Part shown: piece by piece, positions 1 through 64,000 of the stretch
How the letters are laid out: each line of letters begins with the position of its first letter
How positions within the stretch are numbered: the first letter of the stretch is position 1
Source of the DNA: Candidatus Parcubacteria bacterium
Lineage (GTDB): Bacteria; Patescibacteriota; Minisyncoccia; Phycocordibacterales; UBA918
Direction of reading: 5' to 3'
NCBI GenBank assembly: GCA_046050355.1
Contig: JBJOPW010000004.1
Location: forward strand, 13,755 to 77,754
DNA: 64,000 nt
The notes under the pieces: model-generated
What the model was told of the DNA's origin: nothing
Database searches by the model: none
The model's input: the letters and a program-made list of their open reading frames with translations, nothing else
Position numbers and translations under genes: made by a program

Positions 1-45
1 GAACGTTCGAGGATCATAGTGGGTCACCATCGGGGGCACTCAAGT
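1..45. repeat. left hybrid attachment site (host arm 1-18, core 19-27, element arm from 28)
   Basis: Core GTGGGTCAC; element arm CATCGG is the inverted repeat of CCGATG next to the right-hand core; overlaps the last codons of the recombinase. Confidence 0.8.
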
Positions 46-1444
46 CATTCTTGAGGTCCTGAAGCCAACTCTGTGGCTCCAAACATAACTCTCCTGGACT
101 GAGGGTTCGGTACGAGAAGAGATTTTGCACCATCTGACGTTTTTCATCGCCTATCGCCACTTTGTATTGCAGATCAAAGGTCGTTGCGAGTTCGAGGAAG
201 TTCTGTACGTCCTGTTCTGTCGGAAGGTTTTCGGTCAGTCGTGAGCGTTCTTGGGTGAGGTCAGCGAGTTCAAGTGTCATGTTCTGCTTCTTCGCCTCGA
301 AGTCTGGCTTTGAGATTGTGCCATCGATCAGTAGATCTGTAAGTCGATCCAAGCGCTGCTTCTGTTGTTCGATACGCAGGTCCAGCGACCGTCTGGTGCT
401 GTTGAGGTCCGGATCATGGATGAACTCTAGTAACGACGCACGGAGTACCTCTGCCTCTTCCTGCCTGAGTGCAACTGTCCGGAAACACTTCTCGACGGCC
501 TCTTCGATCTTGTCTTCTCGGATGGTTGTCGTTGGGCACGATGCTGTCTGGCATCGATAGTACACTCTGCCTTTCTGCCTCTCTGGAGAAAGTGGGCCGT
601 TACACAACGCACAGCGAAAAAGCCCGCGATAGCGATGGTTGTGGCGGGTGACCTTTTTTCCCGCCTTACCGACTTTCACGTCTTGGATGTTTCGATACGT
701 GCTCACAGTGATGAGCGGCTCGTGTATGCCGTCGTACGTCGCGCCGGTTTGCCTGATGCGCATGACCCCGCAGTAGAATGGGTTCTGCAGCATGGTTTCG
801 ATCCCATGCAATGAAAGACTTCTGCCCCGGTGGTTCTTTAGGCCGATGCGCACGGCTTCTCGGTGCAAGCTGCGAAGTGAGTGCTGTCCTGAGGCGTATT
901 TCTCCAGCAGGTCACGGACCAACGGAGCTTTCTCCGGGCAAGGAGTCTTTGGTTTTCCTCGCCCGTTGTCGAGATATCCCAAGGGTGCTTGGAAGGGATA
1001 GAGGCCCTGGCGCAGCCGACCGTCGATGCCCTTCTTCGTCTCTTCCCGGAGGTTTCGGATGTAGTCAGCTGCGATCACGGCTTGGATGTCCGCAGTTAGT
1101 CGCCCTCCGCGAGAACGGAAGTCGAGACTCTCAGTCGCGAAGTATACACCAACTCCCTTGTCGGAGAGTTCGCTGATGATCGCCCAATCCTTGAGATTCC
1201 GTGCGGACCTATCGATCTTGTGGATGATGAGGCCAGAAGCTTTTCCACGCTCCAACAATTTGAGCATCTTCGTGAACACTGGGCGGCCAGACTTCGCCGC
1301 CGTTTCCTTCTCTTCAAACCAGTCAGTAACTTGGAGATTGTTACGACTCGCAAATGCCGTAATAGCGTCCTTCTGAGCTTCGAGAGAAACGCCTTCTCCC
1401 TGCTTCTGGGTGGAAACCCGTATGTATCCAAAACACGACTTCAT
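14..1444 (-). CDS. large serine recombinase (resolvase + recombinase + zinc-ribbon/coiled-coil domains)
   Basis: N-terminal GYIRVST (catalytic Ser), KIDRSAR, APLGY, HEPLI, CALC...YYRC...C zinc ribbon, coiled coil. Confidence 0.95.
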   Translation of the reverse strand: MKSCFGYIRVSTQKQGEGVSLEAQKDAITAFASRNNLQVTDWFEEKETAAKSGRPVFTKMLKLLERGKASGLIIHKIDRSARNLKDWAIISELSDKGVGVYFATESLDFRSRGGRLTADIQAVIAADYIRNLREETKKGIDGRLRQGLYPFQAPLGYLDNGRGKPKTPCPEKAPLVRDLLEKYASGQHSLRSLHREAVRIGLKNHRGRSLSLHGIETMLQNPFYCGVMRIRQTGATYDGIHEPLITVSTYRNIQDVKVGKAGKKVTRHNHRYRGLFRCALCNGPLSPERQKGRVYYRCQTASCPTTTIREDKIEEAVEKCFRTVALRQEEAEVLRASLLEFIHDPDLNSTRRSLDLRIEQQKQRLDRLTDLLIDGTISKPDFEAKKQNMTLELADLTQERSRLTENLPTEQDVQNFLELATTFDLQYKVAIGDEKRQMVQNLFSYRTLSPGELCLEPQSWLQDLKNDLSAPDGDPL

Positions 1445-1587
1445 AGTTCGGTGTTGCTATCGTCGGATTCTATCAGATCTTTATTTTTTGGCGAATCACG
1501 CCACGGCCAAGATTGATCGCATAGCATCCGCAAGTAGATCTTCTTGCAGTGTTCAAGATGCGCTCTCAGAAATTCGTCGTGGTTCAT
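1441..1587 (-). CDS. small protein (48 aa, MNHDEFLRAHLEHCKKIYLRMLCDQSWPWRDS...) coupled to the recombinase
   Basis: Hand translation; GGAGG upstream; stop overlaps the recombinase start as ATGA; below the ORF-track length cut-off. Confidence 0.6.
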   Translation of the reverse strand: MNHDEFLRAHLEHCKKIYLRMLCDQSWPWRDSPKNKDLIESDDSNTEL

Positions 1588-1650
1588 CGAACCAGTCTAT
1601 AACCTCCAATTTCTTCGAATAGTCCGCGAGGTTTCGAGCTATTGCCTCTT

Positions 1651-2805
1651 TCAATGCCGTGTCACCAGAGAGAACGGCTTCGAACGTTCACCTGAAACCA
1701 TGATTTGTGCATAAGCATGATGGTTCGGAAGTCCAATGAGGTCCGCTGGAGATACCCCTTGCATTTGAGCGGCAATCACCGGGGCATCCAGTGCTCCGAC
1801 ACGAAATGCAAGCGTGCTGCCGACGTTCCCCATGATGGCCTCGAACACCGTTCTGTCTGCCTGGAGGGTGTGTTGATGAGCCAACGTGATAGCCACACCG
1901 TACTTCCGTACCTCGGAAAGCATTCCTGCGAAGGCGGTCGTCGTAAATGAGTGGAACTCGTCCACGTATAGCATGAAGGGTCTCCGGCCACCTTCCGCGA
2001 CACTCTGTCTGCTGAAGGCTGCGTTCATAACGGCTGATACGATCAGCCCTCCAAGAACGTTTGCGATGTCGCCACCGATTGCACCCTTGGCGAGGTTCAC
2101 TACAAGAATTTCACCGTTGTCCATCAAGCGCCTGAACCGAATGGGCTCAACAGGTTCGCAGATCGCCGAGCGAACGACAGGATGAGACAGGAACGCCCCT
2201 AGCTTGTTGGCAATCGGGGCAACGCCATCGACGGCGTTCTTGTAGTTCATCGTCGGATATTCGACTTCCCAAAAGTAACGCACCTGAGGATCGGTTATGC
2301 GGTGAAGCACTCGCTTCTGAAATTCTCGCTCGATCAGCAACCTGACGACTTCGCGGATGTCTGCCTGCGGCTGCTCAAGCAACGCCAGAATTGAGTAACG
2401 AAGTAGGTGCTCCATGCGGGCACCCCAAGCATCCTCCCATTGACGTCTGAGTGCTTCGATGAGGCCAGAGCATACGAGTGGGCGCAACGATGCCTGGACG
2501 GGACGAATAGGGTTGTAGCCCAGACCGCAGTTTGGGTCGGCAAGGTTCCAGAAGTGGAGCGGACGCTGCACAGTCGCTGATAGGCTCAGGGCGAGATCGC
2601 CGTGCGGGTCGATCACACAGAAACCGCGTCCCTCGGCAACATCTGCCTCAGCGAGGTTCCTGATCAGGGTAGACTTCCCGGTTCCGGTCTGACCGACAAC
2701 GTACAGGTGAAGAAGCCGGTCCGAGAGTGCGATGGATACTGTTTTCCCGTCCTGGCGACCGGAAAGGAGCCCAAGTACGGACGCATTAGACTGTGTGTTG
2801 TTCAC
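1651..2805 (-). CDS. VirD4/TraD/HerA-like (DUF87) ATPase, no transmembrane anchor
   Basis: Walker A GQTGTGKS, IDPHGD, Walker B LYVDEF, SEVRKYG..LAHQ. Confidence 0.85.
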   Translation of the reverse strand: MNNTQSNASVLGLLSGRQDGKTVSIALSDRLLHLYVVGQTGTGKSTLIRNLAEADVAEGRGFCVIDPHGDLALSLSATVQRPLHFWNLADPNCGLGYNPIRPVQASLRPLVCSGLIEALRRQWEDAWGARMEHLLRYSILALLEQPQADIREVVRLLIEREFQKRVLHRITDPQVRYFWEVEYPTMNYKNAVDGVAPIANKLGAFLSHPVVRSAICEPVEPIRFRRLMDNGEILVVNLAKGAIGGDIANVLGGLIVSAVMNAAFSRQSVAEGGRRPFMLYVDEFHSFTTTAFAGMLSEVRKYGVAITLAHQHTLQADRTVFEAIMGNVGSTLAFRVGALDAPVIAAQMQGVSPADLIGLPNHHAYAQIMVSGERSKPFSLVTRH

Positions 2806-3025
2806 GCTGTCAGTCTGCCGGACTAAGCGCGAGATCCAAAGACTATGGAAGCTCGGAGATCGACCTGTTCGGAAGCCCTGAGATGTGACTTAGCAAATTT
2901 CCAAGGACTTTTTGGAGGGCAAGCGGGCCCCGATAATGAGGGCAGACCGATCTTTTGCTCATCGCCTTTCGTAGGGTCTGCCTGAAATCACTTCGGGCAG
3001 CGACCCAAGCGGAAGGAGATGAAGA

Positions 3026-3559
3026 ATGGGCTACGCTGTAGAAGACGACGAACTGGGTGGTATCGGCTATACCCCGACCTGCAAGAGTTGCGGTTCCGAA
3101 CATGTATCCAAGGATGCTTGGGCCTGTTGGAATCCGGCTACTGGGATGTGGGAACTCGAAACCACTTTCGATCATGAGTACTGTCATGTGTGCGAGGCCG
3201 ACACGTCGTTCACCTGGCAGCGAGTGGAGAGCGTTCCATCAAGGCGCGTTCGGGCCTTGAATGACAGGTTCCGCAAGGAAGGCGGAAAGGAACGGTCGGT
3301 GGTCGTCACCTCCGGCGTTCTGGCGCTCGGGACAGACTTCCTTGTCGCCGCGCTCGTAGCCATCCGGGACTTCGACAGCTTCACTGACGACAATGACCCC
3401 TGGGGCGAGCATGACTACGGGAAGGTCACCATCCACGGCCAGCCCGTCTTCTGGAAGATCGACTACTACGATCTCAACCTCGCGGGACGCTCATCCAATC
3501 CCGCCAACGACGGCGAGACGCATCGCGTACTGACCGTCATGTTGCCAAGCGAGTACTAA
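3026..3559 (+). CDS. DUF3768 family protein with N-terminal zinc finger
   Basis: CKSC...CHVC; RALNDRFR, DNDPWGEHDYG, FWKIDYYD, RVLTVMLPSEY. Confidence 0.85.
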   Translation: MGYAVEDDELGGIGYTPTCKSCGSEHVSKDAWACWNPATGMWELETTFDHEYCHVCEADTSFTWQRVESVPSRRVRALNDRFRKEGGKERSVVVTSGVLALGTDFLVAALVAIRDFDSFTDDNDPWGEHDYGKVTIHGQPVFWKIDYYDLNLAGRSSNPANDGETHRVLTVMLPSEY

Positions 3560-3952
3560 GATCCCGCCTCCCACTGTGGAGGCGGTTTTCGCAATGGCAT
3601 GTCCGAGACGTCAAGACCCTGAACGTGAAAGAGCACGGCCATGAGTTCGTCTTCACGAATAGACTGTGACCAGTGCTCAGCCGGTTCTTGTCGCTGTCTA
3701 GCCAAACGAGCGGGAATTTCGATATCCTGATACTCGGAACGATAGAAGGTAGCCTTGGCGTTCGTAGCAAGGTCGGACTGGCGTCAGCCGGAAGGGTGGC
3801 AACCCTTCCGGGGTGAAGCGCTGGTACGAGGCCTTGTCGACGACCGATCACCAAGGCCACCAAACATGCTGAACCGGCACATTGCGCCTTCTAGGTGCTG
3901 AGGGAGCATCGACATACACTGCTTGTATTATCAGCAGTAAGTCACAAACCAA

Positions 3953-4303
3953 ATGTCCACCGAGTTTGCCCTGGACCTGCGCCTCGCGCGCCGGAAAGCA
4001 GGCTTCACGCAGCGCGACTGCGCACATTTATTAGCGATCTCTCCGTCGGTCTTGTCACAGATGGAAGGCGGCAAGCGCCTGCCGAGCATTCTTCAGATCT
4101 GCATGCTGTCCGTCATCTACGGTCGATCCTTCGAAAGCCTTTTTGGCTTTCTTCTTGACGAGGCTCGTGCCCAGCTCCGGACGCGCATTTTGAGCTTGCC
4201 TGAAGATGTCCGTCACTTCGCCGGGACTCGCAACCGCGACTACAGCATCGACCGACTGGCGCAGCGCTTAGCAGATGAGCAAGACGTACATGGCGGCGCT
4301 TAG
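3953..4303 (+). CDS. XRE-family HTH regulator
   Basis: LRLARRKAGFTQRDCAHLLAISPSVLSQMEGGKRLP. Confidence 0.85.
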   Translation: MSTEFALDLRLARRKAGFTQRDCAHLLAISPSVLSQMEGGKRLPSILQICMLSVIYGRSFESLFGFLLDEARAQLRTRILSLPEDVRHFAGTRNRDYSIDRLAQRLADEQDVHGGA

Positions 4304-4772
4304 GATACTCTCCATTGCGGCAGCCACTGGTCGGATAGCGTACGTCTATTTGATCGGCGATCGGCTGATGGACTGGCGCATTTCAGACAAGGCTAGTTCG
4401 TCTGCGCAAGACGCGAGAGAAGCATCGGCCCATTGGATCGAGACGCTCCGTCCGGACGTCGTTGTTACGGAGATTCCGGTGTCGAAGACTCGAAAGGGCG
4501 ACAACACCAGACAGTTGATCGAAGCAATGGCTAAAGTGGCCGAAGAAGCGGATGTACTGGACGTCAAAGTCACCCGAGAGCAATCCTATGCGAACAAGTA
4601 CGAAGAGGCCGCTGCATTAGCAGAGAGCTATCCGGAGCTGCTGCCGTGGGTCCCACGCAAGCGCCGCTTCTTCGACAACGAGCACCGCAATACCGTGCTC
4701 TTTGAGGCTTTGGCCCTAGCGCAAGCAATCGTTCGGTCGCCTGCAACTACCCTTGGGGCCGCGATGGGATAG
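4290..4772 (+). CDS. hypothetical protein, possible degenerate RNase H/RuvC-like fold
   Basis: Overlaps the XRE stop; LRILSIAAATGRIAYV...RPDVVVTE pattern recalls RuvC/YqgF but lacks the first catalytic Asp. Confidence 0.55.
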   Translation: MAALRILSIAAATGRIAYVYLIGDRLMDWRISDKASSSAQDAREASAHWIETLRPDVVVTEIPVSKTRKGDNTRQLIEAMAKVAEEADVLDVKVTREQSYANKYEEAAALAESYPELLPWVPRKRRFFDNEHRNTVLFEALALAQAIVRSPATTLGAAMG

Positions 4773-4847
4773 TTCACAAAGACGAAATTGTTGACAGGCT
4801 GCAACATGGTGTTGCAGCTTTTTTGTACTGGTATTTAGGAGGTACCC

Positions 4848-5402
4848 ATGCGCTCATATCATGCCGCTCGCGCGGTTTTTTCTCTCTTCTCTGGGTTGGC
4901 CTGGACCGTGATCCTCATCGGAATTCTTGCTGTGTTTCTAGGCATTGCACGGGGACGCAGCATAAACCCGTACAATCCAGACCTAGGAGCTGCCGTGGTC
5001 GCAATACCCGGAGTCTTGGCTGTCGTATTTGGCTTGGTTATGCTGGTAATGGCTCAGATGGGCCGCGCCGGGGTTGATACCGCAGAGTATTCTCAGCAGA
5101 TGCTGCAGGCATCGCGGGATCACATGGAAGTCTCACGACAACTGGTTCGCCAAGGCGAAAAACTCGAACAGGGCTATGCTGCTCTTGCGGCGAAACTCAG
5201 CATACCCCCGTCGGTTTCGTATGATGGTCGCATTTCCACAGCGGAAGCGTCTTCTTCTGCGGCACCCGCAGCTACACCGCTCTCCGCCACTGGCGAAGGT
5301 ACGACGCAAAAGGTGGGCTACAGCGACCGGCTCCAGATCGAACAGGGTATCCCGATGACCACCCTCCAGGGTGCTGACGCGAAGTCTACCGCGTCGTCCT
5401 AA
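4848..5402 (+). CDS. hypothetical membrane protein (2 TM helices)
   Basis: AGGAGG RBS; two hydrophobic segments followed by a soluble tail. Confidence 0.7.
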   Translation: MRSYHAARAVFSLFSGLAWTVILIGILAVFLGIARGRSINPYNPDLGAAVVAIPGVLAVVFGLVMLVMAQMGRAGVDTAEYSQQMLQASRDHMEVSRQLVRQGEKLEQGYAALAAKLSIPPSVSYDGRISTAEASSSAAPAATPLSATGEGTTQKVGYSDRLQIEQGIPMTTLQGADAKSTASS

Positions 5403-5575
5403 TCCCCACACCGGAACACATCCTCTATGGGGACTCTGTATGGGGGTACATACCGACACATCCTTGGCCATAGCTTCTCAACTTCGTCCCTCAGATCATC
5501 CTGACATATGCCACCTTCGTGGCATAGGCTGGTCGGCACCTAGGCCGACCAGCCGCACCATTACCTGGAGCTTCG

Positions 5576-5935
5576 ATGCGAATTTCGATCTCTCACCATG
5601 ATGTCCGTAAGGGACTATTGTTCAGGAAGACTATGCACGAAGTCCACTTGTCGGTGGCCTTCACCCACGAAGAAAAGCAGATTGTGCGCCAGCGCCGTCT
5701 AGGGGATCAGGTCATCCTGCAGCGCCGTCCGGCGAACGCCAAAGTTGATGATCGCGACAGTAAGTTCGTCCTGCGACTAGGTGACCTGCTTGACGGTCGT
5801 ACCGACCGCTTTCTCCTCGCAACACCATCTGCAGCAAAAATCTACGAGGAAGACCTGATCCGAATGTTGGCCCAAGTGAAGCTTTGGATTTCAGACAATG
5901 CAGAGACCGCAGGTCGGACGGTGATTGAACTTTGA
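5576..5935 (+). CDS. hypothetical protein
   Basis: GGAG RBS; 4-bp overlap with the downstream ATPase. Confidence 0.7.
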   Translation: MRISISHHDVRKGLLFRKTMHEVHLSVAFTHEEKQIVRQRRLGDQVILQRRPANAKVDDRDSKFVLRLGDLLDGRTDRFLLATPSAAKIYEEDLIRMLAQVKLWISDNAETAGRTVIEL

Positions 5936-8016
5936 GCACAGAACGCGAGATCAAGGAGTTCTTCAACTCGACGCTCGGATTGGGCGTCCTTTTTGTTTTC
6001 CTCCTCCTCGGCGTGGTAGTTGCACCGATATTCCTCATAGGGGCAGCGGTCTATGTAGTGGGTCGCCTTTATCTTGAAAACCCCGCCAGACTGGAGCGGG
6101 TAGCGAGACGAGAGACAGAGATCCTATACAATCACGCGCTCGCCGGGCAAGTTATCTTGAGCCGTGATGATATTGATGAAATCTTGTCAGCTAGCTGGCC
6201 GGAAGAATTGCCATTTCCAACGCGTGCACAGCTGCTTGATCTTGGCTATGAGCTTTTCCGAGACGAGGGACTTAGTCCAGACATTCCACCAGTTCCGGCA
6301 CTTTGCAACACGGTGGAAGGGGCAAGATACCGCGACCTGCTTGCGAGACTAGGACAAGCGCGAACGGATCGTGTGATGGTTACCGCCGCTCTTTCGCAAA
6401 TTGGAGAAAGTCTTTCGGTCGTCGCGCGGGCAATTCCAAACCTTGATGGAGATGTACTTGTTTCTGTCTCTCAGTTCTTGGAACCGGTTGGTCCGACCAT
6501 CGAAGAGATCATTGCGCCCTTTTATAGGGAGACTGGCTATATCCATTTCAAGGCTCTGAGGGAACGCCTCGATCAGAACTTGGAACGGACCCATCGGACA
6601 AACCCGGTCTTTCCCCGCGACTACAAGGGTACTGATGCGGTTGAAACCTACTTGGCTGGTACCCGGCTCAAAGCTCTCTTCAGCATCAAGACGCCCTTTG
6701 AGATCCCCGAAGCTTCACGCTTCGAGCATGTGCACATGGTTGCGGGAACCGGTCACGGGAAGACTCAGACGCTCCAATACTTCATCGCTAAAGACCTCCT
6801 CGACGTCGCGCGGCGTGACAAGTCCATTGTCGTCATTGACAGTCAGGGCGACCTGATCAGAACGATCCTCGCAGCCAAGCACCTTCCCCCCGAGCGCATC
6901 GTCTTGATCGATCCGGAGGACATTGCGTTCCCGGTAGCTCTCAACTTGTTTTCGGTCGGCCAAGAACGTCTCACGGGCTACAGCGCGGTCGATCAGGAAC
7001 GGCTCACCAACTCGATCCTGGAGCTCTATGACTTCGTGCTGGGGTCACTCCTTGGGTCGGGGATGACGTCGAAGCAGAACGTCATCTTCCGCTATGTCAC
7101 CAGGCTCATGCTTCATATACCGGACGCTACGATCCACACCCTTCGGGAGCTCATGGAGCCTGGAGGGACGGTGAAGTATCAAGACGCTATCGACCGGCTG
7201 GATGGAACCGCGCGCAAGTTTTTCGCCAGCGAGTTTGACGGCAAGGAGTTCACGAACACAAAAGCGCAGGTCCTACGTCGCCTCTATGGTGTGCTGGAGA
7301 ACCGTACCTTCGAACGGATGTTCTCGCACCCAACTTCACGCTTCGACATGTTCACCGAGATGAACGCGGGGAAGCTCATTCTGATCAACACGGCGAAATC
7401 TCTGCTGAAAGAACAAGGCACGGAGATCTTCGGCCGCTTCTTCATCGCCCTGATCGCTCAGGCCGCGCAAGAACGTGCCACCCTGCCAGAGTACGACCGG
7501 CTCCCGTGTATGGTTTTCGTGGATGAGGCCCAGGACTACTTCGACGAAAACATCGGGATCATCCTCAGTCAGGCACGCAAGTATCGGGTCGGCATGACAC
7601 TGGCACACCAATATCTTGGACAACTGTCTTCCTCGCTTCAGGAGGGCGTTGAGGCGAACACGGCAGTCAAACTTGCAGGCGGTGTCTCGGCTCGGGACTC
7701 CCGTGCTCTTGCAGGACAAATGGGGGCTGACCCCGACATGATCGCCCGACAGCCAAAGGGAACGTTTGCTGCCTTTATCCGTGGCGTCACAGAGAAAGCA
7801 GTCCCGATCTCGTTCCCGTTCTTTGTCCTAGAGAAATCAGAGAAGACGACAGACCAAGAGCGGGCCGAAATCCGGACTTTCAGCCGCAATGCCTATGCGC
7901 ACGCCTGGGATCGTCCCGAAGAAGACCAACAGCCGACGGAAGCGAACAGCGACATTCCTTCCGGAGGTTCAAGAGACGACCGCATAGACCCACTTTCTCC
8001 TTCCACAGAGCTATGA
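5932..8016 (+). CDS. membrane-anchored VirD4/TraD-like coupling ATPase
   Basis: N-terminal TM region; Walker A AGTGHGKT, IDSQGD, Walker B FVDEAQ, SQARKY..LAHQ. Confidence 0.85.
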   Translation: MSTEREIKEFFNSTLGLGVLFVFLLLGVVVAPIFLIGAAVYVVGRLYLENPARLERVARRETEILYNHALAGQVILSRDDIDEILSASWPEELPFPTRAQLLDLGYELFRDEGLSPDIPPVPALCNTVEGARYRDLLARLGQARTDRVMVTAALSQIGESLSVVARAIPNLDGDVLVSVSQFLEPVGPTIEEIIAPFYRETGYIHFKALRERLDQNLERTHRTNPVFPRDYKGTDAVETYLAGTRLKALFSIKTPFEIPEASRFEHVHMVAGTGHGKTQTLQYFIAKDLLDVARRDKSIVVIDSQGDLIRTILAAKHLPPERIVLIDPEDIAFPVALNLFSVGQERLTGYSAVDQERLTNSILELYDFVLGSLLGSGMTSKQNVIFRYVTRLMLHIPDATIHTLRELMEPGGTVKYQDAIDRLDGTARKFFASEFDGKEFTNTKAQVLRRLYGVLENRTFERMFSHPTSRFDMFTEMNAGKLILINTAKSLLKEQGTEIFGRFFIALIAQAAQERATLPEYDRLPCMVFVDEAQDYFDENIGIILSQARKYRVGMTLAHQYLGQLSSSLQEGVEANTAVKLAGGVSARDSRALAGQMGADPDMIARQPKGTFAAFIRGVTEKAVPISFPFFVLEKSEKTTDQERAEIRTFSRNAYAHAWDRPEEDQQPTEANSDIPSGGSRDDRIDPLSPSTEL

Positions 8017-8034
8017 TTTTGCTAGCATTTCCTT

Positions 8035-8916
8035 ATGGGAAAGCTGGATGCTCTCGGTCGCGCAACATTCCATCACATAGCTGAACAATCAGCTGTGCGG
8101 GTGACGAATCGCGAGCTTGCTTGGCTCGCGCACATCCATCGACATGGCCCCCAGTCGTCCACAGCGCTGTATGATTTGACGGTTTCCACGCACCGCTGCC
8201 GCGACACTAGTCTCCGCGCCCTTCAGCGGCTTCGTGCTGGCGGTGTCCTTTCACTCCCTCGCCAACAGCGCATGACCGAAAGAGCGGAGTTCAATCCGTA
8301 CATTTACGATGTCACTGAGTTGGGCAAAGGCCACTTGGAAAATCGCGATCTGCTTGAACCCACTCTCCGCCCAAGTGGGCATTGGTGGCACGCTTACGGT
8401 GTCGGTGCGATCACAGCCGCCATCGAGCGCCGCGGTGCCGAGAAAGGCATTCGCTACATACCGCCTCAGTCAATCTTGGCGCGGGCAAGATGCGAACTTC
8501 CGCTACCCACACCTGCTGGCATGGTCATTCCGGATCAGCTATTCGCCTTGGACTACGGCGGCACCTTCAGAGCCTTTATGCTGGAGCATGACCGTGGGTC
8601 TGAACCGCTGTCTTCAAAGGCAGCACGTGAAAGCCTGGAACGAAAACTTCATCGATACTCGACGGCTGCATCCAGCGATTTGCATCGTCGGCACTATGGC
8701 CTGAAGTCGCCGCTTGTCTTGATGTTCACCTTTGCGTCACGAGCGCGAGCCGCGCGGTTCTTAGACCTTGTCACCACGAAGTACCCGGTACTGTCTTCCA
8801 TCGTCATCTTCGCCATTCTGAACGACGATGATCCACTGCTTCTGTGTTCTCGGGACATTGTCTTGGGTCCCTGGCAACGCGGGTCCGGTGGAACTTTCGA
8901 GCTATTCCAATCCTAG
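8035..8916 (+). CDS. replication-relaxation (Replic_Relax) family protein, putative relaxase
   Basis: N-terminal winged helix, HWWH, IPDQLF, LEHDRGSE motif; directly after a coupling ATPase. Confidence 0.75.
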   Translation: MGKLDALGRATFHHIAEQSAVRVTNRELAWLAHIHRHGPQSSTALYDLTVSTHRCRDTSLRALQRLRAGGVLSLPRQQRMTERAEFNPYIYDVTELGKGHLENRDLLEPTLRPSGHWWHAYGVGAITAAIERRGAEKGIRYIPPQSILARARCELPLPTPAGMVIPDQLFALDYGGTFRAFMLEHDRGSEPLSSKAARESLERKLHRYSTAASSDLHRRHYGLKSPLVLMFTFASRARAARFLDLVTTKYPVLSSIVIFAILNDDDPLLLCSRDIVLGPWQRGSGGTFELFQS

Positions 8917-9070
8917 GCCTAACTGGGGAACTTCGCCCAAGCAGAAGTTCCACTGTCTAGGGCAGGATGCGGCACGACCGTATTCTGAGCCTGGACCGTT
9001 CCTTATCAGAGCTATGCCGCAAGGCCTGCTCACTAGGCATGTGTCCTTTCCCAGAAACGTGGAGATACCC

Positions 9071-9784
9071 ATGACCCTTATGCTGCACACTGGCGGCGAA
9101 GCCATCGACTTCGATGACCTTCGTCTGCTTCCAACACCAGAACCAACGGCGAGCCATGTCCCGATACCGCACCACTCGGTGGTGGATATGGTCCGCTACG
9201 CGCTCGGCTTCTTCGGTCACGAACTGCTCGAAGAGCATCATGCCGTCACACCCGACGGGATGAACTACTTCGGCGTCCTGTCTCTGCGGTCGCCATATGG
9301 TGACTACACCGACATGGTAGGCCTCAGGAACAGCCACAAAAAGCAGTTTCCAATTGGCATCGCCATCGGAAGCAGGGTGTTCGTCTGCGACAACCTAGCC
9401 TTCCATGCTGACCATGTGATCCGACGAAAGCACACGGCGAACGCCAAACGAGATCTTCCTGGCCTCGTCAGTGAAGTGATCGAGCCGTTGCATTTGGCAC
9501 GGCGCGACCAAGCGCAGAGAATTGAAAGATACAAAGCCTTGGCGCTACCCGATGCACTGGCTGATCAAGCCATCATGGCCATGTACCGTCGCGGGGTGAT
9601 CAACTTGACCCGCATCGGCGACGTTCTGACGATCTACGAGGAGCCACCGCATGATTGGGGTGACAAGACGCCATGGCGACTCTTCAATGCTGCGACGTTC
9701 GCCTTAATGGGCAAGGTGGCAGAAAATCCCACCCATACCAAACGTCTACACGATGTAATTGATGGGATATGTGCAAAGGCATGA
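9071..9784 (+). CDS. DUF932 domain protein
   Basis: GGAG RBS before ATG 9071; PIPH, GLRNSH, RVFVCDNL, RRKHT, WRLFNAAT. Confidence 0.8.
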   Translation: MTLMLHTGGEAIDFDDLRLLPTPEPTASHVPIPHHSVVDMVRYALGFFGHELLEEHHAVTPDGMNYFGVLSLRSPYGDYTDMVGLRNSHKKQFPIGIAIGSRVFVCDNLAFHADHVIRRKHTANAKRDLPGLVSEVIEPLHLARRDQAQRIERYKALALPDALADQAIMAMYRRGVINLTRIGDVLTIYEEPPHDWGDKTPWRLFNAATFALMGKVAENPTHTKRLHDVIDGICAKA

Positions 9785-9789
9785 AGGAA

Positions 9790-9813
9790 AAGGACGGCTC
9801 TTGAGCCGTCCTT
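9790..9813. terminator. bidirectional intrinsic terminator
   Basis: AAGGACGGCTC-tt-GAGCCGTCCTT between convergent genes. Confidence 0.75.
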
Positions 9814-9816
9814 ATT

Positions 9817-12810
9817 CTAGACGTGCTTCATAACTACATCGACAGAGGTGGCTTTAATGAAGCGAGCCGGGTTCGGTTCAGTGGCAATGGCCTGGAAATG
9901 CTTCTCGCCGCATTTGATTTTAGCGCCCTCATGGTGGCGTAGATCATCCCACCAGCCGCTGCTCTTCGTTTCGACAACGAAATAGAGCTTTTCCTCGCCG
10001 TCCTGGTCGATGAGCACCGCCCAGTCGGGGTTGTAGGTGCCGAGCGGGGTCGGAACTTTGAACCATGCGGGCAGCTTGGCGTAGACTTTCACGGCCTCGT
10101 TGGCTTCAAGGTCTTCAGCGAAGGACTTCTCAGTGCCCTCGGAATCGTAGACCACGTACTCGAAGACCGACTTTTGCGCCGGGATGGCGTTCTTGAGGTA
10201 GGTTTTCAGCTCTTCCTGCTCGAACAGCTCCTGGCAGTAGTAGTCATCGTCGCCAATGCGGCGGTACTTGATACCGTCCACCAGGGCGAGGCGCTTGGTG
10301 CGGTTGATGGCTTCGGCGGCCTGGTCAATAAACTGCTGCGGGTTGCGCTTGAAGTCCTCGATGCGGTCGCTCTTGAGCAAAATATCGACAATGCTGCCGC
10401 GCGTGAGCTGGGTCTTGTCCTGAAGCTCGGTGATGATGTCCGGCAGCTCGATGTCATCTTCATTTATCGTGGTGTAGGCGCTCTTGGCCCCGTCTTCCTT
10501 CGTCGAAACACCGCCCTTGCCGATTTCCAGTCCAGCCTTGCGGAAGCGCGCGCGGGTCTTGGTTATCGGTTCGGAATTGCGGATGTTCTCCGCGCAGTCC
10601 TCGATCAGTTTGGCGTTATCGAATTCCACCCGGTAGGTGGTCTTGTGCTTGATGCGCTCCCAAAGGGCCTTGAACTCGGGGCTTTGCAAGATGGCCTCGC
10701 GGGTCTTGATGACCTTGCGGTCGTCGGCGTTCTTGATGTCGAGGCGACCGGCGAGCTTCTTGAGGATGGCGCTGATCTCGCCAGCCTGGGCGGTGAACTC
10801 TTCGGGTAGCGCAAGGGTGCCAGCCTTGAGGGCCGTGCGCAGGCTGTCCTGAACCCGTCCCTTGGCGTCAATCAGCTCTGCGGCCTTGAGATGCTCCCAA
10901 AGCTTCTCGGAAGCAGTCGCGCCAAGCGGCTTAGCTTCGCCATCTTCCGACTGCACCATGATCGCAGCGAACTGATGCGGTTCGACGACGCCGAACTTGA
11001 TGCCGGTATCCTGCTCGATCTCGCTCTGGAGGTTCTTGGCGAAATCCTCGTAGCTTTCCGTGGCAATCACGGTGAGCGTGTTGACTTCGTGGCCCCGCAA
11101 GCGTTGGCCGCTCTGGTCAACACAAAGGCGAAGCCCGCGACCGATGGTCTGCCGACGCTCGCGCTCGGTTCCCATGTCGCGCAGGGTGCAAATCTGGAAG
11201 ACATTGGGGTTGTCCCAACCTTCGCGGAGCGCGGAGTGCGAGAAGATGAACTTCAGCTTCGTGTCGAAGCTGAGCAGCTTCTCCTTTTCCTTCATAATCA
11301 GGTTGTAGGCCCGCTCGGCGTTGTCGCGGTTGGACTGGTTGTTTTCTGCCGTGTCCGTCCAGCCCCCCTTCTTGTCGATGGAGAAATAGCCGTTGTGTAG
11401 CTCTTCGGCGTCCTGACCGGGGTCGATCTGGGCGAACAGCGTATTGTAGGCCGGGCTCTTGGCGAGCTTCTTGTATTCCTCTTCGAACATGACAGCATAC
11501 TTGCCCTTGTGGGCGTTTCCGGCTTCGTCGTACTGGCGGTAGTGCTCGACGCTGTCGATGAAGAAGAGGCTGAGCACCTTGATCGGGCGGCCTGTCTCTT
11601 TGAAGCGAAGCTCCTTGTCGAGGTGCTCCTTGATGGTGCGGCGGATCATGAGCCGTTTTTGCTCATCAGGATCGACACCACCGTAGGACATGCCAGGCTT
11701 AAGTACCTTGTCTAGGCCAGGTCCCTGAAGCTCGATAGTTTGCTCGGGGCCAACGGTGATTGTTGCGATCTGCATGTTCTCGTAGAGGGAACGGTTGGTG
11801 AGCTGCTCCAGGTCGTCACCATCCTCGACGGTCACAATCTTGCGCTTCACATCCTTGCCGCTGGCGATGTCGAGCTCGACCTTGGCGGTGATGGAGCCTT
11901 GCCTATTGTGCGTCGAAAGCAGCTTCACGTAAGGCTTGTTGTGGCCGCCCTCTATCTCAAGCGAAGCAACCTCGATTTGCTTCACTAGGCCGCGCTCGTA
12001 GGCGTCCACGGCATCGAGCCGGTAGACCATGTGGTGCTTTTGCAAGTGAGTGGCTGAATAGCGAAGGGTACAAAGCGCGTTCATATCCTTTAGTGCCTGT
12101 CGCCCTGCACCTTGCAGACCGCCATCGACGCTTTGAGGCTCATCGACGACAATGATGGGGTTGGTCGCCTTAATCAGGTCAATAGGCTTTTCCCCGCCTG
12201 TGTTCTCGCTTTCCCGATAGATAACATTCGTCTGGCGGGACAGAGCCTGAATGGTGGACACCATTATCTGAATAGTCGAGCTTGTAGCGAAATTGCGAAC
12301 CTGCCCAAGCTTCGATGATTCATAGAGGAAATACTCGTAGCCCTTGGCCTTGGGGTAGAGGTTCTCGAAGTGGTCGCGGGTGATCTCCAGCGTCTTGTAG
12401 ACGCCTTCTTTGATGGCGACAGACGGCACCACGATGACGAACTTCGTGAAGCCGTACTCGCGATTAAGCTCGAAAATCGTCCTGAGATAAACGTAGGTCT
12501 TCCCGGTTCCCGTCTCCATCTCGACGGTGAAGTCGCCGGATTGCAGCAGCTTGTCCTGGGCCAGGCCATTGCGTAGCTGCACCTCTGCCAGGTTATCCAG
12601 CAATTCTTCATCGATCAGCTGAAGCCGATTGCCCACGCCAAGATCACTCTCGATAAGCCCAAGCGTGGCCTGAGACCCGGTCTGCGGACGGTAGGTCACG
12701 GTGAACTCTGAACGGGACACTTCCTGCCCCTTGAACAGCTCAACAACCGATGCAATCGCCGCTTGCTGGTAATCAAGGTTGTCTTCGAAATGTAGTTTCA
12801 TTGCAGGCAT
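9817..12810 (-). CDS. res: type III restriction enzyme Res subunit
   Basis: METGTGKT, DEPQ, SAT, LREGWDNPNVFQIC, QTIGRGLR, C-terminal YNPDWA..VETK nuclease motif. Confidence 0.95.
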   Translation of the reverse strand: MPAMKLHFEDNLDYQQAAIASVVELFKGQEVSRSEFTVTYRPQTGSQATLGLIESDLGVGNRLQLIDEELLDNLAEVQLRNGLAQDKLLQSGDFTVEMETGTGKTYVYLRTIFELNREYGFTKFVIVVPSVAIKEGVYKTLEITRDHFENLYPKAKGYEYFLYESSKLGQVRNFATSSTIQIMVSTIQALSRQTNVIYRESENTGGEKPIDLIKATNPIIVVDEPQSVDGGLQGAGRQALKDMNALCTLRYSATHLQKHHMVYRLDAVDAYERGLVKQIEVASLEIEGGHNKPYVKLLSTHNRQGSITAKVELDIASGKDVKRKIVTVEDGDDLEQLTNRSLYENMQIATITVGPEQTIELQGPGLDKVLKPGMSYGGVDPDEQKRLMIRRTIKEHLDKELRFKETGRPIKVLSLFFIDSVEHYRQYDEAGNAHKGKYAVMFEEEYKKLAKSPAYNTLFAQIDPGQDAEELHNGYFSIDKKGGWTDTAENNQSNRDNAERAYNLIMKEKEKLLSFDTKLKFIFSHSALREGWDNPNVFQICTLRDMGTERERRQTIGRGLRLCVDQSGQRLRGHEVNTLTVIATESYEDFAKNLQSEIEQDTGIKFGVVEPHQFAAIMVQSEDGEAKPLGATASEKLWEHLKAAELIDAKGRVQDSLRTALKAGTLALPEEFTAQAGEISAILKKLAGRLDIKNADDRKVIKTREAILQSPEFKALWERIKHKTTYRVEFDNAKLIEDCAENIRNSEPITKTRARFRKAGLEIGKGGVSTKEDGAKSAYTTINEDDIELPDIITELQDKTQLTRGSIVDILLKSDRIEDFKRNPQQFIDQAAEAINRTKRLALVDGIKYRRIGDDDYYCQELFEQEELKTYLKNAIPAQKSVFEYVVYDSEGTEKSFAEDLEANEAVKVYAKLPAWFKVPTPLGTYNPDWAVLIDQDGEEKLYFVVETKSSGWWDDLRHHEGAKIKCGEKHFQAIATEPNPARFIKATSVDVVMKHV

Positions 12811-12821
12811 ACTCGATCAGG

Positions 12822-14684
12822 TTACAGGCTGCGAACGTGGCTGATGCCGTTCTGCTCAAGGATGGCCACCATGTTGGTCTTGGCGATGTCATCGGCGAAG
12901 GCACTGTCCCGGAAGAAGACATGGGAGTCAGTCTCAGGCTCGAGCTCCCTGTGCCAATCCAGAATACCTTGAGCGAGACTGTCCACGAGGGTTGCTTCAA
13001 CTGAGGTATCAAGACATGCGAATAGCACGCCATAACCGACGCTGTAGACTGATTTTCCGGCAACTTTCCGTTCTTCTATTGGGGCAGTCAGCTCTATTCC
13101 ACGCTTCAACAAAAGTTCGCATAGTATATCTGCTTCGGACCGACCTTCAACAAGGTGATCCTTATTTAGAAGCAAGGCTCCCTCCATATCATTGCGATCT
13201 GGGGTCCAGGCTTTGATACCAGATCGATTCAGCTGGAAATAGCGAAAGCCTAGATCCTTCACCTTTCCTTGCATTGTTTTTCCAGCTCTCCTAATTCTTT
13301 CAGCCGACAGCTTTGCTATGTTTTCGTATCCGGCAGCTCCAGCTACAGAACTTTTGTCAATTTCCTCTGGCAACTGAATCTGGATAAACCTACGCGTCCC
13401 GCCATCTTCTGCATTGGCGGAGAGGACAGCATGGGCCGTGGTCGAAGAGCCGGCAAAAAAATCTATAATCAGATCATCTTTGCTGTCACTCTGTGACAAC
13501 TGAATCATCCGACGAATCAATCTTGTGGGCTTGGGATTGTCGAACATTCCGGCCATTCCTAAGGCCTTCAATTCACTATTGGATTCGTGATTATGGCCGA
13601 CTTCGTCATATGGCCACAATGTCGTTGGCGTAACCCCATCTTTTATTTCGCTCAGAAAGCTTTTTCTTGATGGAGTCTGGTCTCCTTTTTCTCCAAACCA
13701 AATCTCATCACCTTCATCCATCATTTTCATAGATGCATCATTGAAACGTCGATAGGTTCCAGCAGGTGGGGTCCATGTGACCCCATTTTTGAAGGTGTAG
13801 CTCGAGTTATTTGTTCCACTCTTGGCGTGCAAAGGCGTTGCCTTCCACGGTCCTTTGGGGTGACCATCTGGGTTCTTATAGGCACTTACTTGGTCTTCCG
13901 TGCGAGGAAGTTGATTTAGGACAAAACTATCTTTGTTTTTGGCGTAGCATAGGACATGATCATGATTTGATGAAAACCACTTAGCGTCGTTGGCGCGAGT
14001 GTATTTCTTTTGCCAAACGACATTAGCAATGAAGTTCTCTTCGCCAAATATTTCATCACAAATTTTTCGCAGGTTCGCCTGTTCCGTGTCATCTATTGTA
14101 ACGAAAATTACGCCCTCATCGGATAGTAGGGTTCTTGCGAGGCGGATTCTGGGATACATCATATTCAACCAATTGGTGTGTAATCTCCCGCCCGTTTCCA
14201 TATTGGATGAAAATTTCATTCCATCCGAGGCAATCTGGCCGGTATACTTAAGGTAGGTCTCAAGATTGTCTTGGAATCTGTCGGGATAGATGAATTCATT
14301 CCCAGTGTTATAGGGCGGATCGATAAAAATCATTCTAGCTTTTCCTGCATAACTTTTTTGCAGGAGCTTCAGCGATTCAAGGTTATCCCCCTCAATAAAA
14401 ACATTCCGAGTTGTGGCCCAATCGACACTTTCATCCTTTCGCGGTACGAGCGTCCCTGTGCTTGGCGTGAGAGCAATTTGTCGCGCTTGCTTCTTGCCAT
14501 GCCAGGTTAGGCCATACTTTTCCTCACCCTCATCTAGCACTTTTGCATCGCCAAGCAGCTGGCGAAGAACGTCAATATTCATCCCGCCTTCGGTGAAAGC
14601 GTCGGGAAACAGCGCCTTTAGCTTGGCAATGTTCTCGGCGATGATGTTGGCGCTCTGGCCGTCTTCGTGGGTGACTTTTTTCAT
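12822..14684 (-). CDS. mod: type III R-M DNA methyltransferase (Mod)
   Basis: IEGDNLE, IDPPYNTG, DFFAGSSTTAHAV. Confidence 0.95.
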   Translation of the reverse strand: MKKVTHEDGQSANIIAENIAKLKALFPDAFTEGGMNIDVLRQLLGDAKVLDEGEEKYGLTWHGKKQARQIALTPSTGTLVPRKDESVDWATTRNVFIEGDNLESLKLLQKSYAGKARMIFIDPPYNTGNEFIYPDRFQDNLETYLKYTGQIASDGMKFSSNMETGGRLHTNWLNMMYPRIRLARTLLSDEGVIFVTIDDTEQANLRKICDEIFGEENFIANVVWQKKYTRANDAKWFSSNHDHVLCYAKNKDSFVLNQLPRTEDQVSAYKNPDGHPKGPWKATPLHAKSGTNNSSYTFKNGVTWTPPAGTYRRFNDASMKMMDEGDEIWFGEKGDQTPSRKSFLSEIKDGVTPTTLWPYDEVGHNHESNSELKALGMAGMFDNPKPTRLIRRMIQLSQSDSKDDLIIDFFAGSSTTAHAVLSANAEDGGTRRFIQIQLPEEIDKSSVAGAAGYENIAKLSAERIRRAGKTMQGKVKDLGFRYFQLNRSGIKAWTPDRNDMEGALLLNKDHLVEGRSEADILCELLLKRGIELTAPIEERKVAGKSVYSVGYGVLFACLDTSVEATLVDSLAQGILDWHRELEPETDSHVFFRDSAFADDIAKTNMVAILEQNGISHVRSL

Positions 14685-14700
14685 GGTCTTCTTCTTGAAT

Positions 14701-15465
14701 TTAGTTGCTAAAGTTCAGGCGAGCTTCGAGCTTGAGTATAGCATCTTTTCGTTCCCTGATCATGCTGTTCAGGGTGATCTTGCTTCCCATCTGGTGCTCG
14801 CGATTCAGCGTGGTCCGGAGCTCAGCAATCTCGCGTTCCAGTTTGTGAATCTCCCCGAGAATGACAGTGTGTTCCTTGGATGCCGAGATCGAGGCCGAAA
14901 CGAACGTCCCGGTCCTGTCCGAGGTGATCAGCCCGATGACCTGGCTCTGGAATGCTTCATAGAGGGCATAAAAGTTGGTGGCGGGAAGCCGGTGAAGCTG
15001 AATGGCCTCCAGGAAGGCCGCCTGTGATGTCGAAGGCTTGTTCGGATCGATCCATTCGGTCTGCCAACGATCCACCAACACGAGCTTGGACTTGTCGGCC
15101 TGGTTGATCCGCTTTTCCGCAACACTGATGGCGATCTTGCCCGCGTGCTCGAACGCCAGGATCAGCGGATATGGAATGGCCCGGTGCATGAAGGCTGCGA
15201 CGCGATTGAGGCGAGCAGGATTCGACAGCTCGACCGAAAGGACGGCGATCTCCAGGTATTCTCGCTCGCTGTCCTGGAAGGGTGCGATGTTGATGGTGTC
15301 GGGCTTGAGCGTGTATTGCCAGCGGATGCGCCCGACATCCTCGCTCAGCGCCTTCCTGTCGGTCTGGTCTAGCTCTGCGTGATCGAGGAACATCTTCTTG
15401 TAGACCGGCTTGTCGAGCAAGCAGGCTTCAGGGATGCCAAGGCTGGAGAGGAAGGCGTCGATCAT
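14701..15465 (-). CDS. DUF4391 family protein
   Basis: HRAIPYP, KRINQAD, C-terminal coiled coil; between SNF2 helicase and mod. Confidence 0.8.
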   Translation of the reverse strand: MIDAFLSSLGIPEACLLDKPVYKKMFLDHAELDQTDRKALSEDVGRIRWQYTLKPDTINIAPFQDSEREYLEIAVLSVELSNPARLNRVAAFMHRAIPYPLILAFEHAGKIAISVAEKRINQADKSKLVLVDRWQTEWIDPNKPSTSQAAFLEAIQLHRLPATNFYALYEAFQSQVIGLITSDRTGTFVSASISASKEHTVILGEIHKLEREIAELRTTLNREHQMGSKITLNSMIRERKDAILKLEARLNFSN

Positions 15466-18400
15466 GCTGCGGCTTGGATAACGAGGAAGCTCACAACCTC
15501 AAAATCGTCTCCGCCCTTGAGGTGATCTTTGGTGAGCGCCGTACCGCCACGGGAAAAGAGGCTCTCGACGCCCTTTTCTTCAGTCTTGCCGACGACGCTC
15601 TCTATGGCGCGATCCAGCAGCTCTCGATAGGCGCTCATATCGCGCCCGTTCTTGGTTTTGGTGTTAAGGGCGTCGATGCTGGCGCGGTCTAGCTCAGTCG
15701 CAGACGCGGCGAGCTTCTTGTATACGTCCAGGCTCTTTTTGGCCTGAAGGTGATTGAACACGATGGTGCCCGCCTCGGAGACATAGATGAGGTAGAATGG
15801 CGTGAGCGCGTAGCTGTCTTCGTTCTGCACCTTACCCTTAAGGTCGCGCAGGCAGAAGATCACGCCTGGCACGGCTTGGTCAATGTTGGGCGACACAACC
15901 GCGTGAAAGCCGGTTGGTGAGCCTTCCAGGCGCTTCAGGTTTTCCTTCATGAAGCTGGACAAATCCATGCGGAAGTCGTTCAGCGTCATGTCGGTGATGG
16001 AGACGCTGCCATCCATGTCCTCAAGATCGATGACGGCATCTTGGAGCTGCTGCATTTGTTTGCGACGGTATTCCAGATCGTTCATCTGCTTGTTTTCGTC
16101 ATATTCGATGACGTTCTCTTCGCCGGTCGCGGAGATGTCCAAGAGCACCATGCGACCGCTCACGCGGGCTTCGAGGTTGATATACTCGTCGAGCTGCATG
16201 TTAGGCCAGAAATTGGTGAGCTGGATCGCGGCGTTCTTCGATCCTAAGCGGTCCACGCGCCCGAAGCGCTGGATGATCCGCACCGGGTTCCAGTGGATGT
16301 CGTAATTGACTAGCATGTCGCAGTCCTGAAGGTTCTGGCCTTCCGAAATGCAGTCCGTGGCGATCAGGATGTCGATGTCAGTCGTGGCATCGGGGTCGAT
16401 CTTGTCGCGCTCTTTTGAAACCGGCGAAAAATTAGTCAGGATGCTGTTGAGGTCGCGCGGCAAGCCGTCGATGGTGCAGCGGTTGGTTCCACTACCCGTC
16501 ACGAGCGCGCTGTGGAGGCCAAATTCCTTCAGCGCCCAGGTGTGTATGTGCTTGAAAAGATATTCAGCCGTGTCGGAGAAGGCGGTGAAAACGATGACCT
16601 TGTTGTTGCCAGGGTTGATCGGCGTTTTGAGCTTGGCGGCAATGGTGTCCTTCAGCTTTTGGAGCTTGGCATCGTCCGCAGCCGCAATCTTCCGCGCCTC
16701 GTCGAGCAGGTAGCCTAAAAGGATGTGATCGGCTTCGAGGTCCTGACGCATCCGGATGAGGTCCAGGTCCTGGATCAGCACCTTGACCTTTCGGCCAATC
16801 ATAAGGTCTTCGAGTTCGGGAGAATCTGCCTCGATGTCCTCGATGAGCAATTCCTCGATTTCCGTAGCCTCATGAGCATCGATCTTCGCGAGGAAGTTGC
16901 CGACCTGAGCATGAATCTTCTCGACGGTGAGAGCGAAGGAATGGATCGAGCTCTCCATCCGCTTAAGCATGTTGACGCGCATGAGGTGGATCAGGCTGCG
17001 CTCCCGGTCCACCTGCTTGAGCGTCGATTTCCCACCTTTGACTTGTTGGTCGTACTTGCGGCTGTAATCGTCCTGCTTGTCGGCGCGCACATAATCCAGG
17101 GGCGCGTAGGCCGCCAGAGAAAGCTTCTTGATTGAGCGGTTGATGTCCTTGAGCGGCGGGAACCGGCCATCCTTGTCGATGTCCGACTTCACATTCTGCG
17201 GCTTCAGACGCTCGGGGAATTTCCCGATTTCCGCAGTGTCGTAATACTTCTCGATATGCCGCCGCGACCGCGCGATGGTAAGCAGGTCGAGTAGCTTGAA
17301 ATAGCCGAAGTTAAGGCTTTCGAGCAGCCCTTCGGTGGTGCGGCTTTCAGCCGGTAGCTTCAGCCAGGTGTTGAACTGCGTCTGCGCGCGACGGAGTGTA
17401 ACTTCTATGCTTTGAATGCCCGCATCGGCTAGCGCTTTGTCCTGCCCTTCGGTGATGAAGGCGACCTGGTTCTTCAGGTCATTCAGGCGATTGTTCACCG
17501 GGGTGGCGGAGAGCATCAGGACTTTGGTTTTGACGCCTTTCCGGATTACCTCGTCCATCAGCCGCTGGTAGCGAGTGATCTTGTCTTTGCTCGGGTTGTT
17601 GTTTCGGAAATTGTGGGACTCGTCGATGACGATGAGGTCGTAGTTGCCCCAGTTGATCGTCTCCAGGTTAATCTCACCGGAGCGACCCGTCTCGCGGCTC
17701 AAGTCTGTGTGGTTCAGGACATCAAAGTTGAAGCGATCAGCCGCAAGCAAGTTGCGCTTGTCGTTGATCGTGTAGACAGTCCAGTTTTCTCGGAGCTTCT
17801 TGGGCGCGAGCACCAGAACGCGGTCATTGCGCAGTTCGTAGTATTTTATGACGGCCAGCGCCTCGAACGTCTTACCCAAACCGACGCTGTCGGCGATGAT
17901 GCAACCGTTGTAACGCTCAAGCTTGTCGATAGCGCCGAGAACGCCGTCTTTCTGGAACTTGTAGAGCTTGTTCCAAACTAACGTGTCCTTAAAGCCAGTC
18001 TTCGACCGTATGATGCTTTCCTCATCGATTTCCTCGATGAAGTCCCTGAAGATATTGAACAGGGTGATGAAGTAGAGAAGGTTCGCAGGCTTATCGGAGG
18101 CGAGGAAATCAAGGCTTTCAAGCACCGCATCCTTTGCATTGCGAACGGCAGTTGGATCATTCCAGATTGTCTCGAACCAGTTGAGCAACTGCTTCGTTGC
18201 CTCCGGGTCTTTCGCCACGGTGTTCATCGCAAAGCTGTTGGATCGCACAACGCCAAGACCAGCGGCTGTAAAGTCCGAAGTGCCAGCGACGGCAACCACT
18301 TCACCAAGGGGTGGTTGAATGTGAAAAATATTCTGCGCGATAGGCGCTCCTGCGAGCTGTCGGACCTGAGCCTTCTTTCGAACCCATTCCGCACACTCGG

Positions 18401-18653
18401 CGGCGATGCGCTGGAGGTTCAGCTCATTCTTCAGGCCAATCTCTTCAGTGGTCCCGGCTAGAGGCAGCGGGAGAGCGGCATCAGGTCGCGCCAAGAGAAT
18501 GCGCAAGTCCTGAACCTTGTTGAGCTCTGACTTCAGGGCGGAATAACCAAAAACGGAAAACCAGGCGGTCAAAACCAACATTTTCGAGTCTGGGCTCAAG
18601 GCCGCTCGAAGTTCGTCTACGACCTTGCCGTGGACCTTGTTATCTAGAAGCAT
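15462..18653 (-). CDS. SNF2-family helicase with N-terminal PLD-like domain
   Basis: ADSVGLGKT, DESHNFRN, SATP, SEGQNLQD, QRFGRVDR; start placed at MLLDNK (alternatives upstream). Confidence 0.9.
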   Translation of the reverse strand: MLLDNKVHGKVVDELRAALSPDSKMLVLTAWFSVFGYSALKSELNKVQDLRILLARPDAALPLPLAGTTEEIGLKNELNLQRIAAECAEWVRKKAQVRQLAGAPIAQNIFHIQPPLGEVVAVAGTSDFTAAGLGVVRSNSFAMNTVAKDPEATKQLLNWFETIWNDPTAVRNAKDAVLESLDFLASDKPANLLYFITLFNIFRDFIEEIDEESIIRSKTGFKDTLVWNKLYKFQKDGVLGAIDKLERYNGCIIADSVGLGKTFEALAVIKYYELRNDRVLVLAPKKLRENWTVYTINDKRNLLAADRFNFDVLNHTDLSRETGRSGEINLETINWGNYDLIVIDESHNFRNNNPSKDKITRYQRLMDEVIRKGVKTKVLMLSATPVNNRLNDLKNQVAFITEGQDKALADAGIQSIEVTLRRAQTQFNTWLKLPAESRTTEGLLESLNFGYFKLLDLLTIARSRRHIEKYYDTAEIGKFPERLKPQNVKSDIDKDGRFPPLKDINRSIKKLSLAAYAPLDYVRADKQDDYSRKYDQQVKGGKSTLKQVDRERSLIHLMRVNMLKRMESSIHSFALTVEKIHAQVGNFLAKIDAHEATEIEELLIEDIEADSPELEDLMIGRKVKVLIQDLDLIRMRQDLEADHILLGYLLDEARKIAAADDAKLQKLKDTIAAKLKTPINPGNNKVIVFTAFSDTAEYLFKHIHTWALKEFGLHSALVTGSGTNRCTIDGLPRDLNSILTNFSPVSKERDKIDPDATTDIDILIATDCISEGQNLQDCDMLVNYDIHWNPVRIIQRFGRVDRLGSKNAAIQLTNFWPNMQLDEYINLEARVSGRMVLLDISATGEENVIEYDENKQMNDLEYRRKQMQQLQDAVIDLEDMDGSVSITDMTLNDFRMDLSSFMKENLKRLEGSPTGFHAVVSPNIDQAVPGVIFCLRDLKGKVQNEDSYALTPFYLIYVSEAGTIVFNHLQAKKSLDVYKKLAASATELDRASIDALNTKTKNGRDMSAYRELLDRAIESVVGKTEEKGVESLFSRGGTALTKDHLKGGDDFEVVSFLVIQAAA

Positions 18654-18819
18654 GTGGACTTTTGCCTTGCCTGAAGAGTCGTCGTATGTGGTTGATTTTT
18701 TATGGGAATCCATGCCTTTTCTAGTCTCATTATCATTCCACAGATCGAGACTACAAGCAAAGGTTGGGTGACCGGATTCTGCAGACCCGGCCACCCGCGC
18801 TCCCACAAGGGGAGGGTCG

Positions 18820-19005
18820 TCAGGTCTCGCGGCGCGTGATCCGCTCTTGGAGCCATTCCAGCACTTCGCTTTCGACCCATCCGACCCGGTTCGGCCCGAG
18901 GTTTACCCGCTTGGGGAATGCTCCGACCTTTTCCAGCCTCGCGACGTGTTGCGGCGAGTACAGGACCAACTCTTTGAGCTGGCGCTTTGAAAGTATCCTC
19001 ATCAC
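18820..19005 (-). CDS. AlpA-family regulator/excisionase
   Basis: FPKRVNLGPNRVGWVESEVLEWL. Confidence 0.9.
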   Translation of the reverse strand: MMRILSKRQLKELVLYSPQHVARLEKVGAFPKRVNLGPNRVGWVESEVLEWLQERITRRET

Positions 19006-19199
19006 GATCTCTCCATGGTGAAGAGCATCGCGATGCCCAGGGTTACGACGTTCCTAGGTGTGAGGAGAGTAGTGCGAGATTAGTTGCCATGCCATAGAGT
19101 TGTGCCGCTCTTGATCCGTTCCTGCATGGCCAGTGTGCGCTTTGATTGAACCGGGATAGGGTTTTCGATTAGACTCCTGCACATGAAATGGAGGTACGA

Positions 19200-19517
19200 A
19201 TGAGCAGTATTGACTTGAACGCTCTCGACTTGGCTGAACTCAAGCAGTTAGCCAAGGACGTGTCGAAGGCGATTTCGGGGTTTGAGGATCGGAAGAAGTC
19301 GGAGGCTCGGGCTGCGCTCGAAGCTCAAGCCAAAGAGCTTGGCTTCACGCTGAGCGAGCTACTCGGGACTGGTAGCGGAAAGACGCGCGCACCGACCGTC
19401 GCCAAGTACCGCCATCCCGAGAATGCTTCGATTACATGGTCTGGCCGTGGCCGTAAGCCGCACTGGTTTTCAGACGCGATCGCAAAAGGTGTCTCTCCCG
19501 AGTCGTTAGCGGTATAG
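19200..19517 (+). CDS. hns: H-NS-like nucleoid protein (Rhodobacter HvrA/Spb type)
   Basis: GGAGG RBS; KYRHPEN...TWSGRGRKPHW; short N-terminus DLNALDLAELKQL. Confidence 0.9.
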   Translation: MSSIDLNALDLAELKQLAKDVSKAISGFEDRKKSEARAALEAQAKELGFTLSELLGTGSGKTRAPTVAKYRHPENASITWSGRGRKPHWFSDAIAKGVSPESLAV

Positions 19518-19589
19518 TCTCGTGGTGCGATCATACTCTCAGGCGCGGCCACGGCTGCGCTTGGGCCGCCTAGATCGTTGATCGACCGG

Positions 19590-19833
19590 AGGTGGTCTAG
19601 AAGGTGGACCGGATTCTCAGCGCTCTACAAAAGCTATATTTTTCAGTGCATTGGAAAATTTAGTGGTGCCCAGAGCCGGAATGGGATTGCCGGAACATTC
19701 CAACACATAGCCTTGCATTTTCAATTTCTTAGACCAAGTCGCGGCTCCAAGGGCAACACATCGCCGAACATCGCTGAACATACAATCACAACCCTTGAGG
19801 TGGACTAAAAGGTGGACTAGAAAAGGTGGACTG
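19590..19833. other. attP-like site of the tyrosine integrase (arm - tRNA 3' core - arm)
   Basis: AGGTGGWC arm repeats at 19590, 19602, 19798, 19810, 19824; core 19664-19682 is the reverse complement of ATTCCGGCTCTGGGCACCA, a tRNA 3' end with CCA; ACATCGCYGA tandem repeats at ~19758-19777. Confidence 0.75.
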
Positions 19834-19845
19834 CGGGAGGATTCG

Positions 19846-21006
19846 ATGGTTCTCTTGAACAGCCTGAACCCACTGAAAGCAAAGAACCTAGTCGCAGGAA
19901 AGCACGCTGACGGCCAAGGACTTTGGCTAGTGAAGAGTGAGCGCACTCGGGGAAAGTGGGTTCTCCGCGTTGTCGTCCAAGGAAAGCGTCGGGAAATGGG
20001 TTTGGGCCGGTGGCCTGACGTCTCCATTGCTGAAGCGCGTGAGTTGGCCGCGGAGGCGCGGAGGAAGCTCCGGACAGGCATCGATCCGATAGCTCAACGT
20101 GTTGAAGGCCGGAAGAAAGTCGTACGCCTAACGGTACAACAAGCAGTGGACGCGTGCTTCGAGGCACGAAAAGCAGAACTCAAGAGCGACGGCGAGGCGG
20201 GTCGCTGGATGTCTCCGCTCTCAGTCCACGTGCTGCCGGTGATTGGAAAGACTGCGATAGAGGACGTCGATCAACATGTGCTGAAGAAAGCTTTGGAGCC
20301 CATCTGGCACTCAAAGGCCGACACAGCTCGAAAAGCTCTAAACCGCCTCAGCTTGACCCTAAAGCATGCGGCTGCACTTGGACTGGAAGTAGACCTCCAG
20401 GCAACGATGAAGGTCCGGGCTCTCCTAGGCAAACAAAGGCACGTGTCCGAACACATTCCTTCGATGCCATACAAAGACGCACCGGCCTTCTATCGCTGGC
20501 TCTCCGAACAGACCTCGGCGGCAGCCCTACCGCTTCGCTTCCTCATTTTGACAGCTGCCCGAACTGGAGAGGTGCGCTATGCTCGGCATAGCTACATTGA
20601 GGACAAAGTTCTTACACTCCCTCCCGAGATCACAAAGACCGGGCGTGAACACAAAATTCCGCTTACATCGGAAGCCGCAGCAGTGATCAACGCTGCGAAG
20701 CTGCAAGACAGCCAGGACCTGTTGTTCCCTTCCCCAACCGGAAAGACCTTCTCTGATGCGACAATGTCACGATTAATGCAGCGTGAAGGCCTAGTTTATA
20801 GGCCCCATGGCTTCAGGGCCACATTCCGGACGTGGGTCGAAGAACAAACTGACACTCCTCTCGAAGTGGCTGAGGCCGCACTCGGGCACGTCGTAGAGGG
20901 ACAGGTCATCCGGGCCTACCAACGATCTGATCGACTTGAGAAACGACGATCCTTGCTAGTCAAATGGAGCAAGTATCTGCAAGACACAGGACACCCCAAC
21001 CCATAG
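19846..21006 (+). CDS. P4-like tyrosine integrase with arm-binding domain
   Basis: GGAGG RBS; HADGQGLWL, REMGLG, R(TGE), HGFR, LGH, catalytic Tyr in RAYQR. Confidence 0.95.
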   Translation: MVLLNSLNPLKAKNLVAGKHADGQGLWLVKSERTRGKWVLRVVVQGKRREMGLGRWPDVSIAEARELAAEARRKLRTGIDPIAQRVEGRKKVVRLTVQQAVDACFEARKAELKSDGEAGRWMSPLSVHVLPVIGKTAIEDVDQHVLKKALEPIWHSKADTARKALNRLSLTLKHAAALGLEVDLQATMKVRALLGKQRHVSEHIPSMPYKDAPAFYRWLSEQTSAAALPLRFLILTAARTGEVRYARHSYIEDKVLTLPPEITKTGREHKIPLTSEAAAVINAAKLQDSQDLLFPSPTGKTFSDATMSRLMQREGLVYRPHGFRATFRTWVEEQTDTPLEVAEAALGHVVEGQVIRAYQRSDRLEKRRSLLVKWSKYLQDTGHPNP

Positions 21007-21021
21007 CAACCAAAAATACGG

Positions 21022-21783
21022 TCAAAGCCTGATTATTGTATCCTGAACCTGCAGAGCGCTCATCGCCGAGCAGAACTCAGTCAAGCCAAAGTCTCGATTA
21101 AATCGGTCATTAGACTCATGAACCAAAAGCGTCTTCGCCGCGAAGACAGCGCCCGAATCACGTGCGAGTACTATAGCTCTCAAGTACTTCCGGTCCAAAT
21201 CTCCAGAAATGCTACCAGACACAACCCGAAGATAACTGGTGTCTGCTCCTACAACATAGACACGATCTGCCTGGCAAAAGTAATAACCCTGATGATCGGG
21301 GTCAACGCTTTTCCGAGCAACTTGGAATGGAGAAACGTCATCATCACCGATCGATCTGTAAGCGTCAAAGAACTTATCGAAGTTCTTGCGCTTAATGAAA
21401 TTCATGAACCGGAATAGACCACAGTACTCAAAGAAAATTAACCCTCCAGAAACTAAGTCCCCAAACCCATCCGACCGGTAATAACGAAATGCACCAAGCA
21501 GAGTCCGTGCCTGCTGAATAGACTGACTATCTATCCCCAGACTCTCGCTAAGCGCTGAGTACGTTCTAAATTGCCTGTTTGGAACTCTCAAACACACGTC
21601 AACTTTTGCAAGAGACGAAAGTTCAACTTCTTCCCCCCTATAGATTTTTTCAAGTGTCGCAATGTCTGGCGCACGCGAGCCAAAGACCTTCTTGAACGCC
21701 CGAGCAGTCTTGAAGCCGTCCGCTACCGCTCTAGCCAAAACTTCATCACCGACCAACGTTCGAGCGCCTGACTTCAACACCAC
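21022..21783 (-). CDS. hypothetical protein, possible HTH + beta-rich ligand-binding domain
   Basis: PDIATLEKIYRGEEVELSSLAKV resembles the XRE recognition-helix region; beta-strand-rich C-terminus; divergent from the radical SAM operon. Confidence 0.55.
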   Translation of the reverse strand: MVLKSGARTLVGDEVLARAVADGFKTARAFKKVFGSRAPDIATLEKIYRGEEVELSSLAKVDVCLRVPNRQFRTYSALSESLGIDSQSIQQARTLLGAFRYYRSDGFGDLVSGGLIFFEYCGLFRFMNFIKRKNFDKFFDAYRSIGDDDVSPFQVARKSVDPDHQGYYFCQADRVYVVGADTSYLRVVSGSISGDLDRKYLRAIVLARDSGAVFAAKTLLVHESNDRFNRDFGLTEFCSAMSALQVQDTIIRL

Positions 21784-21988
21784 TACCCACTCCCGAATCT
21801 AACGATTCCTCATCAAATCGCAAGATTCTCATACCAGTCCCGGCACTGCAAGATCAAGTCGCACGAGCGAGGTAACGATCCCAACAAACAACTGAAAATC
21901 GGTGTTTTACCAGTGACTCGTAGGCGTGCGACCATGGAGCCGCAGATGAGAGCAACTGATCTGCGCGAACGTAGACGGGAGGAACAGA

Positions 21989-23317
21989 ATGCGCATCGCA
22001 ATGGTTTACCCAGAAGTCTTCGACCTTGCACGGTTCAATGAAAAGCGGAAAGAGTTTCCGCCTTTTGGGGTAATGTACCTATCCGCCATGATGGAGCAGG
22101 CAGGGCACGTTGTCCAAGTATTTGCCATATCCTTCGAAACGAGTGCGATCGATTTCCGAGGCTTCGATGCAGTAGGATACTCCATCCCATCATCAGCAAC
22201 TTTTGGTATAACAAAGAAGGTACGGTTTGCTAGTAAGTACGACGAGGGGGCACTGATCATGGCTGGTGGAGTACACGCAAACCTTTACCCACTGCAGACT
22301 CTGGATGAATTGGAACCGGACGTTGTTGGCATTGGTGAGTGCGAACAGACCATACTCGACATCTTGGAGAGGGGTAAGAATGCGGATTTTGGTAACATCC
22401 TCGGAGTCGCCTTTAAGAAGAACGGGGAAGCAGTGAAGACACCTCCTCGTCGAGTAGATAAAGACATTGACTGGCTTCCACTTCCATCCCGACACCTCCT
22501 GCCTCGGTCAGACATTGTGATGAGCAATCGACTATCTAACACGGACATCGAAATGGCCCACGTCATGTTCACACGTGGATGCCCGTTTCCGTGCAGGTTC
22601 TGTGCAGTTGCGCAAACTAAGATACAGTATCGCTCAGGCGCCAGCGCAAGACGTGAAATAGTTCACCTAATGGAAACTTATGGAATAGGTGGTTTCGCCA
22701 TTGTCGATGACAATTTCATCGTTGACAAGCGTAAGGTTCATGACGTAGCCGAAAGCATCCAAGACCTCGGTGTAAAATGGTCGGCTCTTTCCCGAGTCGA
22801 CACCATTGACAAAGAACTGCTCACGGCAATGGCCTCATCCGGATGCATCGAAATTAAGTTTGGAATGGAGTCAGGGAGTCAGAGAATTCTTGATGCAATG
22901 CAGAAAAACACGACCCCGGAACAGATCCTAGAGGCCGCAAGGCTTTCATATGAAGCCGGCATCAAGGCCAAGTTCTTTATTGTTCATGGTTATCCTGGTG
23001 AAAACATGGAGACCACAGCCGAGACAATCGCCCTCCTTGATAGAGCTAAAAGATATGTAGATCGAGTTTCGCTCTTCAGGTTTGCCCCATTGCCGGGGAC
23101 ATATGTCTACAATCACCCTGAAGAGTTCGGCCTCCGGGGAACGGACCGGCAAGCAGACTGGGATGGCAACTGGGATAAATATCATATTTATCACAATGCG
23201 TACCACTGGTGGGGAACGGATGATCAATTTGAAGAGCTGAACAGGGCGCACACGGAGATCTCCAACTATATTGACGAAACTTGGCCAGCGACTTTTCAAC
23301 CGCCCCAAAATGTGTAA
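21989..23317 (+). CDS. B12-binding radical SAM enzyme
   Basis: GGAGG RBS; PPFGVMYL, AGGVHA (cobalamin domain); RGCPFPCRFC; DDNF; GMESGSQRIL; GYPGE. Confidence 0.92.
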   Translation: MRIAMVYPEVFDLARFNEKRKEFPPFGVMYLSAMMEQAGHVVQVFAISFETSAIDFRGFDAVGYSIPSSATFGITKKVRFASKYDEGALIMAGGVHANLYPLQTLDELEPDVVGIGECEQTILDILERGKNADFGNILGVAFKKNGEAVKTPPRRVDKDIDWLPLPSRHLLPRSDIVMSNRLSNTDIEMAHVMFTRGCPFPCRFCAVAQTKIQYRSGASARREIVHLMETYGIGGFAIVDDNFIVDKRKVHDVAESIQDLGVKWSALSRVDTIDKELLTAMASSGCIEIKFGMESGSQRILDAMQKNTTPEQILEAARLSYEAGIKAKFFIVHGYPGENMETTAETIALLDRAKRYVDRVSLFRFAPLPGTYVYNHPEEFGLRGTDRQADWDGNWDKYHIYHNAYHWWGTDDQFEELNRAHTEISNYIDETWPATFQPPQNV

Positions 23318-23327
23318 AACTTAGAGA

Positions 23328-24074
23328 ATGGAGAGGATTGGAACTGTAGAAGCGGTGTTCCTACGCAAGGCACATGGCCGTGCTGTTGAGGAATCAACAG
23401 TCCTCAACTTAGTGGCTGATTTCGGGATCGTAGGGGATATCAACTTCTCGGCTTCGTCGCCTCGCCATTTGCTACTTAAGAGGATTGGACGTCCAGGCGA
23501 TTGGACGGACAACGCCGGTTACTTCAATGAAAACGTTTCTTTCACTTCTGAAAGTCTGAATTCGCTTCGTCCGGGAGACATCGTAAGAGTTGGCTCCGCA
23601 ACTCTCCTCGTTCGTTCAAAAAATGAGCGGTGCAACATTTTTGCGCCAGAGGTCCGCGTGGCACGAGGCCTTCATTGTGTTTGCATAGACGCCGGATCCA
23701 TTCGTCGTTCGGATGACATCATAAAGCTCGGTAGCGTTTCTATCGCAGAGGACAGTCGCGCGGCACTATTGGTAACGGGCCTCAGGGCTGTTCCGCTCGG
23801 AAGAGTGGTGACTTTTGAAGATGCATGCACTATGATTGGTGGCAGCCGCCCACACTTGCGGATCATTCCAAGACTGCTAAAGATTGCAATTACTTTGCAT
23901 CCAACTGGGGTTCCATTTCACAGGTTAGTCAAATCTAAGGGTGATCTAATTGACAACATTGTCACTGATCAGATGCTCCTCCTGGCGGCGGAAGGTATAT
24001 CGACTTCAAACGGAAGAACTGTAAATCTTCAGTTCCGTCATGTTTTCGGGAGAAACCCATTTTGCGAAATGTAA
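23328..24074 (+). CDS. MOSC domain fused to an alkyltransferase-like (ATL/MGMT-fold) domain
   Basis: GIVGD, ENV, LRPGDIVRVG, GSIRRSD (MOSC); VPLGRVVTF...PFHRLV...LAAEGI (ATL, no catalytic Cys). Confidence 0.7.
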   Translation: MERIGTVEAVFLRKAHGRAVEESTVLNLVADFGIVGDINFSASSPRHLLLKRIGRPGDWTDNAGYFNENVSFTSESLNSLRPGDIVRVGSATLLVRSKNERCNIFAPEVRVARGLHCVCIDAGSIRRSDDIIKLGSVSIAEDSRAALLVTGLRAVPLGRVVTFEDACTMIGGSRPHLRIIPRLLKIAITLHPTGVPFHRLVKSKGDLIDNIVTDQMLLLAAEGISTSNGRTVNLQFRHVFGRNPFCEM

Positions 24075-24478
24075 GCTGCTTTGTCTCGATGGCAATTGAA
24101 GCTCGTGAAGCACTTAGTGAAGAGCTCTCCGCAATTAAGAGTGTGTGCAGTAGATTTGGTGTTAGAGCCCATGTCTTCCTAGATGAATACTCATTTGAGA
24201 AAGGCAAAGAATCCCAAATGATGGCGGAGGTCGTTTCGTGTATTAATGGCTGTGATTTCTTGATTGCTGAAGTAAGCAAGAAGGCGATTGGGGTGGGGTG
24301 TGAGGTTGGCATCGCTGCAGCATTGGGAAAGCCGGTGATCTATTGTCGGCAGGCAGGGAGTCCAGCTTCGCTGACGGTTGGCGGACTGGCAAGTTTTACT
24401 CTGACTTATAGTGAAGCCAACGAACTTGCGCGGAAACTAAGTTTCGTATTAGAGAACAGGTTCTTCGAGTCCGACTAG
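24062..24478 (+). CDS. nucleoside 2-deoxyribosyltransferase/N-glycosidase fold protein
   Basis: CDFLIAEVS..IGVGCEVGIAAALGKPVI; overlaps the upstream stop. Confidence 0.85.
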   Translation: MRNVSCFVSMAIEAREALSEELSAIKSVCSRFGVRAHVFLDEYSFEKGKESQMMAEVVSCINGCDFLIAEVSKKAIGVGCEVGIAAALGKPVIYCRQAGSPASLTVGGLASFTLTYSEANELARKLSFVLENRFFESD

Positions 24479-24573
24479 ATTTCGATGCTACTTGGACCGG
24501 ATCCCGATCTTTTATCTGGGTGTCCGGCATCTAGTGTCTTAGTCAAGGCAATGAGAATTCATTGAAGTGAGGA

Positions 24574-24603
24574 AGTTTGAGAAGTGTTTCGAAGTGGGTC
24601 ACA
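24574..24603. repeat. internal copy of the right attachment site
   Basis: AGTTTGAGAAGTGTTTCGAAGTGGGTCACA matches 29107-29136 at 27/30, same orientation. Confidence 0.85.
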
Positions 24604-24909
24604 TTTTGGAAGTTTCGGAGCCTTCCTCGTTGCTCCGGCTCATTGTTTAACTTGATGACGGTCGCCGTCACGGGTCAGTGTGTTGATCGTACAGGATCCA
24701 TGAGTGGGGTTTCGAAGCGGTCCCTGCATACCTTGGAGTTCCGGGTAGCTCGGGTGGAGGATAGTGATATTCGAGGCGCTCTCCCGTGTGGAGTGCTCGC
24801 CAATGACAGTTTGGTCGCGCATGCTGTCAGGCGCAGGACGCTAGAAGACCCTCATTGACAACTCATGGTATAGTATCTATGTCTTACTAGCTAAATGTAG
24901 AGGTAAACC

Positions 24910-25152
24910 ATGTCCGAGAAATACAAATTCAAAGTTGAGAATGAAACCTACGAGTGGGGCGATGCAACCATCACCGCAGCGGAAGTACGCGGGGTCGGTC
25001 CAGGGATTCCTGATAGCATGGATCTCTTTGTGAAGCTTCCCGGAAAGCCTGCGCGCTTAGTGTCGGATCCAGGCGAAGTCTTTGATCTCTCGAAGCCGGG
25101 AATCGAGAAATTCTTTGCGCAGAACTCATCGTCGGAAGCGGGCGCCAACTAA
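24910..25152 (+). CDS. ubiquitin-like protein (multi-ubiquitin-type beta-grasp, single domain)
   Basis: YKFKVE..YEW...IT...FDLSKPGIEKF; ends EAG-AN, consistent with a pro-form Gly tail. Confidence 0.8.
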   Translation: MSEKYKFKVENETYEWGDATITAAEVRGVGPGIPDSMDLFVKLPGKPARLVSDPGEVFDLSKPGIEKFFAQNSSSEAGAN

Positions 25153-25154
25153 TT

Positions 25155-25562
25155 ATGCCGTTATTGTTCGAAGATGACTACGAGTACTTGAAAAGTACTG
25201 GGCTAAAGTACGATGAGTACACGGACCAGCGCTTCTTGGTGGTCAGGGCTTACCCCGTTCCGGAGGGTAAGTACATCTTCGAAGGACAACCGGTTCGGAC
25301 GGTCGATGTCCTGTCCATTATCCCGCCAAACTACAACACCGAAGGCTGCGACATGTTCTGGGTGCACCCAGCGATATCGCGTGCTGATGGAAAGCCCATT
25401 CCGGCAACTGGCGGCGACGACAGAGTCTTCGACAACACGACCTTCGTTCGTTGGTCCAGGCACTGGCCTGCCGGTCGATGGAGACCCAAGGTTGATACAA
25501 TAGAGACCATATTGAGCCGTATCGACTGGGCCTTGCATAACCCAGACCCTGCTGAAGCATGA
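25155..25562 (+). CDS. prokaryotic E2 (family E) conjugating enzyme
   Basis: YPVPEG, IPPNY, DMFWVHP, RWSRH, WRP..DTIET. Confidence 0.85.
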   Translation: MPLLFEDDYEYLKSTGLKYDEYTDQRFLVVRAYPVPEGKYIFEGQPVRTVDVLSIIPPNYNTEGCDMFWVHPAISRADGKPIPATGGDDRVFDNTTFVRWSRHWPAGRWRPKVDTIETILSRIDWALHNPDPAEA

Positions 25563-27010
25563 GCCAACCCCGCATCACCCTCCTGCAATCACATCGAGAG
25601 CGCTTGGAGCGTTGGTTACCGTCTCATCCAGAGCATCACGAACGTGCCGCTGTAGTACTGTTCCGCTCGTTTGCACGAGAGGTACTGGAACAGACTCAAT
25701 CAGAACGGCTCGTCTCGGTCGACGTGATCGAAATGACTGATGACTGGCTCGTGGAGAGCTCAGTCATCAGTGTCAAAGTCAACCTTCGAAAGCTTGTGGA
25801 TCTGTATTTCCGCTGTGAGCAGGAGGGCTTACACTTAGGCTTCGTACATAGTCACCCACTTGGTGCTGACGCCTTCTCGGGTCAGGACGATCAGAACGAA
25901 CAAAACATCTTGCGGGGCTACGCTGGCTGCAATGGACGAGACTCAAGATTGGTGGCTCTTGTCTACGTCGACGGCGAGTGGATTGGTCGGGTGCGTTATG
26001 CGACCAAGCCAACCGAGAGCTCGCCTGTTCGTCACATACTTACACTGGGGGAAACCCTTGCTGTACACCATTTGACCAACCCGGAGGGTGATCTGGCTAC
26101 ACTGGAGCGACAGGCGGCCGCTTTCGGTCGACCATTTAATCAAAAGCTTCAGTCTCTTAGAGTTGCAGTGGTTGGGTGCGGAGGTACCGGCTCACCAACT
26201 GCTACCCTTCTGGCTCGCGCAGGTGTCGGCGAACTTATTCTCATTGATGGTGACAACCTAGAGGAAAGCAATCTCAACCGGGTTCGAGGCTTGCGGAGAG
26301 ATGATGTCGGACACAACAAGGCAGAGAGGCTGTGTTCGTACATCCGCTCCTTATCCCTGCCAACATCCGTGTCGTTTGTCCCCAATTATCTTGAGGACAA
26401 TCGGGCAGCTGTCGACGCACTTTCCTCAGCCGATGTCGTATTCGGCTGCACCGACACCGTGGCAAGTCGAGAACTCTTAAACGAGGCTCTGTACTATTAT
26501 GGGTTTGTGCTCATTGATTGCGGACTGTCGGGAGAAGTTGCCAGCACTGCTGATGGGAAACCAAGGCTCATTGAGCATCGCGGTCGCGTAAGCACCGTGC
26601 AGCCCGAAACTGGAGCTTGCCTGCGCTGCCAAGGGGTCGTCACAGACAACAAACTGAGATACGAGAGAGCGGTCAACGAGAACCCAGAGCTCAAGAAGCT
26701 CGACGCCAAAACGCTGCTCCGCGAACATTATCTAGTTGGCGGAGGCGAAGCCGCTCCGGGGGTCGGACCGTTCACTAGCGCAACTGCCGATCTTGCTGTC
26801 TCCTCACTATTTGAACTCATTCATCCATACAGACAACTGGGCGGCGATTTCCGTCCTGACAATATTTGGCAAGATTACTTGCATATGACTTATCACAGTA
26901 ACGAGCCCCGAAACCTTTCTGCCGATTGTTATTGCTGTGGCACGCGCGCGATCCTACTGAAGCGTGAGCGTCAAGTTCTACTGGACAGACCGGCACTTGG
27001 TACGATTTGA
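25559..27010 (+). CDS. JAB peptidase - ThiF/E1 fusion
   Basis: E...HSHP...FSGQD (JAB); GCGGTG, DGDNLEESNLNR, GCTD, CLRC (E1). Confidence 0.9.
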   Translation: MSQPRITLLQSHRERLERWLPSHPEHHERAAVVLFRSFAREVLEQTQSERLVSVDVIEMTDDWLVESSVISVKVNLRKLVDLYFRCEQEGLHLGFVHSHPLGADAFSGQDDQNEQNILRGYAGCNGRDSRLVALVYVDGEWIGRVRYATKPTESSPVRHILTLGETLAVHHLTNPEGDLATLERQAAAFGRPFNQKLQSLRVAVVGCGGTGSPTATLLARAGVGELILIDGDNLEESNLNRVRGLRRDDVGHNKAERLCSYIRSLSLPTSVSFVPNYLEDNRAAVDALSSADVVFGCTDTVASRELLNEALYYYGFVLIDCGLSGEVASTADGKPRLIEHRGRVSTVQPETGACLRCQGVVTDNKLRYERAVNENPELKKLDAKTLLREHYLVGGGEAAPGVGPFTSATADLAVSSLFELIHPYRQLGGDFRPDNIWQDYLHMTYHSNEPRNLSADCYCCGTRAILLKRERQVLLDRPALGTI

Positions 27011-27011
27011 T

Positions 27012-27446
27012 ATGAATCTAGGCATTCCCAAGATATTTCTAAACTTCTGGAAGAAAGCACGGCTTCCAGAAATCCAAGAACCTACCAATCATGTGAGGCA
27101 CTATCAAGCTGCCCTGATCTTGGAAAGAACACCAAGCAACTCGGCAATCGGAGATCGCGATTTTGTATTCGTGATCTATGAGACCGTTCCACGGTGGGCA
27201 CTGTTTCGATGCCCCTGCGGCTGTAGCGAAGTCATCAGCCTACCCCTAGCTGCTCCACACAATCCTCGATGGGCCGTCTATGTCGACGAGGATGGCTTCG
27301 CTTCTCTGTATCCATCCGTTTGGCGCAACACTGGCTGCATGAGTCACTTTGTAATTCGCTCAGGATGTGTATTCTGGGCGAATAAGAGCGGGGTCAGCCC
27401 ATTTGAAGCCAGCCCAAATTTCTATAAGCCTCGCATTCCCAAGTAG
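27012..27446 (+). CDS. DUF6527 family Cys/His metal-binding protein
   Basis: CPCGC, SLYPSVW..GCMSHF. Confidence 0.85.
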   Translation: MNLGIPKIFLNFWKKARLPEIQEPTNHVRHYQAALILERTPSNSAIGDRDFVFVIYETVPRWALFRCPCGCSEVISLPLAAPHNPRWAVYVDEDGFASLYPSVWRNTGCMSHFVIRSGCVFWANKSGVSPFEASPNFYKPRIPK

Positions 27447-27460
27447 AAGGGACGTGAGCT

Positions 27461-28882
27461 CTAGTATTCCCAGCGAACAAAATAGCCAGACCGTCCATAG
27501 CAGTCGTATCCGCGCTTGTCCTTATGTGCCTTGAGCATTGTCCCGGAGCTCTTCCTCTTGAACTCTTTTCCGCAGTAGGTACATGCGATCACCTGAAGGG
27601 GTCCACCAGAGTAGGTTGAAGGCCTGCGATTCACTCGACCCGCCGAACTTCCTCCTCGCTTTGTCTGGGCACCAAGCCGACCGCCTCCTCCAAAGTAGGA
27701 ATTTTCTGGCAGCTCACCTGCTTTTGACAGTTCGACCTCGAAGCGCGGTTCGAACTTTTCTTCAAGTATCTGTGGCTTCTCAACTTTTGGATTAACCAGG
27801 GACTTGATTCCGGTTGACCCTGAGGCACCTCCAGTTCGATCCCACACATAGAAGTATTCGCGCGGAGACCCGTCCGATGGACGTTTGTAGCTTAGAGCGT
27901 AAGGTTCGACGACCCTCTCGTATCCGTCATAGGTTAGTCGGATAAGCCGTTGTTGAGACCCGGCTTCCAAGAAGACGTTACGAAGTTCTGCCGGAAAGAA
28001 GGCATCGCTTATGCGATCTGCCATACCGCTCGTTTCGAATACACTATCGACGAACCGCGTGTACGCTTCTGTCGCGGTGTCGAAGTCTATTTTGCTTGCT
28101 GCCGGGCAAACTATGTATTTCTCCCATGCCGCCCGGAAGAAGGCCATGGGGAGACCAAGGAGTATTTGCCGAGCTGAACCCGGACTTCGTTCAAAGATGG
28201 TCTTCTTGAGAAAGACGCTTGCAATTGTTGATCGATCAAGGTCAATCCGATCATCAAAGAACGCAGCGTAAACTAGATCGTAGAGATCATGGGAGTGACG
28301 ACGTTGCAGCAAGCATTTGAGCTTAGATGCCATGCCCTCTTCGAGAGCAACACATCTAAGATTTACTCTGCAGACATCTGAATCCGAATATGGATGAATA
28401 AGTGGAACCGTGCTCACTGGAAGATACAAGCGGTCGAACTCTGTCACATCCATCCGAACTGAAATTTCCAGCGCGCTTTTCTGGCCATAGAAATCTTCGA
28501 AGAAGACCTTTCCCTTGTAGATTTTTCTGTCGGTGTTTTTGCCGAGATTGGCCCGTGCGGCTTCTTTGAAAGAGCTTCTCTCACTTACAAACTTGATACC
28601 CGATACAGCTTGAGCCATCTTGCAGCTACGTTCAATTTGAGCAGTCAGTTCATCCAAGTCAACTGCACGTTCAGTTGAGAAATCCAGGTCAGAGGAGAAC
28701 CTGGTGTTCGGAAAGTACGCTTTTCGGAAGCAGTTTCCGCCCTTTAGGATGAGAAGGTCACTGAGATACTCATTTTGGTATATTGCAAACAGGAGCCAGC
28801 CGAAGACGTAGTCACGCTGAACATTCGAGGTATTGATCTCGAATTCAGCAGATTTCTGGTCGATTTCATCTCTCTCGATCAT
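27461..28882 (-). CDS. AbiEii-type nucleotidyltransferase fused to WYL domain and C-terminal Zn finger
   Basis: LKGG..RFSSDLDFS, K..RR..HDLYDL; LTYDGYERVVEPYAL (WYL); CTYC..H..C. Confidence 0.85.
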   Translation of the reverse strand: MIERDEIDQKSAEFEINTSNVQRDYVFGWLLFAIYQNEYLSDLLILKGGNCFRKAYFPNTRFSSDLDFSTERAVDLDELTAQIERSCKMAQAVSGIKFVSERSSFKEAARANLGKNTDRKIYKGKVFFEDFYGQKSALEISVRMDVTEFDRLYLPVSTVPLIHPYSDSDVCRVNLRCVALEEGMASKLKCLLQRRHSHDLYDLVYAAFFDDRIDLDRSTIASVFLKKTIFERSPGSARQILLGLPMAFFRAAWEKYIVCPAASKIDFDTATEAYTRFVDSVFETSGMADRISDAFFPAELRNVFLEAGSQQRLIRLTYDGYERVVEPYALSYKRPSDGSPREYFYVWDRTGGASGSTGIKSLVNPKVEKPQILEEKFEPRFEVELSKAGELPENSYFGGGGRLGAQTKRGGSSAGRVNRRPSTYSGGPLQVIACTYCGKEFKRKSSGTMLKAHKDKRGYDCYGRSGYFVRWEY

Positions 28883-29106
28883 GTGACTACTCTACACCAA
28901 ATCCCAAGCTACGGCACCTTAAGGCGATGATGACGGTTTGGCCAAGGAACACAACCCGTATGGCACCTCTATGCTGCATCTGCTGTGTCTTGAGGCTTTT
29001 GATACTTCAAATTGTACTGCCACTGCGGGATCTTATTTGGAGTACACGCTGGTCTTTTAGGACAGAAGGTTAGAAGGTGGCTCAGGGACGTCTTCATCTC
29101 CTTTAG

Positions 29107-29150
29107 AGTTCGAGAAGTGTTCCGATGTGGGTCACACTGGCGGCAAAACC
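29107..29150. repeat. right hybrid attachment site (element arm, core 29127-29135, host arm)
   Basis: Core GTGGGTCAC at the point where pyrE-like sequence ends. Confidence 0.8.
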
Positions 29151-29438
29151 GGTGGCGGCAGTGGGGATGCCGATGATGATGGGTTGACGCCTTTCATCAT
29201 CGGACAAAATGTCGCAGATGCGTTTGCCGATGAATCGTCCGCACCGCTCAGTCAGGGATGGGTTGTCGGTCAGGTCGCCACGACCATTGAAGTAGATGTG
29301 GCTCGCTACACCGCTTTTCAGTGTGAACGGATCTTCTGTCCACACCAACATTCCATATTTGACCATTTCACGGATCAGGTCGATCTCCTCGTTTTCGAAG
29401 CGACGACCTGCACCGAATGGTGAAGTAAGTTCTGGCAA
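29127..29438 (-). pseudogene. pyrE: 5' part of an orotate phosphoribosyltransferase-like gene interrupted by the element
   Basis: FTLKSGVASHIYFN and IIGIPTAA; the PRPP-binding motif is missing; frame continues as YDPRTF in bases 18-1. Confidence 0.7.
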
Positions 29439-29577
29439 AGTACTAATCCTTCCTGTTTGGGCCACTCCATCACGTATGGTGTGGCGGTTTGGCGATGGGG
29501 GTAGAGTACGCTTTGGCAAGTAAAAATGCAAGTACAGCAAAGAAAATGAGTAATCTCATGCTACTATTTACATATAC

Positions 29578-30717
29578 ATGAAAGCGCCTGAAGTAAGTAC
29601 AATGAATGAGGCTCGCGCGGCTCATGCGGAGTTCACTTTGCAACGTGCCGCTTTTTCATTTTTTCAAGAAAATATAGAACTGTGTTCCAAACCACCTCGT
29701 GATGTAATGCCAGAGATTATTGCAGAGTTGCCAGAGTCGCCCAAATTACTCTCGAAACAAGAGATGGATCTATGGCTCAAAGAGAATACCTCAATGAGCG
29801 GTCAGCGGTTACATATGGACGTCGGGGCGCCATCAAAATTGGAATCCTATATTTTGTTTTTACTCATGACAACCAGTCCAAAAAGTACACAATTTGAAAC
29901 AACGGATATAGAAACTACAGGTGACAGATTTTCATTAGTTGATAGTATACAAATTTTGCGTGATGAGGTACGAACTAAGCGTTTCCTGATGGGTATCAAA
30001 GAGGCAGTTGCAAACCTTCTTACAACCAAAGATAATATACTTGTTTGCGATGCCGGTTGCGGAGCGATTCCTATTTTAGGTATACAAGCAGCATTGCAAT
30101 CGCCAAATGTGCAGGTTGTTTGTATTGAGAGCAATCCCGAATCGGTTATTATGGCGCGTGAATGTATTAATGCGTTTAATCTTGGTAATCAAGTGTTGGT
30201 TATAGAAGGAGACGCACGTGAATATAAGCCAAAGAGAGAAATTGATCTTGTTATTTCTGAGACAATGGATATTGGCTTACTTAATGAGCCAATGTGTGAC
30301 ATTATGTCGAGTTTAAAACCTTTCACATCAAATGATAGCATTTTCATTCCAGAACAAGTAGAAGTATTGGCAACAGCATTAACAGCGTCTGATTATGATA
30401 GTGCTGATAGTTACGCCCTTATTGATAAGGATTGTTGGCCAGTTATTCAAACAAAGTGGCAAGTTATCGGTAGCTACAAAGCAGGTGATTTGAGTCCGTA
30501 TTTTGAAAGTGATATTTCGGTACCGCAGAATAATGAAGCAAAAATTCCACTAATAAGTTCAAGGGTAAAAATTCATGATTCAGTGCCAACTCTCGATTTT
30601 TGCGAAAGCCGCCTTACAGCATTTTTGCCTTTGCCTGGAAGCCTCCAGTCGCGTGATAGTAAACTACATATTTCGTATCGAGCGGGTGATTCGATCAAAG
30701 AAGTACAAATAGCATGA
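29578..30717 (+). CDS. class I SAM-dependent methyltransferase (PRMT-like core)
   Basis: DEVRT, DAGCG, IESNP, GDAR, DLVISET...LLNE, FIP. Confidence 0.8.
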   Translation: MKAPEVSTMNEARAAHAEFTLQRAAFSFFQENIELCSKPPRDVMPEIIAELPESPKLLSKQEMDLWLKENTSMSGQRLHMDVGAPSKLESYILFLLMTTSPKSTQFETTDIETTGDRFSLVDSIQILRDEVRTKRFLMGIKEAVANLLTTKDNILVCDAGCGAIPILGIQAALQSPNVQVVCIESNPESVIMARECINAFNLGNQVLVIEGDAREYKPKREIDLVISETMDIGLLNEPMCDIMSSLKPFTSNDSIFIPEQVEVLATALTASDYDSADSYALIDKDCWPVIQTKWQVIGSYKAGDLSPYFESDISVPQNNEAKIPLISSRVKIHDSVPTLDFCESRLTAFLPLPGSLQSRDSKLHISYRAGDSIKEVQIA

Positions 30718-30745
30718 CCAGCATAAATGTATACATAGCAATGTT

Positions 30746-31363
30746 ATGCAATACGGCGTAGATGTGGCGAGCACCCGGCTTGATGATCTCGATAAACGAG
30801 TGTTGGCAGATGTGCGTGAACGTATCGGTCGTGTGGAGGAGGTGTCAGTGCTTGATGTTGGGTGCGGGCAGGGTGGCTTGGCGCTGGTACTGACTCAAGC
30901 TGGAGCCATTGTTACTGCACTTGATATTCCTGACTACAGTTCGGCCTTTCAAAATGAGACTGCTGCGACAATTGAATTTGTTCAGGCAGATGTCCGTGAG
31001 TGGATACAAAATAATACTGTTCAGTTTGATATGGTCGTGCTGCAACGCGTACTCCATTATCTACCGAATCATGAAGCTAAGAAGCTTCTGAGAGCACTGC
31101 GAGATGTGACCGCTACACTCTATCTGTCAGTGACCGGCACGACGACTGCCATCGCGAGTCACTATGACAAAGTCCACGAGCTAATCGAGAGGCGGTGGGG
31201 TGTACTTGATACAGTGGGGCAGGAATTATTTTCTATCACTGCACCGGTGTGTCTCTATAGTAAGGAGGAGTTACTTGAGCTCCTCAAGGACTGTGGGTGG
31301 GAGGTAGTGTGGTCGCGAGTGTCTGATTTTGGGAATATTAAGGTGGTGGCTCGAGGGAGTTAA
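30746..31363 (+). CDS. class I SAM-dependent methyltransferase
   Basis: VLDVGCGQG, FDMV, VLHYL. Confidence 0.9.
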   Translation: MQYGVDVASTRLDDLDKRVLADVRERIGRVEEVSVLDVGCGQGGLALVLTQAGAIVTALDIPDYSSAFQNETAATIEFVQADVREWIQNNTVQFDMVVLQRVLHYLPNHEAKKLLRALRDVTATLYLSVTGTTTAIASHYDKVHELIERRWGVLDTVGQELFSITAPVCLYSKEELLELLKDCGWEVVWSRVSDFGNIKVVARGS

Positions 31364-31367
31364 GTAC

Positions 31368-31403
31368 AAACGTAAAAGTCCCCAATCGGGGACTTTTACG
31401 TTT
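31368..31403. terminator. intrinsic terminator
   Basis: AAACGTAAAAGTCCC-loop-GGGACTTTTACGTTT. Confidence 0.75.
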
Positions 31404-31412
31404 ACGTGTAGG

Positions 31413-31591
31413 GTGCCGGAGATAGGACTTGGTCACAGATAATTTCTTGCAGAAATTTCCGCGACCCCGCCTCATAGTCGCAGAGCGACATATTCCGGCT
31501 TTCAAGTCCCTCACGAAAGTAAAGCAGTTTGCTTTCTCTCCGGCTCATTAAAATCAAAATGCGCCATAAAGCGCATTAAGATTTTATATTG
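31413..31591 (-). repeat. structured echo of the tRNA-Leu 3' end
   Basis: Antisense GCCGGAG and GAGGGACTTGAA, AAATTT/AAATTATC hairpin, direct copy CAAGTCCTATCTCCGGCAC. Confidence 0.75.
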
Positions 31592-31672
31592 TGCCGGAGG
31601 AGGGACTTGAACCCTCACACCTTGCGATAATGGGTTTTGAATCCATCGCGTCTACCATTCCGCCACTCCGGC
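31592..31672 (-). tRNA. tRNA-Leu(CAA)
   Basis: GCCGGAG/CTCCGGC acceptor, anticodon loop TTCAAAA, long variable arm, GTTCAAGTC T-loop; no encoded CCA. Confidence 0.9.
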
Positions 31673-31865
31673 AATATTTCTCTTTCTATACTCGGCAAAT
31701 ATGAGGTATTTCCTCAATCGCTAGAGCATACCAGATAATCCAAAACTTATAAACACCCATGGCCGGGGAAGGGTGTGGTAGAATAGAGGGACGAGCAACC
31801 GCGTTAGAACGGTTTTGGAGGTCATTCTTGCTCGGCTTTTTCCGTGTTAATTAGTATTCTGTCTT

Positions 31866-33233
31866 ATGGCATTTCAAGCTGATTCCATCTTCTGGGTAGA
31901 AGTAGAAAAAATTGTCCCAAACCCCTTCCAGCCACGTCGTGAGTTTGATGAGGCGAAGCTCAAAGAGTTGGCTGAATCAGTGCGGATGTACGGTATCTTG
32001 CAACCTCTGACAGTCACCCGCAAAGAAATCCAAGGGGAAGATGGATCGTTCCGTAGTGAATACGAACTGATCGCTGGTGAACGACGCTTGCGCGCGAGTA
32101 AGCTGGCTGGACTGCAACTGGTGCCGGTCATTATCCGTGACGGTGAGCAGACAGAACAAGAGAAGCTTGAGCTTGCTATCATCGAAAACCTCCAGCGCGA
32201 GGATCTTAATGCAGTCGATCGAGCGCTCGCTTTTCGGCAGCTGGCTGATGTATTTGGACTCTCTCATAGTCAGGTAGGAGTGAAGGTAGGGCGTAGTCGC
32301 GAGTATGTTTCAAACTCAATTCGACTCTTAGCGCTCCCCGACTACATGCTTGATGCGCTGCGGAGTAACGACATCACCGAGGGGCATGCGCGTACACTCC
32401 TCATGCTGAACGACCGACCCGAAGAGCAGGACGTAGTCTTCCGTGAGATTCTTCTCAAGAAGTTGTCCGTACGTGAAGTAGAAAAGATTGCCCGTGGCAT
32501 CGCAACGGAGAAAGTGCGCAAGAAAGAACTAGTGGATGATGGACTCCTCGAGATGGAAAAAGAATTTAGTAGCACTCTCGGTACGCGCGTTAGTATCACC
32601 AAAACAGAATTTGGTGGACGTCTGACCATTGATTACTTTTCACTTGAAGACCTGGAGTCAATGCTTGAACGGATGCGGCAGGAGAAGCTCGGTAGTGTTC
32701 GCACTCCAGTTCCGGCTGACTACCGTGATGAGTCAAACGACACCGTTGTCAGTGATGCGGTTGACGAAGAAATGTCGACACTAGCTGAGTTGGCGCGCGC
32801 GACTGGGCTTGAACCAATTGTACCGAGCCAGGTTCCTTCCGAGTCTGTTGAGGCTCTAGAAGAGCGTGCGGCAGTGCTGGCGGAAGTAGTAGCGGAAGCG
32901 ATGCCTCAGGTTGAGGAGTCGGTTGTCGCGGTGGAGCCGGTCATGCCGGACGCTAAGGAACCGGAGTCACTGATGGTGCCGGTAGCTCCATCGCCAGCCG
33001 CTGCGGACACTCCTACACCAACCGCTGATCTGAGTGCTAAGCCAAGCTTACGCGATCAACTAGCCTTACTCCTTGGTAATCGAGTACCGACACCGACGCC
33101 TCTGTCACCATCCACGGAAGAAATTACTCCTCTTGGTGACGACACAAAGCCAGCTGAAACGGCTACTGCTCCTCTCCGTGCTAAGTCAGCGACGGACGAT
33201 GATTTGTATTCGGTGACAAAATTCACCATCTAA
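31866..33233 (+). CDS. parB: ParB/Spo0J partition protein with long disordered C-terminal tail
   Basis: NPFQPR, GILQP, IAGERRLRA, ENLQREDL, EGHAR. Confidence 0.95.
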   Translation: MAFQADSIFWVEVEKIVPNPFQPRREFDEAKLKELAESVRMYGILQPLTVTRKEIQGEDGSFRSEYELIAGERRLRASKLAGLQLVPVIIRDGEQTEQEKLELAIIENLQREDLNAVDRALAFRQLADVFGLSHSQVGVKVGRSREYVSNSIRLLALPDYMLDALRSNDITEGHARTLLMLNDRPEEQDVVFREILLKKLSVREVEKIARGIATEKVRKKELVDDGLLEMEKEFSSTLGTRVSITKTEFGGRLTIDYFSLEDLESMLERMRQEKLGSVRTPVPADYRDESNDTVVSDAVDEEMSTLAELARATGLEPIVPSQVPSESVEALEERAAVLAEVVAEAMPQVEESVVAVEPVMPDAKEPESLMVPVAPSPAAADTPTPTADLSAKPSLRDQLALLLGNRVPTPTPLSPSTEEITPLGDDTKPAETATAPLRAKSATDDDLYSVTKFTI

Positions 33234-33271
33234 ATAAAAACGAGCGACTCAAGAGGGTCGCTCGTTTTTAT
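33234..33271. terminator. bidirectional terminator
   Basis: ATAAAAACGAGCGAC...GTCGCTCGTTTTTAT between convergent parB and rel. Confidence 0.8.
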
Positions 33272-34824
33272 TTGCCAATCGCTGGAAGGCCGAGTTCGCT
33301 CCGGATATGGCGGCGAGCAATTGAGGTCTTCGCGATATCGAGCCACTTTTTGGAAGGCTTGGCTGATTCTTTGGTTTCGATTTCGACGATATCACCATTC
33401 TTCAATTCAGTTTCGAGTTGGACAAATTTGCGATTGACCCGTGCGCCCGAGATATGGTTCCCAATTTCGGAGTGGATGGCATATGCAAAATCAATGGGGG
33501 TAGCGCCAAGCGGGAGATCGACCACATCACCATTGGGGGTAAAGACGAAGATGCGGTTCATAAAGAAGTCTTGTCGCATATCAGCCATAAACTGACTACT
33601 CATCTCGTCCTTGGTATACATGTCACCAATCTGGCTAATCCATTGCGGTATCTTTTGCTTGTGGTCAGGGATCTTGGCATCAACAACCTCTTCTGGCATG
33701 GCGCGTTTGGAAAATGGCCGAAAGAGACTCGGGATTAGGTTAGAAAAACGTCCGCTGGTAGTGGTGTTGTTGTTTTGCGGGAGGGCCTGCTCTTTGTACA
33801 GGAGGTGTGATGCGATACCGAATTCAGCCTCTTGGTGCATTTGGTGAGTACGGATTTGGATTTCCATAATTGTGCCATGGTTTGAAGTCACTGTAGTATG
33901 GATTGATTGGTAGCCGTTTGGCTTCGGGAAGGCGATGTAATCCTTCATCCGACCTGGTAACGGCCGCCAGAGGTCATGGATGATACCTAGTGTTCGGTAG
34001 CAGTCTTCGACGGTGGGTACAACGATACGCATAGCCATGAGATCGTAGACGGCATTGATATCCCAGTCCTTGCGGATCAGTTTGTGGTAAAGACTGTAGA
34101 GACCTTTGACTCGATACGATGTATGAAAATCAAGTAATTTGGCTTCAGCGAGTCGCTTCTGGATTGACTTTCGTTCTCGTTCGAGCACTTCACTACTTTT
34201 ACCAGCCCGCTGTTCGAGGAGGTGCTTTACGCGTTTGTGCTCTTCGGGGTAGACATAGAAAAAGGCGATATCTTCAAGCTCCTTACGGAGCTTACCCATA
34301 CCAAGTCGGTGGGCAACGGGCACATAGATCTCAAGTGTTTCGCGCGCAATACGGAGCTGCTTCTCAGCCGGCACATGATTAAGCGTCTCCATATTATGGA
34401 GTCGATCATTCAGTTTGATGATGAGGACCCGGATATCTTGACTGGTTGCGACGAAGAGCTTTCGTAATGATTCATTGTGTCTATCTTTACCGTAGTAGCG
34501 CACTGAAGAAAGTTTGGTGACTCCCTCAACTAGGTAGAGAACTTCTTCCCCAAATGTCTCTTTTATTTCTTCTGCTGTGGCATCGGTATCTTCGATGGTG
34601 TCGTGGAGAAGGGCGGCCGCGACCGTTCGTGGCCCGAGACCCATATCAGCAATTTTGTAGGCTACTTCAGCCAAATGCATCATGTATGGTTCTCCAGAAT
34701 AACGGGTTTGACTAGCGTGCTTGGTGGCGGCAAACGCATAGGCCTGTTTGATAAGCTCCTCATTTTGTTGAGTGAGCTTTGGCATTTTACCAATGATGTC
34801 TGCAGCGGTGCGCATAAAACTCAT
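33268..34824 (-). CDS. rel: RelA/SpoT (p)ppGpp synthetase/hydrolase (HD + synthetase + TGS, no ACT)
   Basis: RYSGEPY, LHDTIED, DRLHNM, KPNGYQSIHT, EIQIRT, TPIDFAY. Confidence 0.95.
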   Translation of the reverse strand: MSFMRTAADIIGKMPKLTQQNEELIKQAYAFAATKHASQTRYSGEPYMMHLAEVAYKIADMGLGPRTVAAALLHDTIEDTDATAEEIKETFGEEVLYLVEGVTKLSSVRYYGKDRHNESLRKLFVATSQDIRVLIIKLNDRLHNMETLNHVPAEKQLRIARETLEIYVPVAHRLGMGKLRKELEDIAFFYVYPEEHKRVKHLLEQRAGKSSEVLERERKSIQKRLAEAKLLDFHTSYRVKGLYSLYHKLIRKDWDINAVYDLMAMRIVVPTVEDCYRTLGIIHDLWRPLPGRMKDYIAFPKPNGYQSIHTTVTSNHGTIMEIQIRTHQMHQEAEFGIASHLLYKEQALPQNNNTTTSGRFSNLIPSLFRPFSKRAMPEEVVDAKIPDHKQKIPQWISQIGDMYTKDEMSSQFMADMRQDFFMNRIFVFTPNGDVVDLPLGATPIDFAYAIHSEIGNHISGARVNRKFVQLETELKNGDIVEIETKESAKPSKKWLDIAKTSIARRHIRSELGLPAIGK

Positions 34825-35052
34825 TGTAGGGTAAAAATAGAGAATAGGGAATAGAAGGATATTGAAAATAGAATAGAGAAGATTGAAGATGGAAGATTGA
34901 GAGTGGCTTCACTCAACAAAACTTGCTTCATTTACAATCCTGTGGTTAAATATTGTCCTGCCGTTTGGGACAACGGTGGGCCGAAATCCGCGGGCTCTTG
35001 CGGATAAAAACAACACCCGCGTGAAGCGCGGGAAGAGAAGAAAGAAGAAAAG

Positions 35053-35277
35053 ATGCGCGAAATCACTACCGACGAAGCCAACCGCAGCTCTGGTGGATTC
35101 CCTGTCTGGCTCGACGTCATTGGGCCCGACAACAAGCCCACTGGGGAAAAACTCCACCACTTAACCAAACAGCGGGCGGTCGTCGCTACCTACGGCCAGG
35201 TCCTGGAAGACACGACCAAGCGAGGGCGCGGACGTTCACATCCCGACCAAAACATTGTGGTCGGACGGCGCGAGTAG
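35053..35277 (+). CDS. hypothetical small protein
   Basis: 74-aa ORF in an otherwise empty gap; no motif. Confidence 0.35.
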   Translation: MREITTDEANRSSGGFPVWLDVIGPDNKPTGEKLHHLTKQRAVVATYGQVLEDTTKRGRGRSHPDQNIVVGRRE

Positions 35278-35445
35278 AAGCCCGAGCAGGCCGCGAAGGT
35301 GGGCGGTGATCGCCCTCCTTCGACTAGTTCTTTAATGAGTGCAAGCAGTACAACATAATCGCGCATTTCGCGCGATCATCTAAGGCGCCTACTTTGGCGC
35401 CTTTGTTCTGTATTGATGAATCTAACTTCGAGGCAAGACCTCGTA

Positions 35446-37851
35446 CTATTGCTTAAGCAGTTCGACAGCGACTTCAAGGGTGATGTCTTCAGTCTTCATG
35501 TTATCGGGGATACTGATCCGTTTGAAACCCTTGCGGAAGTAGCGACCAGACTTTGATTCGTAGAGGTTGATGAGCTTGCGGGTACGGGGATGGATACCAA
35601 TTTGTTTGAGGAGCGTCTCTCCTTTACGACCTTGCTTTGGTTCTTTCAATATTTCAAGTGCGCGTTTGAAGGTGATGGTGTACGGGTCGTCATTGCCCTT
35701 CAGTGAACGAAAATCGCCGGCATGTGCAATATACGGACCATACTGACCAGTATTTGCCATGACTGGCTCGCCAGTATCGGGATGTTGGCCGAGTTCGCGT
35801 GGCAGTATGAGATACTTTGTCGCCATCAGGAGGGTGACATCTTCCATCTTCACACCAGTCGGTAAGCTTGCACGTTTTGGCGCAACCGCTTTTTTGCCCT
35901 TTACTTTTTCTGGGGTAGCACCGAGCTGGACATAGGGACCGTATTTGCCATTAAGCACATAGATGTCTTCACCGGTCTCGGGGTGTTTGCCAATTGGAGC
36001 CTCTGCCTTTAGCTCACTCCCGTCAATGAGGCGAGAGCCTTCACAATCTGGGTACTGTTCACAAGAGAGGAAGGTGCCCGAGCGACCGAGCTTTATGACC
36101 ATCCCAGCACCACAGGTTGGGCAGGGGAATTGCTTTGGGCCGGCGCCGAGGTTCGTGAGCTTCGGAATATCTTCTTTGGCGGCCACATCTTTACTAAATG
36201 GGGTGTAGAAATCCTTGAGGGTCTTTTCATACGTACGCTTGCCTTCGGCGATTTCGTCGAGCTCGTCTTCCATATCACTCGTGAAGGTGTCACTTATGTA
36301 TTCGCCAAAGTATTGCTCGAGGAACGTAGATACGACATCACCGGTATCAGTTGGGATGAGGGTGCGACCGTCTTTAGTGACGTAACCACGCTCGGTGATA
36401 GTGTTCATGATACTCGCGTATGTTGATGGACGACCGATACCACGCTTTTCTAGTTCTTTGATAAGACCAGCTTCGGTATAACGGTTTGGCGGTTGGGTTT
36501 GTTTGGCTTCGACCATAATGTCTGTCACGGTAAGTGCCGTACCAATGGCGAGTTTTGGCACTTCGACATCCTCACCCCGCGAGGCGGTGTCTACTTTGAG
36601 CCACCCGTCAAAGGTGATACGGGCACCAGTGACCGCGAAGTCTGGAATAGTTTCTTTACCGGCAATATTCGCTACCACTTTGGTGCGAGCAAATAGGGCT
36701 TCACTCATTTGTGAACTTACGGTACGACGCCAAATGAGTTCATAAAGCGCCTTTTGGTCTTGGGTGAGACCAGCGCTTTTAACCGCGATGTTTGTCGGGC
36801 GAATTGCTTCGTGCGCTTCTTGGGCTGACTTACTCTTTGTCTTGTACTGTCGGGGAGCGAGGTAGTCTTTACCGTACTCGGCGCTGATGTGCGCGATGAT
36901 TTGCTTTTGCGCGACTTGGCTGATGGTTGTACTGTCGGTACGCATGTACGTGATATGTCCCGCTTCATAGAGCTTCTGCGCCGCTCCCATCGTCCGTGAT
37001 GGCGAAAAGCCCAGGCGAGTAGACGCCGCCTGTTGAATAGTTGAGGTCGTAAACGGCGCCCGTGGTGCACGACGAGCCTCGGTCTCTTTGAGATCGGTTA
37101 CCGTCCAGGTACCTTTCTCGCCAACTTTTTTGATACGGTCCGCTTCAGCGCTTTCGGTTGGTTCGATACTACAGGTGAGCGGCAGCGTCATCTTACCTGC
37201 TTTGGCTTCGGTGGTGAGGACAAAAAAATCGTCTGGCACAAAGGCGCGGATCTCACGCTCACGCTCCATGATAATACGGAGGGCTGGCGACTGTACGCGA
37301 CCAGCTGAGAGACCGTACCGTACCTTTTTCCAGATAAGACCAGAGAGGTCGTAGCCGACGAGACGATCAAGGACGCGACGGGCTTCCTGGGCTTCCTTGA
37401 GATTTTCGTCGATGGCACGTGGATGGGTGATCGCTTCCTTCACCGCCCCTTCAGTGATTTCGTGAAAGACGACTCGCTTGAGGTTTTTGTTTGCGCCTTT
37501 AATCAGTTCAGCCACATGCCAGGCAATGGCTTCTCCTTCACGGTCTGGGTCGGAGGCAAGGAGGACAAGGTCAGCAGCTTTCGCCGCTTTTTGGAGACCA
37601 GCAATCACTTTTTCTTTACCGGGCGAAATGATGTAGCGGGGGACAAAACCGGCTTCAATATCAACCGCATCCTTATTTGTTTTGGGTAAATCACGAACAT
37701 GCCCAATCGAGGACATAACGGTGTAGCCTTTCCCGAGATATTTTTCAATGGTTTTGGCTTTGGCTGGTGACTCAACGATAACAAGGGTACTCATCCCGTT
37801 AGCGGCTTTTGGGGTTGTTGATGTCTTAGTTTTAGTCCCGGTTGTCGTCAT
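35446..37851 (-). CDS. topA: DNA topoisomerase I
   Basis: IVESPAK, DPDREGE, SAGRVQ, ITYMRTD, GIGRPSTY, Zn finger and C-terminal repeats. Confidence 0.97.
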   Translation of the reverse strand: MTTTGTKTKTSTTPKAANGMSTLVIVESPAKAKTIEKYLGKGYTVMSSIGHVRDLPKTNKDAVDIEAGFVPRYIISPGKEKVIAGLQKAAKAADLVLLASDPDREGEAIAWHVAELIKGANKNLKRVVFHEITEGAVKEAITHPRAIDENLKEAQEARRVLDRLVGYDLSGLIWKKVRYGLSAGRVQSPALRIIMEREREIRAFVPDDFFVLTTEAKAGKMTLPLTCSIEPTESAEADRIKKVGEKGTWTVTDLKETEARRAPRAPFTTSTIQQAASTRLGFSPSRTMGAAQKLYEAGHITYMRTDSTTISQVAQKQIIAHISAEYGKDYLAPRQYKTKSKSAQEAHEAIRPTNIAVKSAGLTQDQKALYELIWRRTVSSQMSEALFARTKVVANIAGKETIPDFAVTGARITFDGWLKVDTASRGEDVEVPKLAIGTALTVTDIMVEAKQTQPPNRYTEAGLIKELEKRGIGRPSTYASIMNTITERGYVTKDGRTLIPTDTGDVVSTFLEQYFGEYISDTFTSDMEDELDEIAEGKRTYEKTLKDFYTPFSKDVAAKEDIPKLTNLGAGPKQFPCPTCGAGMVIKLGRSGTFLSCEQYPDCEGSRLIDGSELKAEAPIGKHPETGEDIYVLNGKYGPYVQLGATPEKVKGKKAVAPKRASLPTGVKMEDVTLLMATKYLILPRELGQHPDTGEPVMANTGQYGPYIAHAGDFRSLKGNDDPYTITFKRALEILKEPKQGRKGETLLKQIGIHPRTRKLINLYESKSGRYFRKGFKRISIPDNMKTEDITLEVAVELLKQ

Positions 37852-37952
37852 AATGTTTTTAATATACTTAAATCAATAGCTAAGCCTCTAACGGGGCTCA
37901 TATATATGTGTGCCGTAACAAATACTAGGTTTCTACAGTTCTGTCAAATCTG

Positions 37953-38077
37953 TAGAACATTGCCAAAATGTCCGGATACGGCGTCACTGCTCGCTCGTCA
38001 ATACTCACCGTATCATCAATACGGCTCGCATTTCCTTACTCGCGCTTCTTGTCTGCGAACATTTTTACAGCGTTCTA
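37953..38077. repeat. ~125-bp intergenic element with terminal inverted repeats
   Basis: TAGAAC..AAAATGT / ACATTTT..GTTCTA; central CCGTA-TACGG hairpin; resembles 62044-62162. Confidence 0.45.
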
Positions 38078-38112
38078 ACGCGGATAAATTGACGTGGGGA
38101 TAGTAGATAAGA

Positions 38113-38988
38113 TCAGAGATGAGTAAGTGGGGTATAGATACCCCCTTCGGCGTCAATATGACCTTCAAGTTCCACCTGCATGAGGACAATATTGGCGGCA
38201 GCCGTCGGGAGGTCAAGACGGGTGATAAGGGTGTCTCTGTCTGTTGGTTCCCTGAGGTGAGTAAGGACAAGTATAGCTTCGGGTGAGAGATCACTCTCGG
38301 CCGCAACTTTCGATTCCGTACTGGTTGGTTCGATATTGAGCGCATCGAGAATATCCGCCGCCGAGGTCACCGGTGTCGCGCCGAGTCTAAGGAATTGGTG
38401 ACACCCCCGTGAGGTGGGTGAGAAGATACTACCAGGTACCACGAGGAGTTCGCGATTGTAGTCTACGGCCATGCGAGCGGTGATGAGGGTACCAGACTTT
38501 TCACCTGCTTCAATGAGGAGGGTGGCTCTACATATACCAGCCATGATGCGGTTCCGTTGCGGGAAGGTCCACTGTGCCGCCTGAGTATCAGGGGCAAGCT
38601 CAGAGAGAAGTCCGCCACCAGCATCGATAATCCGCCGGGCCAAGCGACGATTGGTCGCTGGGTAGATAACTCGTTCGCCAAGGCCACTGCCAGGGACCGC
38701 CAGGGTATAGAGTCCGGCCTTGAGAGCTGCCTCATGGGCAAGCGCATCAATGCCAAGTGCGAGGCCAGAAACGATACCAATAGGGTAGCCAGCGAGACCG
38801 CCAATCAATTGCTCCACTGCCTGTTTGCCGTAGGTAGTGTATTGACGAGAGCCAACAACAGCGAGAAGAGCAAGATCGGATGGTGGGAGATTGCCTTCGG
38901 CCCAGAGGGTCTTCGGTGGTTGGGGGATTTCCGCCAAAAGAGCCGGGAACTCGTCCCGTAGTAACTGCCGTAATGGCAAGGTACTCAT
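38113..38988 (-). CDS. dprA: DNA-processing protein DprA
   Basis: AVVGSR, SGLALGID, FPQRNRI, SGTLITA, VPGSI. Confidence 0.95.
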   Translation of the reverse strand: MSTLPLRQLLRDEFPALLAEIPQPPKTLWAEGNLPPSDLALLAVVGSRQYTTYGKQAVEQLIGGLAGYPIGIVSGLALGIDALAHEAALKAGLYTLAVPGSGLGERVIYPATNRRLARRIIDAGGGLLSELAPDTQAAQWTFPQRNRIMAGICRATLLIEAGEKSGTLITARMAVDYNRELLVVPGSIFSPTSRGCHQFLRLGATPVTSAADILDALNIEPTSTESKVAAESDLSPEAILVLTHLREPTDRDTLITRLDLPTAAANIVLMQVELEGHIDAEGGIYTPLTHL

Positions 38989-39095
38989 AGAAAAATTGTA
39001 GCATAGAGCGTAGCTATTTTGACAGCATTTAAAAAATGTGGCAATATAAAGAAAGATGCAACAAGCGCTTACGCGCAAAACACGGAGGCAGTTCT

Positions 39096-39433
39096 ATGCA
39101 GCGTATGCTTTCGGCCGTGATGGCCTTTTTTTTGCTGGTTCCCATGCCGGCCCAGGCTGAAAAGTCGGTTTGGCAAGGTCCGCACCTGAGCTATGGTGTG
39201 CCGATACAAACCGGCAGTCATGACTTCACCCTCAGTCACAAGGACTGGGGTGAGTATGTGGTCTGGACCCTGCCACTTTCTGGGCAAGGCGCGGTCGGCG
39301 AGCTTGGATACCGCTGGCAGCTTGGAAATTCGGCCCTGACGACTGCGCTTACCGCGAGGTGTATCGGGGCGTGGTCGGGGAGCTTGCCACGGGAGAAGTG
39401 TACGTCAACCTCTCAATCGGCTATCAGTTCTGA
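39096..39433 (+). pseudogene. frameshifted or internally deleted outer-membrane beta-barrel-like gene
   Basis: GGAGG RBS, signal peptide ending AQA, GELGYRWQLG strand; another frame ends VYVNLSIGYQF-stop at 39433. Confidence 0.5.
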
Positions 39434-39542
39434 CGTTTGTCCGTACCGCTTGGAGGGCCCTTAAGTATCTTTGGGGCCCTTTTCTTTATCTATTGTGAAA
39501 GTCGTGTATAATTTTTTCACATTATTTAGTTAAGAACGCACC

Positions 39543-40805
39543 ATGCTCGATATCAAATTCATACGTGAGAACCTTGACCTCGTCAAAGCCGCTGCTATCA
39601 AAAAGAAAATCAAAGTCGACCTCGACCGACTGGTCGTTCTTGATGATAGTCGTCGGTCTTTGATGACGAGTATCGAGGGTAAAAAAGCCGAGCAAAACCG
39701 TGTGTCTGACGAAATCGCCAAGGCCAGCGATACGAGCGTGCGTGAACCTCTCATTGCCTCAATGCAGACGGTGAAGGCCGCTATCCAGGCTGAGGAAGAA
39801 GCGTTGAAGCCGGTCCTTGATGAGTGGAAGGCCTTGATGCTCCAGGTGCCAAATATTCCCGATATGACCGTCCCTGATGGAGAGAGTGATGCCGATAATG
39901 TTGAGGTGCGGACCTGGGGCGAACAGACCAAATTCCCATTTGCGGCAAAAGACCATATCGAACTCATGCTCGCGCACAAGATGGTTGATTTTGAGCGGGG
40001 GGCGAAAGTCCACGGCTTCCGTGGGTACTACATGCTTGGCGATGGAGCGCGACTGATGTGGGCGATTTGGAACTATGCGAATGATTTCTTTGGTGCTCGT
40101 GATTTCGTGCAGATGTTGCCACCAACCATTGTCCGCAAGCAAAACCTCTATGGTACCGGACATCTCCCGAACGACGCCGACGACGTCTTCCGGACCCAAG
40201 ATGATGACTACCTGATTGGTACGAGTGAAGTATCGGGCATGGGCTTTTATAGTGACGAAGTACTTGATAAGAGTGAACTACCGGTCAAGTTCCTCGCTTT
40301 CTCACCGTGTTATCGTCGCGAGGCGGGGAGTCACAGTAAAGACGTGAAAGGACTCATTCGTGTGCATGAATTTTATAAAGTAGAGCAGATTGTCCTCTGT
40401 GAAGCCTCACACGAAGAAAGTGTGAAATGGCACGAAGAAATCACGAAGAACACCGAAGACTTTATGCAATCTCTTGGTATCCCGTACCATGTTGTACTCA
40501 ACTGTGGGGCTGATATCGGCCAGGGGCAGGTGAAGAAGTATGATATCGAAGCGTGGGTACCAAAAGAAGGCAAGTACCGCGAGACGCACTCGGCTTCGTA
40601 CTTCCACGACTTCCAGACCCGTCGCTTTAATATCCGCTACAAGGATACTGACGGGATTGTGCGCTACGCTCACTCACTCAATAACACCGCGGTGGCAGCA
40701 CCTCGTATTCTGGTCTCACTCGTCGAGAACCTGCAGCAAGCAGACGGATCAATCAAGATTCCTGATGTGCTGATACCGTACTTCGGCAAGTCCAAAATCG
40801 GGTAG
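39543..40805 (+). CDS. serS: serine--tRNA ligase
   Basis: MLDIKFIREN, GTSE, YRREAGS, GLIRVHEF, HSLNNT. Confidence 0.97.
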   Translation: MLDIKFIRENLDLVKAAAIKKKIKVDLDRLVVLDDSRRSLMTSIEGKKAEQNRVSDEIAKASDTSVREPLIASMQTVKAAIQAEEEALKPVLDEWKALMLQVPNIPDMTVPDGESDADNVEVRTWGEQTKFPFAAKDHIELMLAHKMVDFERGAKVHGFRGYYMLGDGARLMWAIWNYANDFFGARDFVQMLPPTIVRKQNLYGTGHLPNDADDVFRTQDDDYLIGTSEVSGMGFYSDEVLDKSELPVKFLAFSPCYRREAGSHSKDVKGLIRVHEFYKVEQIVLCEASHEESVKWHEEITKNTEDFMQSLGIPYHVVLNCGADIGQGQVKKYDIEAWVPKEGKYRETHSASYFHDFQTRRFNIRYKDTDGIVRYAHSLNNTAVAAPRILVSLVENLQQADGSIKIPDVLIPYFGKSKIG

Positions 40806-40821
40806 AGCTTCTATCAGGTAT

Positions 40822-40902
40822 ATCTCGGGGTTGGACCCCTAGTTAGGGGTCCAACCCCGAGATGCATTGGCAGAAATAAATGTAAGGGGTCAGACCCCTT
40901 AC
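40822..40902. repeat. REP-like palindrome cluster
   Basis: ATCTCGGGGTTGGACCCCTA plus inverted copy (40822-40863), then GTAAGGGGTCAGACCCCTTAC. Confidence 0.8.
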
Positions 40903-40977
40903 TTATAGCTACAAACCGCCTTCAGGAGTATTGCTTCCGGGGCGGTTTGCCCGTTTTTGATATGCTACACTACCACC

Positions 40978-41934
40978 ATGTTTAAGCAGAAGTCTCCGGT
41001 TAAAAAGAAGTTTGCCCAACCACTAAAAGCGAAGAAACCCCGTCGACAATGGGATCCGCGTACCCGTGCGATTTTGCGGCAGATTATCATCGGTCTTGGT
41101 ATCTTGACCATGATTGGACTTCTGGTCACCGCGGTGTGGTACGGTACACGGGTACAGTTTTTGACCATCACCACAGTCACGGTCGGGGGTGGAGAAACTA
41201 TCAATCACGAGACAGTCAAAAAAGCTGTAGAGGAAGTGCTCCTCGGCGACTATGTCGGTCTCGTGCCACGACGCTTTGCGTGGACGTATCCTCACGAGGA
41301 GATACTGAAGCGCGTGGTAGAGATTCCACGACTCAAAGATCCGATACTCAAACGCGTGAGTGGTACCGAACTCCACCTCAATTTCAGTGAATATATTCCC
41401 CACGCACTCTGGTGCAAAGGACGAGGGAGTGATGATTGTTACTTTATTGATAGTACTGGCTACGCTTTCACCAAAGCCCCCAAGCTCGACGGTGGAACGT
41501 TGCCCCGTTTTCATACGATTGGTACAGATGCTACAGAGCGCACAATGATGATTCCGACCGAAGATCTCCGTGCTATCGAGGTGATGCGCGAAGCCTTGCG
41601 TGAAGAACTCGATTTTCCGATTGCTTTTGTAGAAACAGATATGGTGCGTGACGTATTTTTAGGTCTGGCGGGCGGTGGTGAGATTAAGGCGACTTTGCGC
41701 ATGACTCCAGAGGAGACTGTCTCAAATCTCAAGAGTATCCTCGCTTCGAAAGAATTTTCTGATATCAAATCGGGTAGTTTTCAATACATTGACCTTCGTT
41801 TCGGGAACAAAGTATTTATTAACGAAGAAGCACCAGGAAGTAGAGCGACCACTACCGCCACGAGTAGTGACTCCGTCAGTGAAATGACAGAGCCGGCAAA
41901 TGAGGGAAGTGCCGATACCACTGATGATGCCTAA
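40978..41934 (+). CDS. FtsQ/DivIB-like cell division protein
   Basis: Basic N-tail, single TM, POTRA-like region, C-terminal YIDLRFGNKV. Confidence 0.75.
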   Translation: MFKQKSPVKKKFAQPLKAKKPRRQWDPRTRAILRQIIIGLGILTMIGLLVTAVWYGTRVQFLTITTVTVGGGETINHETVKKAVEEVLLGDYVGLVPRRFAWTYPHEEILKRVVEIPRLKDPILKRVSGTELHLNFSEYIPHALWCKGRGSDDCYFIDSTGYAFTKAPKLDGGTLPRFHTIGTDATERTMMIPTEDLRAIEVMREALREELDFPIAFVETDMVRDVFLGLAGGGEIKATLRMTPEETVSNLKSILASKEFSDIKSGSFQYIDLRFGNKVFINEEAPGSRATTTATSSDSVSEMTEPANEGSADTTDDA

Positions 41935-41974
41935 AATGGAACACCCGCCTGTCGGAGGATGTTCCGAGGCGGGT

Positions 41975-42238
41975 TTAGATTGGCCGGACATACAGAGTCA
42001 GATATATTGCCCGACAGACAGCGAGTGCTCGTTCCTGGCTGATGACGCCAATTAGTCCGCTAACTGCAATGATACCGATTGCAAAAGTAGCCAATGAATA
42101 GAATTCCCCCAACCAGAGCAAAGCTTCGGCATTGATGAGGAGGAAGATAATAATAAAGGGCGATTTAATGGCCCAACCTAAGAATAATGTCAGTACAACT
42201 GTCTCAAAGAGACGCGTCGATTCAGTTGTTTGTTGCAT
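41975..42238 (-). CDS. hypothetical membrane protein
   Basis: Hydrophobic 87-aa ORF. Confidence 0.45.
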   Translation of the reverse strand: MQQTTESTRLFETVVLTLFLGWAIKSPFIIIFLLINAEALLWLGEFYSLATFAIGIIAVSGLIGVISQERALAVCRAIYLTLYVRPI

Positions 42239-42283
42239 GTTCCACCTTGAGCTTTTTATACTATCGTGTACAGTACAACAATT

Positions 42284-43375
42284 ATGAATTTCTGGCAACG
42301 GTTCCCAACGCCATTTCTTGCTATCGCCCCGATGGCGGATGTGACCGATGCTGCCTTTCGCCAGATGATAGCGAAGTACTCACGCCATGCCCGCGCGGAT
42401 GGTACAGAAGGTGGTGCCGATATCACCTGGACTGAGTTTGTGGCGGCCGATGGCCTCGTCCGTGCTACCCCGGAGGGTAAGGTAAAACTGATGGCTGACC
42501 TCATTTACAGTGAGGAAGAACGACCGATTATCGCGCAGTTATTTACCCGGCACCCTGAGCACATGGAGTATGCCGCTCGTCTCTGTCTTCAACTTGGGTT
42601 TGACGGGATTGATATCAATATGGGCTGTCCGGCAGGGGCAATCATTGACCAGGGCTGTGGCGCTGCGATGATTAAAACCCCAGATATCGCTCGCGCCGTT
42701 ATCCAGGCAGCGAAGCGGGGAGCAAAGAGCGACGAGGGCGGTATCCCCGTCTCGGTGAAGACCCGTCTCGGGTACAATACCGATCAAGTCGAAGACTGGA
42801 TACCAGTAATCCTTAGTGAAAAGCCTGCGGCACTCACGGTCCATGCTCGTACCCGCAAAGAGATGAGTAAGGTCCCTGCCCGGTGGGAACGTCTCAAGCG
42901 TGTGGTCGAACTCCGCAATGAACTGTCGCCTGAGACCAAAATCATCGGTAATGGTGATGTTCTCTCCGCTGCAGATGGTCGTGCGAAAGCCATCGAATAC
43001 GGCCTTGATGGCGCGATGGTGGGGCGAGCGCTCTTTGGCAATCCGTGGTTCTTCCATCCCACTCGTCGCCTCCCGACTCGTCTCACGGCCTTGCCAACGC
43101 ATGGGGTCAATCGCGATACCATAATGACCACGGATACCAGTGCGGCGGATATCGAATACATCAGTATCGAAGAGCGCCTCCGCGTGCTCGTTGAGCACAC
43201 AAAGCTCTTTGTCGAGCTCTTACCGTTCAAGAACTTCGCCGTCATGAAAAAACACTACAAAGCCTATGTCGGCGGCTGGCATGGTGCCGCTGAACTCCGT
43301 CACCTCCTCATGGAGCAGGACACACCCGAGGCGGTTGCCCGGGTGGTAGATGAGTACCTTGCGTCCCAGAAATAG
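42284..43375 (+). CDS. dus: tRNA-dihydrouridine synthase
   Basis: APMADVTD, DINMGCP, SVKTRLG, HART, GNGD, MVGR. Confidence 0.95.
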   Translation: MNFWQRFPTPFLAIAPMADVTDAAFRQMIAKYSRHARADGTEGGADITWTEFVAADGLVRATPEGKVKLMADLIYSEEERPIIAQLFTRHPEHMEYAARLCLQLGFDGIDINMGCPAGAIIDQGCGAAMIKTPDIARAVIQAAKRGAKSDEGGIPVSVKTRLGYNTDQVEDWIPVILSEKPAALTVHARTRKEMSKVPARWERLKRVVELRNELSPETKIIGNGDVLSAADGRAKAIEYGLDGAMVGRALFGNPWFFHPTRRLPTRLTALPTHGVNRDTIMTTDTSAADIEYISIEERLRVLVEHTKLFVELLPFKNFAVMKKHYKAYVGGWHGAAELRHLLMEQDTPEAVARVVDEYLASQK

Positions 43376-43423
43376 AGGCGTATAGTATTTTGTAGTCAAA
43401 AACACCAACAGTGGGGGTAGTAC

Positions 43424-43984
43424 ATGAGCAGGTTCTTTCCGCCGTCAGAATACGTGCAGGAGATGGTGGGTGTCTTTAACTTGACGCTGACATCCAAACA
43501 GTTGGACGATTACTGCGCCGCTGTGATGATGATTCAGAGTGCAGACAAAAATTCAGTCGATCTCGTTTGCCTTCATAAGACACTATGTGCTCGCGAATCA
43601 ACAGCCGGTCAATACCGTACAGGTACGTTGTTCTCGTTACGTGGTAGCATGATGGTCAAGCGTCCGTACCCGCGTGCAACCGCAGTCAGTCAGCTTCTCT
43701 TCAGTTTCCGCCAGGCATACAAACGAGCCTTGCGTGGAGAAATTCCTGAAGAAGTTGTGAATATCGAGGCGTTGGCGTGGCAAGTCGCAGCCACGGGACG
43801 GTGTATCCATCCGTTTTCTGTCGGGAACACCCGACTTTTCACCTTGATCGAAAACCATATCAGGCAAGCACATGGTCTGCCGTGGCGAATCGATTTCTGT
43901 GAGAAAGAAAAATTCGATGCCTTCCGTCGACTCTACATCATTCGTCATAAGGAGTTCTATGGAGAAATCGCGGGCGCCCCCTAG
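43424..43984 (+). CDS. Fic-domain protein, non-canonical motif
   Basis: LHKTL, AGQYRT, IHPFSVGNTR. Confidence 0.75.
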   Translation: MSRFFPPSEYVQEMVGVFNLTLTSKQLDDYCAAVMMIQSADKNSVDLVCLHKTLCARESTAGQYRTGTLFSLRGSMMVKRPYPRATAVSQLLFSFRQAYKRALRGEIPEEVVNIEALAWQVAATGRCIHPFSVGNTRLFTLIENHIRQAHGLPWRIDFCEKEKFDAFRRLYIIRHKEFYGEIAGAP

Positions 43985-44041
43985 GCGCCCGTTTCTGTGT
44001 ATTGCGAGCGGGGCGACTGAGCTACGTCCTGTACAATAGAT

Positions 44042-44335
44042 ATGATGAACGAAGTACTACACGCTAACATTTTCTTTATCATTGCGAGTGTGGCCACGGT
44101 TGCTTTTGCAATCATGGTCTGTATTGCTCTGTACTATGTGATCAAAATCCTCGCTTCAGTACAAGCGATTGTAGCTCGAGTCGAAGAGGGGAGCGATGTC
44201 ATTGCTGAAGATGTTGCTGCTATGCGCGAATTTGTCAAAGGCGGTGGTCTCGTTTCGTCACTAGTAAGTTTTGTATCAGGAAAGCCGCGCTCGCATAGAC
44301 GAGCGAGACGCGCAAAAGATGCAACAGAGGACTAA
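44042..44335 (+). CDS. hypothetical single-pass membrane protein
   Basis: Hydrophobic N-terminus, basic tail. Confidence 0.7.
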   Translation: MMNEVLHANIFFIIASVATVAFAIMVCIALYYVIKILASVQAIVARVEEGSDVIAEDVAAMREFVKGGGLVSSLVSFVSGKPRSHRRARRAKDATED

Positions 44336-44353
44336 TGGTATAATCTATTTCAT

Positions 44354-44815
44354 ATGGCAGTAAAGAAAAATAATGGTTTGAGTGATAAAGAAAAAATGAG
44401 CATTGGCGTGGGACTAACAGCCGCAGCGGTGGCAGCAGCTGGCGCGTACTTTCTCGCTGGGAGTAAAAAGGCTGCCCAAAATCGCAAGGCGGTAAAAAGT
44501 TGGATGCTTAAAGCTAAAGCCGAAGTGCTTGAAGGACTCGAGAAGGCGCAAGAAATGTCTCAAAAGGAGTACGAAGCGTTGATTGAACAAGTAGGAGCAG
44601 CCTATACGCAAGTCCAAAGTGCCTCAAAGGCCGATCTCTCAGGATTCAAAAAAGAAATGAAAGACCATTGGCAGAAGATTGCCAAAGCAGCCGCACCAAA
44701 GAAGAAGTCAGTTAAGAAAGTAGTAGCGACCAAGGCTGCCGCCGCTGCGACCAAGGCAGCGACGAAGGCGGTCGCTAAGAAGGTAGCGAAGGTCGCCAAA
44801 AAAGCGGCAAAGTAG
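44354..44815 (+). CDS. hypothetical protein with membrane anchor and Ala/Lys-rich tail
   Basis: AAAVAAAGAYFL anchor; histone-like AAKK C-terminus. Confidence 0.75.
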   Translation: MAVKKNNGLSDKEKMSIGVGLTAAAVAAAGAYFLAGSKKAAQNRKAVKSWMLKAKAEVLEGLEKAQEMSQKEYEALIEQVGAAYTQVQSASKADLSGFKKEMKDHWQKIAKAAAPKKKSVKKVVATKAAAAATKAATKAVAKKVAKVAKKAAK

Positions 44816-44898
44816 GGGACTACGAGTCAAAACACAAAACACCACTTGGGGTCTACCGACCGTTGGTGGTGTTTTGATTTGGTACTATAGAGAGAGTC

Positions 44899-45801
44899 AT
44901 GCAGAAAGCCGTTTTTGTACACATTTTTGTTTGGTGTCTGTTTGTGACCATAATTATGGGTTTTTTGGTCTGGTCTGTTGGTTCGGTGACGGCCACCAAT
45001 CGTGAGATTTCTGCAATTTACCAGTATGTAATCACTCCGACAGCACCAGTGCCGGGTGTTGCTGGCTACATTGTCCTCGATGAAGAAACAGGTGAGGTAT
45101 TGCTCTCTCTGGCACCTGATGTAGCGCGGCCAACTGCTTCGGTGGTAAAGCTTGTCGTAGCGGCCGCGGCGCTACGGTCTGGGCTCCTTGAGGCTACTAC
45201 CACCATCACCAGCAGTGATGTAGCTGCTCCCGAAGATTTTGGCAAACTTACGGTGGGGGAGGTGTACACCCTCCGTGAACTCCTCTTTCCGTATCTGATG
45301 GAATCTTCCAATGATGCCGGAGCGGTGATTGAGCGCACCTGGGGTGAGGAGCTTTCACCAATCATCGCCGAGGTACTTGCAGCGGCTGGTGTGAGTCACT
45401 CGATCACGGCAGCTGACTTTAATGGACTCCGTCACGAAACTACTGCCACGCCGGCAGCGCTTGCCCGCCTGACCAAGTCACTTGTCAAGATCACACCAAC
45501 CGTTTTTGATATCACAACACTTCCACAGTATCTTGGTCACCAGCCACTCGTGAATAATAGTCCGTTTATTGGAGCTAGTGACTATGAGGGTGGTAAACAC
45601 GGTTATACACCTGAGGCGGGGAAGACCGCCGTGGTTCGTTTCCGCACCACTTATCCTGATGGCGAGCGAACTCTCATCGCTGTTCTGCTTGGGGCCGAGG
45701 ATAGTAAGATCGCACTTGAAGCAATGAAGACAGTGCTCCGTGAGTCGGTTGCCCGCATTCCCCAGAGTACTGAAGATTCTGTTATAATACCTGCGACTTA
45801 A
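44899..45801 (+). CDS. D-alanyl-D-alanine carboxypeptidase (peptidase S11)
   Basis: SVVK, SSN, KHGYT motifs. Confidence 0.85.
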   Translation: MQKAVFVHIFVWCLFVTIIMGFLVWSVGSVTATNREISAIYQYVITPTAPVPGVAGYIVLDEETGEVLLSLAPDVARPTASVVKLVVAAAALRSGLLEATTTITSSDVAAPEDFGKLTVGEVYTLRELLFPYLMESSNDAGAVIERTWGEELSPIIAEVLAAAGVSHSITAADFNGLRHETTATPAALARLTKSLVKITPTVFDITTLPQYLGHQPLVNNSPFIGASDYEGGKHGYTPEAGKTAVVRFRTTYPDGERTLIAVLLGAEDSKIALEAMKTVLRESVARIPQSTEDSVIIPAT

Positions 45802-45811
45802 TATAAGAATT

Positions 45812-46849
45812 ATGACCGAATCGACCGCTCTCTATCGTAAATACCGTCCAGACACCTTTGCGGCTGTCCGTGACCAGGATCACATCGTCTCGGTCCTTGA
45901 AGGTGCCATCAAAAAGGGCAGTATCCCACACGCACTCCTTTTTTCAGGTTCGCGAGGGACCGGAAAAACGACCATGGCGCGTATTTTTGCCCACGCGATT
46001 GGCGCCAAGGATATTGATATCTACGAAATGGACGCTGCGAGTAATCGTGGCATTGATGATATTCGCGCACTCCGCGATGCGGTGCATACGGCACCCTACG
46101 AGTCACCGTTTAAGGTCTACATCATCGACGAGGTGCACATGCTCACAAAGGAGGCTTTTAATGCGCTTTTAAAGACCCTCGAGGAACCACCAGCGCATGT
46201 CGTCTTTATCCTTGCCACTACCGAAGAGGAGAAGCTTCTCGATACGATTTTGTCTCGCTGCCAGGTGTTTCGCTTCCGCTCACCATCACGTGCGGTCTTG
46301 GTCGCTACCGTGACTGATGTCGCCAAGCAAGAAGGCTTCACCCTTGAGCCAGCCGCGGCTGACCTCATCGCGATTGCCGCCGATGGATCATTTCGTGATG
46401 CGCTTTCAATTACCCAGAAGGTTCTCTTGGCCTCAGGGGATAAAGTTGGGACGGCGGACGAGGTCGCCATCATCATTGGTGCCCCAAAGGTGACCCTCAT
46501 GGTCAATCTGCTCGGAGCCCTCAATAAAAAAGATACGCCGGTCGCCCTCGCTGCTGTACGCGAAGCAACTCAGCTCCATCTCGAGATGAAACTCTTTTTG
46601 CGACTGCTGCTTGAATCCGTACGCGCCGTAATGGTCATTCGTAATGACAAATCAGCCACCGAAACCATCCTCGGAAGTTTCAGTGGGGAACTGGCGACCG
46701 CACTGGCCGGCTTTAGTGCCGAAGCCAACTCGACCCTCAACTCGCATCTCCTTCTGAAGCTCCTCCGTGCCGCTGATGATGGTGCCCGCTCACCACTCCC
46801 ATACCTGCCCCTTGAAGTAGCGATTGTGGAGCACTGCGGTGGGCAGTAA
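45812..46849 (+). CDS. dnaX: DNA polymerase III subunit gamma/tau
   Basis: LYRKYRP, GSRGTGKT, DAASN, DEVHML, ILSRC. Confidence 0.96.
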   Translation: MTESTALYRKYRPDTFAAVRDQDHIVSVLEGAIKKGSIPHALLFSGSRGTGKTTMARIFAHAIGAKDIDIYEMDAASNRGIDDIRALRDAVHTAPYESPFKVYIIDEVHMLTKEAFNALLKTLEEPPAHVVFILATTEEEKLLDTILSRCQVFRFRSPSRAVLVATVTDVAKQEGFTLEPAAADLIAIAADGSFRDALSITQKVLLASGDKVGTADEVAIIIGAPKVTLMVNLLGALNKKDTPVALAAVREATQLHLEMKLFLRLLLESVRAVMVIRNDKSATETILGSFSGELATALAGFSAEANSTLNSHLLLKLLRAADDGARSPLPYLPLEVAIVEHCGGQ

Positions 46850-46856
46850 ATATTGT

Positions 46857-47459
46857 ATGGATATCTATTTTGTACGGCACGGCCAAACAGATGGGAATGT
46901 CGCTCGGCGTCACCAGCATCCGGATATTGAGCTCAATGAAATGGGGAAGCTCCAGGTCGCCCGCTTAGCGAAACTGATCAAAGGACTAAAGCCGACTCAT
47001 CTGATTACTAGCACAAATAAACGAGCAATGTTGACCGCTGTCGCTATTGGTCGCGAGTGTGATTTGATTCCCGAAACTTATCCGAACTTTGAAGAAATGC
47101 GGCGACCTAATTTTTTGATTGGGAAGCGCTTCCTCGAATGGACAGCTCTCAAATACGTTTGGGGTTGGCTCTTTGGACTAAAAACTGCGTCGATGCACGA
47201 TGGTGAGTCGTATGACGATTTTCTTGCTCGTATCCTGGCGGCCAAAGCGCAGTTAGCAGCGTTGCCAAAACAGAGCAAAGTGGTAGTGGTTTCACATACG
47301 GTCTTCATCAATTTCTTTTTGGAGCACATGCGTCGTCCAGAAAAAATGGGTATCATTCGGGCCACCCTTCGCTTTTTTGCCATTTTACGCCTCAAAAATA
47401 CCGCAGTGACCAAAGTGACGGTGAAAGACGGTAGTTGGCGTATCGCTGACCGCTTTTAG
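46857..47459 (+). CDS. histidine phosphatase family protein
   Basis: RHGQT, GES, VVSH. Confidence 0.9.
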   Translation: MDIYFVRHGQTDGNVARRHQHPDIELNEMGKLQVARLAKLIKGLKPTHLITSTNKRAMLTAVAIGRECDLIPETYPNFEEMRRPNFLIGKRFLEWTALKYVWGWLFGLKTASMHDGESYDDFLARILAAKAQLAALPKQSKVVVVSHTVFINFFLEHMRRPEKMGIIRATLRFFAILRLKNTAVTKVTVKDGSWRIADRF

Positions 47460-47622
47460 TTGGGGTAGACAAGAGAGCTTCACTTTTTTGTCTTTTTCTG
47501 GCACTATATGGCCTGCTGTGGCGTGTGTGTCCCCCACTCTCGCTGCAGCAGACGCAAGGAGGGCTTCATTCGCCCTCCTCGCCCTCCTTGCGTCACCCAA
47601 GGGTCAATCGACCCTTACTTTT

Positions 47623-47693
47623 TGCCCGATCGTCTAATGGTAGGACTCTGGTTTCTGGCACCAGCTATCGAGGTTCGAATCCTTGTCGGGCAG
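47623..47693 (+). tRNA. tRNA-Gln(CTG)
   Basis: TGCCCGA/TCGGGCA acceptor, CTGGT-TTCTGGC-ACCAG anticodon arm, GTTCGAATC; no encoded CCA. Confidence 0.92.
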
Positions 47694-47868
47694 CACGAGA
47701 GAATTAAGCGCTTTATAGCGCTTTTTCTCGTGCTGCCCGAAGGAGTGATTCAATATCACTCCGTCAAGGATTCGAAGCCTGATTGAGCATAATTTGTGAC
47801 TGAAAGGAAACAAATTATCCAATCAGGATACTGCTCCTGTAAGGAGAGAAATTCCTTGTCGGGCAGCA
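47694..47868 (+). repeat. structured echo of the tRNA-Gln 3' end
   Basis: Antisense TGCTGCCCGA and CAAGGATTCGAA, ATAATTT/AAATTATCC hairpin, direct copy TCCTTGTCGGGCAGCA. Confidence 0.8.
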
Positions 47869-47968
47869 TAGAGATATAAACACTCATCATCACACGGTCA
47901 CATAATTCGGTGCCATACTTAGTGTGTACAATCATAGAGTCGTTCTTTATTTCAATAGTTCATTTTTT

Positions 47969-48435
47969 ATGCAATATAAAAGTGTACGGACGGTTGAAGG
48001 AAGAGGATTTACTTTAATTGAATTGCTGGTTGTCATTGGCGTCATCGCTATTCTGGCTTCGATTGTGGTGGTAGCACTTAATCCGGCGAGACAATTCGCT
48101 CAAGCGCGTAACACTGAGCGCGAAGCCCACGTTACTACTATACTTGACGCGATTGGACAAAATGTCGTCGATAACCAAGGGATCTTCACCTGTAGTGGTG
48201 TGACCATACCAAGTACCGCTACTCCGATTGGTACCGGGAGTGGAATGTTGATCTTGGTTCTTGTCTCGTGCCAACCTATATCCCAACAGCGATACCCCAA
48301 GATAGTGCGGGTGGTTCAGCTAGTGATACGAAATACACGGTTCGGGTTGATAGTAACGGCCGGTTTACTGTCTGTGCACCTAATCATGCCGAAGCGGCAA
48401 TTGCGGGCAGTGTGGCGTACTGCTTGACAAGGTAA
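47969..48435 (+). CDS. type IV pilin/pseudopilin with apparent frameshift near 48245
   Basis: GFTLIELLVVI N-methylation motif; a shifted frame gives NVDLGSCLVPTYI...AYCLTR-stop. Confidence 0.85.
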
Positions 48436-48526
48436 CGAAGTGTAGGTCAATTATTACCGCCGGTAACGTTTGTGGTCATTTATCACATATACTACGTGAA
48501 GCCGTTTATTTGTGTAAATATTTTTT

Positions 48527-49324
48527 ATGAAGCAGTTACCAATGTACTTACTCATGTTGCCACTGATGGTTATGCTCGTGCTGGCTCCGGCAGTAGTCTC
48601 AGCAAGAGAGGATGATGATTGGGAGGAAAGGGAGGATGAAGATGAGAGTAGTCTTGAAGTTGAGGCATCTGTCTTTACCGATACTACGATTGTGAAAGTG
48701 GAAGTTAATGATCGTAAAACAATCTTTGCTACTGAAGCAGACACCAAGGAAGAAGTGGTGACGGTTGTGTCCGAGAAATTTAAGCTCACCAAAGAGGCAG
48801 TTAATGCCGTACTCGAATTTGAGCTTGAAGATCGTGCCAGTCGTCCACAGGATCGCGGTAAGCTTAATCGTGAAATAAAACACGAAAAGAAAGAGAAGAA
48901 GGACAAGAAATGGTGGGGCGAACATGCGTCTACTACACCAAAAGTATGTCGCGATAATGACACGAAGCTCCAAGTAGAGGCTGATGTTTTTACGGACAAA
49001 ACTGTCGTCAAAGTAGAGTTCGTTAATGCCAAGGACGTGGTCTTTACTACCAATGCTACTACCAGTGCTGACATCATCGCTGCCGTAACAAGTCGCTACA
49101 GTACACTGTCAACCAGTAGTATTGCCTCTGCACTAGACATTGAAGTAGAGGATAGAGCAAGTCGACCAGATGACCTCACCGTTGATAATGATTGTAAAGA
49201 GTGGGTGCGGTCAACCAGTACACCAAATGAAACGACCGAAGCCAAATTAGCCGAACTCCGTGCTCGTATTGCTGAATTGCAGAGCATTCTCGATCGGATT
49301 CTGAACCTGATGCGAGGGAGTTAA
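48527..49324 (+). CDS. secreted protein with tandem duplicated domain
   Basis: Signal peptide; two copies of L(E/Q)VEAxVFTDxTxVKVE...EDRASRPxD; C-terminal coiled coil. Confidence 0.8.
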   Translation: MKQLPMYLLMLPLMVMLVLAPAVVSAREDDDWEEREDEDESSLEVEASVFTDTTIVKVEVNDRKTIFATEADTKEEVVTVVSEKFKLTKEAVNAVLEFELEDRASRPQDRGKLNREIKHEKKEKKDKKWWGEHASTTPKVCRDNDTKLQVEADVFTDKTVVKVEFVNAKDVVFTTNATTSADIIAAVTSRYSTLSTSSIASALDIEVEDRASRPDDLTVDNDCKEWVRSTSTPNETTEAKLAELRARIAELQSILDRILNLMRGS

Positions 49325-49494
49325 ACACACAGTGCAGTAAATAAAAGGCCTTTACAGGCTTTTTATTTTGTCACCTGGTCGGGTTAGACTCTTACCTTAT
49401 TGTAATTGGGAGTAAGAATATGAGAGTTGACATAATAAATAAAGTGTGATAGTATGCAAATGGTTAGCTTTTACTAGCAAGTATCTATCATTTT

Positions 49495-49821
49495 ATGAAA
49501 TTTATTATTGCAATTGCCATTATGCTCATGGTTATGCCGTTTGGTATGGCCGAGGCATCCACTACAAAGGCGGTAAGCAACGAAGCCAAGTTGTATGAAA
49601 TCGAACAGAAGATTTCACATATTCGTATGCTTATTATGTCTCGTGTATTGGGAGCGAGTACTTCAAATTACTTTATGGTTACCAGCAATGGTAACATTAT
49701 CGCTCAGAGTTATGTTCCGGTGACAGTGGCGGTGGCCCAGTCATGGTGTGCTGATATGAAAGCGATTAATTCGTTTAAGAACACTACCATTGTGTGTACA
49801 CAAAACGGTGTAGTTTTTTAA
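49495..49821 (+). CDS. hypothetical secreted protein
   Basis: Signal peptide, VLGAST, Cys pair; TTGACA-type promoter upstream. Confidence 0.7.
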   Translation: MKFIIAIAIMLMVMPFGMAEASTTKAVSNEAKLYEIEQKISHIRMLIMSRVLGASTSNYFMVTSNGNIIAQSYVPVTVAVAQSWCADMKAINSFKNTTIVCTQNGVVF

Positions 49822-49835
49822 TCAACACAAAGAAT

Positions 49836-49881
49836 TTCACAAACAAAACAACCTCTTGCTGAGGTTGTTTTGTTTGTGAAA
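49836..49881. terminator. long perfect hairpin / terminator
   Basis: TTTCACAAACAAAACAACCTC-ttgct-GAGGTTGTTTTGTTTGTGAAA. Confidence 0.7.
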
Positions 49882-49955
49882 TCTTACTCTAGCAGGATTT
49901 GCAGTTACAGTCCGACTATAAATTCCACTGTGCGTAGTGTGATACAATACGAACT

Positions 49956-50489
49956 ATGCAAAAAATACTACTGCTTTGTATGATGATGGTTGGTGTCTAC
50001 TCATTTTGGACAACTGCCTCGGCAGCCACCTCGACTGCAGACCGTACTATAGCTACTGCAACAGTGGATAAGAGCACGGTTGTTGAAACAAAGCCGCCTC
50101 CGGTCGTGATTGAGGCGGTGGTCACATCATACTTTGCTGATACACCAGTCATGATTGAGATCGCAAAGTGTGAGTCGAAGTTCAGACAGTACACTGACGC
50201 TGGCAATGTGTTTTATGGCGGGGCAGGGGGTGGTATGGTTGGGATTTTCCAGTTTTATGAATCGATACACAAGACCACCGCTGCCGCTCTCGGGTATGAC
50301 TTAGCGACTGTTGATGGCAATATCGCGTATGCGAAGCACCTCTACAAAGAGCAGGGTGTCACTCCCTGGCAATCATGTGTACCTACTACACCGATACTTG
50401 ATGCCAATACGCAAAAGCGAATAGAGCTCATGAAGCAGATTATTGGGTTGCTCCAGCAGCTCCTCGCACTGAAGTTGGCGGAGGAATAG
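49956..50489 (+). CDS. secreted lysozyme-like/lytic transglycosylase protein
   Basis: Signal peptide; IAKCES, GIFQF, GNIAYA..LY..G..PW. Confidence 0.75.
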   Translation: MQKILLLCMMMVGVYSFWTTASAATSTADRTIATATVDKSTVVETKPPPVVIEAVVTSYFADTPVMIEIAKCESKFRQYTDAGNVFYGGAGGGMVGIFQFYESIHKTTAAALGYDLATVDGNIAYAKHLYKEQGVTPWQSCVPTTPILDANTQKRIELMKQIIGLLQQLLALKLAEE

Positions 50490-50585
50490 AAAGGTGTGTC
50501 TAGGTGATATTCATTAAATAACCTTAATCTAACGAGTTTAAGTGTAACTTTAGAAAACCTTAGTGAGTATTACTTTATATGACCC

Positions 50586-51920
50586 ATGAATATCATGAAT
50601 GAATATTTTAAAAATCAGCCAAAGAATCATCTGACCGGTAAGTTGCTTATACTAGCTGTTCTCATGACGATTACTTGGGTAGCCACTATGTTTGTGTGGG
50701 GGATAATTCAAGAGCGTCAGAGTAGGCAAACAGATGCTTCTAACGAAATTTCAGAGCAATGGAGCCGTCCACAGTTGATTGCTGGACCCGTCCTCACTAT
50801 TCCGGTTGAGAGAACCACAATAGATTCAGTTGGTGGAAAAATCAACAGTATTACAAGTTTGACGTTACTTCCAAAAGATCTCGCACTATCCAGCCAGATT
50901 GATACACAGCTTTTAAAAAGAGGTGTGTATGAGACTCCGGTATATACAACTACGATTGGTAGCAGTGGCAGTTTTGATCTATCAAATTTAGAGCAAGTGC
51001 CAACGGACGCACGTATTCTTTGGGACCAAGCCGTGATTTCAATTCATGTCTCTGATTCAAGAGGAATTGCAACCATGTTTGATTTTACGCTCAATGGTGA
51101 AAAGTTTAAAATGTTACCCGCGTCAAAATTTGCAGCTTTGGACGCGAGTGGTGTTCATGCGGATGTGAAAATTGATCCGAAAGTAACAGATTATCAGTTC
51201 TCATTTGATTTACCGCTGAAGGGAAGTAGGGAAATTTCATTCTTACCGCTGGGTGAAAATACAAAGGTGCAATTGAGTTCAAGTTGGAATGCACCTAGTT
51301 TTATTGGAGAGTTCTTACCCGAAAGTCGATCAATAACCGAAAATGGCTTTGAGGCGACTTGGCAGATTCCTTCATATGCCAAAGACCTTCCACAATCTTG
51401 GATCGGGTCCTCAATTATTTCAGCAGAAAATATTGTTGCAAAAGCTTTTGGTGTTGGCCTCTACCAAGAAGTTGACTTTTACACCATGGTTGACCGTTCA
51501 ACTAAGTACTCGATACTTTTCATCGGTCTAACATTCCTTACATTCTTTATGTATGAAGTGCTCGCTGGTCTGAGAATCCATCCCGTTCAATATTTGCTTG
51601 TTGGTATGGCAATAGCACTGTTCTATCTTCTACTCCTATCACTGGCTGAAATTATTGGTTTCCTACCGGCATATCTTCTGGCTGCTACCGCTACCACGGG
51701 ATTAATTGCAGGGTATTGCTTTACTGTACTTAAGGCTAATTCACGAGCATTGACCATTGTGGGACTACTAACTGCACTCTATGGGTACCTGTACATACTT
51801 CTGCAGATGGAACAGTACTCTCTTCTGTTTGGCTCGATACTCTTATTCTGTGTTCTTGGAATCGTTATGTTCATCACACGCAATCTAGATTGGTACAAGC
51901 TTAACAACACGGACTCATGA
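50586..51920 (+). CDS. creD: cell envelope integrity protein CreD
   Basis: IQERQ, GPVLTIP, SFLPLGE, PSFIGEFLP, RSTKYSILFI, IHPVQYLLVG. Confidence 0.93.
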   Translation: MNIMNEYFKNQPKNHLTGKLLILAVLMTITWVATMFVWGIIQERQSRQTDASNEISEQWSRPQLIAGPVLTIPVERTTIDSVGGKINSITSLTLLPKDLALSSQIDTQLLKRGVYETPVYTTTIGSSGSFDLSNLEQVPTDARILWDQAVISIHVSDSRGIATMFDFTLNGEKFKMLPASKFAALDASGVHADVKIDPKVTDYQFSFDLPLKGSREISFLPLGENTKVQLSSSWNAPSFIGEFLPESRSITENGFEATWQIPSYAKDLPQSWIGSSIISAENIVAKAFGVGLYQEVDFYTMVDRSTKYSILFIGLTFLTFFMYEVLAGLRIHPVQYLLVGMAIALFYLLLLSLAEIIGFLPAYLLAATATTGLIAGYCFTVLKANSRALTIVGLLTALYGYLYILLQMEQYSLLFGSILLFCVLGIVMFITRNLDWYKLNNTDS

Positions 51921-52267
51921 AGTGGTGGTATTTATTTGCTACCTTCACTGCCTTTATTATTCTGGTAATAGTTGGTGCCTACGTTGACATTATTCCCACA
52001 ACAATTGCAACTGTCCCGATGTATGATTCGCTCGGACATTTTGGATTGTATGGAATATGGACTTTCTTGCTACATCAAGCCTTGAACCAAAAAACAATAG
52101 CAAGTATTCCATTGGCGATTATTATTCTATTTCCGATTGTCGCTTTAGAAGAATTTGCTCAAACACTAGCAGCGACAAGAACTTTCAGTTTGATTGATTT
52201 GTTTTGGGGATTTGCTGGGATGGTGACGTTTCTGGTTTTGTCGAAAGTGATATATCGAAACAATTAA
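51917..52267 (+). CDS. VanZ-like membrane protein
   Basis: DSLGHFGLYG, EEFAQ, RTFSLID. Confidence 0.8.
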   Translation: MKWWYLFATFTAFIILVIVGAYVDIIPTTIATVPMYDSLGHFGLYGIWTFLLHQALNQKTIASIPLAIIILFPIVALEEFAQTLAATRTFSLIDLFWGFAGMVTFLVLSKVIYRNN

Positions 52268-52878
52268 ATTATTTCTAAACCATCGTCATTGATGAGCAAT
52301 GCTTGCTTATCGTTCAAGAAAGTGACCACAAGTCCATCAGTTTGGTATTTTTGAGCAATGTCGGCCGCTAGCTGACTGTATTTTGCATTATCTGCGTGTG
52401 GGATAATTGCTTGTGTAAGTAAACCAAGTCCAGGACATATTGCTGGTGCTTTTATACGGTCGTCTGCGGTGGCAAAGTGTTCGATATTGTCCATGAGGAT
52501 TATGGCGCCAGCACTACTACCGACATACACGCCGCCACTATTGATGTAATCAACTAACTTTTTGTCCCAACCGGTCTTGTGTAACTGATACGCTAAATAA
52601 AACGTATTGCCGCCACTGACGTAGATAAAATCGTACGACTGTAGATCGCCCGGTAGGTAACTACCGTCCTCAAGAGTGGTTTCTTCTAGTTCGTCACAGA
52701 TAGCCCATAGTGGTGTAAAAGCTCGCTCTAGCCACTCGGGCTTTGGGCTCAGTCCATAGGGAACAGCAGCAGTGGTAATCACGAGTGCCTTGCTGGCTCT
52801 GGACTTACCGACTAATTCTAGTAGTCGTTGTAATTGGGTGGTGTTCAAGTCAGGAGAAGAAGCTAAAAGTAGTTTCAT
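52264..52878 (-). CDS. peptidase E / class I glutamine amidotransferase-like (S51)
   Basis: VSGGNTF, GSSAG, IPH. Confidence 0.88.
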   Translation of the reverse strand: MKLLLASSPDLNTTQLQRLLELVGKSRASKALVITTAAVPYGLSPKPEWLERAFTPLWAICDELEETTLEDGSYLPGDLQSYDFIYVSGGNTFYLAYQLHKTGWDKKLVDYINSGGVYVGSSAGAIILMDNIEHFATADDRIKAPAICPGLGLLTQAIIPHADNAKYSQLAADIAQKYQTDGLVVTFLNDKQALLINDDGLEII

Positions 52879-52884
52879 AATGAA

Positions 52885-53457
52885 CTAGTCAATGTATCCA
52901 ACCACCTTTTGAATCGGCAAAGCGTGAAATTTGATACCTACACCGTTTACCTTCAGTCCCACGGTTGGGTTTGGTAGTTGGTCACCCTCGGCATGTGGTT
53001 CATCTTCGGAGTACGAATACTCCACTTTTAGTTTCTCTATATCTAACTGTGGGAATGTATCGATAAAGGCCTGACGCACACCAGCCATAGTGTTCTCGAC
53101 TACATTGAGTACAAACTCGACATGTTCCCAACCGTCCTCGTAATTGTGATTAGGCTTAGGGTTGGGTAACTCAACACCAAATGTCTGCCAGTCTCCTAGG
53201 TTGATTGGTTCTGTTAGTTGTATTATCGATATTTCACGACCATTAACCTGCACGGCAGAAATAATGTGACCAACCGCTTCCAGTTCGGTTTTGAGGTTGG
53301 CTACAGCAGCAGTATTTTTGAGTCGCACACAAATATGATCAATCGGGAGGTCTTTGCAGATAGCTCGAATACCGAGCTCATCGAGGGCTGCGTTCAGTTT
53401 TTCGGTAAACGATGGGGTAGTGGCTTGGAGGTTGTTCCAGGTGATGTTTGTGTCCAT
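52885..53457 (-). CDS. YecM-like VOC family protein
   Basis: DHICVR, NGR, ELP.P, GWEHVEFV, NPT, IKFH; start at MDTNI. Confidence 0.85.
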   Translation of the reverse strand: MDTNITWNNLQATTPSFTEKLNAALDELGIRAICKDLPIDHICVRLKNTAAVANLKTELEAVGHIISAVQVNGREISIIQLTEPINLGDWQTFGVELPNPKPNHNYEDGWEHVEFVLNVVENTMAGVRQAFIDTFPQLDIEKLKVEYSYSEDEPHAEGDQLPNPTVGLKVNGVGIKFHALPIQKVVGYID

Positions 53458-53530
53458 GATGGAGTGATTATAGCAAAAGAAAAGACCGCCCTCCAACGGT
53501 CCCTCTAAAAAGAAGAAGTTGGTGGGCGGT

Positions 53531-53674
53531 CTACCGACGCGCTGCGCCCGAGACGATGTCGTCCCTGGTGCTGCTGGTGATAAGGCCGTCGATGTAGTCG
53601 CTCTCGGCTTTTTCGGCCTGGGTTTCACCGCTGTACCGAAAAAGCGTCTTGATCAATTTCCACAAAGATCTCAC
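53531..53674 (-). CDS. hypothetical small protein (47 aa, MRSLWKLIKTLFRY...)
   Basis: Hand translation; GGAGG RBS before GTG. Confidence 0.4.
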   Translation of the reverse strand: MRSLWKLIKTLFRYSGETQAEKAESDYIDGLITSSTRDDIVSGAARR

Positions 53675-53846
53675 TGTAGCCTCCAGCTTCTGTCGTTAAC
53701 TATTCGAGTGTACTTTAACACTCATAATCGTATTTGTCAAACAAAATCATACAAAGTTTGATGTCGTAAAACCAAAATCACACCCGTGGGGTGTGATTTT
53801 GGTATCAGCTAAGCTGCCTCTTAGTGCTTTGCTTCGTTTGGTGAGA

Positions 53847-53972
53847 CTACTTTCGACCCTTTTTCTCAGCCTTCTTGGCGAGCATTTCCTGCTTCTTGGC
53901 GAGACGCTTTGGTGACTTGTAAGGCGGGGTCTTGGTCTTCTTCTTTGGACTCAGTGCAATGATTCGTGTCAT
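53847..53972 (-). CDS. small Lys-rich protein (41 aa)
   Basis: Hand translation MTRIIALSPKKKTKTPPYKSPKRLAKKQEMLAKKAEKKGRK; TATAAT just upstream; hairpin at 53771-53803 downstream. Confidence 0.55.
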   Translation of the reverse strand: MTRIIALSPKKKTKTPPYKSPKRLAKKQEMLAKKAEKKGRK

Positions 53973-54023
53973 ATGGGCGCTATTATACAGTAAATTCGGA
54001 TTTAGGTAAGGGGGGTAGCCGAT

Positions 54024-54310
54024 AGGATTCGAACCTTACAGGTTCAGTACACCTTGTCGCTATTTAATTTCCTATCGTCATAAAATAGCTGGCAAGGTCT
54101 TCGAATCCTGACGAAAGTGCTCCCATAAAGGATTCGGTCACGCTCATGGATAATTTATGTCACTACGTTCATAAATTATACTCATTCGCCCGACCCGGAA
54201 TCGCTGATTCCTCGCTTTGGAAAAAACTCCTCATATCGCGATTCTTTCGAATCCTGGTCGCGGAGCATATAAAAGTAAAGGCCACATTACTGTGGCCTAA
54301 ACTTTTAATG
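54024..54310 (-). repeat. structured echo of the tRNA-Asn 3' end
   Basis: Perfect 23-bp inverted copy at 54246-54268 of 54308-54330; ATAATTT/AAATTATCC hairpin; further T-arm copies. Confidence 0.8.
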
Positions 54311-54618
54311 CTCCGCGACCAGGATTCGAACCTGGAACCAACTCCTTACACGTATCCTCTAATTCCTTAAAGGGGTGGACTATATCATCATCCGACGCAT
54401 TTGCGTTGAGGATGGAATGCGCTTCGACGAACACTTTGTTCGGCTACTCCCCGAGGGGATAGTCTCTGAACCTTCAACATCAATTAAGATGAAGCTTGGC
54501 TGCTGATTACCCGCGTCAACACGTTAGGGCTTCCAGCAATTCACATTCTTTTCATTCCGGAGTTACCTCCGGAAGCTGCCTTTGACAGGGAGCTGCTCTA
54601 CCGTTGAGCTATCGCGGA
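54311..54618 (-). tRNA. tRNA-Asn(GTT), split by an intron (exons 54585-54618 and 54311-54348)
   Basis: Spliced product has TCCGCGA/TCGCGGA acceptor, GCTCC-CTGTTAA-GGAGT anticodon arm, GTTCGAATC. Confidence 0.9.
54349..54584 (-). ncRNA. group I intron (236 nt) inside the anticodon
   Basis: Exon ends in U, intron ends in G; AATTGCTGGAA (P), AATCAGCAG (Q), TCAGAGACTA (R), GATATAGTCC (S). Confidence 0.9.
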
Positions 54619-54746
54619 AGATAGCTACTCGTTTCCGTACCTGGAAACGAGTGCATGTATTGTACAGAAATTTCTATAATATTCAACCCAAGGATATTTG
54701 GGTATTGGGGAGGGCATTTTGGTAGCTGCTTGCTATAATTATCTAT

Positions 54747-55034
54747 ATGCTTAACCTGTATTATAAACCGAGCTGTCCGTATAGTCAGCGGGTACTCAAG
54801 GCAAATGAGGATATTAAGGCGCCATTACTCCTCCTGGATGTGCGGGCGGACGATACCGCCATGGATGAACTTATCAAGAAAGGTGGTAAAGCCCAGGTAC
54901 CGTACCTCGAGGATACTGAACGAGGAATATCGATGTATGAATCTATCGATATTATCGATCATTTGGCCAAGCACTATGGTAATGGTAAGGCGCCAGAGAC
55001 GGCAGATCCAGGTAATGTCTGCCCGATTGAGTAG
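54747..55034 (+). CDS. glutaredoxin / GST N-terminal-like protein
   Basis: CPYS, GGKAQVPYL, MYESIDII. Confidence 0.88.
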   Translation: MLNLYYKPSCPYSQRVLKANEDIKAPLLLLDVRADDTAMDELIKKGGKAQVPYLEDTERGISMYESIDIIDHLAKHYGNGKAPETADPGNVCPIE

Positions 55035-55155
55035 GTAGACACAACCGATTGCTACCTGGTCGCACGCCCTTGGGTTATACTGAAGTGGAGGGGAGTACGG
55101 TAGACTGCGAACACCTCAAGGAGGACGTTTATCAGGAATAACCACAGAGCAATCT

Positions 55156-55521
55156 ATGACATTTCCAACCATAACGTTTACTCATAAAAATGTGGCGCCA
55201 GACCAAACCTTGCAGACCTTGGTGACCACTAAATTGACCTCACTGCAAAAATACCTTGAAGGTGCCCGGAGTATCCGGTGTGAAGTAGAAATCGAACGAC
55301 TAACTGCTCATGCCAATGGTCCAATCTGCCGTATTGAAGCGAATCTGTGGCGTGGCGATCGCCTCGCTCGAGCTGAGGCCACTGAAGAGACATTTGAAAA
55401 AGCGGTGGATGAAGTTCGTCGCAATCTCGAACACGAACTCGAACGAGCACATGATAAGCGAGTTAGTATGTTCCGCAAAGGAGCAAGAAGGATAAAAGAC
55501 ATGATGCGCTTTGGACGATAA
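55156..55521 (+). CDS. ribosome hibernation factor HPF/RaiA family
   Basis: Length and pattern RIEANL..G...RAEA...FEKAVDEV. Confidence 0.8.
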   Translation: MTFPTITFTHKNVAPDQTLQTLVTTKLTSLQKYLEGARSIRCEVEIERLTAHANGPICRIEANLWRGDRLARAEATEETFEKAVDEVRRNLEHELERAHDKRVSMFRKGARRIKDMMRFGR

Positions 55522-55808
55522 CTATGCCAGAAAGATTTGTCGTGGTTGATGGAGGGAAGAGTAAGGAATGTCCTGAAACTGTTACGCTGAATTCGGCGCT
55601 TAAAAAGATAACAGAGGCAATCAAGCCGTTCTCGTACTTTGAAGGTGTGAATCCTGACATGGCTGATTAGCGAGGTATCAACATCTGTCAAATGAAGGCC
55701 TGGCTTATGAAGCTGAACGATTAAGTCAAGCAATAGTAGGTCCATCAATTGATGTGGCTACTATCCTTGAACAAGCTATAGCGCTGCAAGCCACTATACA
55801 AACTAGAA

Positions 55809-56669
55809 TTAGAACTGCTCCCAATTGATTTCATTTTTGCCTTCAGGCACAATGCGGAGAATCTCAAGTGCGCCGGCCTCAGTGAGGAAGGCAGATTTGA
55901 TTTTGATGCGCTTGCCGTTGTGGATGAAAAAGGTCTCAGGCCAGCCGTCAAAGGCGCAGATTTTGCGGTATACCGCGAGGGCTTCCTCGCCGGTGGGGAG
56001 ATGGTGTGGGTCAATGGAGAGCTCGGCCATGTCCTTGGTGATTTTGGTACAAAAGGTGGCTTCAGTGTGGGCTTGTTCAGTGGGTGTTACTTGACCGAGG
56101 GGTACCCTTTGCATGACGTCGACCAACAGGCAACCGGAGATTCGAGCCAGGGTAGTATCGAGTTCTAGACCGGGGATTGGTTTGGTGAGCGTTACTGCCT
56201 GCTGCGCCAGGATAGGTCCGTGGTCGAGGTCGCGGTCCATTTGGATGATGCTGACACCGCAGGCTGAGAGGTCAAAAAGGAGGGTGGAGCGAATGGGGCT
56301 GGCGCCACGAAACTTCGGCAACAAGGATGGGTGGGCATTGATGGTGCCGTAGGTTGGTAGATTGATGAGCCACTCCGGCATGATTTTGCCGTAGGCGAGG
56401 ACAACAAAGAAATCGAACTTCGTATCAGTGAGGAGAGAGAGGTCCTCGCGGTTTTTAAGCGTCGTCGGTTGGAAGACGGGGATACCGCGGGCCTCTGCCC
56501 ACACCTTCACCGGTGGTGGGGTCATGACGTGCTTGCGCCCGACCGGTGCATCCGGATTACAGACGACAAGCGCTGGCAGGTAGCCAAACGTCGCCATCTC
56601 ATCAAGCGCGGTGACTGCGATATCAGGAGTGCCAAAAAAGCCGAAGGTTGGTTTTGGTGGGTTTTCCAT
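55809..56669 (-). CDS. fmt: methionyl-tRNA formyltransferase
   Basis: FFGTP, PDAPVGR, NAHPSLLP.FRGASPI, LDHG. Confidence 0.96.
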   Translation of the reverse strand: MENPPKPTFGFFGTPDIAVTALDEMATFGYLPALVVCNPDAPVGRKHVMTPPPVKVWAEARGIPVFQPTTLKNREDLSLLTDTKFDFFVVLAYGKIMPEWLINLPTYGTINAHPSLLPKFRGASPIRSTLLFDLSACGVSIIQMDRDLDHGPILAQQAVTLTKPIPGLELDTTLARISGCLLVDVMQRVPLGQVTPTEQAHTEATFCTKITKDMAELSIDPHHLPTGEEALAVYRKICAFDGWPETFFIHNGKRIKIKSAFLTEAGALEILRIVPEGKNEINWEQF

Positions 56670-56675
56670 GTGGAG

Positions 56676-57200
56676 TTAGGCAATATCTTTTTTCTCTTTC
56701 TTGAGTTCGTCTTTGTGCCAGACTTTGGTCGCACGGTCGGTAAAGAGGATGCCGTCGAGGTGGTCGTATTCGTGCTGAATAATTTGCGCGAGAAGGGTGC
56801 CGGCACCCCGTTCGAACCACTTACCGTGTTCGTCTTGGGCCTTCAAGGTAACATTGGTCGAACGCTTCACGAGTCCATAGTACTCGGGAATCGAGAGACA
56901 GCCCTCACCAACTTCATGGGTCTTTTTTGAGTACTTTATGATTTGTGGATTGATGGCCACAAACGAGGGAAGGGCATCACGGTCATTGCTTTGGTCTTCG
57001 ATAATAAAGACGCGCTTACCAACGCCAATTTGTGGAGCGGCGATGGCGACCGCCGTGAAGCCATCGACACTGTAGCTATGGAGGGCCTGTTTGAGGTCCT
57101 TGATGAGCTTTGCGACCGTACCATTAGAAAACTCCTCCGGAGTGACTTCGACTGCGGTGGCGTGGAGGACGGGGTGGTTTTGTGGGACGAGCTTCGCCAT
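56676..57200 (-). CDS. def: peptide deformylase
   Basis: AIAAPQIG, EGCLS, QHEYDHLDG. Confidence 0.96.
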   Translation of the reverse strand: MAKLVPQNHPVLHATAVEVTPEEFSNGTVAKLIKDLKQALHSYSVDGFTAVAIAAPQIGVGKRVFIIEDQSNDRDALPSFVAINPQIIKYSKKTHEVGEGCLSIPEYYGLVKRSTNVTLKAQDEHGKWFERGAGTLLAQIIQHEYDHLDGILFTDRATKVWHKDELKKEKKDIA

Positions 57201-57388
57201 AGAATAGTGACACTATAGCGTATAAACACACGAAAATAAAGTATAGAAAACGCGGTAATTTCACAACCGCTTTCAAAAAAGGCTCAGATGCGAGACGTGC
57301 GAGGGAAATTTTGTGAGGTGTACTTTGATGTACATTGAGCAAAATTTCACGATGCACAACAAAGCAGATGAGTATTTTTTGGAAGTGG

Positions 57389-59284
57389 TTAGACGATCCG
57401 GTCGGGATTGACGGTTATAGCCACATGCGGTGGCAAATGTCGTAGTAGCTCCACCAAGTGTGTCGTGTCCGTATTCTTGTCAGCGCGGATGAGGCAGTGG
57501 CGAATGGGCTTTGAGGCTGGTGATTGTGGATTGGTGTAGAACTGCGGCCCGACGGCAAGCGTACCAAGGGTGGTCTTGATGAGCTTCTCGGTTTCTTCGA
57601 TATGCTCTTGCGCTCCCTGCCAGGTGAGGAGGTAGAAGGTGGTGTACGGCGGGTAGGCAAGCATCTCGCGGAGATGGAGCTCGTCATCATGAAAGCGGTC
57701 AGTCGCACCACGGGCGGCGTAGAGAAGGAGGTCGTCATTGTCGGAGCGAGTCTGGACAATCACTTCGTGACTACTCTTTTCGCGGAGGGTGAGGAGGAGA
57801 CGAAACAGTGACTCATCCGCGCGCCAGGTCGGGATAGCGCGCACGGCGTCAAGCGAGACTATCGCTGAGAGGTAGGGGTGGTTTGGTAGATAGGCCATGG
57901 CCATGCTCGTGCCAAGGAGGATAGCGCCTTTATGACCTTCGATGGTTTTCTTTTGGGCCAGAGCTTTTTTGTGGGTGCCAGCGGTGGTGGCATCCATCAC
58001 CACCAGTGGTACTGCGGGAAACAGTTTTTTTACTTCGTCTTCAATAAACTGGATGCCAATGCCGCGTTCGCGCAGTCGCCATGAGCCACAGTCTGGACAG
58101 ACATCACTGGCGCGGACACGCTTGCCCGAGGTAGAGGAAATAAACCACCGTTCCTCTCCCTTGGTCGGATGGTGGGTACGAAGAAGCGAGTACGGTGTAC
58201 CTGAATCCGGACAGCGGAAGATGTGTCCGCAATCAATGCAAGCGACTACCGGTGAGAGGCCACGCCTAGCGGCATAGAGAAAGACATTGTGTCTGCCTTC
58301 AATCGCTGTTTCGATACGCTTGATGAGCTCGGGCGAAAATAGTGCAAATGGCACTTCGGGTGTGGGTTTGTCGTGCTGGTGAATGATGGAGAGAGATGCA
58401 TCAACCGAAAGACGGCGCTGCGGCTCACCGTAGGGGATGTAGCGGTCGTTCCGGAGCTGGTATTCGTCATCGGTGCGGGTGGTGATGTCTCCAATAATGA
58501 TGGCGCGCTGCGCAACCTTCGCCAGTGCTAAGAGTGCGACGCGATGATCGAGATACGGTCGGGTACGCTCAATGTAGTGATTACTACCAGCGTTTTCAAT
58601 TATGATCGTAGTGAAATCAGACCGGTCGAGATAGGCAAAGTGCGGTGTGGTAATAATAAGTGACGCGCGCGATAGATCGGCAAACTGCGCGTAGGCCTTT
58701 TGACGCGAGGTCTTCGTCTGTTCACCACTAAAACAGACGACTCGGTCTTCGATACCATGGCGAAGGGCTTCGTAGAGGACGGTGACAGCAGCTGCCGATG
58801 GCGCAACCAGGAGTACCGATCCGCGGTGGGCAAACGCACGTCTGACGATGGCTTGGTAGGCAATAAAACGTTCTTTTAGGGGAGCGGCGAGGAGTTGTGG
58901 GGTCGGGTCTTCACCAGCCTGGTGGCAGGGGAGTGGTGGGTATGAGACGGTACCCGAACGTACATCAGGCGGGAGCAGAGAAAAGAGAATAGCACCACGT
59001 TTGGCGGGGAGGATTTTGTAGAGGGCTTCGACGGTATTAAGGAGGTGGTGTGAGAGGGTAGTGGTGCGTTGATCGGGAGCGAGCTTCCGCAGCGAGAAGG
59101 TGGCGGCCTTGAGTGCGGTCTTGGCACTTGAGACCGGTGAGACTTCAATTACGACACCAGCTACGGTTTTGCCCCGGACGGGGATTTGCACAATAGTACC
59201 GCGACTGTAGCCGTGACTGCAAAAATAGGTCAAGGATTCTATCTGAACGCCTCGGACGAGTGGTATGACCTCAATGACGTACAT
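57389..59284 (-). CDS. priA: primosomal protein N' (PriA)-like, helicase motifs degenerate
   Basis: N-terminal LTY..G.IVQIP, RRG, CIDC/CPDC, GIG, VIVQT, YPPY; no Walker A seen. Confidence 0.8.
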   Translation of the reverse strand: MYVIEVIPLVRGVQIESLTYFCSHGYSRGTIVQIPVRGKTVAGVVIEVSPVSSAKTALKAATFSLRKLAPDQRTTTLSHHLLNTVEALYKILPAKRGAILFSLLPPDVRSGTVSYPPLPCHQAGEDPTPQLLAAPLKERFIAYQAIVRRAFAHRGSVLLVAPSAAAVTVLYEALRHGIEDRVVCFSGEQTKTSRQKAYAQFADLSRASLIITTPHFAYLDRSDFTTIIIENAGSNHYIERTRPYLDHRVALLALAKVAQRAIIIGDITTRTDDEYQLRNDRYIPYGEPQRRLSVDASLSIIHQHDKPTPEVPFALFSPELIKRIETAIEGRHNVFLYAARRGLSPVVACIDCGHIFRCPDSGTPYSLLRTHHPTKGEERWFISSTSGKRVRASDVCPDCGSWRLRERGIGIQFIEDEVKKLFPAVPLVVMDATTAGTHKKALAQKKTIEGHKGAILLGTSMAMAYLPNHPYLSAIVSLDAVRAIPTWRADESLFRLLLTLREKSSHEVIVQTRSDNDDLLLYAARGATDRFHDDELHLREMLAYPPYTTFYLLTWQGAQEHIEETEKLIKTTLGTLAVGPQFYTNPQSPASKPIRHCLIRADKNTDTTHLVELLRHLPPHVAITVNPDRIV

Positions 59285-59361
59285 CTGTTGAGTATAGCAA
59301 ATTTAACCCATTATACGTCTCCACAGGGTATATTGTTTGTTTTATAGATATGTTTTAGGGG

Positions 59362-59404
59362 GGGGTCCAACCCCGAGATATCTAATCTCGGGGTTGGACC
59401 CCTA
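59362..59404. repeat. REP-like palindrome pair
   Basis: GGGGTCCAACCCCGAGAT and its inverted copy; same unit as 40822-40863. Confidence 0.8.
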
Positions 59405-59427
59405 AAATTTTATTGTAATTTTAGAAA

Positions 59428-60930
59428 TTATAGCTCCTCGAGGTAGTTGATATTGGCTCCAAGCGACTGGAGGCGAGCAACGAGGTTTTCGTACCCACGG
59501 TTGATACTGTAGATATTGCGGAGGACCGACTTGCCCGAGGCACCGAGCATCGCAATGAGGAGGATAGTAGCGGGGCGCAGGGCTGGCGGACAGATGAGCT
59601 CAGTGGCACGCAGTGGGGTCGGTCCGGTGATATAGATACGGTGTGGGTCAGCGAGCACGGTGTCAGCGCCGAGCTTTTCGAGTTCGGTAAAGTAGATGGC
59701 GCGCTTTTCGTACATCCAGTCGTGGATGAGGGTTTGGCCGTCGGCCTGGGTGGCTATGACCGCAAAGAAGGGAAGGTTGTCGGCGTTAAGTCCTGGGTAC
59801 GGGCGGGAGTGCACCTTCTCGAGTGAGGCGTGGAGCTTTGAGGGCTTGAGCTTGAGGTCAACCAGCTTCACTTGGCCGTTTTTGCCAAAGTAGGGCTTAC
59901 TCTTCGTGTATTCAAGTCCCATCTTTTCAAGCACGAGGAGTTCGAGTTCAAGGAACTCAATCGGACAGCGGGTAATAGTGATGGCGGAATTGGTTACAAT
60001 GGCAGCCGCAATAAAGAACATCGAGTCAGTTGGGTCTTCGGCGAGGGTGTACTCGATATTCATGTTGATGTCTGCGACACCTGTGACGGTAAGCGTGGTA
60101 GTACCAAAGCCTTCGATTTTCACACCGAGTCGTTCGAGGAAGACACAAATCTCTTGCACCATATAGTTCGCACTCGCGTACTTGATGGTGGTGGTTCCAG
60201 TATGGCGGGCGGCCGCAAAGAGGGCGTTTTCGGTTACGGTGTCACCTGATTCAAAGAGGATAATTTCACTTGGTGACTTCGGTACGTACTTCACCTTAAA
60301 GGCGTCGTTGGTCGTTTCGATATCTACTCCAAAGTGCTCAAGGGCAAAGAAGTGCGGACGCACCGTCCGACTACCGAGCTTGCAGCCACCAGACTGAGGC
60401 AAGGCGAACTCTGGCATGGTATGGATGAGAGCGCCAATGAACATGATGATACTGCGGGTCTTGCGCGCTGCTTCAGCGTCAATCTTTTTGAGGTTGTACT
60501 TTTTTGGTGGAGTGAGGGTCACCGTTGAGCCACTCCATGAGACCCCCATGCCAATACTCTCGAGTACCTCAAGGATGCGGTGTACTTCTTCAATGCGGGG
60601 CATGCGGTGGAGGGTGGTTACACCACGGTTGAGGAGGGAAGCGCAGAGAAGTCCCACGGCACCATTTTTTGAAGTGTTGGTTTCAATCGTACCCGAAAGC
60701 TTCTTCTTGCCTTCGATGACGACGTTCATGGTGCCAGGGGAGAGGGTAACGAGGTTTTTGCCGAGGGCAGCACTTAATTTTCGTAACATATCAGTAGTGA
60801 GATTTTGGGTACCACTCTCAATTCGCGCAATGGCTGATTGCGTTGTCTTAATTTTTTTGGCTAAGTCACTCTGGGTGAGACCCTCTGCACCACGAATATC
60901 AGCGATACGCTTTCCAATGTTGTTATCCAT
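59428..60930 (-). CDS. murA: UDP-N-acetylglucosamine 1-carboxyvinyltransferase with N-terminal XRE HTH
   Basis: GLTQSDLA..TTQSAIARIESG; SKN, GGCKLGSR, PYPG, INRGYE. Confidence 0.93.
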   Translation of the reverse strand: MDNNIGKRIADIRGAEGLTQSDLAKKIKTTQSAIARIESGTQNLTTDMLRKLSAALGKNLVTLSPGTMNVVIEGKKKLSGTIETNTSKNGAVGLLCASLLNRGVTTLHRMPRIEEVHRILEVLESIGMGVSWSGSTVTLTPPKKYNLKKIDAEAARKTRSIIMFIGALIHTMPEFALPQSGGCKLGSRTVRPHFFALEHFGVDIETTNDAFKVKYVPKSPSEIILFESGDTVTENALFAAARHTGTTTIKYASANYMVQEICVFLERLGVKIEGFGTTTLTVTGVADINMNIEYTLAEDPTDSMFFIAAAIVTNSAITITRCPIEFLELELLVLEKMGLEYTKSKPYFGKNGQVKLVDLKLKPSKLHASLEKVHSRPYPGLNADNLPFFAVIATQADGQTLIHDWMYEKRAIYFTELEKLGADTVLADPHRIYITGPTPLRATELICPPALRPATILLIAMLGASGKSVLRNIYSINRGYENLVARLQSLGANINYLEEL

Positions 60931-61023
60931 ACCTACTTATTAGCTAATTACTACAAACTATAGCATATATGCTATATGCTTGTCATTTGCCCCGTGGGCA
61001 AAAACCTGTACTATGTGTGGTGC

Positions 61024-62037
61024 ATGTTCGATCGCTTTGCGCCCAAAATTGGTATCGATCTTGGTACCACCAGTGTGCTCGTCTATATACCTGGACACGG
61101 GATTGTGCTTAATGAACCGTCAGTGGTGGCCGTGGGTGATAACCGGCAGGTCCTCGCCGTCGGCGCCGAAGCCAAAGCGATGATTGGCCGTACTCCTGAT
61201 AATATCCGCGCCTACCGTCCGATGAAAGACGGCGTTATTGCGGACTACCGCGTGACTGAGGCGATGTTGCGCTACTTCCTCGGTAAGGCACTTGGTAAGT
61301 ACAATCTCTTTAAACCCGATGTGATGGTATCGGTGCCGGCCGGAGTGACCTCAACCGAACGGCGGGCAGTAGTCGAAGCAGCGATGAATGCTGGCGCGCG
61401 TAATGCGTATGTGGTCAAAGAGCCGATTCTCGCTGCCATTGGTGCCGGCGTACCTATATATGATGCCGAAGGCCATATGATTGTCGATATTGGTGGCGGG
61501 ACAATCGACGTGGCGGTGATTTCGCTCGGGGGTATTGTAGCCGCAAACTCGGTGAAGTGTGCCGGCAATCGTATTGATACCGCTATCATTGATTACGTAA
61601 AAAAGTCTCGCAATCTCTCGATTGGTGAAAAGACGGCGGAAGAGGTGAAGATTAAAGTCGGTTCAGCGTTGCCGCTTGAGGAAGAACTCGTCATGGAACT
61701 CAAAGGACGTGATGTCTTTACGGGGCTCCCGCGCACCACTGAGATTCGCACCAACGAAGTGGTACGCGCTATCGGCAAGGAACTCCGTGAGATGATCAAA
61801 GCCATCAAAGACGTCTTTCAGGAGACGCCACCAGAGCTCGCGTCCGATATCATCGACGGTGGTATCATCATGACCGGTGGTACCTCGCAGCTCCGCAACT
61901 TCCCAGAACTGGTACGACGTCGTACCGGAGTGAAGGCGGTCTTGGCTGACCAGGCGCTGTTTTGTGTGGTGAAGGGGACGGGGGTGGCGCTGGAACATCT
62001 GGCCACCTACAAACGTGCTATTCTCACCAAACGTTAA
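61024..62037 (+). CDS. mreB: rod shape-determining protein MreB
   Basis: GIDLGT, EPSVVA, RPMKDGVIAD, DIGGGT, TGG. Confidence 0.96.
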   Translation: MFDRFAPKIGIDLGTTSVLVYIPGHGIVLNEPSVVAVGDNRQVLAVGAEAKAMIGRTPDNIRAYRPMKDGVIADYRVTEAMLRYFLGKALGKYNLFKPDVMVSVPAGVTSTERRAVVEAAMNAGARNAYVVKEPILAAIGAGVPIYDAEGHMIVDIGGGTIDVAVISLGGIVAANSVKCAGNRIDTAIIDYVKKSRNLSIGEKTAEEVKIKVGSALPLEEELVMELKGRDVFTGLPRTTEIRTNEVVRAIGKELREMIKAIKDVFQETPPELASDIIDGGIIMTGGTSQLRNFPELVRRRTGVKAVLADQALFCVVKGTGVALEHLATYKRAILTKR

Positions 62038-62043
62038 TTTTAC

Positions 62044-62162
62044 CAAGTGGTAATTTTGAGCAATAGCTTTGTTGCGTCTCTCGCTCAATCTTTCATCGTA
62101 CAGCAGTACGCCTCAAGTTTTCGCTCCGCCGCGCCTCGCTCTTATCTCAAAATAACCACTTG
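62044..62162. repeat. ~120-bp intergenic element with 17-bp terminal inverted repeats
   Basis: CAAGTGGTAATTTTGAG / CTCAAAATAACCACTTG (16/17); central CGTAC-GTACG hairpin. Confidence 0.55.
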
Positions 62163-62348
62163 CAGAACATTTGTACATACTTATTAATTCATATAACAAT
62201 ACATCTCCTTCCAAAATCAGTCGTTCTTCGCGTTCTTCATCTAGAATTAACACTTCATGTCAAACTGAGATTTTAATAGTCTCTTATTTGATTGGAAAGC
62301 GCTTTTTTCAGCCATGGTCATTTTGTGCTATACTAGGGTTATTCCGCT

Positions 62349-63275
62349 ATGCTGCACGTCTTTTGGTTAGTCTTGGTTGATTTATGGCATTTCCTCCTCG
62401 GGACAGAAACGGTAGAAACGCGTACCTCAACTTCATCGTCGACACCGGTTTTGTCGTCGCGTGCCCATTACACCGAACTGCCTGGTAAAACTGAAAATGT
62501 TGCACTGCACAAATCACCATCACCACTATCGCTACCGGTAGCAGATGCCGCCCTTGAAGCGACCGAATCGCCTGAGGTTGTACTCCCTCTGCAAACTCCC
62601 ACAATCACCACTGAAACCCTCAACAAGCCCGGGATGCTCTATGTGGTTCGCGCTATCACAGGAACAAAACTATTCAAAGAACCGGTCCAGCAGTTTGATA
62701 GTCAGTTGCGAACTTTGCCGTACGGACAGATAGTGGCACTTCGTCACTTTGAAGGACAGTATGCAGAAGTGCTCGCCTACGGCCAAGTTGGCTTTGTACA
62801 CAAAGATGCGCTCACACCCGAGCTTGAGACTATTTGGCCCACGCTCGTTTCCGGTACTGTCTACCTCGCTGATAGTGAAGTAGCAAAAATCTACCGCCAG
62901 CATATCGCGGATGAGTTCCTTGGTGGTGCGATTGGTCTACCACTAACCGCTGAAGAGTATGTGACCGTGCGTCTCTTGCGCGATCGTCTCGCTATCGCCT
63001 GGCCGCCAGCCCGTCCTCGTCTCGCTGGTTCGTGGCATACACTCCTACGCGGTGTGTCTGGGGTACGGAGCATGATTGCGCCACAGCCAGATACGATTAT
63101 CGAATGGTTCCTCGAAGATGAGGTGGGACGATTAGGCTACGTCGAAGCGGTGTTACCGGACGAGACCTTGAAGATCAGTGCTGTCGGCGCGATGGTCCCT
63201 GGTGAATATACCGAATCAATTGTCCCAGCCGCCGTTTGGCGCGAGTGGCGACCGGTGTTTATAAATGTGCGATAA
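62349..63275 (+). CDS. hypothetical protein with SH3b-like domain
   Basis: LPYGQIV...YAEV..GQVGFV; C-terminal region resembles a degenerate NlpC/CHAP-like fold (uncertain). Confidence 0.6.
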   Translation: MLHVFWLVLVDLWHFLLGTETVETRTSTSSSTPVLSSRAHYTELPGKTENVALHKSPSPLSLPVADAALEATESPEVVLPLQTPTITTETLNKPGMLYVVRAITGTKLFKEPVQQFDSQLRTLPYGQIVALRHFEGQYAEVLAYGQVGFVHKDALTPELETIWPTLVSGTVYLADSEVAKIYRQHIADEFLGGAIGLPLTAEEYVTVRLLRDRLAIAWPPARPRLAGSWHTLLRGVSGVRSMIAPQPDTIIEWFLEDEVGRLGYVEAVLPDETLKISAVGAMVPGEYTESIVPAAVWREWRPVFINVR

Positions 63276-63282
63276 TGGGTCT

Positions 63283-63981
63283 ATGCAAAAAGTCGCCTTT
63301 TTTGATATTGACGGAACCTTGTTTCGGTCGAGTCTCCTCATAGAACTGGTGGAGGCGCTCATTAATGAAGGCATTTTCCCGGTGGAGTCGCGTGATGTGT
63401 ACTTAAACGAACGCCGGCAGTGGCTTGATCGTGAAGGTACGTACGATGCGTATATCGCTGCTCTCATTGATGCCTTCTTACAGCACATCAAAGGTGTCCA
63501 CTATGGTACCTTTGCCGATGTTGGAAAGCGAGTAGTCGCTCGTCACCAAAAGCGTGTCTATCGGTACACTCGTGATTTGATTCGTGAGCTGAAGCGCGAT
63601 GGTTACTTCCTCGTCGCAATCTCACAATCACCAAAGACGGTGCTTGATGCCTTCTGTAAAGACTACGGCTTTGATAAGGTCTACGGACGCATCTATGATA
63701 TTGGTCCGCAGGACCGCTTTACCGGTGAGGTGCAAGATGAACACCTCATCGAGAACAAAGCAAACATTGTCGCGCGGGTGTTTGAGAAGCATCCTGAACT
63801 GACTCGTGATGGGGCGGTCGCGGTCGGGGACACCGATGGCGATATTCCACTGCTGGCCTCAGTTGCTCGTCCGATTTGTATCAACCTTTGGGAGCAAACC
63901 CCTCGCCTTCAGGCGATTCTTTTAAGGTGGTACACTACACTCCATGCAACTCTACCGCAAGACCAGCCATACCGTCTTTGA
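63283..63981 (+). CDS. HAD-IB family phosphatase, C-terminus probably replaced by IS sequence
   Basis: FFDIDGT, ISQSP, K, GDTDGD; similarity appears to end at PICIN (~63886). Confidence 0.85.
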   Translation: MQKVAFFDIDGTLFRSSLLIELVEALINEGIFPVESRDVYLNERRQWLDREGTYDAYIAALIDAFLQHIKGVHYGTFADVGKRVVARHQKRVYRYTRDLIRELKRDGYFLVAISQSPKTVLDAFCKDYGFDKVYGRIYDIGPQDRFTGEVQDEHLIENKANIVARVFEKHPELTRDGAVAVGDTDGDIPLLASVARPICINLWEQTPRLQAILLRWYTTLHATLPQDQPYRL

Positions 63982-64000
63982 TTGCAAATACCACCTCGTC
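63887..64000 (+). mobile_element. tnpA: IS200/IS605-family left end with start of tnpA (ATG 63944, runs off the window)
   Basis: Subterminal hairpin TCGCC-TTCA-GGCGA; MQLYRKTSHTVFDCKYHLV is a typical Y1 transposase N-terminus. Confidence 0.8.

What the first reader, a model, noticed from the sequence alone, without database searches (positions are those of the whole stretch)
1..29438. Complete 29-kb element integrated into pyrE by a serine recombinase; attP and attB can be rebuilt
Seen: the core GTGGGTCAC occurs at 19-27 and 29127-29135. Circularising gives ...GAGAAGTGTTCCGATG-TGGGTCAC-CATCGGGGGCACT..., with CCGATG/CATCGG dyad symmetry. Removing the element joins pyrE in frame (AASVTH-YDPRTF). 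The motif GTTCGAG lies 12 nt from the core in the element arm (29108-29114) but 7 nt in the host arm (5-11). Known: in large serine integrases the zinc-ribbon binding motif is shifted about 5 bp between attP and attB. Inference: this is a real site-specific integration, and it supplies a recombinase together with its att pair.
Basis: partly seen in the sequence, partly recalled or inferred. Interest (0 to 1): 0.85.

Follow-up and report, generated by a model that had tools for sequence, protein, structure and literature searches.

The report
Serine-recombinase island splitting a CPR gene
A 29-kb mobile island of a type otherwise seen in Alphaproteobacteria sits in a PyrE-like gene of a tiny Patescibacteria genome, apparently inserted by a large serine recombinase whose attachment site lies inside the end of its own gene and imitates the 3' end of a tRNA gene.

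Summary
A 29,108-bp insert (window 19/28-29135) splits a 242-aa PyrE-like phosphoribosyltransferase gene exactly in frame. The missing C-terminal half lies left of the window. An intact orthologue next to miaA in a Parcubacteria MAG reads straight across the join. Both ends are confirmed independently. Homology to alphaproteobacterial relatives stops at base 19. A contig from another sample stops at base 29135 and runs on into a recombinase 3' end. attP lies inside the recombinase gene, so integration cuts about 52 residues off the protein. Across 59 relatives the site is conserved as DNA: GGT in 59 of 59 and CGA in 58 of 59. It reads as an antisense tRNA 3' end, and four relatives abut antisense tRNA genes. 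The host site is therefore a tRNA look-alike pseudo-attB, and the 5-nt motif shift is real. New points: the host is a Paceibacteria-type genome; the backbone is alphaproteobacterial and also carries a tyrosine integrase; the target is not a bona fide PyrE; and a third, degenerate arm copy lies at 24574-24602. Rare attB or attP forms could not be tested, because only contigs were available.

The parts
1..18 (-). Host arm of the left junction. These are the first codons (YDPRTF) of the C-terminal half of the split PyrE-like gene after the core. The half runs on left of the window to G000:C4:13359.
19..27 (.). Core GTGGGTCAC at the left junction (attL). Homology to relatives L005 and L006 ends exactly here.
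14..1444 (-). Large serine recombinase, 476 aa as integrated (Resolvase + Recombinase + Zn_ribbon_recom). The ORF crosses the core and stops in host DNA at 14-16.
28..70 (.). Recombinase-side arm of attP (3' coding end of the recombinase; CATCGG at 28-33).
1651..2805 (-). P-loop ATPase (AAA_22 and TrwB-like hits). It is a backbone gene shared with the relatives (93% aa to L005).
3026..3559 (+). DUF3768 protein, a backbone gene.
3953..4303 (+). HTH (Xre-type) regulator.
5932..8016 (+). Type IV coupling-protein-like ATPase (weak T4SS-DNA_transf, DUF87 and TrwB hits).
8035..8916 (+). Replication-relaxation family protein (Replic_Relax).
9817..14684 (-). Type III restriction-modification pair (Res 9817-12810, Mod 12822-14684).
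14701..18806 (-). DUF4391 protein (14701-15465) and SNF2-type helicase (15462-18806).
18774..19035 (-). Match to Rfam RF02649 (Ruegeria trans44 sRNA, 174.6 bits). It overlaps a 61-aa ORF at 18820-19005 that I read as AlpA-like. This naming is my own reading of the translation and was not scanned.
19188..19517 (+). Protein with an H-NS C-terminal domain.
19795..21006 (+). Tyrosine integrase (Arm-DNA-bind_3 + Phage_int_M + Phage_integrase). It is internal here. In relatives it sits downstream of the serine recombinase and convergent with it, and in 5 loci it lies next to a tRNA gene.
21989..24478 (+). Cargo: B12-binding radical SAM protein, a protein with MOSC and DNA_binding_1 hits, and a nucleoside 2-deoxyribosyltransferase-like protein.
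24574..24602 (.). Internal degenerate copy of the far arm of attP plus the core (26 of 29 nt equal 29107-29135). The invariant TCGAAC reads TCAAAC here. A decayed relic of recombinase-tail coding sequence follows to its left.
24910..27446 (+). Ubiquitin-like conjugation module: Multi_ubiq, Prok-E2_E, JAB-ThiF (E1-like) and DUF6527.
27461..28882 (-). AbiEii-family nucleotidyltransferase.
29100..29126 (.). Far arm of attP (the element's right end). On the minus strand it encodes HRNTSRT, the family-conserved continuation of the recombinase. 22 of 24 nt equal L005.
29127..29135 (.). Core GTGGGTCAC at the right junction (attR). A related contig from run X5 matches up to 29135 and then diverges.
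29127..29438 (-). N-terminal half (104 aa) of the split PyrE-like gene, ending ...AASVTH.

Best explanation
A 29.1-kb integrative island has been inserted into the coding sequence of a PyrE-like phosphoribosyltransferase gene of a roughly 0.94-Mb Patescibacteria (Paceibacteria-type) genome. The island is probably mobilisable: it has a relaxase-family protein and a coupling-protein-like ATPase but no mating-pore genes.

The inferred catalyst is the element's own large serine recombinase. Its attP lies inside the last ~80 nt of its own gene. Read on the opposite strand, attP looks like the 3' end of a tRNA gene, with ..CACCA paired to GGTG and the T-loop GTTCGA paired to TCGAAC. The T-loop motif sits 5-6 nt further from the crossover than it does in a real tRNA. 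Relatives of the enzyme sit directly against antisense tRNA genes, so tRNA 3' ends are the family's natural attB.

Here the enzyme used a look-alike site in the host gene: 9 bp identical to the attP core, with GTTCGAG at nearly the tRNA spacing. Strand exchange within the 9-bp core split the host gene and replaced the last ~52 residues of the recombinase with a single Leu and a stop.

The backbone (recombinase, ATPases, DUF3768, tyrosine integrase, AlpA-like region) matches islands of Rhodobacterales and other Alphaproteobacteria. In those genomes the serine attP is intact, and in some the tyrosine integrase lies next to a tRNA gene. The window element is that circle opened at the serine site.

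Shown: the insertion, both boundaries, the circular junction, DNA-level conservation of attP, and tRNA-abutting relatives. Inferred: that the serine recombinase did the catalysis, the exact 2-bp crossover, and import from an alphaproteobacterium.
For: Insertion.
- The halves of the host gene abut exactly on intact homologues.
- The orthologue P0244 carries a locus tag adjacent to the MiaA P0283 on the same 9.5-kb Parcubacteria contig. This mirrors miaA next to the C-half here.

Boundaries.
- blastn to L005 (82.6% over 3,811 nt) and to L006 ends at window base 19.
- The X5 contig (1,974 nt laid, 110 differences) ends at 29135. Its loose end is the antisense of a recombinase 3' end.

Circular junction.
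- After the core, L005 reads 22 of 24 nt like window 29126->29103.
- The minus strand of 29135->28977 encodes DP-HRNTSRT...IPQWQYNLKYQ. This matches the tails of P0119, P0121 and P0122.

attP is constrained as DNA.
- The Gly codon at the core is GGT in 59 of 59 loci, against 20% of Gly codons upstream.
- The Arg codon at +24 is CGA in 58 of 59, against 15% upstream.

tRNA targets.
- The recombinase ORF runs into an antisense tRNA-Ala (L119), tRNA-Arg (L120), tRNA-Leu (L131) and tRNA-Gln (L173, a Patescibacteria genome).
- TCGAAC starts at nt 18 from GGTG in L119, L120 and L173. It starts at 19 in this host site and at 24 in attP.

Enzyme. Resolvase 110.8 bits, Recombinase 40.4 bits and Zn_ribbon_recom 41.5 bits, all above their cut-offs.

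Host.
- The genome is 99.97% complete at 0.94 Mb.
- The MiaA beside the insert is 77% identical to a 'Candidatus Paceibacteria' protein, and synteny with G007 and G041 resumes at window 30746.

Lineage of the element.
- 79 of the 80 best genome loci carry alphaproteobacterial or 'Pseudomonadota' titles.
- There is a Ruegeria sRNA family hit.
- GC is 0.537 against 0.480 for the rest of the genome.

Copy number. In run X1 the contig across the right junction has depth 12.4, and the host contigs have 11.5-13.8.
Against: - No reaction was observed. Only assembled contigs were available, so attP circles, an empty attB or excision could not be seen.
- The host genome has two tRNA-Glu genes ending ..GTAGGGTCAC(CA). 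These look like more natural targets, yet they are unoccupied in this assembly. I cannot explain why the protein-coding site was used.
- Most relatives (59 loci with an intact attP-type site) are not integrated through the serine site. The usual role of this enzyme in those islands is therefore unknown.
- Only one of the two half-site pairs shows the shifted motif.
- The closest relatives of the recombinase (P0119 at 97%, P0120 at 91%, P0121 at 90%) come from unnamed contigs, so their hosts are unknown.
- The best named relative, L005, is itself from a MAG.
- The 59 loci are related to one another, so the codon counts are not independent events.
Confidence: 0.8

Rival explanations
1. The serine recombinase acts as a low-specificity 'serine transposase', like TnpX or TndX of Tn4451 and Tn5397. 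It inserts a circular intermediate at many loosely similar sites, so the host site is not an attB in the integrase sense.
For: The target here is a protein-coding gene, whereas relatives sit at four different tRNA genes. The recombinase gene lies at the very end of the element and is rebuilt across the circle junction. From recall, Tn4451 creates its tnpX promoter across the circle junction in a similar way.
Against: The site used is the only one of the 7 core copies outside the element's own sites that also has the T-loop motif at tRNA-like spacing. Only one copy of the element exists in the genome: a whole-genome search listed 2 matches, one of them the window's own gene, and I did not inspect the second. 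The family attP is long and conserved with a fixed geometry, as expected for a site-specific integrase.
Confidence: 0.1
2. The element family is resident in Patescibacteria, or moves in both directions, and this copy was not recently imported from an alphaproteobacterium. The integration may have happened in another CPR lineage.
For: A family member (46% identity) sits at a tRNA-Gln in another Patescibacteria genome. The hosts of the 90-97% identical recombinases are unknown. Element GC (0.537) lies between the host's (0.480) and that of the isolates' loci (0.59-0.60).
Against: Only 1 of the 400 other Patescibacteria genomes had a match above 36% identity (as far as the matches were listed). 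None of the backbone proteins matched in that genome. In contrast, 79 of the 80 best genome loci are alphaproteobacterial or 'Pseudomonadota'. Backbone DNA is 65-83% identical to them, and the H-NS gene and the Ruegeria sRNA family hit are also present.
Confidence: 0.1
3. The insertion was made by the element's tyrosine integrase or by some other route, and the serine recombinase merely happens to lie at the end.
For: An intact tyrosine integrase with an arm-binding domain is on board. In relatives it lies next to tRNA genes.
Against: It lies 19.8 kb from the left junction and 8.1 kb from the right one. In 5 of 23 relatives its tRNA target is within 400 nt of its own gene. The junction falls exactly in the conserved site at the end of the serine recombinase gene. 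There is no tRNA in 1-29 kb.
Confidence: 0.03
4. Assembly or binning artefact: a proteobacterial segment was wrongly joined into a CPR contig.
For: The genome is a 17-contig assembly from metagenomes. The element's GC differs from the host's.
Against: Both flanks are the exact, in-frame halves of one gene sharing only 9 bp, which is far shorter than assembly overlaps. An independent Logan contig of run X1 spans 19000-31479 with 0 differences and the same depth as host contigs. X1 may, however, be the source sample.
Confidence: 0.03

Closest known systems
Phage-type large serine integrases (phiC31, Bxb1, Listeria A118/LI integrase)
   Same: The three-domain build is the same (Resolvase, Recombinase, zinc ribbon). 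The att sites are short and simple, with imperfect dyad symmetry and a short shared core. A recognition motif lies about 5 nt further out in attP than in attB. That rule is recalled from the structural work on LI integrase and was not read here.
   Different: attP lies inside the enzyme's own coding sequence, so integration changes the protein. The site imitates a tRNA 3' end. The element is a non-phage island that also carries a tyrosine integrase. No recombination directionality factor was identified.
Myxophage Mx8 IntP and fusellovirus SSV-type integrases (tyrosine recombinases whose genes span attP)
   Same: attP is within the integrase gene, and integration gives the gene a new 3' end (Mx8: passages read in PMC6070905; Mx8 and SSV: passage in PMC4383910). 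From recall, both target tRNA genes.
   Different: Those enzymes are tyrosine recombinases. This one is a serine recombinase with an unrelated fold and chemistry.
tRNA-targeting genomic islands catalogued by Islander
   Same: The relatives of this element sit at the 3' ends of tRNA genes, and the element's attP carries tRNA-like sequence.
   Different: [quoted passage not shown] Here the tRNA-like part is stretched by 5-6 nt. In this window it does not restore the target, so the host gene stays broken.
XisF, CcrA/CcrB and TnpX/TndX (other large serine recombinases)
   Same: The best NCBIfam hits are XisF (110.5 bits) and CcrB/CcrA (about 76-79 bits). The gene sits at the element's end, as recalled for TndX.
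   Different: All scores are far below the equivalog cut-offs (375, 900 and 700), so it is not a member of those families. Targets and element types differ.

Membership tests
Large serine recombinase / serine integrase | N-terminal resolvase catalytic domain with the nucleophilic serine | tested here: met
   PF00239, 110.8 bits against a cut-off of 23.3, residues 5-147. The motif YIRVSTQKQ is present, and S11 is nearly invariant in alignment A1.
Large serine recombinase / serine integrase | Recombinase domain followed by a zinc-ribbon domain | tested here: met
   PF07508, 40.4 bits (cut-off 21.1), residues 170-255. PF13408, 41.5 bits (cut-off 25.3), residues 273-319.
Large serine recombinase / serine integrase | Short attP and attB with imperfect dyad symmetry around a short shared core | tested here: met
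   There is a 9-bp shared core, with CCGATG and CATCGG flanking it in the rebuilt attP. The attP junction is verified by L005, L006 and the X5 contig.
Large serine recombinase / serine integrase | Outer recognition motif displaced by about 5 bp between attP and attB half-sites | tested here: met
   TCGAAC starts at nt 24 from GGTG in attP (58 of 59 loci). It starts at nt 19 in this host site and at nt 18 in tRNA targets L119, L120 and L173. It is seen for one half-site pair only.
Large serine recombinase / serine integrase | 2-bp staggered crossover, unidirectional integration, and excision needing a directionality factor | not testable with these tools
   No reaction data are available, and no directionality factor was recognised among the 28 element ORFs scanned with Pfam.
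PyrE (orotate phosphoribosyltransferase) | Score at or above the curated equivalog cut-off | tested here: not met
   The halves score 27.4 and 20.4 bits on TIGR00336 (cut-off 106.8). Five intact homologues score 27-54 bits. Pfam Pribosyltran gives only 15 bits (cut-off 26.3). It is best called a PyrE-like PRT; the named relatives are Patescibacteria.
PyrE (orotate phosphoribosyltransferase) | PRPP-binding loop of type I phosphoribosyltransferases | tested here: inconclusive
   The stretch IYFTIENVVTSGGS in the C-half fits the recalled pattern (hydrophobic run, two acidic or amide residues, then a T/S-G-rich loop). No activity is known.
Integrative and conjugative element (ICE) | A complete type IV mating-pore gene set | tested here: not met
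   Among the 28 element ORFs scanned with Pfam, only coupling-protein-like ATPases (weak hits) and a Replic_Relax protein were found. There were no VirB4/TraC-type or pore proteins. It is therefore at most a mobilisable island.
tRNA-integrating island with a P4-like tyrosine integrase | Integrase gene beside the target tRNA gene at the island's end | tested here: not met
   There is no tRNA in window 1-29135, and the tyrosine integrase is internal. The feature is met in relatives L009, L045, L054, L058 and L083, which is 5 of the 23 loci with a homologue.

The most novel reading that the evidence does not exclude
This may be a clade of large serine recombinases that targets tRNA genes and carries attP inside its own 3' coding end. 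Integration would then swap or remove the conserved C-terminal tail. That would act as a built-in switch between an integration-competent form (circle) and a form that is excision-competent or silent (integrated). It would be analogous to Mx8 IntP but in the serine family. The same element type carries a second, tyrosine integrase, giving it two alternative ways into a chromosome. One copy has crossed from a Rhodobacterales-like alphaproteobacterium into a Paceibacteria cell. That would be a physical trace of contact, possibly conjugative, between a CPR episymbiont and its host.
Probability: 0.3. Interest if true: 0.85.

Novelty: new variant of a known kind. Interest (0 to 1): 0.72.

Why it matters
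Serine integrases are valued tools because their att sites are short and need no host factors, and this one comes with a deducible attP, a used target and a natural class of targets.

Three points go beyond a routine new integrase.
1. A 2014 reference work on tRNA-targeting islands said serine integrases were not known to use tRNA genes. Five members here appear to: four from DNA and one from protein sequence only.
2. The attachment site sits inside the enzyme's own gene, so the integration state rewrites the enzyme. This mode of regulation was known to me only for tyrosine integrases.
3. A 29-kb defence-laden island makes up 3% of a 0.94-Mb Patescibacteria genome, and its backbone matches alphaproteobacterial islands. 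Hosts of Paceibacteria are mostly unknown (my recollection), so such an import could point to the host and to a route of DNA entry into these cells.

Tried and rejected
Reads for attP circles or an empty attB. All seven runs listed are kept as Logan contigs, not raw reads, so rare forms cannot be seen. Run X2 showed no cover over 19000-30951 while the host flank was covered at depth 14-20. However, the index says X2 holds 0.99 of the words of 24500-34000, and the tool warns that a hole proves nothing. I draw no conclusion about an empty site. A 20-kb limit also kept both junctions out of one laid stretch.

Search for the tyrosine integrase's own attP. I matched the tRNA 3' ends of L009, L045 and L054 to window 18700-21100. 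This gave only short repeats shared upstream of the integrase start (17-21 nt), which I read as arm-type sites. No clear tRNA fragment was found, so this is left open.

My first idea, that window 18767-19060 was that attP, is rejected. It is a conserved small ORF that I read as AlpA-like, and it matches an Rfam sRNA family.

The DNA of the 69-97% relatives (P0119-P0125) was therefore not seen. For P0125 the tRNA-type tail (GDPTENRTP) is read from protein only.

The regular-expression sorting of recombinase tails (71 / 15 / 68 / 6 of 160) was too crude. Many of the 'other' class still show the motif. I used it only to pick loci to inspect.

The plasmid collection gave 10 records, none covering more than 16% of the backbone.

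No PRT fragment was found in any of the 80 genome loci. The relatives therefore do not share this target.

Literature. Ten searches were run. I found no paper describing a serine integrase with attP inside its gene, one that targets tRNA genes, or such an element in Patescibacteria. Subscription journals and supplements were not searchable, so this is not proof of absence. The TIGER and Durrant et al. catalogues, which I recall but did not read, may hold such cases.

Full report
**The observation**

The 9-mer GTGGGTCAC is at 19-27 and 29127-29135. GTTCGAG is at 5-11 and 29108-29114. CATCGG at 28-33 mirrors CCGATG at 29122-29127.

The window is G000:C4:13755-77754, so 13.7 kb of contig lie to its left. 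There the minus-strand frame runs on from VTH-YDPRTF for 141 residues in all to a stop, and it includes IYFTIENVVTSGGS. The right-hand piece (window 29127-29438, minus) gives 104 residues ending AASVTH.

**The split gene**

A search of 1.84 billion representative proteins with the C-half found 113 relatives at E <= 0.001. Most are 220-250 aa long. In the best, P0007 (242 aa), the C-half matches residues 102-242. The N-half matches P0007 residues 5-104, and each half is 51% identical to it. In an 8-sequence alignment the two halves overlap only at V-T-H, the residues encoded by the 9-bp core. Homologues read ...AASVTHYD... or ...AACVTHYN... straight through. The insertion is therefore exact and in frame.

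The gene is not a bona fide pyrE. The halves and five intact homologues score 20-54 bits on TIGR00336 against a cut-off of 106.8. Named relatives are 'Patescibacteria group bacterium' and 'Candidatus Parcubacteria bacterium'. In the latter, the orthologue's locus tag (_833) is adjacent to that of a MiaA (_834) on a 9.5-kb contig. In the window's genome, miaA likewise lies just beyond the C-half.

The gene is patchy among relatives. It was found in 0 of 40 relatives searched, 24 of them in the same genus. MiaA was found in 26 of 30 genomes of the genus. In G007 and G041, miaA is followed after about 0.9 and 2.3 kb by the homologue of window ORF 30746-31363.

**The host**

The genome is 939,894 bp in 17 contigs and is rated 99.97% complete. 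The nearest named MiaA is from 'Candidatus Paceibacteria' at 77% identity. I take the host to be a Paceibacteria-type member of the Patescibacteria.

**The recombinase and where its site lies**

ORF 14-1444 (minus, 476 aa) has Resolvase, Recombinase and Zn_ribbon_recom domains, all above their cut-offs. Its stop codon (14-16) lies beyond the core, in host DNA.

Its closest relatives are P0119 (97%, 529 aa), P0120 (91%) and P0121 (90%). They do not stop there but continue ...GDP-(H/L)RNTSRT... Many family members end with PQWKYNLKNQ. The minus strand of the element's right end (29135 downwards) encodes exactly such a continuation: DP-HRNTSRT...IPQWQYNLKYQ..., 52 residues after GDP.

At the DNA level, L005 (a Rhodobacteraceae MAG contig, 89% aa) reads 22 of 24 nt after the core like window 29126->29103. 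blastn homology of L005 (82.6% over 3,811 nt) and of L006 (Albidovulum sediminis) to the window ends exactly at base 19.

From the other side, a 7,815-bp contig of a different run (X5) matches window 27162-29135 with 110 differences and stops exactly at 29135. Its loose end is the antisense of a recombinase 3' end.

Both ends of the element are thus fixed to the base by independent sequences. The two ends are contiguous in relatives, so attP lies within the recombinase gene. Integration here removed about 52 residues of the protein.

**attP is conserved as DNA and looks like a tRNA end**

In 59 family loci with the G-x-P-x-R...R-T tail, the Gly codon at the core is GGT in 59 of 59. GGT makes up only 20% of the Gly codons in the upstream coding sequence of the same genes. 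The Arg codon 24 nt on is CGA in 58 of 59, against 15% upstream. The loci are related to each other, but at 45-65% protein identity their silent sites should be well mixed.

TGGTG is the antisense of a tRNA's ..CACCA, and TCGAAC is the antisense of the T-loop GTTCGA. Four family members run straight into antisense tRNA genes: tRNA-Ala (L119), tRNA-Arg (L120), tRNA-Leu (L131) and tRNA-Gln. L119, L120 and L131 are 3 of the 160 fetched loci. The tRNA-Gln case (L173) is in another Patescibacteria genome and has 46% identity. The tail of P0125 (GDPTENRTP) has the same look, but only its protein was seen.

Counting the first G of GGTG as 1, TCGAAC starts at:
- nt 18 in L119, L120 and L173;
- nt 19 in the host site of this window;
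- nt 24 in attP.

It is a family rule, and the host site has nearly the geometry of a real tRNA. I therefore read the host site as a pseudo-attB.

In the whole genome the 9-mer occurs 10 times. None of the 7 copies outside the junctions and the internal copy has TTCGA within 30 nt. Two host tRNA-Glu genes end ..GTAGGGTCAC(CA) and look like natural targets, but they are unoccupied in this assembly. I cannot explain that choice.

**What the element is**

Pfam scans of 28 element ORFs and a PADLOC scan gave the following genes:
- a P-loop ATPase, a DUF3768 protein and an HTH regulator;
- a coupling-protein-like ATPase and a Replic_Relax protein;
- a type III restriction-modification pair, a DUF4391 protein and an SNF2 helicase;
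- a small conserved ORF that I read as AlpA-like, which matches the Rfam family 'Ruegeria trans44 sRNA' at 174.6 bits;
- an H-NS-domain protein and a tyrosine integrase with an arm-binding domain;
- a radical-SAM cluster, a ubiquitin-like conjugation module (Multi_ubiq, E2, JAB-E1, DUF6527) and AbiEii.

No mating-pore genes were found, so it is at most mobilisable.

Of the 80 best genome loci with relatives of the recombinase, 79 bear alphaproteobacterial or 'Pseudomonadota' titles and one bears Bryobacterales. They share the backbone at 65-83% DNA identity.

In 23 of 160 loci a homologue of the tyrosine integrase (57-84% aa) lies 0.5-7 kb downstream of the serine recombinase and convergent with it. 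In 5 of those 23 a tRNA gene lies within 400 nt of its start. That order is the window element read as a circle. In those genomes the serine attP is intact and the island appears to be held by the tyrosine integrase. Here the circle was opened at the serine site.

GC is 0.537 for the element against 0.480 for the rest of the genome. L005 has 0.546, and the isolates' loci have 0.59-0.60.

In run X1 a contig spans 19000-31479 with no differences at depth 12.4. The host contigs have 11.5-13.8. The element is therefore single-copy in that population. X1 may, however, be the source sample.

**An extra feature**

At 24574-24602 lies a second copy of the far attP arm plus core: 26 of 29 nt, with TCAAAC in place of TCGAAC. 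To its left is a decayed stretch that still translates like the tail of P0122 (TSQTSSLQ*ILIALTKTLDAG against TSRTSSLPKILSAISRILDAG). The 4.5-kb ubiquitin-like/AbiEii module is thus bracketed by two such arms. Relatives in runs X4 and X5 share just this module, from about 24.8 kb on. This suggests that cargo is gained at attP, but I did not resolve how.

**Comparison with what is known**

The enzyme meets the domain definition of a large serine recombinase, and the sites behave as that family's do. It is not XisF, CcrA/B or any other named equivalog.

A gene-spanning attP with a changed C-terminus after integration is known for the tyrosine integrases of Mx8 and SSV (passages read in PMC6070905 and PMC4383910). 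[quoted passage not shown] My ten literature searches found no later report of either feature for a serine recombinase, nor of such an island in Patescibacteria. The searches cannot see subscription journals or supplements.

Large serine recombinases as such are common in Patescibacteria: 243 of 400 other genomes had a match at E <= 1e-10. All but one of the listed matches are at 25-36% identity.

**Verdict**

The target should be renamed PyrE-like, and the recombinase in the window is a truncated form. The interest lies less in 'one more integrase with its sites' than in three other things: the intragenic, tRNA-mimicking attP; the dual-recombinase island; and its presence in a CPR genome. What is missing is any direct sign of the reaction. 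No raw reads were available, the hosts of the closest relatives are unknown, and there is no explanation for why the tRNA-Glu sites were passed over.

Noticed in passing
window 24574-24602 and about 24480-24573: A degenerate second copy of the far attP arm plus core lies here (26 of 29 nt). A decayed relic of recombinase-tail coding sequence follows to its left. Together with the right end, it brackets the 4.5-kb ubiquitin-like/AbiEii module.
   Followed up: partly
window 54356-54598 (-): A group I intron match (Rfam RF00028, 79.2 bits) lies in the host part of the window. I did not identify its host gene.
   Followed up: no
window 18774-19035 (-): This stretch matches the Rfam family 'Ruegeria trans44 sRNA' at 174.6 bits. 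It coincides with a conserved 61-aa ORF that I read as AlpA-like. The Rfam family may therefore describe a protein-coding island gene rather than an sRNA.
   Followed up: partly
G000:C3:28326-28400 and G000:C12:7860-7932: Two host tRNA-Glu genes end ..GTTCGATTC(C/T)CCGTAGGGTCAC(CA). They closely resemble the attP core at natural tRNA spacing, yet they carry no insert.
   Followed up: partly
window 24910-27446; runs X4 and X5: The ubiquitin-like module (Multi_ubiq, Prok-E2_E, JAB-ThiF, DUF6527) with AbiEii recurs at roughly 94-99% identity in contigs of a biofilm metagenome and of a coded 'organism A'.
   Followed up: partly
window 21989-24478: A cluster of three genes: a B12-binding radical SAM protein, a protein with weak MOSC and DNA_binding_1 hits, and a nucleoside 2-deoxyribosyltransferase-like protein. 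It may be a nucleoside or DNA modification module.
   Followed up: no
window 29578-30717 (+): A 379-aa methyltransferase-fold protein lies next to the split gene. It was found in 0 of 30 genomes of the genus and has GC 0.40. It is a second strain-specific gene at this spot.
   Followed up: partly
G000:C13:~32687, C16:~95, C17:~95: The same sequence of at least 55 nt (the stretch printed) containing the 9-mer core occurs near the ends of three contigs. It is probably a repeat that broke the assembly.
   Followed up: no
L033 11340-11680: In Thetidibacter halocola the recombinase gene carries an intact attP-type site, and an antisense tRNA-Lys lies 200 nt further on. I did not work out this arrangement.
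   Followed up: no
Patescibacteria genomes: Large serine recombinases are frequent in the phylum: 243 of 400 other genomes had a match at E <= 1e-10, often with several matches per genome and some near contig ends.
   Followed up: no

What the first reader, a model, noticed from the sequence alone, without database searches (positions are those of the whole stretch)
18820..31672. Alphaproteobacterial-style element inside a Patescibacteria-like chromosome: candidate host-episymbiont shuttle
Seen: the element encodes a Rhodobacter-type H-NS, AlpA, a P4-like integrase and a cobalamin-dependent enzyme, and much of it looks more GC-rich by eye. The flank has CPR-like traits (HTH-MurA, degenerate PriA, intron-containing tRNA-Asn, tRNAs without CCA). 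A 9-bp overlap is far shorter than assembler k-mers, and the att logic is self-consistent, which argues against a simple chimera. Inference: the element crossed phyla, possibly from the organism this CPR cell lives on, which would point to an otherwise unknown host.
Basis: inference. Interest (0 to 1): 0.85.

Follow-up and report, generated by a model that had tools for sequence, protein, structure and literature searches.

The report
Alphaproteobacterial mobile island inside CPR genome
A 29-kb mobile DNA island of a kind otherwise found in Alphaproteobacteria sits inside a gene of a tiny Patescibacteria (CPR) genome, apparently inserted by its own serine recombinase, which shows DNA flow between very distant bacteria.

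Summary
It spans window 19-29135 (29.1 kb), not 18820-31672. It splits a host gene at a 9-bp core, GTGGGTCAC. The two gene halves are in frame. A same-genus genome (G062) has the gene intact, in the same ParB-tRNALeu-gene-MiaA-tRNATrp neighbourhood.

A large serine recombinase gene ends on the left core. In Rhodobacterales relatives the two junction arms form one uninterrupted site at the 3' end of that gene. The P4-like integrase, AlpA and H-NS lie in the middle, as an unrecombined circle junction.

Eleven backbone genes match alphaproteobacterial elements at 33-80% identity. The recombinase nests among Rhodobacterales in a tree. H-NS was found in 0 of 400 other genomes of the host phylum, and the integrase in 1 of 400 at 26%.

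An independent Logan contig spans junction 29135 at the same depth as the flank. The host is a 0.94-Mb, 99.97%-complete genome in a phylum of small genomes.

The cross-phylum transfer is supported. The host-episymbiont shuttle idea is untested: no donor is closer than 67% identity.

The parts
1..27 (-). Left junction (attL). It holds the last in-window bases of the C-terminal half of the split host gene (which runs on to C4:13356, outside the window) and the 9-bp core GTGGGTCAC at 19-27.
   Evidence: The core codons read V-T-H in the host gene frame. G062 has the uninterrupted ...AASVTHYD....
14..1444 (-). Large serine recombinase (476 aa). Its reading frame crosses the core, and its stop codon lies just outside it.
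   Evidence: Resolvase, Recombinase and Zn_ribbon_recom domains. It is 49-59% identical to homologues in 9 alphaproteobacterial or metagenome loci and nested in a Rhodobacterales clade. The ORF computed for the circular form is 527 aa.
1651..2805 (-). P-loop ATPase (backbone gene).
   Evidence: AAA_22, DUF87 and TrwB-like hits near their cut-offs. It is 54-62% identical in 9 loci.
3026..5935 (+). Backbone genes: DUF3768 (3026-3559), an HTH protein (3953-4303), and ORFs of 165, 184 and 119 aa.
   Evidence: Homologues lie in the same elements.
5932..8916 (+). Mobilisation module: a coupling-protein-like ATPase (5932-8016) and a Replic_Relax protein (8035-8916).
   Evidence: T4SS-DNA_transf scores 22.3 bits against a cut-off of 20.1, and Replic_Relax has E 2e-18. 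They are 70% and 44% identical in Actibacterium atlanticum and 60-68% in four other alphaproteobacterial genomes.
8828..9784 (+). ORF of 318 aa with no Pfam family.
   Evidence: It is 65% identical over 234 aa in the Sinisalibacter locus L010.
9817..18806 (-). Defence cargo 1: type III restriction (Res 9817-12810, Mod 12822-14684), DUF4391 (14701-15465) and an SNF2 helicase (15462-18806).
   Evidence: Pfam. PADLOC REase_III scores 1271 bits, MTase_III 692 bits and the 'HKD+Snf2' model 458 bits.
18774..19035 (-). AlpA gene (18820-19005). It coincides with a full-length match to the Rfam family 'Ruegeria trans44 sRNA'.
   Evidence: PF05930. RF02649 scores 174.6 bits against a cut-off of 108. It is 77-83% identical at protein level in 4 of 5 alphaproteobacterial genomes and 80% at DNA level over 245 nt to L031.
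19188..19517 (+). H-NS family protein.
   Evidence: PF00816. It was found in 0 of 400 other genomes of the phylum. The best plasmid hits are Rhodobacterales at 55-61%.
19795..21006 (+). P4-like tyrosine integrase. It is internal to the element here, and its junction with AlpA/H-NS is not recombined.
   Evidence: It was found in 0 of 40 relatives and in 1 of 400 in the phylum, at 26%. It has 54 genome loci at 47-67% identity.
21022..24478 (.). Cargo 2, function unknown: a 253-aa ORF (-), a B12-binding radical SAM enzyme, a MOSC/MGMT-like protein and a nucleoside 2-deoxyribosyltransferase-like protein.
   Evidence: The only PADLOC match is a weak PDC-M51A hit for the radical SAM enzyme.
24574..24603 (+). 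Internal att-like copy. It matches 29107-29136 at 27 of 30 bases, with the core at 24594-24602.
24910..27446 (+). Cargo 3: a Bub (6E/DUF6527) ubiquitination-like operon, made of Ubl, E2, a JAB-E1 fusion and DUF6527.
   Evidence: Multi_ubiq, Prok-E2_E, Prok-JAB+ThiF and DUF6527 hits. The architecture is as described in passages of 10.1101/2024.11.21.623953.
27461..28882 (-). AbiEii-family nucleotidyltransferase with a C-terminal extension.
   Evidence: PF08843. PADLOC AbiEii has E 2.5e-44.
29107..29135 (+). Right junction (attR): the element arm at 29107-29126 plus the core at 29127-29135.
   Evidence: A Logan contig of run X2 spans it with 0 differences. The similarity of run X5's contig ends exactly at 29135.
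29136..29540 (-). N-terminal half of the split host gene (weakly phosphoribosyltransferase-like). This is host DNA, not element.
   Evidence: It is 50% identical to the N-terminal part of the intact 252-aa frame in G062. Pribosyltran matches only the C-terminal half, at E 0.015, below the cut-off.

Best explanation
Window 19-29135 is a 29.1-kb integrative, probably mobilisable, element. Its family otherwise lives in Alphaproteobacteria, mainly Rhodobacterales-type hosts.

The element carries two integration modules. In the alphaproteobacterial relatives it lies linear, with the P4-like tyrosine integrase at one end (often next to a tRNA gene) and AlpA at the other. There the serine recombinase's own site is intact. 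In this Patescibacteria genome the opposite holds. The circular form recombined at the serine recombinase's attP, which overlaps the 3' end of that gene. The partner was a 9-bp-matching site, GTGGGTCAC, inside a host accessory gene. That split the gene and left the AlpA/H-NS/integrase circle junction intact in the middle.

The cargo is mostly defence: a type III restriction system with SNF2 and DUF4391, a Bub ubiquitination-like operon, AbiEii, and an unknown radical-SAM cluster.

Shown: the borders, the split gene, the empty site, the att arms, the alphaproteobacterial kinship of the backbone, and the physical linkage at the right junction. Inferred: that the serine recombinase catalysed the event, the direction of transfer, and the route of entry. 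For the route, the genome has ComEC and DprA (uptake of DNA), and the element has a relaxase-like gene and a coupling-protein-like gene (mobilisation).
For: (1) SPLIT GENE AND EMPTY SITE. The C-terminal half is at C4:13356-13781 and the N-terminal half at window 29136-29540. They meet at the same V-T-H codons. In G062 they map to adjacent parts of one 252-aa open frame (tblastn 1258-1527 and 1498-1920). That frame is flanked by ParB and tRNA-Leu(caa) on one side and MiaA and tRNA-Trp on the other, as in G000.

(2) RECOMBINASE POSITION. The recombinase gene ends on the left core.

(3) ATT ARMS. G000's right-junction arm, core and left-junction arm align as one uninterrupted 53-nt site at the 3' end of the recombinase homologue. 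The match is 32-35 of 53 positions in 6 of 8 relatives, where the maximum of 200 shuffles is 27-28. The other 2 of 8 score 25 and 27 and do not exceed the shuffles.

(4) GENE ORDER. Actibacterium atlanticum C3:14358-33659 carries 11 homologous backbone genes (33-80% identity) in the same general order, with the integrase and AlpA at opposite ends. G000's copy is therefore a circular permutation broken at the recombinase site. In 5 of 20 loci scanned, the integrase lies directly 3' of a tRNA gene.

(5) KINSHIP. Of 54 integrase loci, found by a scan of one genome per species across all phyla, 46 carry alphaproteobacterial names, 7 are named only 'Pseudomonadota bacterium', and 1 is a 3.7-kb Chthoniobacterales MAG contig. 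In the recombinase tree G000 sits in a clade with 99/96 support among Roseobacteraceae and Paracoccaceae. Six ordinary recombinases of the host phylum form a separate clade with 100/100 support.

(6) FOREIGN TO THE HOST PHYLUM. H-NS was found in 0 of 400 other genomes, and the integrase in 1 of 400 (26% identity) and in 0 of 40 close relatives.

(7) COMPOSITION.

(8) PHYSICAL LINKAGE. One Logan contig of run X2 (15,205 nt, 0 differences) covers window 16275-31479 at depth 12.4, against 11.5-13.0 for the flank contigs.

(9) HOST IDENTITY. The genome is 0.94 Mb, 99.97% complete and 0.03% contaminated. All listed genomes of its genus, order and phylum are 0.5-2.0 Mb. No uL30 was found, although 13 of 14 control genomes have it. 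The nearest Atlas clusters for a flank pilin-like protein are Minisyncoccota, which holds the class Patescibacteriia. ComEC and DprA are present.
Against: The left junction was not checked against reads. Run X2 may be the sample the genome was assembled from, so its contig is an independent assembly but not an independent sample.

No close donor was found. The best identities are 67% for the integrase, 59% for the recombinase and 83% for AlpA. So neither recency nor a donor family is established, and the direction of transfer rests on distribution alone.

The 21-29 kb cargo is compositionally near the host (81st-94th percentile). In the loci fetched its only homologues are E2 and JAB-E1 in L038, at 32-35%.

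The tyrosine integrase's own att site could not be located.

Recombinase activity is untested. A 59-mer dyad-symmetry test of the computed attP did not exceed shuffles. By eye I see only a 6-bp inverted repeat, CCGATG/CATCGG, around an 8-bp spacer.

The host phylum is unnamed in the tools, so 'Patescibacteria' is inferred. Two recalled TM7 probes did not match the 16S (one with 3 mismatches, one with no match within 3), so it is probably not a classic Saccharibacteria.

The five alphaproteobacterial genomes searched have no homologue of the split host gene. The site used here therefore looks fortuitous rather than a conserved target.
Confidence: 0.85

Rival explanations
1. One reading: a P4-like island spanning 18820-31672, integrated by the tyrosine integrase at tRNA-Leu.
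For: The closest integrase relatives in Ruegeria atlantica (L003) and L023 lie directly 3' of a tRNA-Leu(caa) gene. The window has a tRNA-Leu(caa) at 31591-31672.
Against: The tRNA is 10.6 kb from the integrase and in the opposite relative orientation. No repeat of its 3' end appears among the direct repeats of window 1-34000 (the 20 largest of at least 60 families were shown). No tRNA-like fragment lies in 18990-19830. The stretch 29136-31590 is host or other DNA: half of the split gene plus two low-GC methyltransferases. Backbone genes homologous to the same alphaproteobacterial elements lie far left of 18820, at window 14-9784.
Confidence: 0.03
2. Assembly or binning chimera: alphaproteobacterial DNA wrongly joined to a Patescibacteria contig.
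For: The composition is alien. The genome is metagenome-derived, with 17 contigs. The left junction was not checked against reads.
Against: Host DNA lies on both sides in one contig, 13.7 kb to the left and 34.9 kb to the right. It is syntenic with same-genus genomes: ParB is 87% identical and MiaA 52%. The insert cuts one gene at one codon, with a shared 9-bp core. Recombinase att arms sit at the two ends. A separate Logan assembly spans 29135 at flank depth. Contamination is estimated at 0.03%.
Confidence: 0.03
3. The element family is native to Patescibacteria, or the transfer ran from Patescibacteria to Alphaproteobacteria.
For: Large serine recombinases are common in the phylum, in 253 of 400 other genomes. 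One other genome of the phylum (G281) has a 46%-identical recombinase on the alphaproteobacterial side of the tree. The 21-29 kb cargo is compositionally host-like.
Against: The ordinary recombinases of the phylum are 27-36% identical and form a separate clade. G281's copy is solitary, with no other backbone gene within 20 kb. The integrase, H-NS and AlpA-type backbone were not found in the 400 phylum genomes or 40 relatives searched. They are widespread in many alphaproteobacterial orders.
Confidence: 0.04
4. The insertion is real, but the serine recombinase did not make it. Examples would be illegitimate or microhomology recombination after DNA uptake, or the tyrosine integrase acting at a secondary site.
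For: Catalysis is inferred, not shown. The core is only 9 bp. The site is not a conserved target. The internal third copy at 24574-24603 is unexplained.
Against: The break in the element falls exactly on the site that is conserved and uninterrupted at the recombinase gene's 3' end in relatives. The tyrosine integrase end is unrecombined.
Confidence: 0.05

Closest known systems
Unnamed alphaproteobacterial integrase/serine-recombinase/coupling-protein/AlpA islands, such as Actibacterium atlanticum contig NZ_AQQY01000003.1 (about 14.4-33.7 kb), Sinisalibacter lacisalsi (L010) and Ruegeria atlantica (L003)
   Same: Eleven backbone genes are shared at 33-80% identity: integrase, serine recombinase, P-loop ATPase, DUF3768, HTH protein, three small ORFs, coupling-protein-like ATPase, Replic_Relax and AlpA. 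The order is broadly the same, and variable cargo sits between the integrase and the recombinase.
   Different: In those elements the serine recombinase site is uninterrupted. The element is linear from the integrase (often at a tRNA) to AlpA. Here it is permuted, opened at the recombinase site and sits in another phylum. The cargo (type III restriction with SNF2, H-NS, radical-SAM cluster, Bub, AbiEii) differs. I found no paper that names this family: a search for 'DUF3768' gave 0 papers, and the listing showed nothing on it.
Elements and prophages integrated by large serine recombinases that split a host gene (recalled examples: SPbeta in spsM, the skin element in sigK)
   Same: The recombinase gene sits at one end. 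The shared core is short. The target is a protein-coding gene that is interrupted, and attP can be reconstructed from the two ends.
   Different: Those are Bacillota phages or phage relics. Here the element is mobilisable and also carries a tyrosine integrase. The att site lies inside the recombinase's own 3' coding end, so integration replaces its last 52 residues with one. The comparison is recalled; I read no paper on it.
P4/CP4-57-type tRNA islands with an AlpA regulator (names of the Pfam families PF05930 and PF13356)
   Same: The integrase architecture and the AlpA gene match. Relatives of the integrase do sit at tRNA genes.
   Different: In this genome that module is not at an end of the element, and no tRNA-derived att repeat was found.
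Genomic islands and foreign mobile elements reported in Patescibacteria (PMC12455944 and PMC12102498; I read passages only)
   Same: Surveys report hundreds of islands in 125 genomes, a few transfers from Pseudomonadota (3 events in that data set), and rare relaxases and Gram-negative-type T4SS attributed to independent acquisitions.
   Different: Those are statistical or gene-level calls. Here the whole element, both junctions, the empty site, the recombinase site and a donor-side element family are resolved.
Type I Bub (6E.1/DUF6527) ubiquitination-like operons (10.1101/2024.11.21.623953; passages read)
   Same: The operon has a Ubl, an E2 of family E, a JAB-E1 fusion and DUF6527 (BubE) in one operon.
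   Different: Ubl and E2 are separate genes here, whereas the paper describes Type I as a Ubl-E2 fusion. I did not examine the catalytic residues.

Membership tests
Element integrated by a large serine recombinase | A recombinase with Resolvase, Recombinase and zinc-ribbon domains | tested here: met
   PF00239 has E 8e-32, PF07508 E 3.6e-10 and PF13408 E 1.7e-10.
Element integrated by a large serine recombinase | attL and attR share a short core, and one of them abuts the recombinase gene | tested here: met
   GTGGGTCAC lies at 19-27 and at 29127-29135. The recombinase ORF (14-1444) crosses the left copy.
Element integrated by a large serine recombinase | The two element arms form one attP in unintegrated or otherwise-integrated relatives | tested here: met
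   6 of 8 relatives match at 32-35 of 53 positions, above every one of 200 shuffles. 2 of 8 do not.
Element integrated by a large serine recombinase | An unoccupied attB in a related genome | tested here: met
   G062 has the intact gene with the core and both host-side arms, in the same synteny. Only 2 of 60 same-genus genomes carry the gene at all.
Element integrated by a large serine recombinase | Recombination activity of the enzyme on these sites | not testable with these tools
   This needs an assay.
   tRNA-Leu is 10.6 kb away and lies outside the element. No tRNA-derived repeat or fragment was found.
Integrative mobilisable element | Its own integration module, plus a relaxase and/or coupling protein, without a mating-pore gene set | tested here: inconclusive
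   Replic_Relax has E 2e-18, and the coupling-protein-like ATPase scores just above one cut-off. No VirB4-type or other pore gene appeared among the ORFs scanned. Small ORFs under about 110 aa were only partly scanned. oriT and transfer were not tested.
Alphaproteobacterial origin of the backbone | The nearest homologues and the tree position lie among Alphaproteobacteria, not in the host phylum | tested here: met
Patescibacteria (CPR) host | A small, complete genome within a phylum of uniformly small genomes, and lack of ribosomal protein uL30 | tested here: met
   The genome is 0.94 Mb and 99.97% complete, and its relatives are 0.5-2.0 Mb. PF00327 was not found, while 13 of 14 controls have it. 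That CPR lack uL30 is recalled knowledge.
Patescibacteria (CPR) host | A named taxonomic placement | not testable with these tools
The only lead is that the nearest Atlas clusters of a flank protein are Minisyncoccota.
Type I Bub operon | Ubl, E2 (family E), JAB-E1 and DUF6527 in one operon | tested here: met
   PF14452, PF14462, PF14464+PF00899 and PF20137 match four adjacent, same-strand genes. The definition comes from passages read.
Host-derived element (the donor is the physical host of the episymbiont) | The same or a near-identical element in a co-occurring alphaproteobacterium, and physical association of the two cells | tested here: not met
   No relative is above 67% (integrase) in genome or metagenome scans. 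No second copy was among the X2 contigs laid. Physical association cannot be tested here.

The most novel reading that the evidence does not exclude
The element is a two-key mobile island. In its usual Rhodobacterales hosts it uses the tyrosine integrase at tRNA genes. Its large serine recombinase, a kind of enzyme that I recall needs no host factors, lets it integrate in a cell as foreign as a Patescibacteria epibiont. On this reading the island was picked up from the epibiont's own freshwater Rhodobacterales-type host. It then both names that otherwise unknown host lineage and supplies a natural recombinase/attB pair that works in a CPR chromosome, which could serve as a genetic tool for these hard-to-engineer bacteria.
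Probability: 0.2. Interest if true: 0.8.

Novelty: new variant of a known kind. Interest (0 to 1): 0.6.

Why it matters
Gene flow into the ultra-small, host-dependent Patescibacteria is mostly known from statistical surveys. Here a whole 29-kb element is resolved to the base. Both junctions, the empty site, the recombinase site and the donor-side family are all visible, so an inter-phylum transfer can be examined mechanistically.

It shows one element family using two alternative integration modules in different hosts. It brings H-NS and a stack of defence systems into a 0.94-Mb genome. It also points to a serine recombinase and target site that evidently function in a CPR chromosome.

If the donor lineage could be tied to the physical host, islands of this kind would become a way to predict the hosts of uncultured episymbionts.

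Tried and rejected
LEADS THAT WENT NOWHERE.
- Megablast of window 1-24500 against plasmids gave no match.
- Blastn of 24700-29135 against plasmids gave only three matches of about 150 nt, all inside AbiEii genes.
- The Atlas search with TopA gave generic Pseudomonadota-labelled topoisomerase clusters and said nothing about taxonomy.
- Two recalled TM7 probes did not match the 16S (one with 3 mismatches, one with no match within 3). I use this only to avoid calling the genome a classic Saccharibacteria.
- I looked for the tyrosine integrase's att site as a tRNA-like fragment in 18990-19830. I tried T-arm patterns and blastn-short against 20 alphaproteobacterial and 42 G000 tRNAs. Only chance-level 9-11-nt matches came up.
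- The 59-mer dyad-symmetry test of the computed attP gave 14 of 59, no better than shuffles. The axis I used may be half a base off, and I did not pursue it.
- The first computed circular junction was off by one base and gave a wrong ORF length of 482. It was corrected.
- The split host gene has no homologue in five alphaproteobacterial genomes. The idea of a conserved natural target is therefore dropped.
- G281's 46%-identical recombinase was followed up. It is solitary beside tRNA-Gln, so it is not a second copy of the element.
- tblastn of all G000 ORFs against the alphaproteobacterial and metagenome loci showed only 40-51% hits outside the island. These looked like ordinary shared genes, so I make no claim of further alphaproteobacterial islands.
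- The metagenome scan for a near-identical donor gave at most 66% identity.

RUN X1. It holds all the sampled words of 26500-31500, yet no contig was laid on 17001-31479. The tool read 86% of the run and states that a hole proves nothing, so I draw no conclusion.

RUNS X4 AND X5. They hold the AlpA region and the Bub-AbiEii module at roughly 94-98% nucleotide identity. I did not try to learn what the coded organism or samples are.

PAPER SEARCHES.
- 'DUF3768' returned 0 papers.
- CPR + serine recombinase + genomic island returned nothing relevant in the 12 papers listed.
- Serine recombinase + tyrosine integrase + IME + Rhodobacter returned nothing on this family in the 10 listed.
- For some searches I saw only listings and abstract starts, apart from the three papers whose passages I read.
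- Supplements were not opened.

Full report
WHAT IS IN THE WINDOW

The window is C4:13755-77754 of a genome of 939,894 bp in 17 contigs, with 48.1% GC. The genome is rated 99.97% complete and 0.03% contaminated.

Pfam scans of the larger ORFs show a long run of mobile-element and defence genes between window 14 and 28882:
- a large serine recombinase at 14-1444(-);
- a P-loop ATPase, DUF3768, an HTH protein and small ORFs;
- a coupling-protein-like ATPase at 5932-8016 and a Replic_Relax protein at 8035-8916;
- a type III restriction-modification pair with DUF4391 and an SNF2 helicase at 9817-18806;
- AlpA, H-NS and a P4-like tyrosine integrase at 18820-21006;
- a 253-aa ORF, a B12-binding radical SAM enzyme, a MOSC/MGMT-like protein and a deoxyribosyltransferase-like protein at 21022-24478;
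- a Multi_ubiq / E2 / JAB-E1 / DUF6527 operon at 24910-27446;
- AbiEii at 27461-28882.

PADLOC confirms the type III restriction pair, an 'HKD+Snf2' model and AbiEii. The ubiquitin-like operon fits the Bub (6E/DUF6527) family, as described in passages of 10.1101/2024.11.21.623953.

To the right lie ordinary housekeeping genes: tRNA-Leu, ParB, RelA/SpoT, TopA, DprA, SerRS, Dus, DnaX, MreB and an HTH-MurA fusion. To the left, in C4:1-13754, lie IF-2, ClpB, two T4SS-pilin-domain proteins, tRNA-Tyr, tRNA-Trp and MiaA.

THE TRUE BORDERS

A direct-repeat search found a 27-of-30 match between 24574-24603 and 29107-29136. Reading the left edge of the window showed the same 9-bp core, GTGGGTCAC, at 19-27. 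The three copies are at 19-27, 24594-24602 and 29127-29135.

On the minus strand, the ORF at 29103-29540 runs into the right core as ...AASVTH. The ORF at C4:13356-13793 begins at the left core as ...VTHYDP....

Only 2 of 60 same-genus genomes have a homologue of this gene. In one of them, G062, both halves map to adjacent parts of a single 252-aa open frame that reads ...AASVTHYD.... Its DNA carries the core with both host-side arms. The neighbours are ParB and tRNA-Leu(caa) on one side and MiaA and tRNA-Trp on the other, exactly as in G000.

So the element is window 19-29135, 29.1 kb, inserted within a weakly phosphoribosyltransferase-like accessory gene. Pribosyltran matches the C-terminal half only, at E 0.015. 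G062 provides the empty site.

HOW IT INTEGRATED

The serine recombinase ORF crosses the left core and stops just beyond it. In the alphaproteobacterial relatives, the sequence at the 3' end of the homologous recombinase gene contains G000's right-junction arm, a core-like sequence and G000's left-junction arm, all as one uninterrupted site. In 6 of 8 relatives the 53-nt composite matches at 32-35 positions, above the maximum (27-28) of 200 shuffles. In the other 2 of 8 it does not. That is the signature of attP x attB recombination by the element's own large serine recombinase.

The computed circular form would give a 527-aa recombinase, within the 495-530-aa frames of relatives. The integrated form has 476 aa.

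The tyrosine integrase is not at an end of the element. In Actibacterium atlanticum (contig C3:14358-33659) eleven homologous backbone genes lie in the same general order, with the integrase at one end and AlpA at the other. In 5 of 20 relatives scanned the integrase lies directly 3' of a tRNA gene. In G000, AlpA, H-NS and the integrase are neighbours. The copy is therefore a circular permutation, opened at the recombinase site, with the tyrosine module's circle junction left intact.

I could not find that module's att site. Catalysis by the recombinase is inferred, not shown.

WHERE THE ELEMENT COMES FROM

A pattern scan of one genome for each of 185,579 species, across all phyla, found 54 integrase loci at 47-67% identity. 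Of these, 46 carry names of alphaproteobacterial taxa (Rhodobacterales, Hyphomicrobiales, Sphingomonadales, Sneathiella, Parvularculaceae). Seven are named only 'Pseudomonadota bacterium'. One is a 3.7-kb contig of a Chthoniobacterales MAG.

Within these loci the recombinase, ATPase, DUF3768 and neighbouring genes recur at 36-65% identity. The coupling protein (60-68%) and AlpA (77-83%) are found in four of five alphaproteobacterial genomes searched.

The AlpA region even matches the Rfam family 'Ruegeria trans44 sRNA' at 174.6 bits. The best H-NS matches among plasmids are Rhodobacterales at 55-61%.

I built a maximum-likelihood tree of 20 recombinases. The rows were all tblastn hits of at least 380 aa among the loci held; shorter hits were left out. 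G000 falls in a clade with 99/96 support, together with Sinisalibacter, Ruegeria, Actibacterium and Paracoccaceae sequences. Six ordinary recombinases of the host phylum form a separate clade with 100/100 support.

In the host phylum:
- H-NS was found in 0 of 400 other genomes, spanning 320 genera counting G000's own;
- the integrase was found in 1 of 400, at 26% identity, and in 0 of 40 close relatives;
- serine recombinases are common (253 of 400) but only 27-36% identical, apart from one solitary 46% copy in G281.

Composition agrees for the backbone. The island is 53.8% GC against 48.0% for the rest of the genome, and window 1.2-21.2 kb sits at the 98th-100th percentile of tetranucleotide distance. 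The 21-29 kb cargo is much less distinct, at the 81st-94th percentile.

No near-identical donor was found. The metagenome scan gave 56 loci at 36-66% identity.

IS IT AN ARTEFACT?

One contig carries host DNA on both sides, and the insert cuts one codon of one gene. Beyond that, a Logan contig of run X2 (15,205 nt, no differences) covers window 16275-31479. That links the SNF2 gene, AlpA, H-NS, the integrase, the cargo, the junction and the host gene half. Its depth is 12.4, against 11.5-13.0 for the contigs of the ParB-TopA flank.

X2 may be the source sample, so this is an independent assembly rather than an independent sample.

THE HOST

The genome and every listed member of its genus, order and phylum are 0.5-2.0 Mb at high completeness. 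Ribosomal protein uL30 was not found, although 13 of 14 control genomes have it. The nearest Atlas clusters of a flank T4SS-pilin protein are labelled Minisyncoccota, which contains the class Patescibacteriia. I therefore accept 'Patescibacteria-like'.

ComEC and DprA are present, so uptake of free DNA is a possible route of entry. The element's relaxase-like and coupling-protein-like genes make mobilisation by conjugation another. Neither route is shown.

THE SHUTTLE IDEA

Nothing here ties the donor to the cell's physical host. The contigs of X2 laid on the element show a single copy at host depth and no second, donor-type copy.

Two other runs, a biofilm metagenome (X4) and a coded organism (X5), hold the AlpA region and the Bub-AbiEii module at about 94-98% nucleotide identity. 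In X5 the similarity stops exactly at 29135 and then runs on into sequence that resembles the left-junction arm. So this cargo module circulates among related elements next to the same recombinase site.

Together with the internal att-like copy at 24574-24603, this suggests that the module is itself a cassette captured at that site. I cannot explain the mechanism.

COMPARISON WITH WHAT IS KNOWN

Surveys already report genomic islands and occasional Pseudomonadota-derived genes in Patescibacteria (PMC12455944, passages). They also report rare relaxases and Gram-negative-type T4SS attributed to independent acquisitions (PMC12102498, passages). Integration by a large serine recombinase into a coding gene is a textbook mode (recalled).

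Three things are new here:
- the base-level resolution of an inter-phylum event;
- the evidence that one element family uses two alternative integration modules;
- a recombinase/att pair that has evidently worked in a CPR chromosome.

I rate it a new variant of a known kind, with moderate-to-high interest. Its coordinates, its att logic at tRNA-Leu and the host-shuttle reading do not stand, or remain open.

Noticed in passing
window 54310-54618 (-): A tRNA gene is interrupted in its anticodon loop by a 236-nt group I intron (Rfam Intron_gpI at 54356-54598, 79 bits). ARAGORN reads it as tRNA-Thr(tgt). Both choices keep a U before the 5' site and a G before the 3' site.
   Followed up: partly
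window 24574-24603 and 24767-29135: There is a third, internal copy of the element arm plus core (27 of 30 bases). The Bub-AbiEii module to its right recurs at about 94-98% nucleotide identity in two other public runs (X4, X5). In X5 it ends exactly at 29135. It looks like a cassette that moves between related elements at the recombinase site. The mechanism is unexplained.
   Followed up: partly
window 21022-24478: A four-gene cargo cluster of unknown function: a 253-aa ORF with no family, a B12-binding radical SAM enzyme, a protein with weak MOSC and MGMT DNA-binding matches, and a nucleoside 2-deoxyribosyltransferase-like protein. The only PADLOC match is a weak candidate hit (PDC-M51A, E 2e-11). 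It could be a defence or nucleic-acid-modification system.
   Followed up: no
window 18774-19035 (-): The Rfam family 'Ruegeria trans44 sRNA' (RF02649) matches full length at 174.6 bits, exactly over the AlpA coding sequence. This suggests that the Rfam family is, or overlaps, an AlpA mRNA of this island family.
   Followed up: no
window 14-30 and 28970-29135: The serine recombinase's att site lies inside its own 3' coding end. Integration replaces the last 52 residues (527-aa circular form) with a single residue (476 aa). In relatives the site's DNA is conserved in two different reading frames, which points to selection on the DNA rather than on the protein.
   Followed up: partly
window 29578-31363: Two low-GC (0.42-0.46) methyltransferase genes lie between tRNA-Leu and the split gene. 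They are absent from the same interval in G062, so they are a separate small indel next to the tRNA.
   Followed up: partly
window 50586-53628: A low-GC block (0.41-0.46) encodes CreD (E 8e-142), an S51 peptidase and YecM. These families are unusual for a reduced genome, so this may be another acquired block.
   Followed up: no
L071 (G281:C7) 7260-8618: Another genome of the same phylum carries a solitary serine recombinase that is 46% identical to this one and falls on the alphaproteobacterial side of the tree. It lies next to tRNA-Gln, in a 2-kb stretch of raised GC (0.51 against 0.41-0.47). It may be the relic of an independent entry.
   Followed up: partly
   Followed up: no

What the first reader, a model, noticed from the sequence alone, without database searches (positions are those of the whole stretch)
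19590..21006. Second integrase with an intact, unused tRNA-type attP in the middle of the element
Seen: AGGTGGWC arm repeats on both sides (2 left, 3 right) of a 19-bp tRNA 3' end (ATTCCGGCTCTGGGCACCA, minus strand), with 10-bp tandem repeats between, no full tRNA, AlpA on one side and the integrase on the other. Known: arms on both sides of the core define attP, the circular-form site; integrated copies have split attL/attR. The core includes CCA, while the three flank tRNAs do not encode it. Inference: the circle has two entry routes. It excised from a tRNA gene in a previous host by the tyrosine integrase and entered this genome by the serine recombinase.
Basis: partly seen in the sequence, partly recalled or inferred. 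Interest (0 to 1): 0.8.

Follow-up and report, generated by a model that had tools for sequence, protein, structure and literature searches.

The report
Unused tRNA-type attP inside dual-integrase island
A 29-kb mobile element of alphaproteobacterial type sits in a tiny candidate-phyla-radiation bacterium, inserted by its serine recombinase, so the complete docking site of its second, tyrosine integrase lies intact and unused in the middle.

Summary
At 19590-19831 a 19-bp tRNA-Phe(GAA) 3' end lies between two arm repeats on the left and three on the right, upstream of an intact P4-type tyrosine integrase (19846-21006).

In two integrated alphaproteobacterial relatives (G323, G107) the same two arm sets lie at opposite ends of the element. 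With both around one core, the window site is an unsplit attP.

The island spans window 19/27 to 29127/29135. It splits a host phosphoribosyltransferase-like gene that is intact in a same-genus genome (G850). The crossover (GTGGGTCAC) lies in the 3' end of the island's own large serine recombinase gene. The gene ends ...SAPDGDPL* at the left end, and its former tail (..DPHRNTSRT..) is at the right end. A 97%-identical unsplit protein reads SAPDGDPHRNTSRT.

Relatives carry integrase, cargo, then the serine recombinase backbone, a circular permutation of the window order.

The host is a 0.94-Mb Patescibacteria genome with no matching tRNA. No integrase relative was found in 127 genus genomes, and one distant relative in 400 genomes of the order.

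Each recombination module is a known kind. The combination, caught in its alternative integrated state across phyla, is a new variant.

The parts
14..1444 (-). Large serine recombinase, 476 aa. It is truncated by its own integration and ends ...SAPDGDPL*.
   Evidence: Pfam Resolvase, Recombinase and Zn_ribbon_recom; translation with YIRVSTQKQ near the N-terminus; relatives are 478-610 aa; the unsplit 529-aa P0241 is 97% identical.
19..27 (.). Left crossover copy GTGGGTCAC (attL of the serine recombinase). Host DNA lies to its left and element DNA to its right.
1651..9784 (.). Conserved backbone: ATPase (1651-2805, -), DUF3768 (3026-3559, +), two unknown ORFs, a coupling-protein-like ATPase (5932-8016, +), Replic_Relax (8035-8916, +) and orf8828.
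   Evidence: Pfam. The same genes occur in the same order in G001 (47-81% identity for the named backbone genes; orf4848 only 31% over 62 aa) and G323 (38-63%).
9817..18806 (-). Defence cargo: type III restriction enzyme and methylase, DUF4391, SNF2 helicase.
   Evidence: Pfam; PADLOC REase_III, MTase_III and HKD+Snf2.
18820..19005 (-). AlpA-family regulator, a candidate excisionase for the tyrosine integrase. It is overlapped by a match to the Rfam family 'Ruegeria trans44 sRNA'.
   Evidence: Pfam PF05930, E 6.3e-11; 75-82% identical copies in alphaproteobacterial loci; RF02649, 174.6 bits.
19188..19517 (+). H-NS-like DNA-binding protein.
   Evidence: Pfam PF00816, E 6e-17; 46% identical gene in the G323 element.
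19590..19609 (+). P arm: two arm-type repeats (AGGTGGTC, AGGTGGAC), 54 nt from the core.
   Evidence: Two equivalent repeats lie 56 nt (G323) and 54 nt (G107) from the core, at the integrase-distal end of the integrated relatives.
19664..19682 (-). attP core: a 19-bp tRNA-Phe(GAA) 3' end including CCA.
19693..19781 (+). GAACAT boxes (19693, 19766, 19776).
   Evidence: GAACAT(A/G) boxes occupy the same two positions in relatives.
19798..19831 (+). P' arm: three arm-type repeats (AGGTGGAC x3), 115 nt from the core and just upstream of the integrase ribosome-binding site.
   Evidence: Repeats occupy the same position in most of the relatives shown.
19846..21006 (+). P4-type heterobivalent tyrosine integrase, 386 aa, intact.
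   Evidence: Pfam Arm-DNA-bind_3, Phage_int_M and Phage_integrase. R239, K264, H321, R324, H348 and Y358 are invariant in an 8-sequence alignment. Homologues reach 88% identity.
21022..28882 (.). Variable cargo: B12-radical SAM protein, nucleoside deoxyribosyltransferase-like protein, multiubiquitin plus E1-JAB, AbiEii.
   Evidence: Pfam; PADLOC E1-E2 and AbiEii. No counterpart in relatives' loci apart from one weak radical-SAM match (21% identity, L071).
28969..29126 (-). Displaced 3' tail of the serine recombinase gene (reads ..DPHRNTSRT.. from the crossover) together with the left half of its attP.
29127..29135 (.). Right crossover copy GTGGGTCAC (attR of the serine recombinase). Host DNA lies to its right.
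29136..29363 (-). N-terminal half of the split host gene (phosphoribosyltransferase-like). The C-terminal half lies outside the window at C4:13359-13772.
   Evidence: Both halves match one continuous frame in G850 (L263:1228-1455 and 1501-1878). The Pfam Pribosyltran match is only weak (E 0.014).

Best explanation
Window 19590-19831 is the complete, unrecombined attP of a P4-type tyrosine integrase. It consists of a P arm with 2 repeats, a 19-bp tRNA-Phe 3'-end core, GAACAT boxes, and a P' arm with 3 repeats.

It belongs to a ~29.1-kb element of alphaproteobacterial type, probably mobilisable rather than self-transmissible. The element carries two integration modules. Its relatives sit at tRNA genes through the tyrosine integrase. 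This copy instead entered a Patescibacteria chromosome through its large serine recombinase. That enzyme's attP lies inside the 3' end of its own gene, and it recombined with a similar site in a host phosphoribosyltransferase-like gene.

Because the circle was opened at the serine site, the tyrosine attP was carried in whole. It has no partner here, because no host tRNA matches the core.

Shown: the anatomy, the hybrid junctions, the split host gene, the split recombinase gene, and the permuted order in relatives.
Inferred: that the serine recombinase catalysed the event, that the tyrosine module is still active, and the route of transfer.
For: 1. Site anatomy and statistics.
2. The core is the 3' end of tRNA-Phe(GAA) in 97 of 120 loci.
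3. In both integrated relatives for which both ends were recovered, the arms are separated.
   - G323: tRNA-Phe, then 3-4 repeats, then integrase at one end. At the other end, 41.6 kb away, two repeats lie 56 nt from a core fragment.
   - G107: two repeats lie 54 nt from the core, abutting tRNA-Thr, on contig C6. A core fragment with repeats and the integrase lies on contig C10.
4. Fifteen of 80 metagenome loci show a variable flank, an inverted tRNA 3' end, GAACAT boxes, repeats, then the integrase, with no arm repeats in the 110 nt left of the core.
5. Order in relatives: integrase, 2.5-9.8 kb of cargo, then the serine recombinase on the opposite strand. The next backbone genes seen are ATPase(-) and, where the locus reaches that far, DUF3768(+). 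This holds in L158, L170, L173, L216, L221 and G323. It is the window order permuted.
6. Island ends: GTGGGTCAC at 19-27 and 29127-29135. Each copy has relatives' recombinase-3'-end sequence on one side and host sequence on the other. The intact host orthologue in G850 reads CATAGTGGGTCACACTTGC across the junction.
7. The recombinase ends SAPDGDPL* at the left end and its tail DPHRNTSRT is at the right end. P0241 (97%, 529 aa) reads SAPDGDPHRNTSRT. All seven relatives whose 3' region was read run on past this point.
8. The same-genus genome G412 has miaA and the methyltransferase, tRNA-Leu and ParB genes about 1 kb apart, without the island.
9. Independent Logan contigs span 16275-30400 with 0 differences (run X2). 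A contig from run X1 runs from 16296 leftwards for 20.7 kb, across the left junction.
10. Integrase relatives occur in 66 of 401 Rhodobacterales-order genomes, in 0 of 127 other genomes of the host genus, and in 1 of 400 others of the host order, at 37% identity.
11. The host tRNA-Phe 3' end differs from the core and lacks CCA. The best match among 42 host tRNAs is 11 of 16 positions.
Against: - No recombination activity was measured for either enzyme.
- The serine attP is defined only by comparison. The crossover could in principle be microhomology-mediated (9 bp).
- The dyad symmetry of the two element half-sites is modest. CCGATG/CATCGG is perfect; extended with one length difference, about 10 positions match.
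- The core is inverted relative to the arms when compared with G323, although it matches the G107 arrangement.
- Both ends were recovered for only two integrated relatives, and in G107 the two ends lie on different contigs.
- Logan contigs showed no joint indicating a circle or an empty site, so present-day mobility is unshown.
Confidence: 0.85

Rival explanations
1. The site is the junction between two related elements integrated in tandem at one tRNA (accretion). Such a junction also carries arms on both sides of a core.
For: Tandem arrays exist at tRNA-Phe in a relative. G001 has three core copies bounding two elements.
Against: A tandem array needs outer core copies. None exists in the window or in the 99.97%-complete genome. 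The island ends are instead hybrid serine-recombinase sites inside a host gene. Genes on both sides of the site belong to one backbone, which is contiguous in relatives.
Confidence: 0.03
2. The island is an assembly or binning artefact: alphaproteobacterial DNA wrongly joined into a Patescibacteria contig.
For: The island has 53-58% GC over its first 20 kb against 47-48% for most of the host's other contigs. All named relatives are alphaproteobacterial.
Against: Host DNA syntenic with G412 flanks the island on both sides. The insertion is exact to the base, inside one host reading frame that is intact in G850. A 9-bp repeat is too short to mislead an assembler. Separate Logan contigs cross the right junction and attP (X2) and the left junction (X1), although these runs may be the source sample.
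Confidence: 0.03
3. The circle entered the chromosome without the serine recombinase, by illegitimate or microhomology-mediated recombination that happened to fall in the recombinase's 3' end.
For: The two partners share 9 identical bases, more than the central dinucleotide that, from recalled knowledge, a serine integrase needs. No assay was done.
Against: The break lies in the one DNA block that stays conserved where relatives' protein tails otherwise diverge (GTTCGA..GT....GTGG.CACC). It is flanked by inverted CCGATG/CATCGG. A recombination site inside a serine integrase gene is a described arrangement in streptococcal mobilisable elements (PMC5357655, passage read). The insertion is conservative, with no loss or gain of bases relative to G850.
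Confidence: 0.07

Closest known systems
IntS/attP of the Mesorhizobium symbiosis island ICEMlSymR7A
   Same: [quoted passage not shown]
   Different: No sequence comparison with IntS was made here. The window element is about 29 kb, has no mating-pore genes, carries a second (serine) integration module, and is not at a tRNA.
Satellite phage P4 integrase and its attP
   Same: An arm-binding N-terminal domain, repeated arm-type sites on both sides of a tRNA-derived core, and the integrase gene directly beside attP, so the repeats overlap its promoter region.
   Different: The target tRNA and host range differ. In this family the core occurs in either orientation relative to the arms (G323 versus G107 and the window).
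Streptococcal integrative mobilisable elements with serine integrases (for example IME_Spy2096_SNF2)
   Same: Serine integrases that insert into protein-coding genes, with the element's recombination site located inside the integrase gene itself (PMC5357655, passage read).
   Different: The phylum and family differ, and the cited passage mentions no second, tyrosine integration module.
Tripartite ICEs of Mesorhizobium (IntS, IntG, IntM)
   Same: One mobile element carries several site-specific integrases with separate att sites (PMC8627217).
   Different: There, all three integrases act in sequence on one chromosome to assemble the circle. Here the two modules appear to be alternatives, and one of them is left idle with a whole attP.

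Membership tests
Heterobivalent (P4/lambda-type) tyrosine integrase with a complex attP | N-terminal arm-binding domain plus a C-terminal catalytic domain | tested here: met
   Pfam PF13356 (4.1e-18), PF22022 and PF00589.
Heterobivalent (P4/lambda-type) tyrosine integrase with a complex attP | Catalytic R-K-H-R-H-Y residues (the identity of this set is recalled) | tested here: met
   R239, K264, H321, R324, H348 and Y358 are invariant in 8 of 8 aligned sequences.
Heterobivalent (P4/lambda-type) tyrosine integrase with a complex attP | Arm-type repeats on both sides of a core that is identical to the bacterial target | tested here: met
   Two plus three AGGTGGWC repeats around a 19-bp exact tRNA-Phe 3' end. 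The same arms are separated at attL and attR in G323 and G107.
Heterobivalent (P4/lambda-type) tyrosine integrase with a complex attP | Integrase binds the arm and core sites and recombines attP with attB | not testable with these tools
   Needs a binding or recombination assay.
Large serine recombinase (serine integrase) | Resolvase catalytic domain, recombinase domain and zinc ribbon; N-terminal catalytic serine | tested here: met
   PF00239 (8e-32), PF07508 and PF13408. YIRVSTQKQ is at residues 7-15. The role of the serine is recalled.
Large serine recombinase (serine integrase) | Element bounded by hybrid attL and attR sites that resolve into one attP and one attB with a short common centre | tested here: met
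   A natural contiguous attP is seen in L019, L170 and G323. A natural contiguous attB is seen in G850.
Large serine recombinase (serine integrase) | The enzyme catalyses the attP x attB reaction | not testable with these tools
   Needs an assay.
Integrative mobilisable element (IME) | Own integration and excision module plus relaxase or coupling functions, but no mating-pore genes | tested here: inconclusive
   Replic_Relax (2e-18) is present. Coupling-protein matches are weak: T4SS-DNA_transf 7e-05, above its cut-off, and TrwB 1e-3, below its cut-off. No VirB4-like gene was seen among the ORFs scanned, but no dedicated T4SS search was run.

The most novel reading that the evidence does not exclude
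This family of alphaproteobacterial elements keeps the serine recombinase as a host-factor-independent fallback entry route, for recipients that lack the cognate tRNA-Phe site. Here that route allowed a recent jump from an alphaproteobacterium into a Patescibacteria (Parcubacteria/Paceibacteria-like) cell. That would imply direct DNA transfer, probably mobilisation by a helper conjugation system. It would therefore imply physical contact, and perhaps a host-symbiont pairing, between the two lineages in a freshwater community.
Probability: 0.3. Interest if true: 0.8.

Novelty: new variant of a known kind. Interest (0 to 1): 0.68.

Why it matters
- **A natural record of alternative entry routes.** One mobile element holds two alternative integration modules and has used the 'other' one. 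It leaves a whole tyrosine-integrase attP and a self-split serine recombinase gene as legible scars.
- **Testable site definitions.** It gives base-exact attP, attB, attL and attR predictions for an uncharacterised serine integrase. It also gives a full arm/core map for a widespread alphaproteobacterial integrase family.
- **Cross-phylum transfer.** It is a rarely clean case of recent transfer into a candidate-phyla-radiation genome. The donor lineage is identifiable (Rhodobacterales-like). The element brought a load of defence genes: type III restriction, SNF2, ubiquitin-like E1-JAB and AbiE.
- **A lead on partners.** Such cases could be used to infer who these ultra-small bacteria touch in nature.

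Tried and rejected
**Searches that led nowhere**
- tblastn of the integrase against the 120 loci holding the 19-mer found only one distant hit (L095, 32% over 157 aa). None of those tRNA-Phe genes carries a close relative within 8 kb.
- Plasmid collection: 379 records matched the integrase, all below 60% identity.
- Viral contigs: one locus, 59% identity.
- Protein atlas search with host TopA gave no usable taxonomy.
- Second core copies in the metagenome loci: none within the 10-kb flanks. The far ends had to come from whole genomes instead.

**Limits on the empty site and host gene**
- G412 does not allow a base-exact empty site, because its intergenic region differs and it lacks the split gene. 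G850 supplied the empty site.
- Pfam on the N half of the split host gene gave no match. The C half matched Pribosyltran only at E 0.014, below the cut-off. 'Phosphoribosyltransferase-like' is therefore a weak label.

**Reads and symmetry**
- Laying Logan contigs showed no joints, that is, no circle and no empty site. Contigs cannot show rare forms.
- Runs X4 and X5 gave only short, partly diverged pieces over AlpA, the P arm and AbiEii. I draw nothing from them.
- The strict half-site symmetry test, with the 9-mer as centre, gave 6 of 30 and at best 8 of 16 with a one-base shift. The inverted repeat is visible only with the centre taken as TGGGTCAC and one length difference.

**Literature**
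- Searches for elements with a tyrosine plus a serine integrase used as alternatives, or for an 'intact attP' inside an integrated element, gave no direct precedent. For most listed papers only the listings and abstract starts were seen. Passages were read in PMC5357655 and PMC8627217.
- A search on Patescibacteria plus integrative elements was not read beyond the listing.
- Supplements were not available, and they may list such elements.
Full report
**The observation**

- The 19-mer ATTCCGGCTCTGGGCACCA occurs once in the window, on the minus strand at 19664-19682, even with up to three mismatches allowed (expected 0.00).
- It occurs once in the whole 939,894-bp genome. The next best matches have 4-5 mismatches and none is in a tRNA.
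- AGGTGGWC has 8 matches in 64 kb (expected 3.33). Five of them lie within 242 bp, all on the + strand: 19590, 19602, then 19798, 19810, 19824.
- Tandem Repeats Finder reports the 10-bp repeat (19758-19781) and the 14-bp arm array (19798-19832).
- Neither ARAGORN nor Rfam sees a tRNA at the site.
- Pfam identifies AlpA at 18820-19005(-) and an H-NS-like gene at 19188-19517(+). It also identifies an integrase with arm-binding, central and catalytic domains.
- The integrase probably starts at ATG 19846, behind GGGAGGA, so the three right-hand repeats sit in its promoter and leader region.
- Its six catalytic positions (R239, K264, H321, R324, H348, Y358) are invariant in an alignment with seven relatives.

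**What the core is**

- The 19-mer is the 3' end, CCA included, of tRNA-Phe(GAA) in 97 loci, tRNA-Leu(TAA) in 7 and tRNA-Leu(CAA) in 2. It lies outside any predicted tRNA in 14.
- The record titles are largely Alphaproteobacteria (Rhodobacterales, Rhizobium) and Clostridia.
- The window's own genome has 42 tRNA genes. Its tRNA-Phe ends differently and is not followed by CCA. The best match of any host tRNA end to the core is 11 of 16 positions.

**Who the integrase belongs to**

- The integrase has thousands of homologues. The closest are 80-88% identical but come from unnamed metagenome contigs. Nearly every homologue below that level that carries an organism name is alphaproteobacterial; one (P0078) is named Candidatus Sedimenticola.
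- In a sample of 401 genomes of the order of Albidovulum sediminis (Rhodobacterales), 66 have a match at E <= 1e-100, the best at 66% identity.
- In the host's own lineage it is essentially absent. It was found in 0 of 127 other genomes of the genus. It was found in 1 of 400 others of the order, and that one at only 37% identity.
- The host is a 99.97%-complete, 0.03%-contaminated, 0.94-Mb genome. Its RelA/SpoT protein has named relatives only among Parcubacteria, Paceibacteria and 'Patescibacteria group' bacteria.

**Why this is an attP**

In integrated relatives the two arm sets are apart.
- G323 (integrase 62% identical) carries a 41.6-kb element.
  - At one end: tRNA-Phe, GAACAT boxes, three to four GGTGG-type repeats, then the integrase.
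  - At the other end: two repeats (GGTGGCCTAGAAGGTGGTCT) 56 nt from an 18-bp core fragment.
- G107 (integrase 60% identical) has the core in the window's orientation.
  - On contig C10: host flank without repeats, a 16-bp inverted tRNA-Thr 3' end, GAACAT boxes, repeats, then the integrase.
  - On contig C6: two repeats (GGTGGACTAAAGGGTGGACC) exactly 54 nt from the same 16-mer, which there continues into the full tRNA-Thr gene.
- The window has the two repeats 54 nt to the left of the core and the three repeats 115 nt to the right of the same single core.
- Fifteen of 80 metagenome loci show the integrase-proximal junction of the G107 type. Their left flanks are unrelated to one another, and none has repeats within 110 nt.
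- Five others have a full tRNA directly upstream in the G323 orientation.

The family therefore exists with the core in either orientation relative to the arms. I cannot explain this beyond noting that this part of a tRNA is partly self-complementary.

**How the island is really bounded**

The closest same-genus genome, G412, has the same gene order on both sides. The left side runs tRNA-Tyr, pilin-like genes, tRNA-Trp, miaA. The right side runs a methyltransferase, tRNA-Leu(CAA), ParB, RelA, TopA. About 1 kb separates the two sides in G412, where G000 has 31 kb.

Comparing the 3' end of the island's serine recombinase gene with relatives showed a conserved DNA block (GTTCGA..GT....GTGG.CACC). 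In the window this block is present twice, each time as a half.
- At window 19-27, GTGGGTCAC is followed by relatives' sequence and preceded by unrelated sequence.
- At 29127-29135, GTGGGTCAC is preceded by relatives' sequence and followed by unrelated sequence.

The unrelated sequences are the two halves of one host gene. The N half lies at window 29136-29363(-) and the C half at C4:13359-13772(-). In the same-genus genome G850 both halves match one continuous frame. The DNA there reads CATAGTGGGTCACACTTGC across the junction. The island therefore spans window 19/27 to 29127/29135, about 29.1 kb, inserted conservatively into a phosphoribosyltransferase-like gene. That label is weak.

**The serine recombinase is split by its own insertion**

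- In the window it ends ...SAPDGDPL*, with the stop codon in host DNA.
- The minus-strand frame at the right end of the island reads ..DPHRNTSRT.. from the crossover onward.
- All seven relatives whose 3' region was read run on through this point with a similar motif: L019/G001, L158, L170, L173, L216, L221 and G323.
- A 97%-identical, 529-aa protein from another data set reads SAPDGDPHRNTSRT without interruption.
- The 120 listed homologues are 478-610 aa long, against 476 aa here.
- All those with organism names are Alphaproteobacteria or 'Pseudomonadota'.
- A recombination site inside a serine integrase gene has been described for a streptococcal mobilisable element (PMC5357655, passage read).

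**Circular permutation**

- In L158, L170, L173, L216, L221 and G323 the integrase is followed, after 2.5-9.8 kb of variable cargo, by the serine recombinase on the opposite strand. The next backbone genes seen are the ATPase and, where the locus reaches that far, DUF3768. In the longer ones the coupling-protein-like and Replic_Relax genes follow.
- The window starts with the recombinase, ATPase, DUF3768, coupling-protein-like gene and Replic_Relax. It ends with AlpA, H-NS, attP, integrase and cargo.
- This is the same circle opened at the serine site instead of the tyrosine site.
- Albidovulum sediminis (G001) carries the same backbone between two copies of the very same 19-mer downstream of tRNA-Phe. 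Identities are 63% for the recombinase, 81% for orf8828, 67% for the coupling protein and 79% for AlpA. That element uses a different, distantly related integrase and a longer repeat.

**Is it real DNA?**

- Both junctions are exact to the base inside a host reading frame.
- Independent Logan contigs cover window 16275-30400 without a difference (run X2). A contig from run X1 runs from 16296 leftwards for 20.7 kb, across the left junction.
- These runs may be the source sample, so they test the assembly and not the biology.
- They show no circle or empty site.

**Mechanism proposed**

- The element circularises. In its usual hosts this is presumably by the tyrosine integrase with AlpA, which restores attP.
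- It is transferred, probably mobilised. It carries Replic_Relax and a coupling-protein-like ATPase but no visible mating pore.
- In the recipient it can integrate by either module. In this recipient no tRNA offers the core, so the tyrosine route was closed.
- The serine recombinase recombined its own 3'-end site with a look-alike in a host gene. Members of this class are known, from recalled knowledge, to need no host factors.
- The steps after circularisation are inferred.

**Novelty**

Each module is of a known kind: P4/IntS-type tRNA integration, and a serine integrase with an intragenic site. Elements with several integrases are also known, for example the tripartite ICEs (PMC8627217).

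My searches did not find a described element with a tyrosine and a serine module used as alternatives and caught with an intact attP. They also did not find such an element inside a Patescibacteria genome. These were mostly listings and abstract starts, and supplements were closed. I therefore rate it a new variant of a known kind.

Noticed in passing
window 54310-54618 (-): tRNA-Thr(TGT) is interrupted in the anticodon loop by a 236-nt group I intron (Rfam RF00028, 79.2 bits, at 54356-54598). ARAGORN's default run misses this gene.
   Followed up: partly
window 18774-19035 (-): The Rfam family 'Ruegeria trans44 sRNA' (RF02649, 174.6 bits against a gathering score of 108) matches over its full length and coincides with the alpA ORF and its flanks. 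That 'sRNA' family may therefore be the alpA transcript of this element family in Rhodobacterales.
   Followed up: no
window 19664-19682 versus G323 C1:1625055-1625072 and G107 C6/C10: Within one integrase family (60-66% identity) the tRNA-derived core lies in either orientation relative to arm sets whose spacing is conserved (54-56 nt and 114-119 nt). The integrase therefore ends up next to the tRNA gene in some elements and at the far end in others.
   Followed up: partly
window 19693, 19766, 19776 and the same positions in L128, L129, L158-L207: GAACAT(A/G) boxes recur at two fixed places between the core and the right-hand arm repeats in nearly all relatives examined. They may be a binding site for an accessory protein (AlpA, H-NS or a host factor).
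   Followed up: no
window 21989-27446: A cargo block holds a B12-radical SAM protein, a nucleoside 2-deoxyribosyltransferase-like protein, a multiubiquitin-domain protein and an E1(ThiF)-JAB fusion (PADLOC E1-E2). It looks like a ubiquitin-like defence system carried into a Patescibacteria genome.
   Followed up: no
G001 (Albidovulum sediminis) C11:7382-63951: Two elements (17.9 and 38.6 kb) lie in tandem downstream of tRNA-Phe, bounded by three copies of a ~49-bp repeat that ends in the window's 19-mer. The second element carries the same recombinase and coupling-protein backbone as the window.
   Followed up: partly
L238 (C4:9379-12165), upstream of the window: Two adjacent genes with the T4SS_pilin domain (PF18895) lie between tRNA-Tyr and tRNA-Trp. 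The pair is conserved in G412.
   Followed up: no
'longest_contig' columns: Integrase and serine recombinase homologues share identical longest-contig lengths: 8648, 30063, 14979, 13100 and 13131 nt. This suggests that the closest relatives also carry both genes on one short stretch. The contigs could not be fetched.
   Followed up: no
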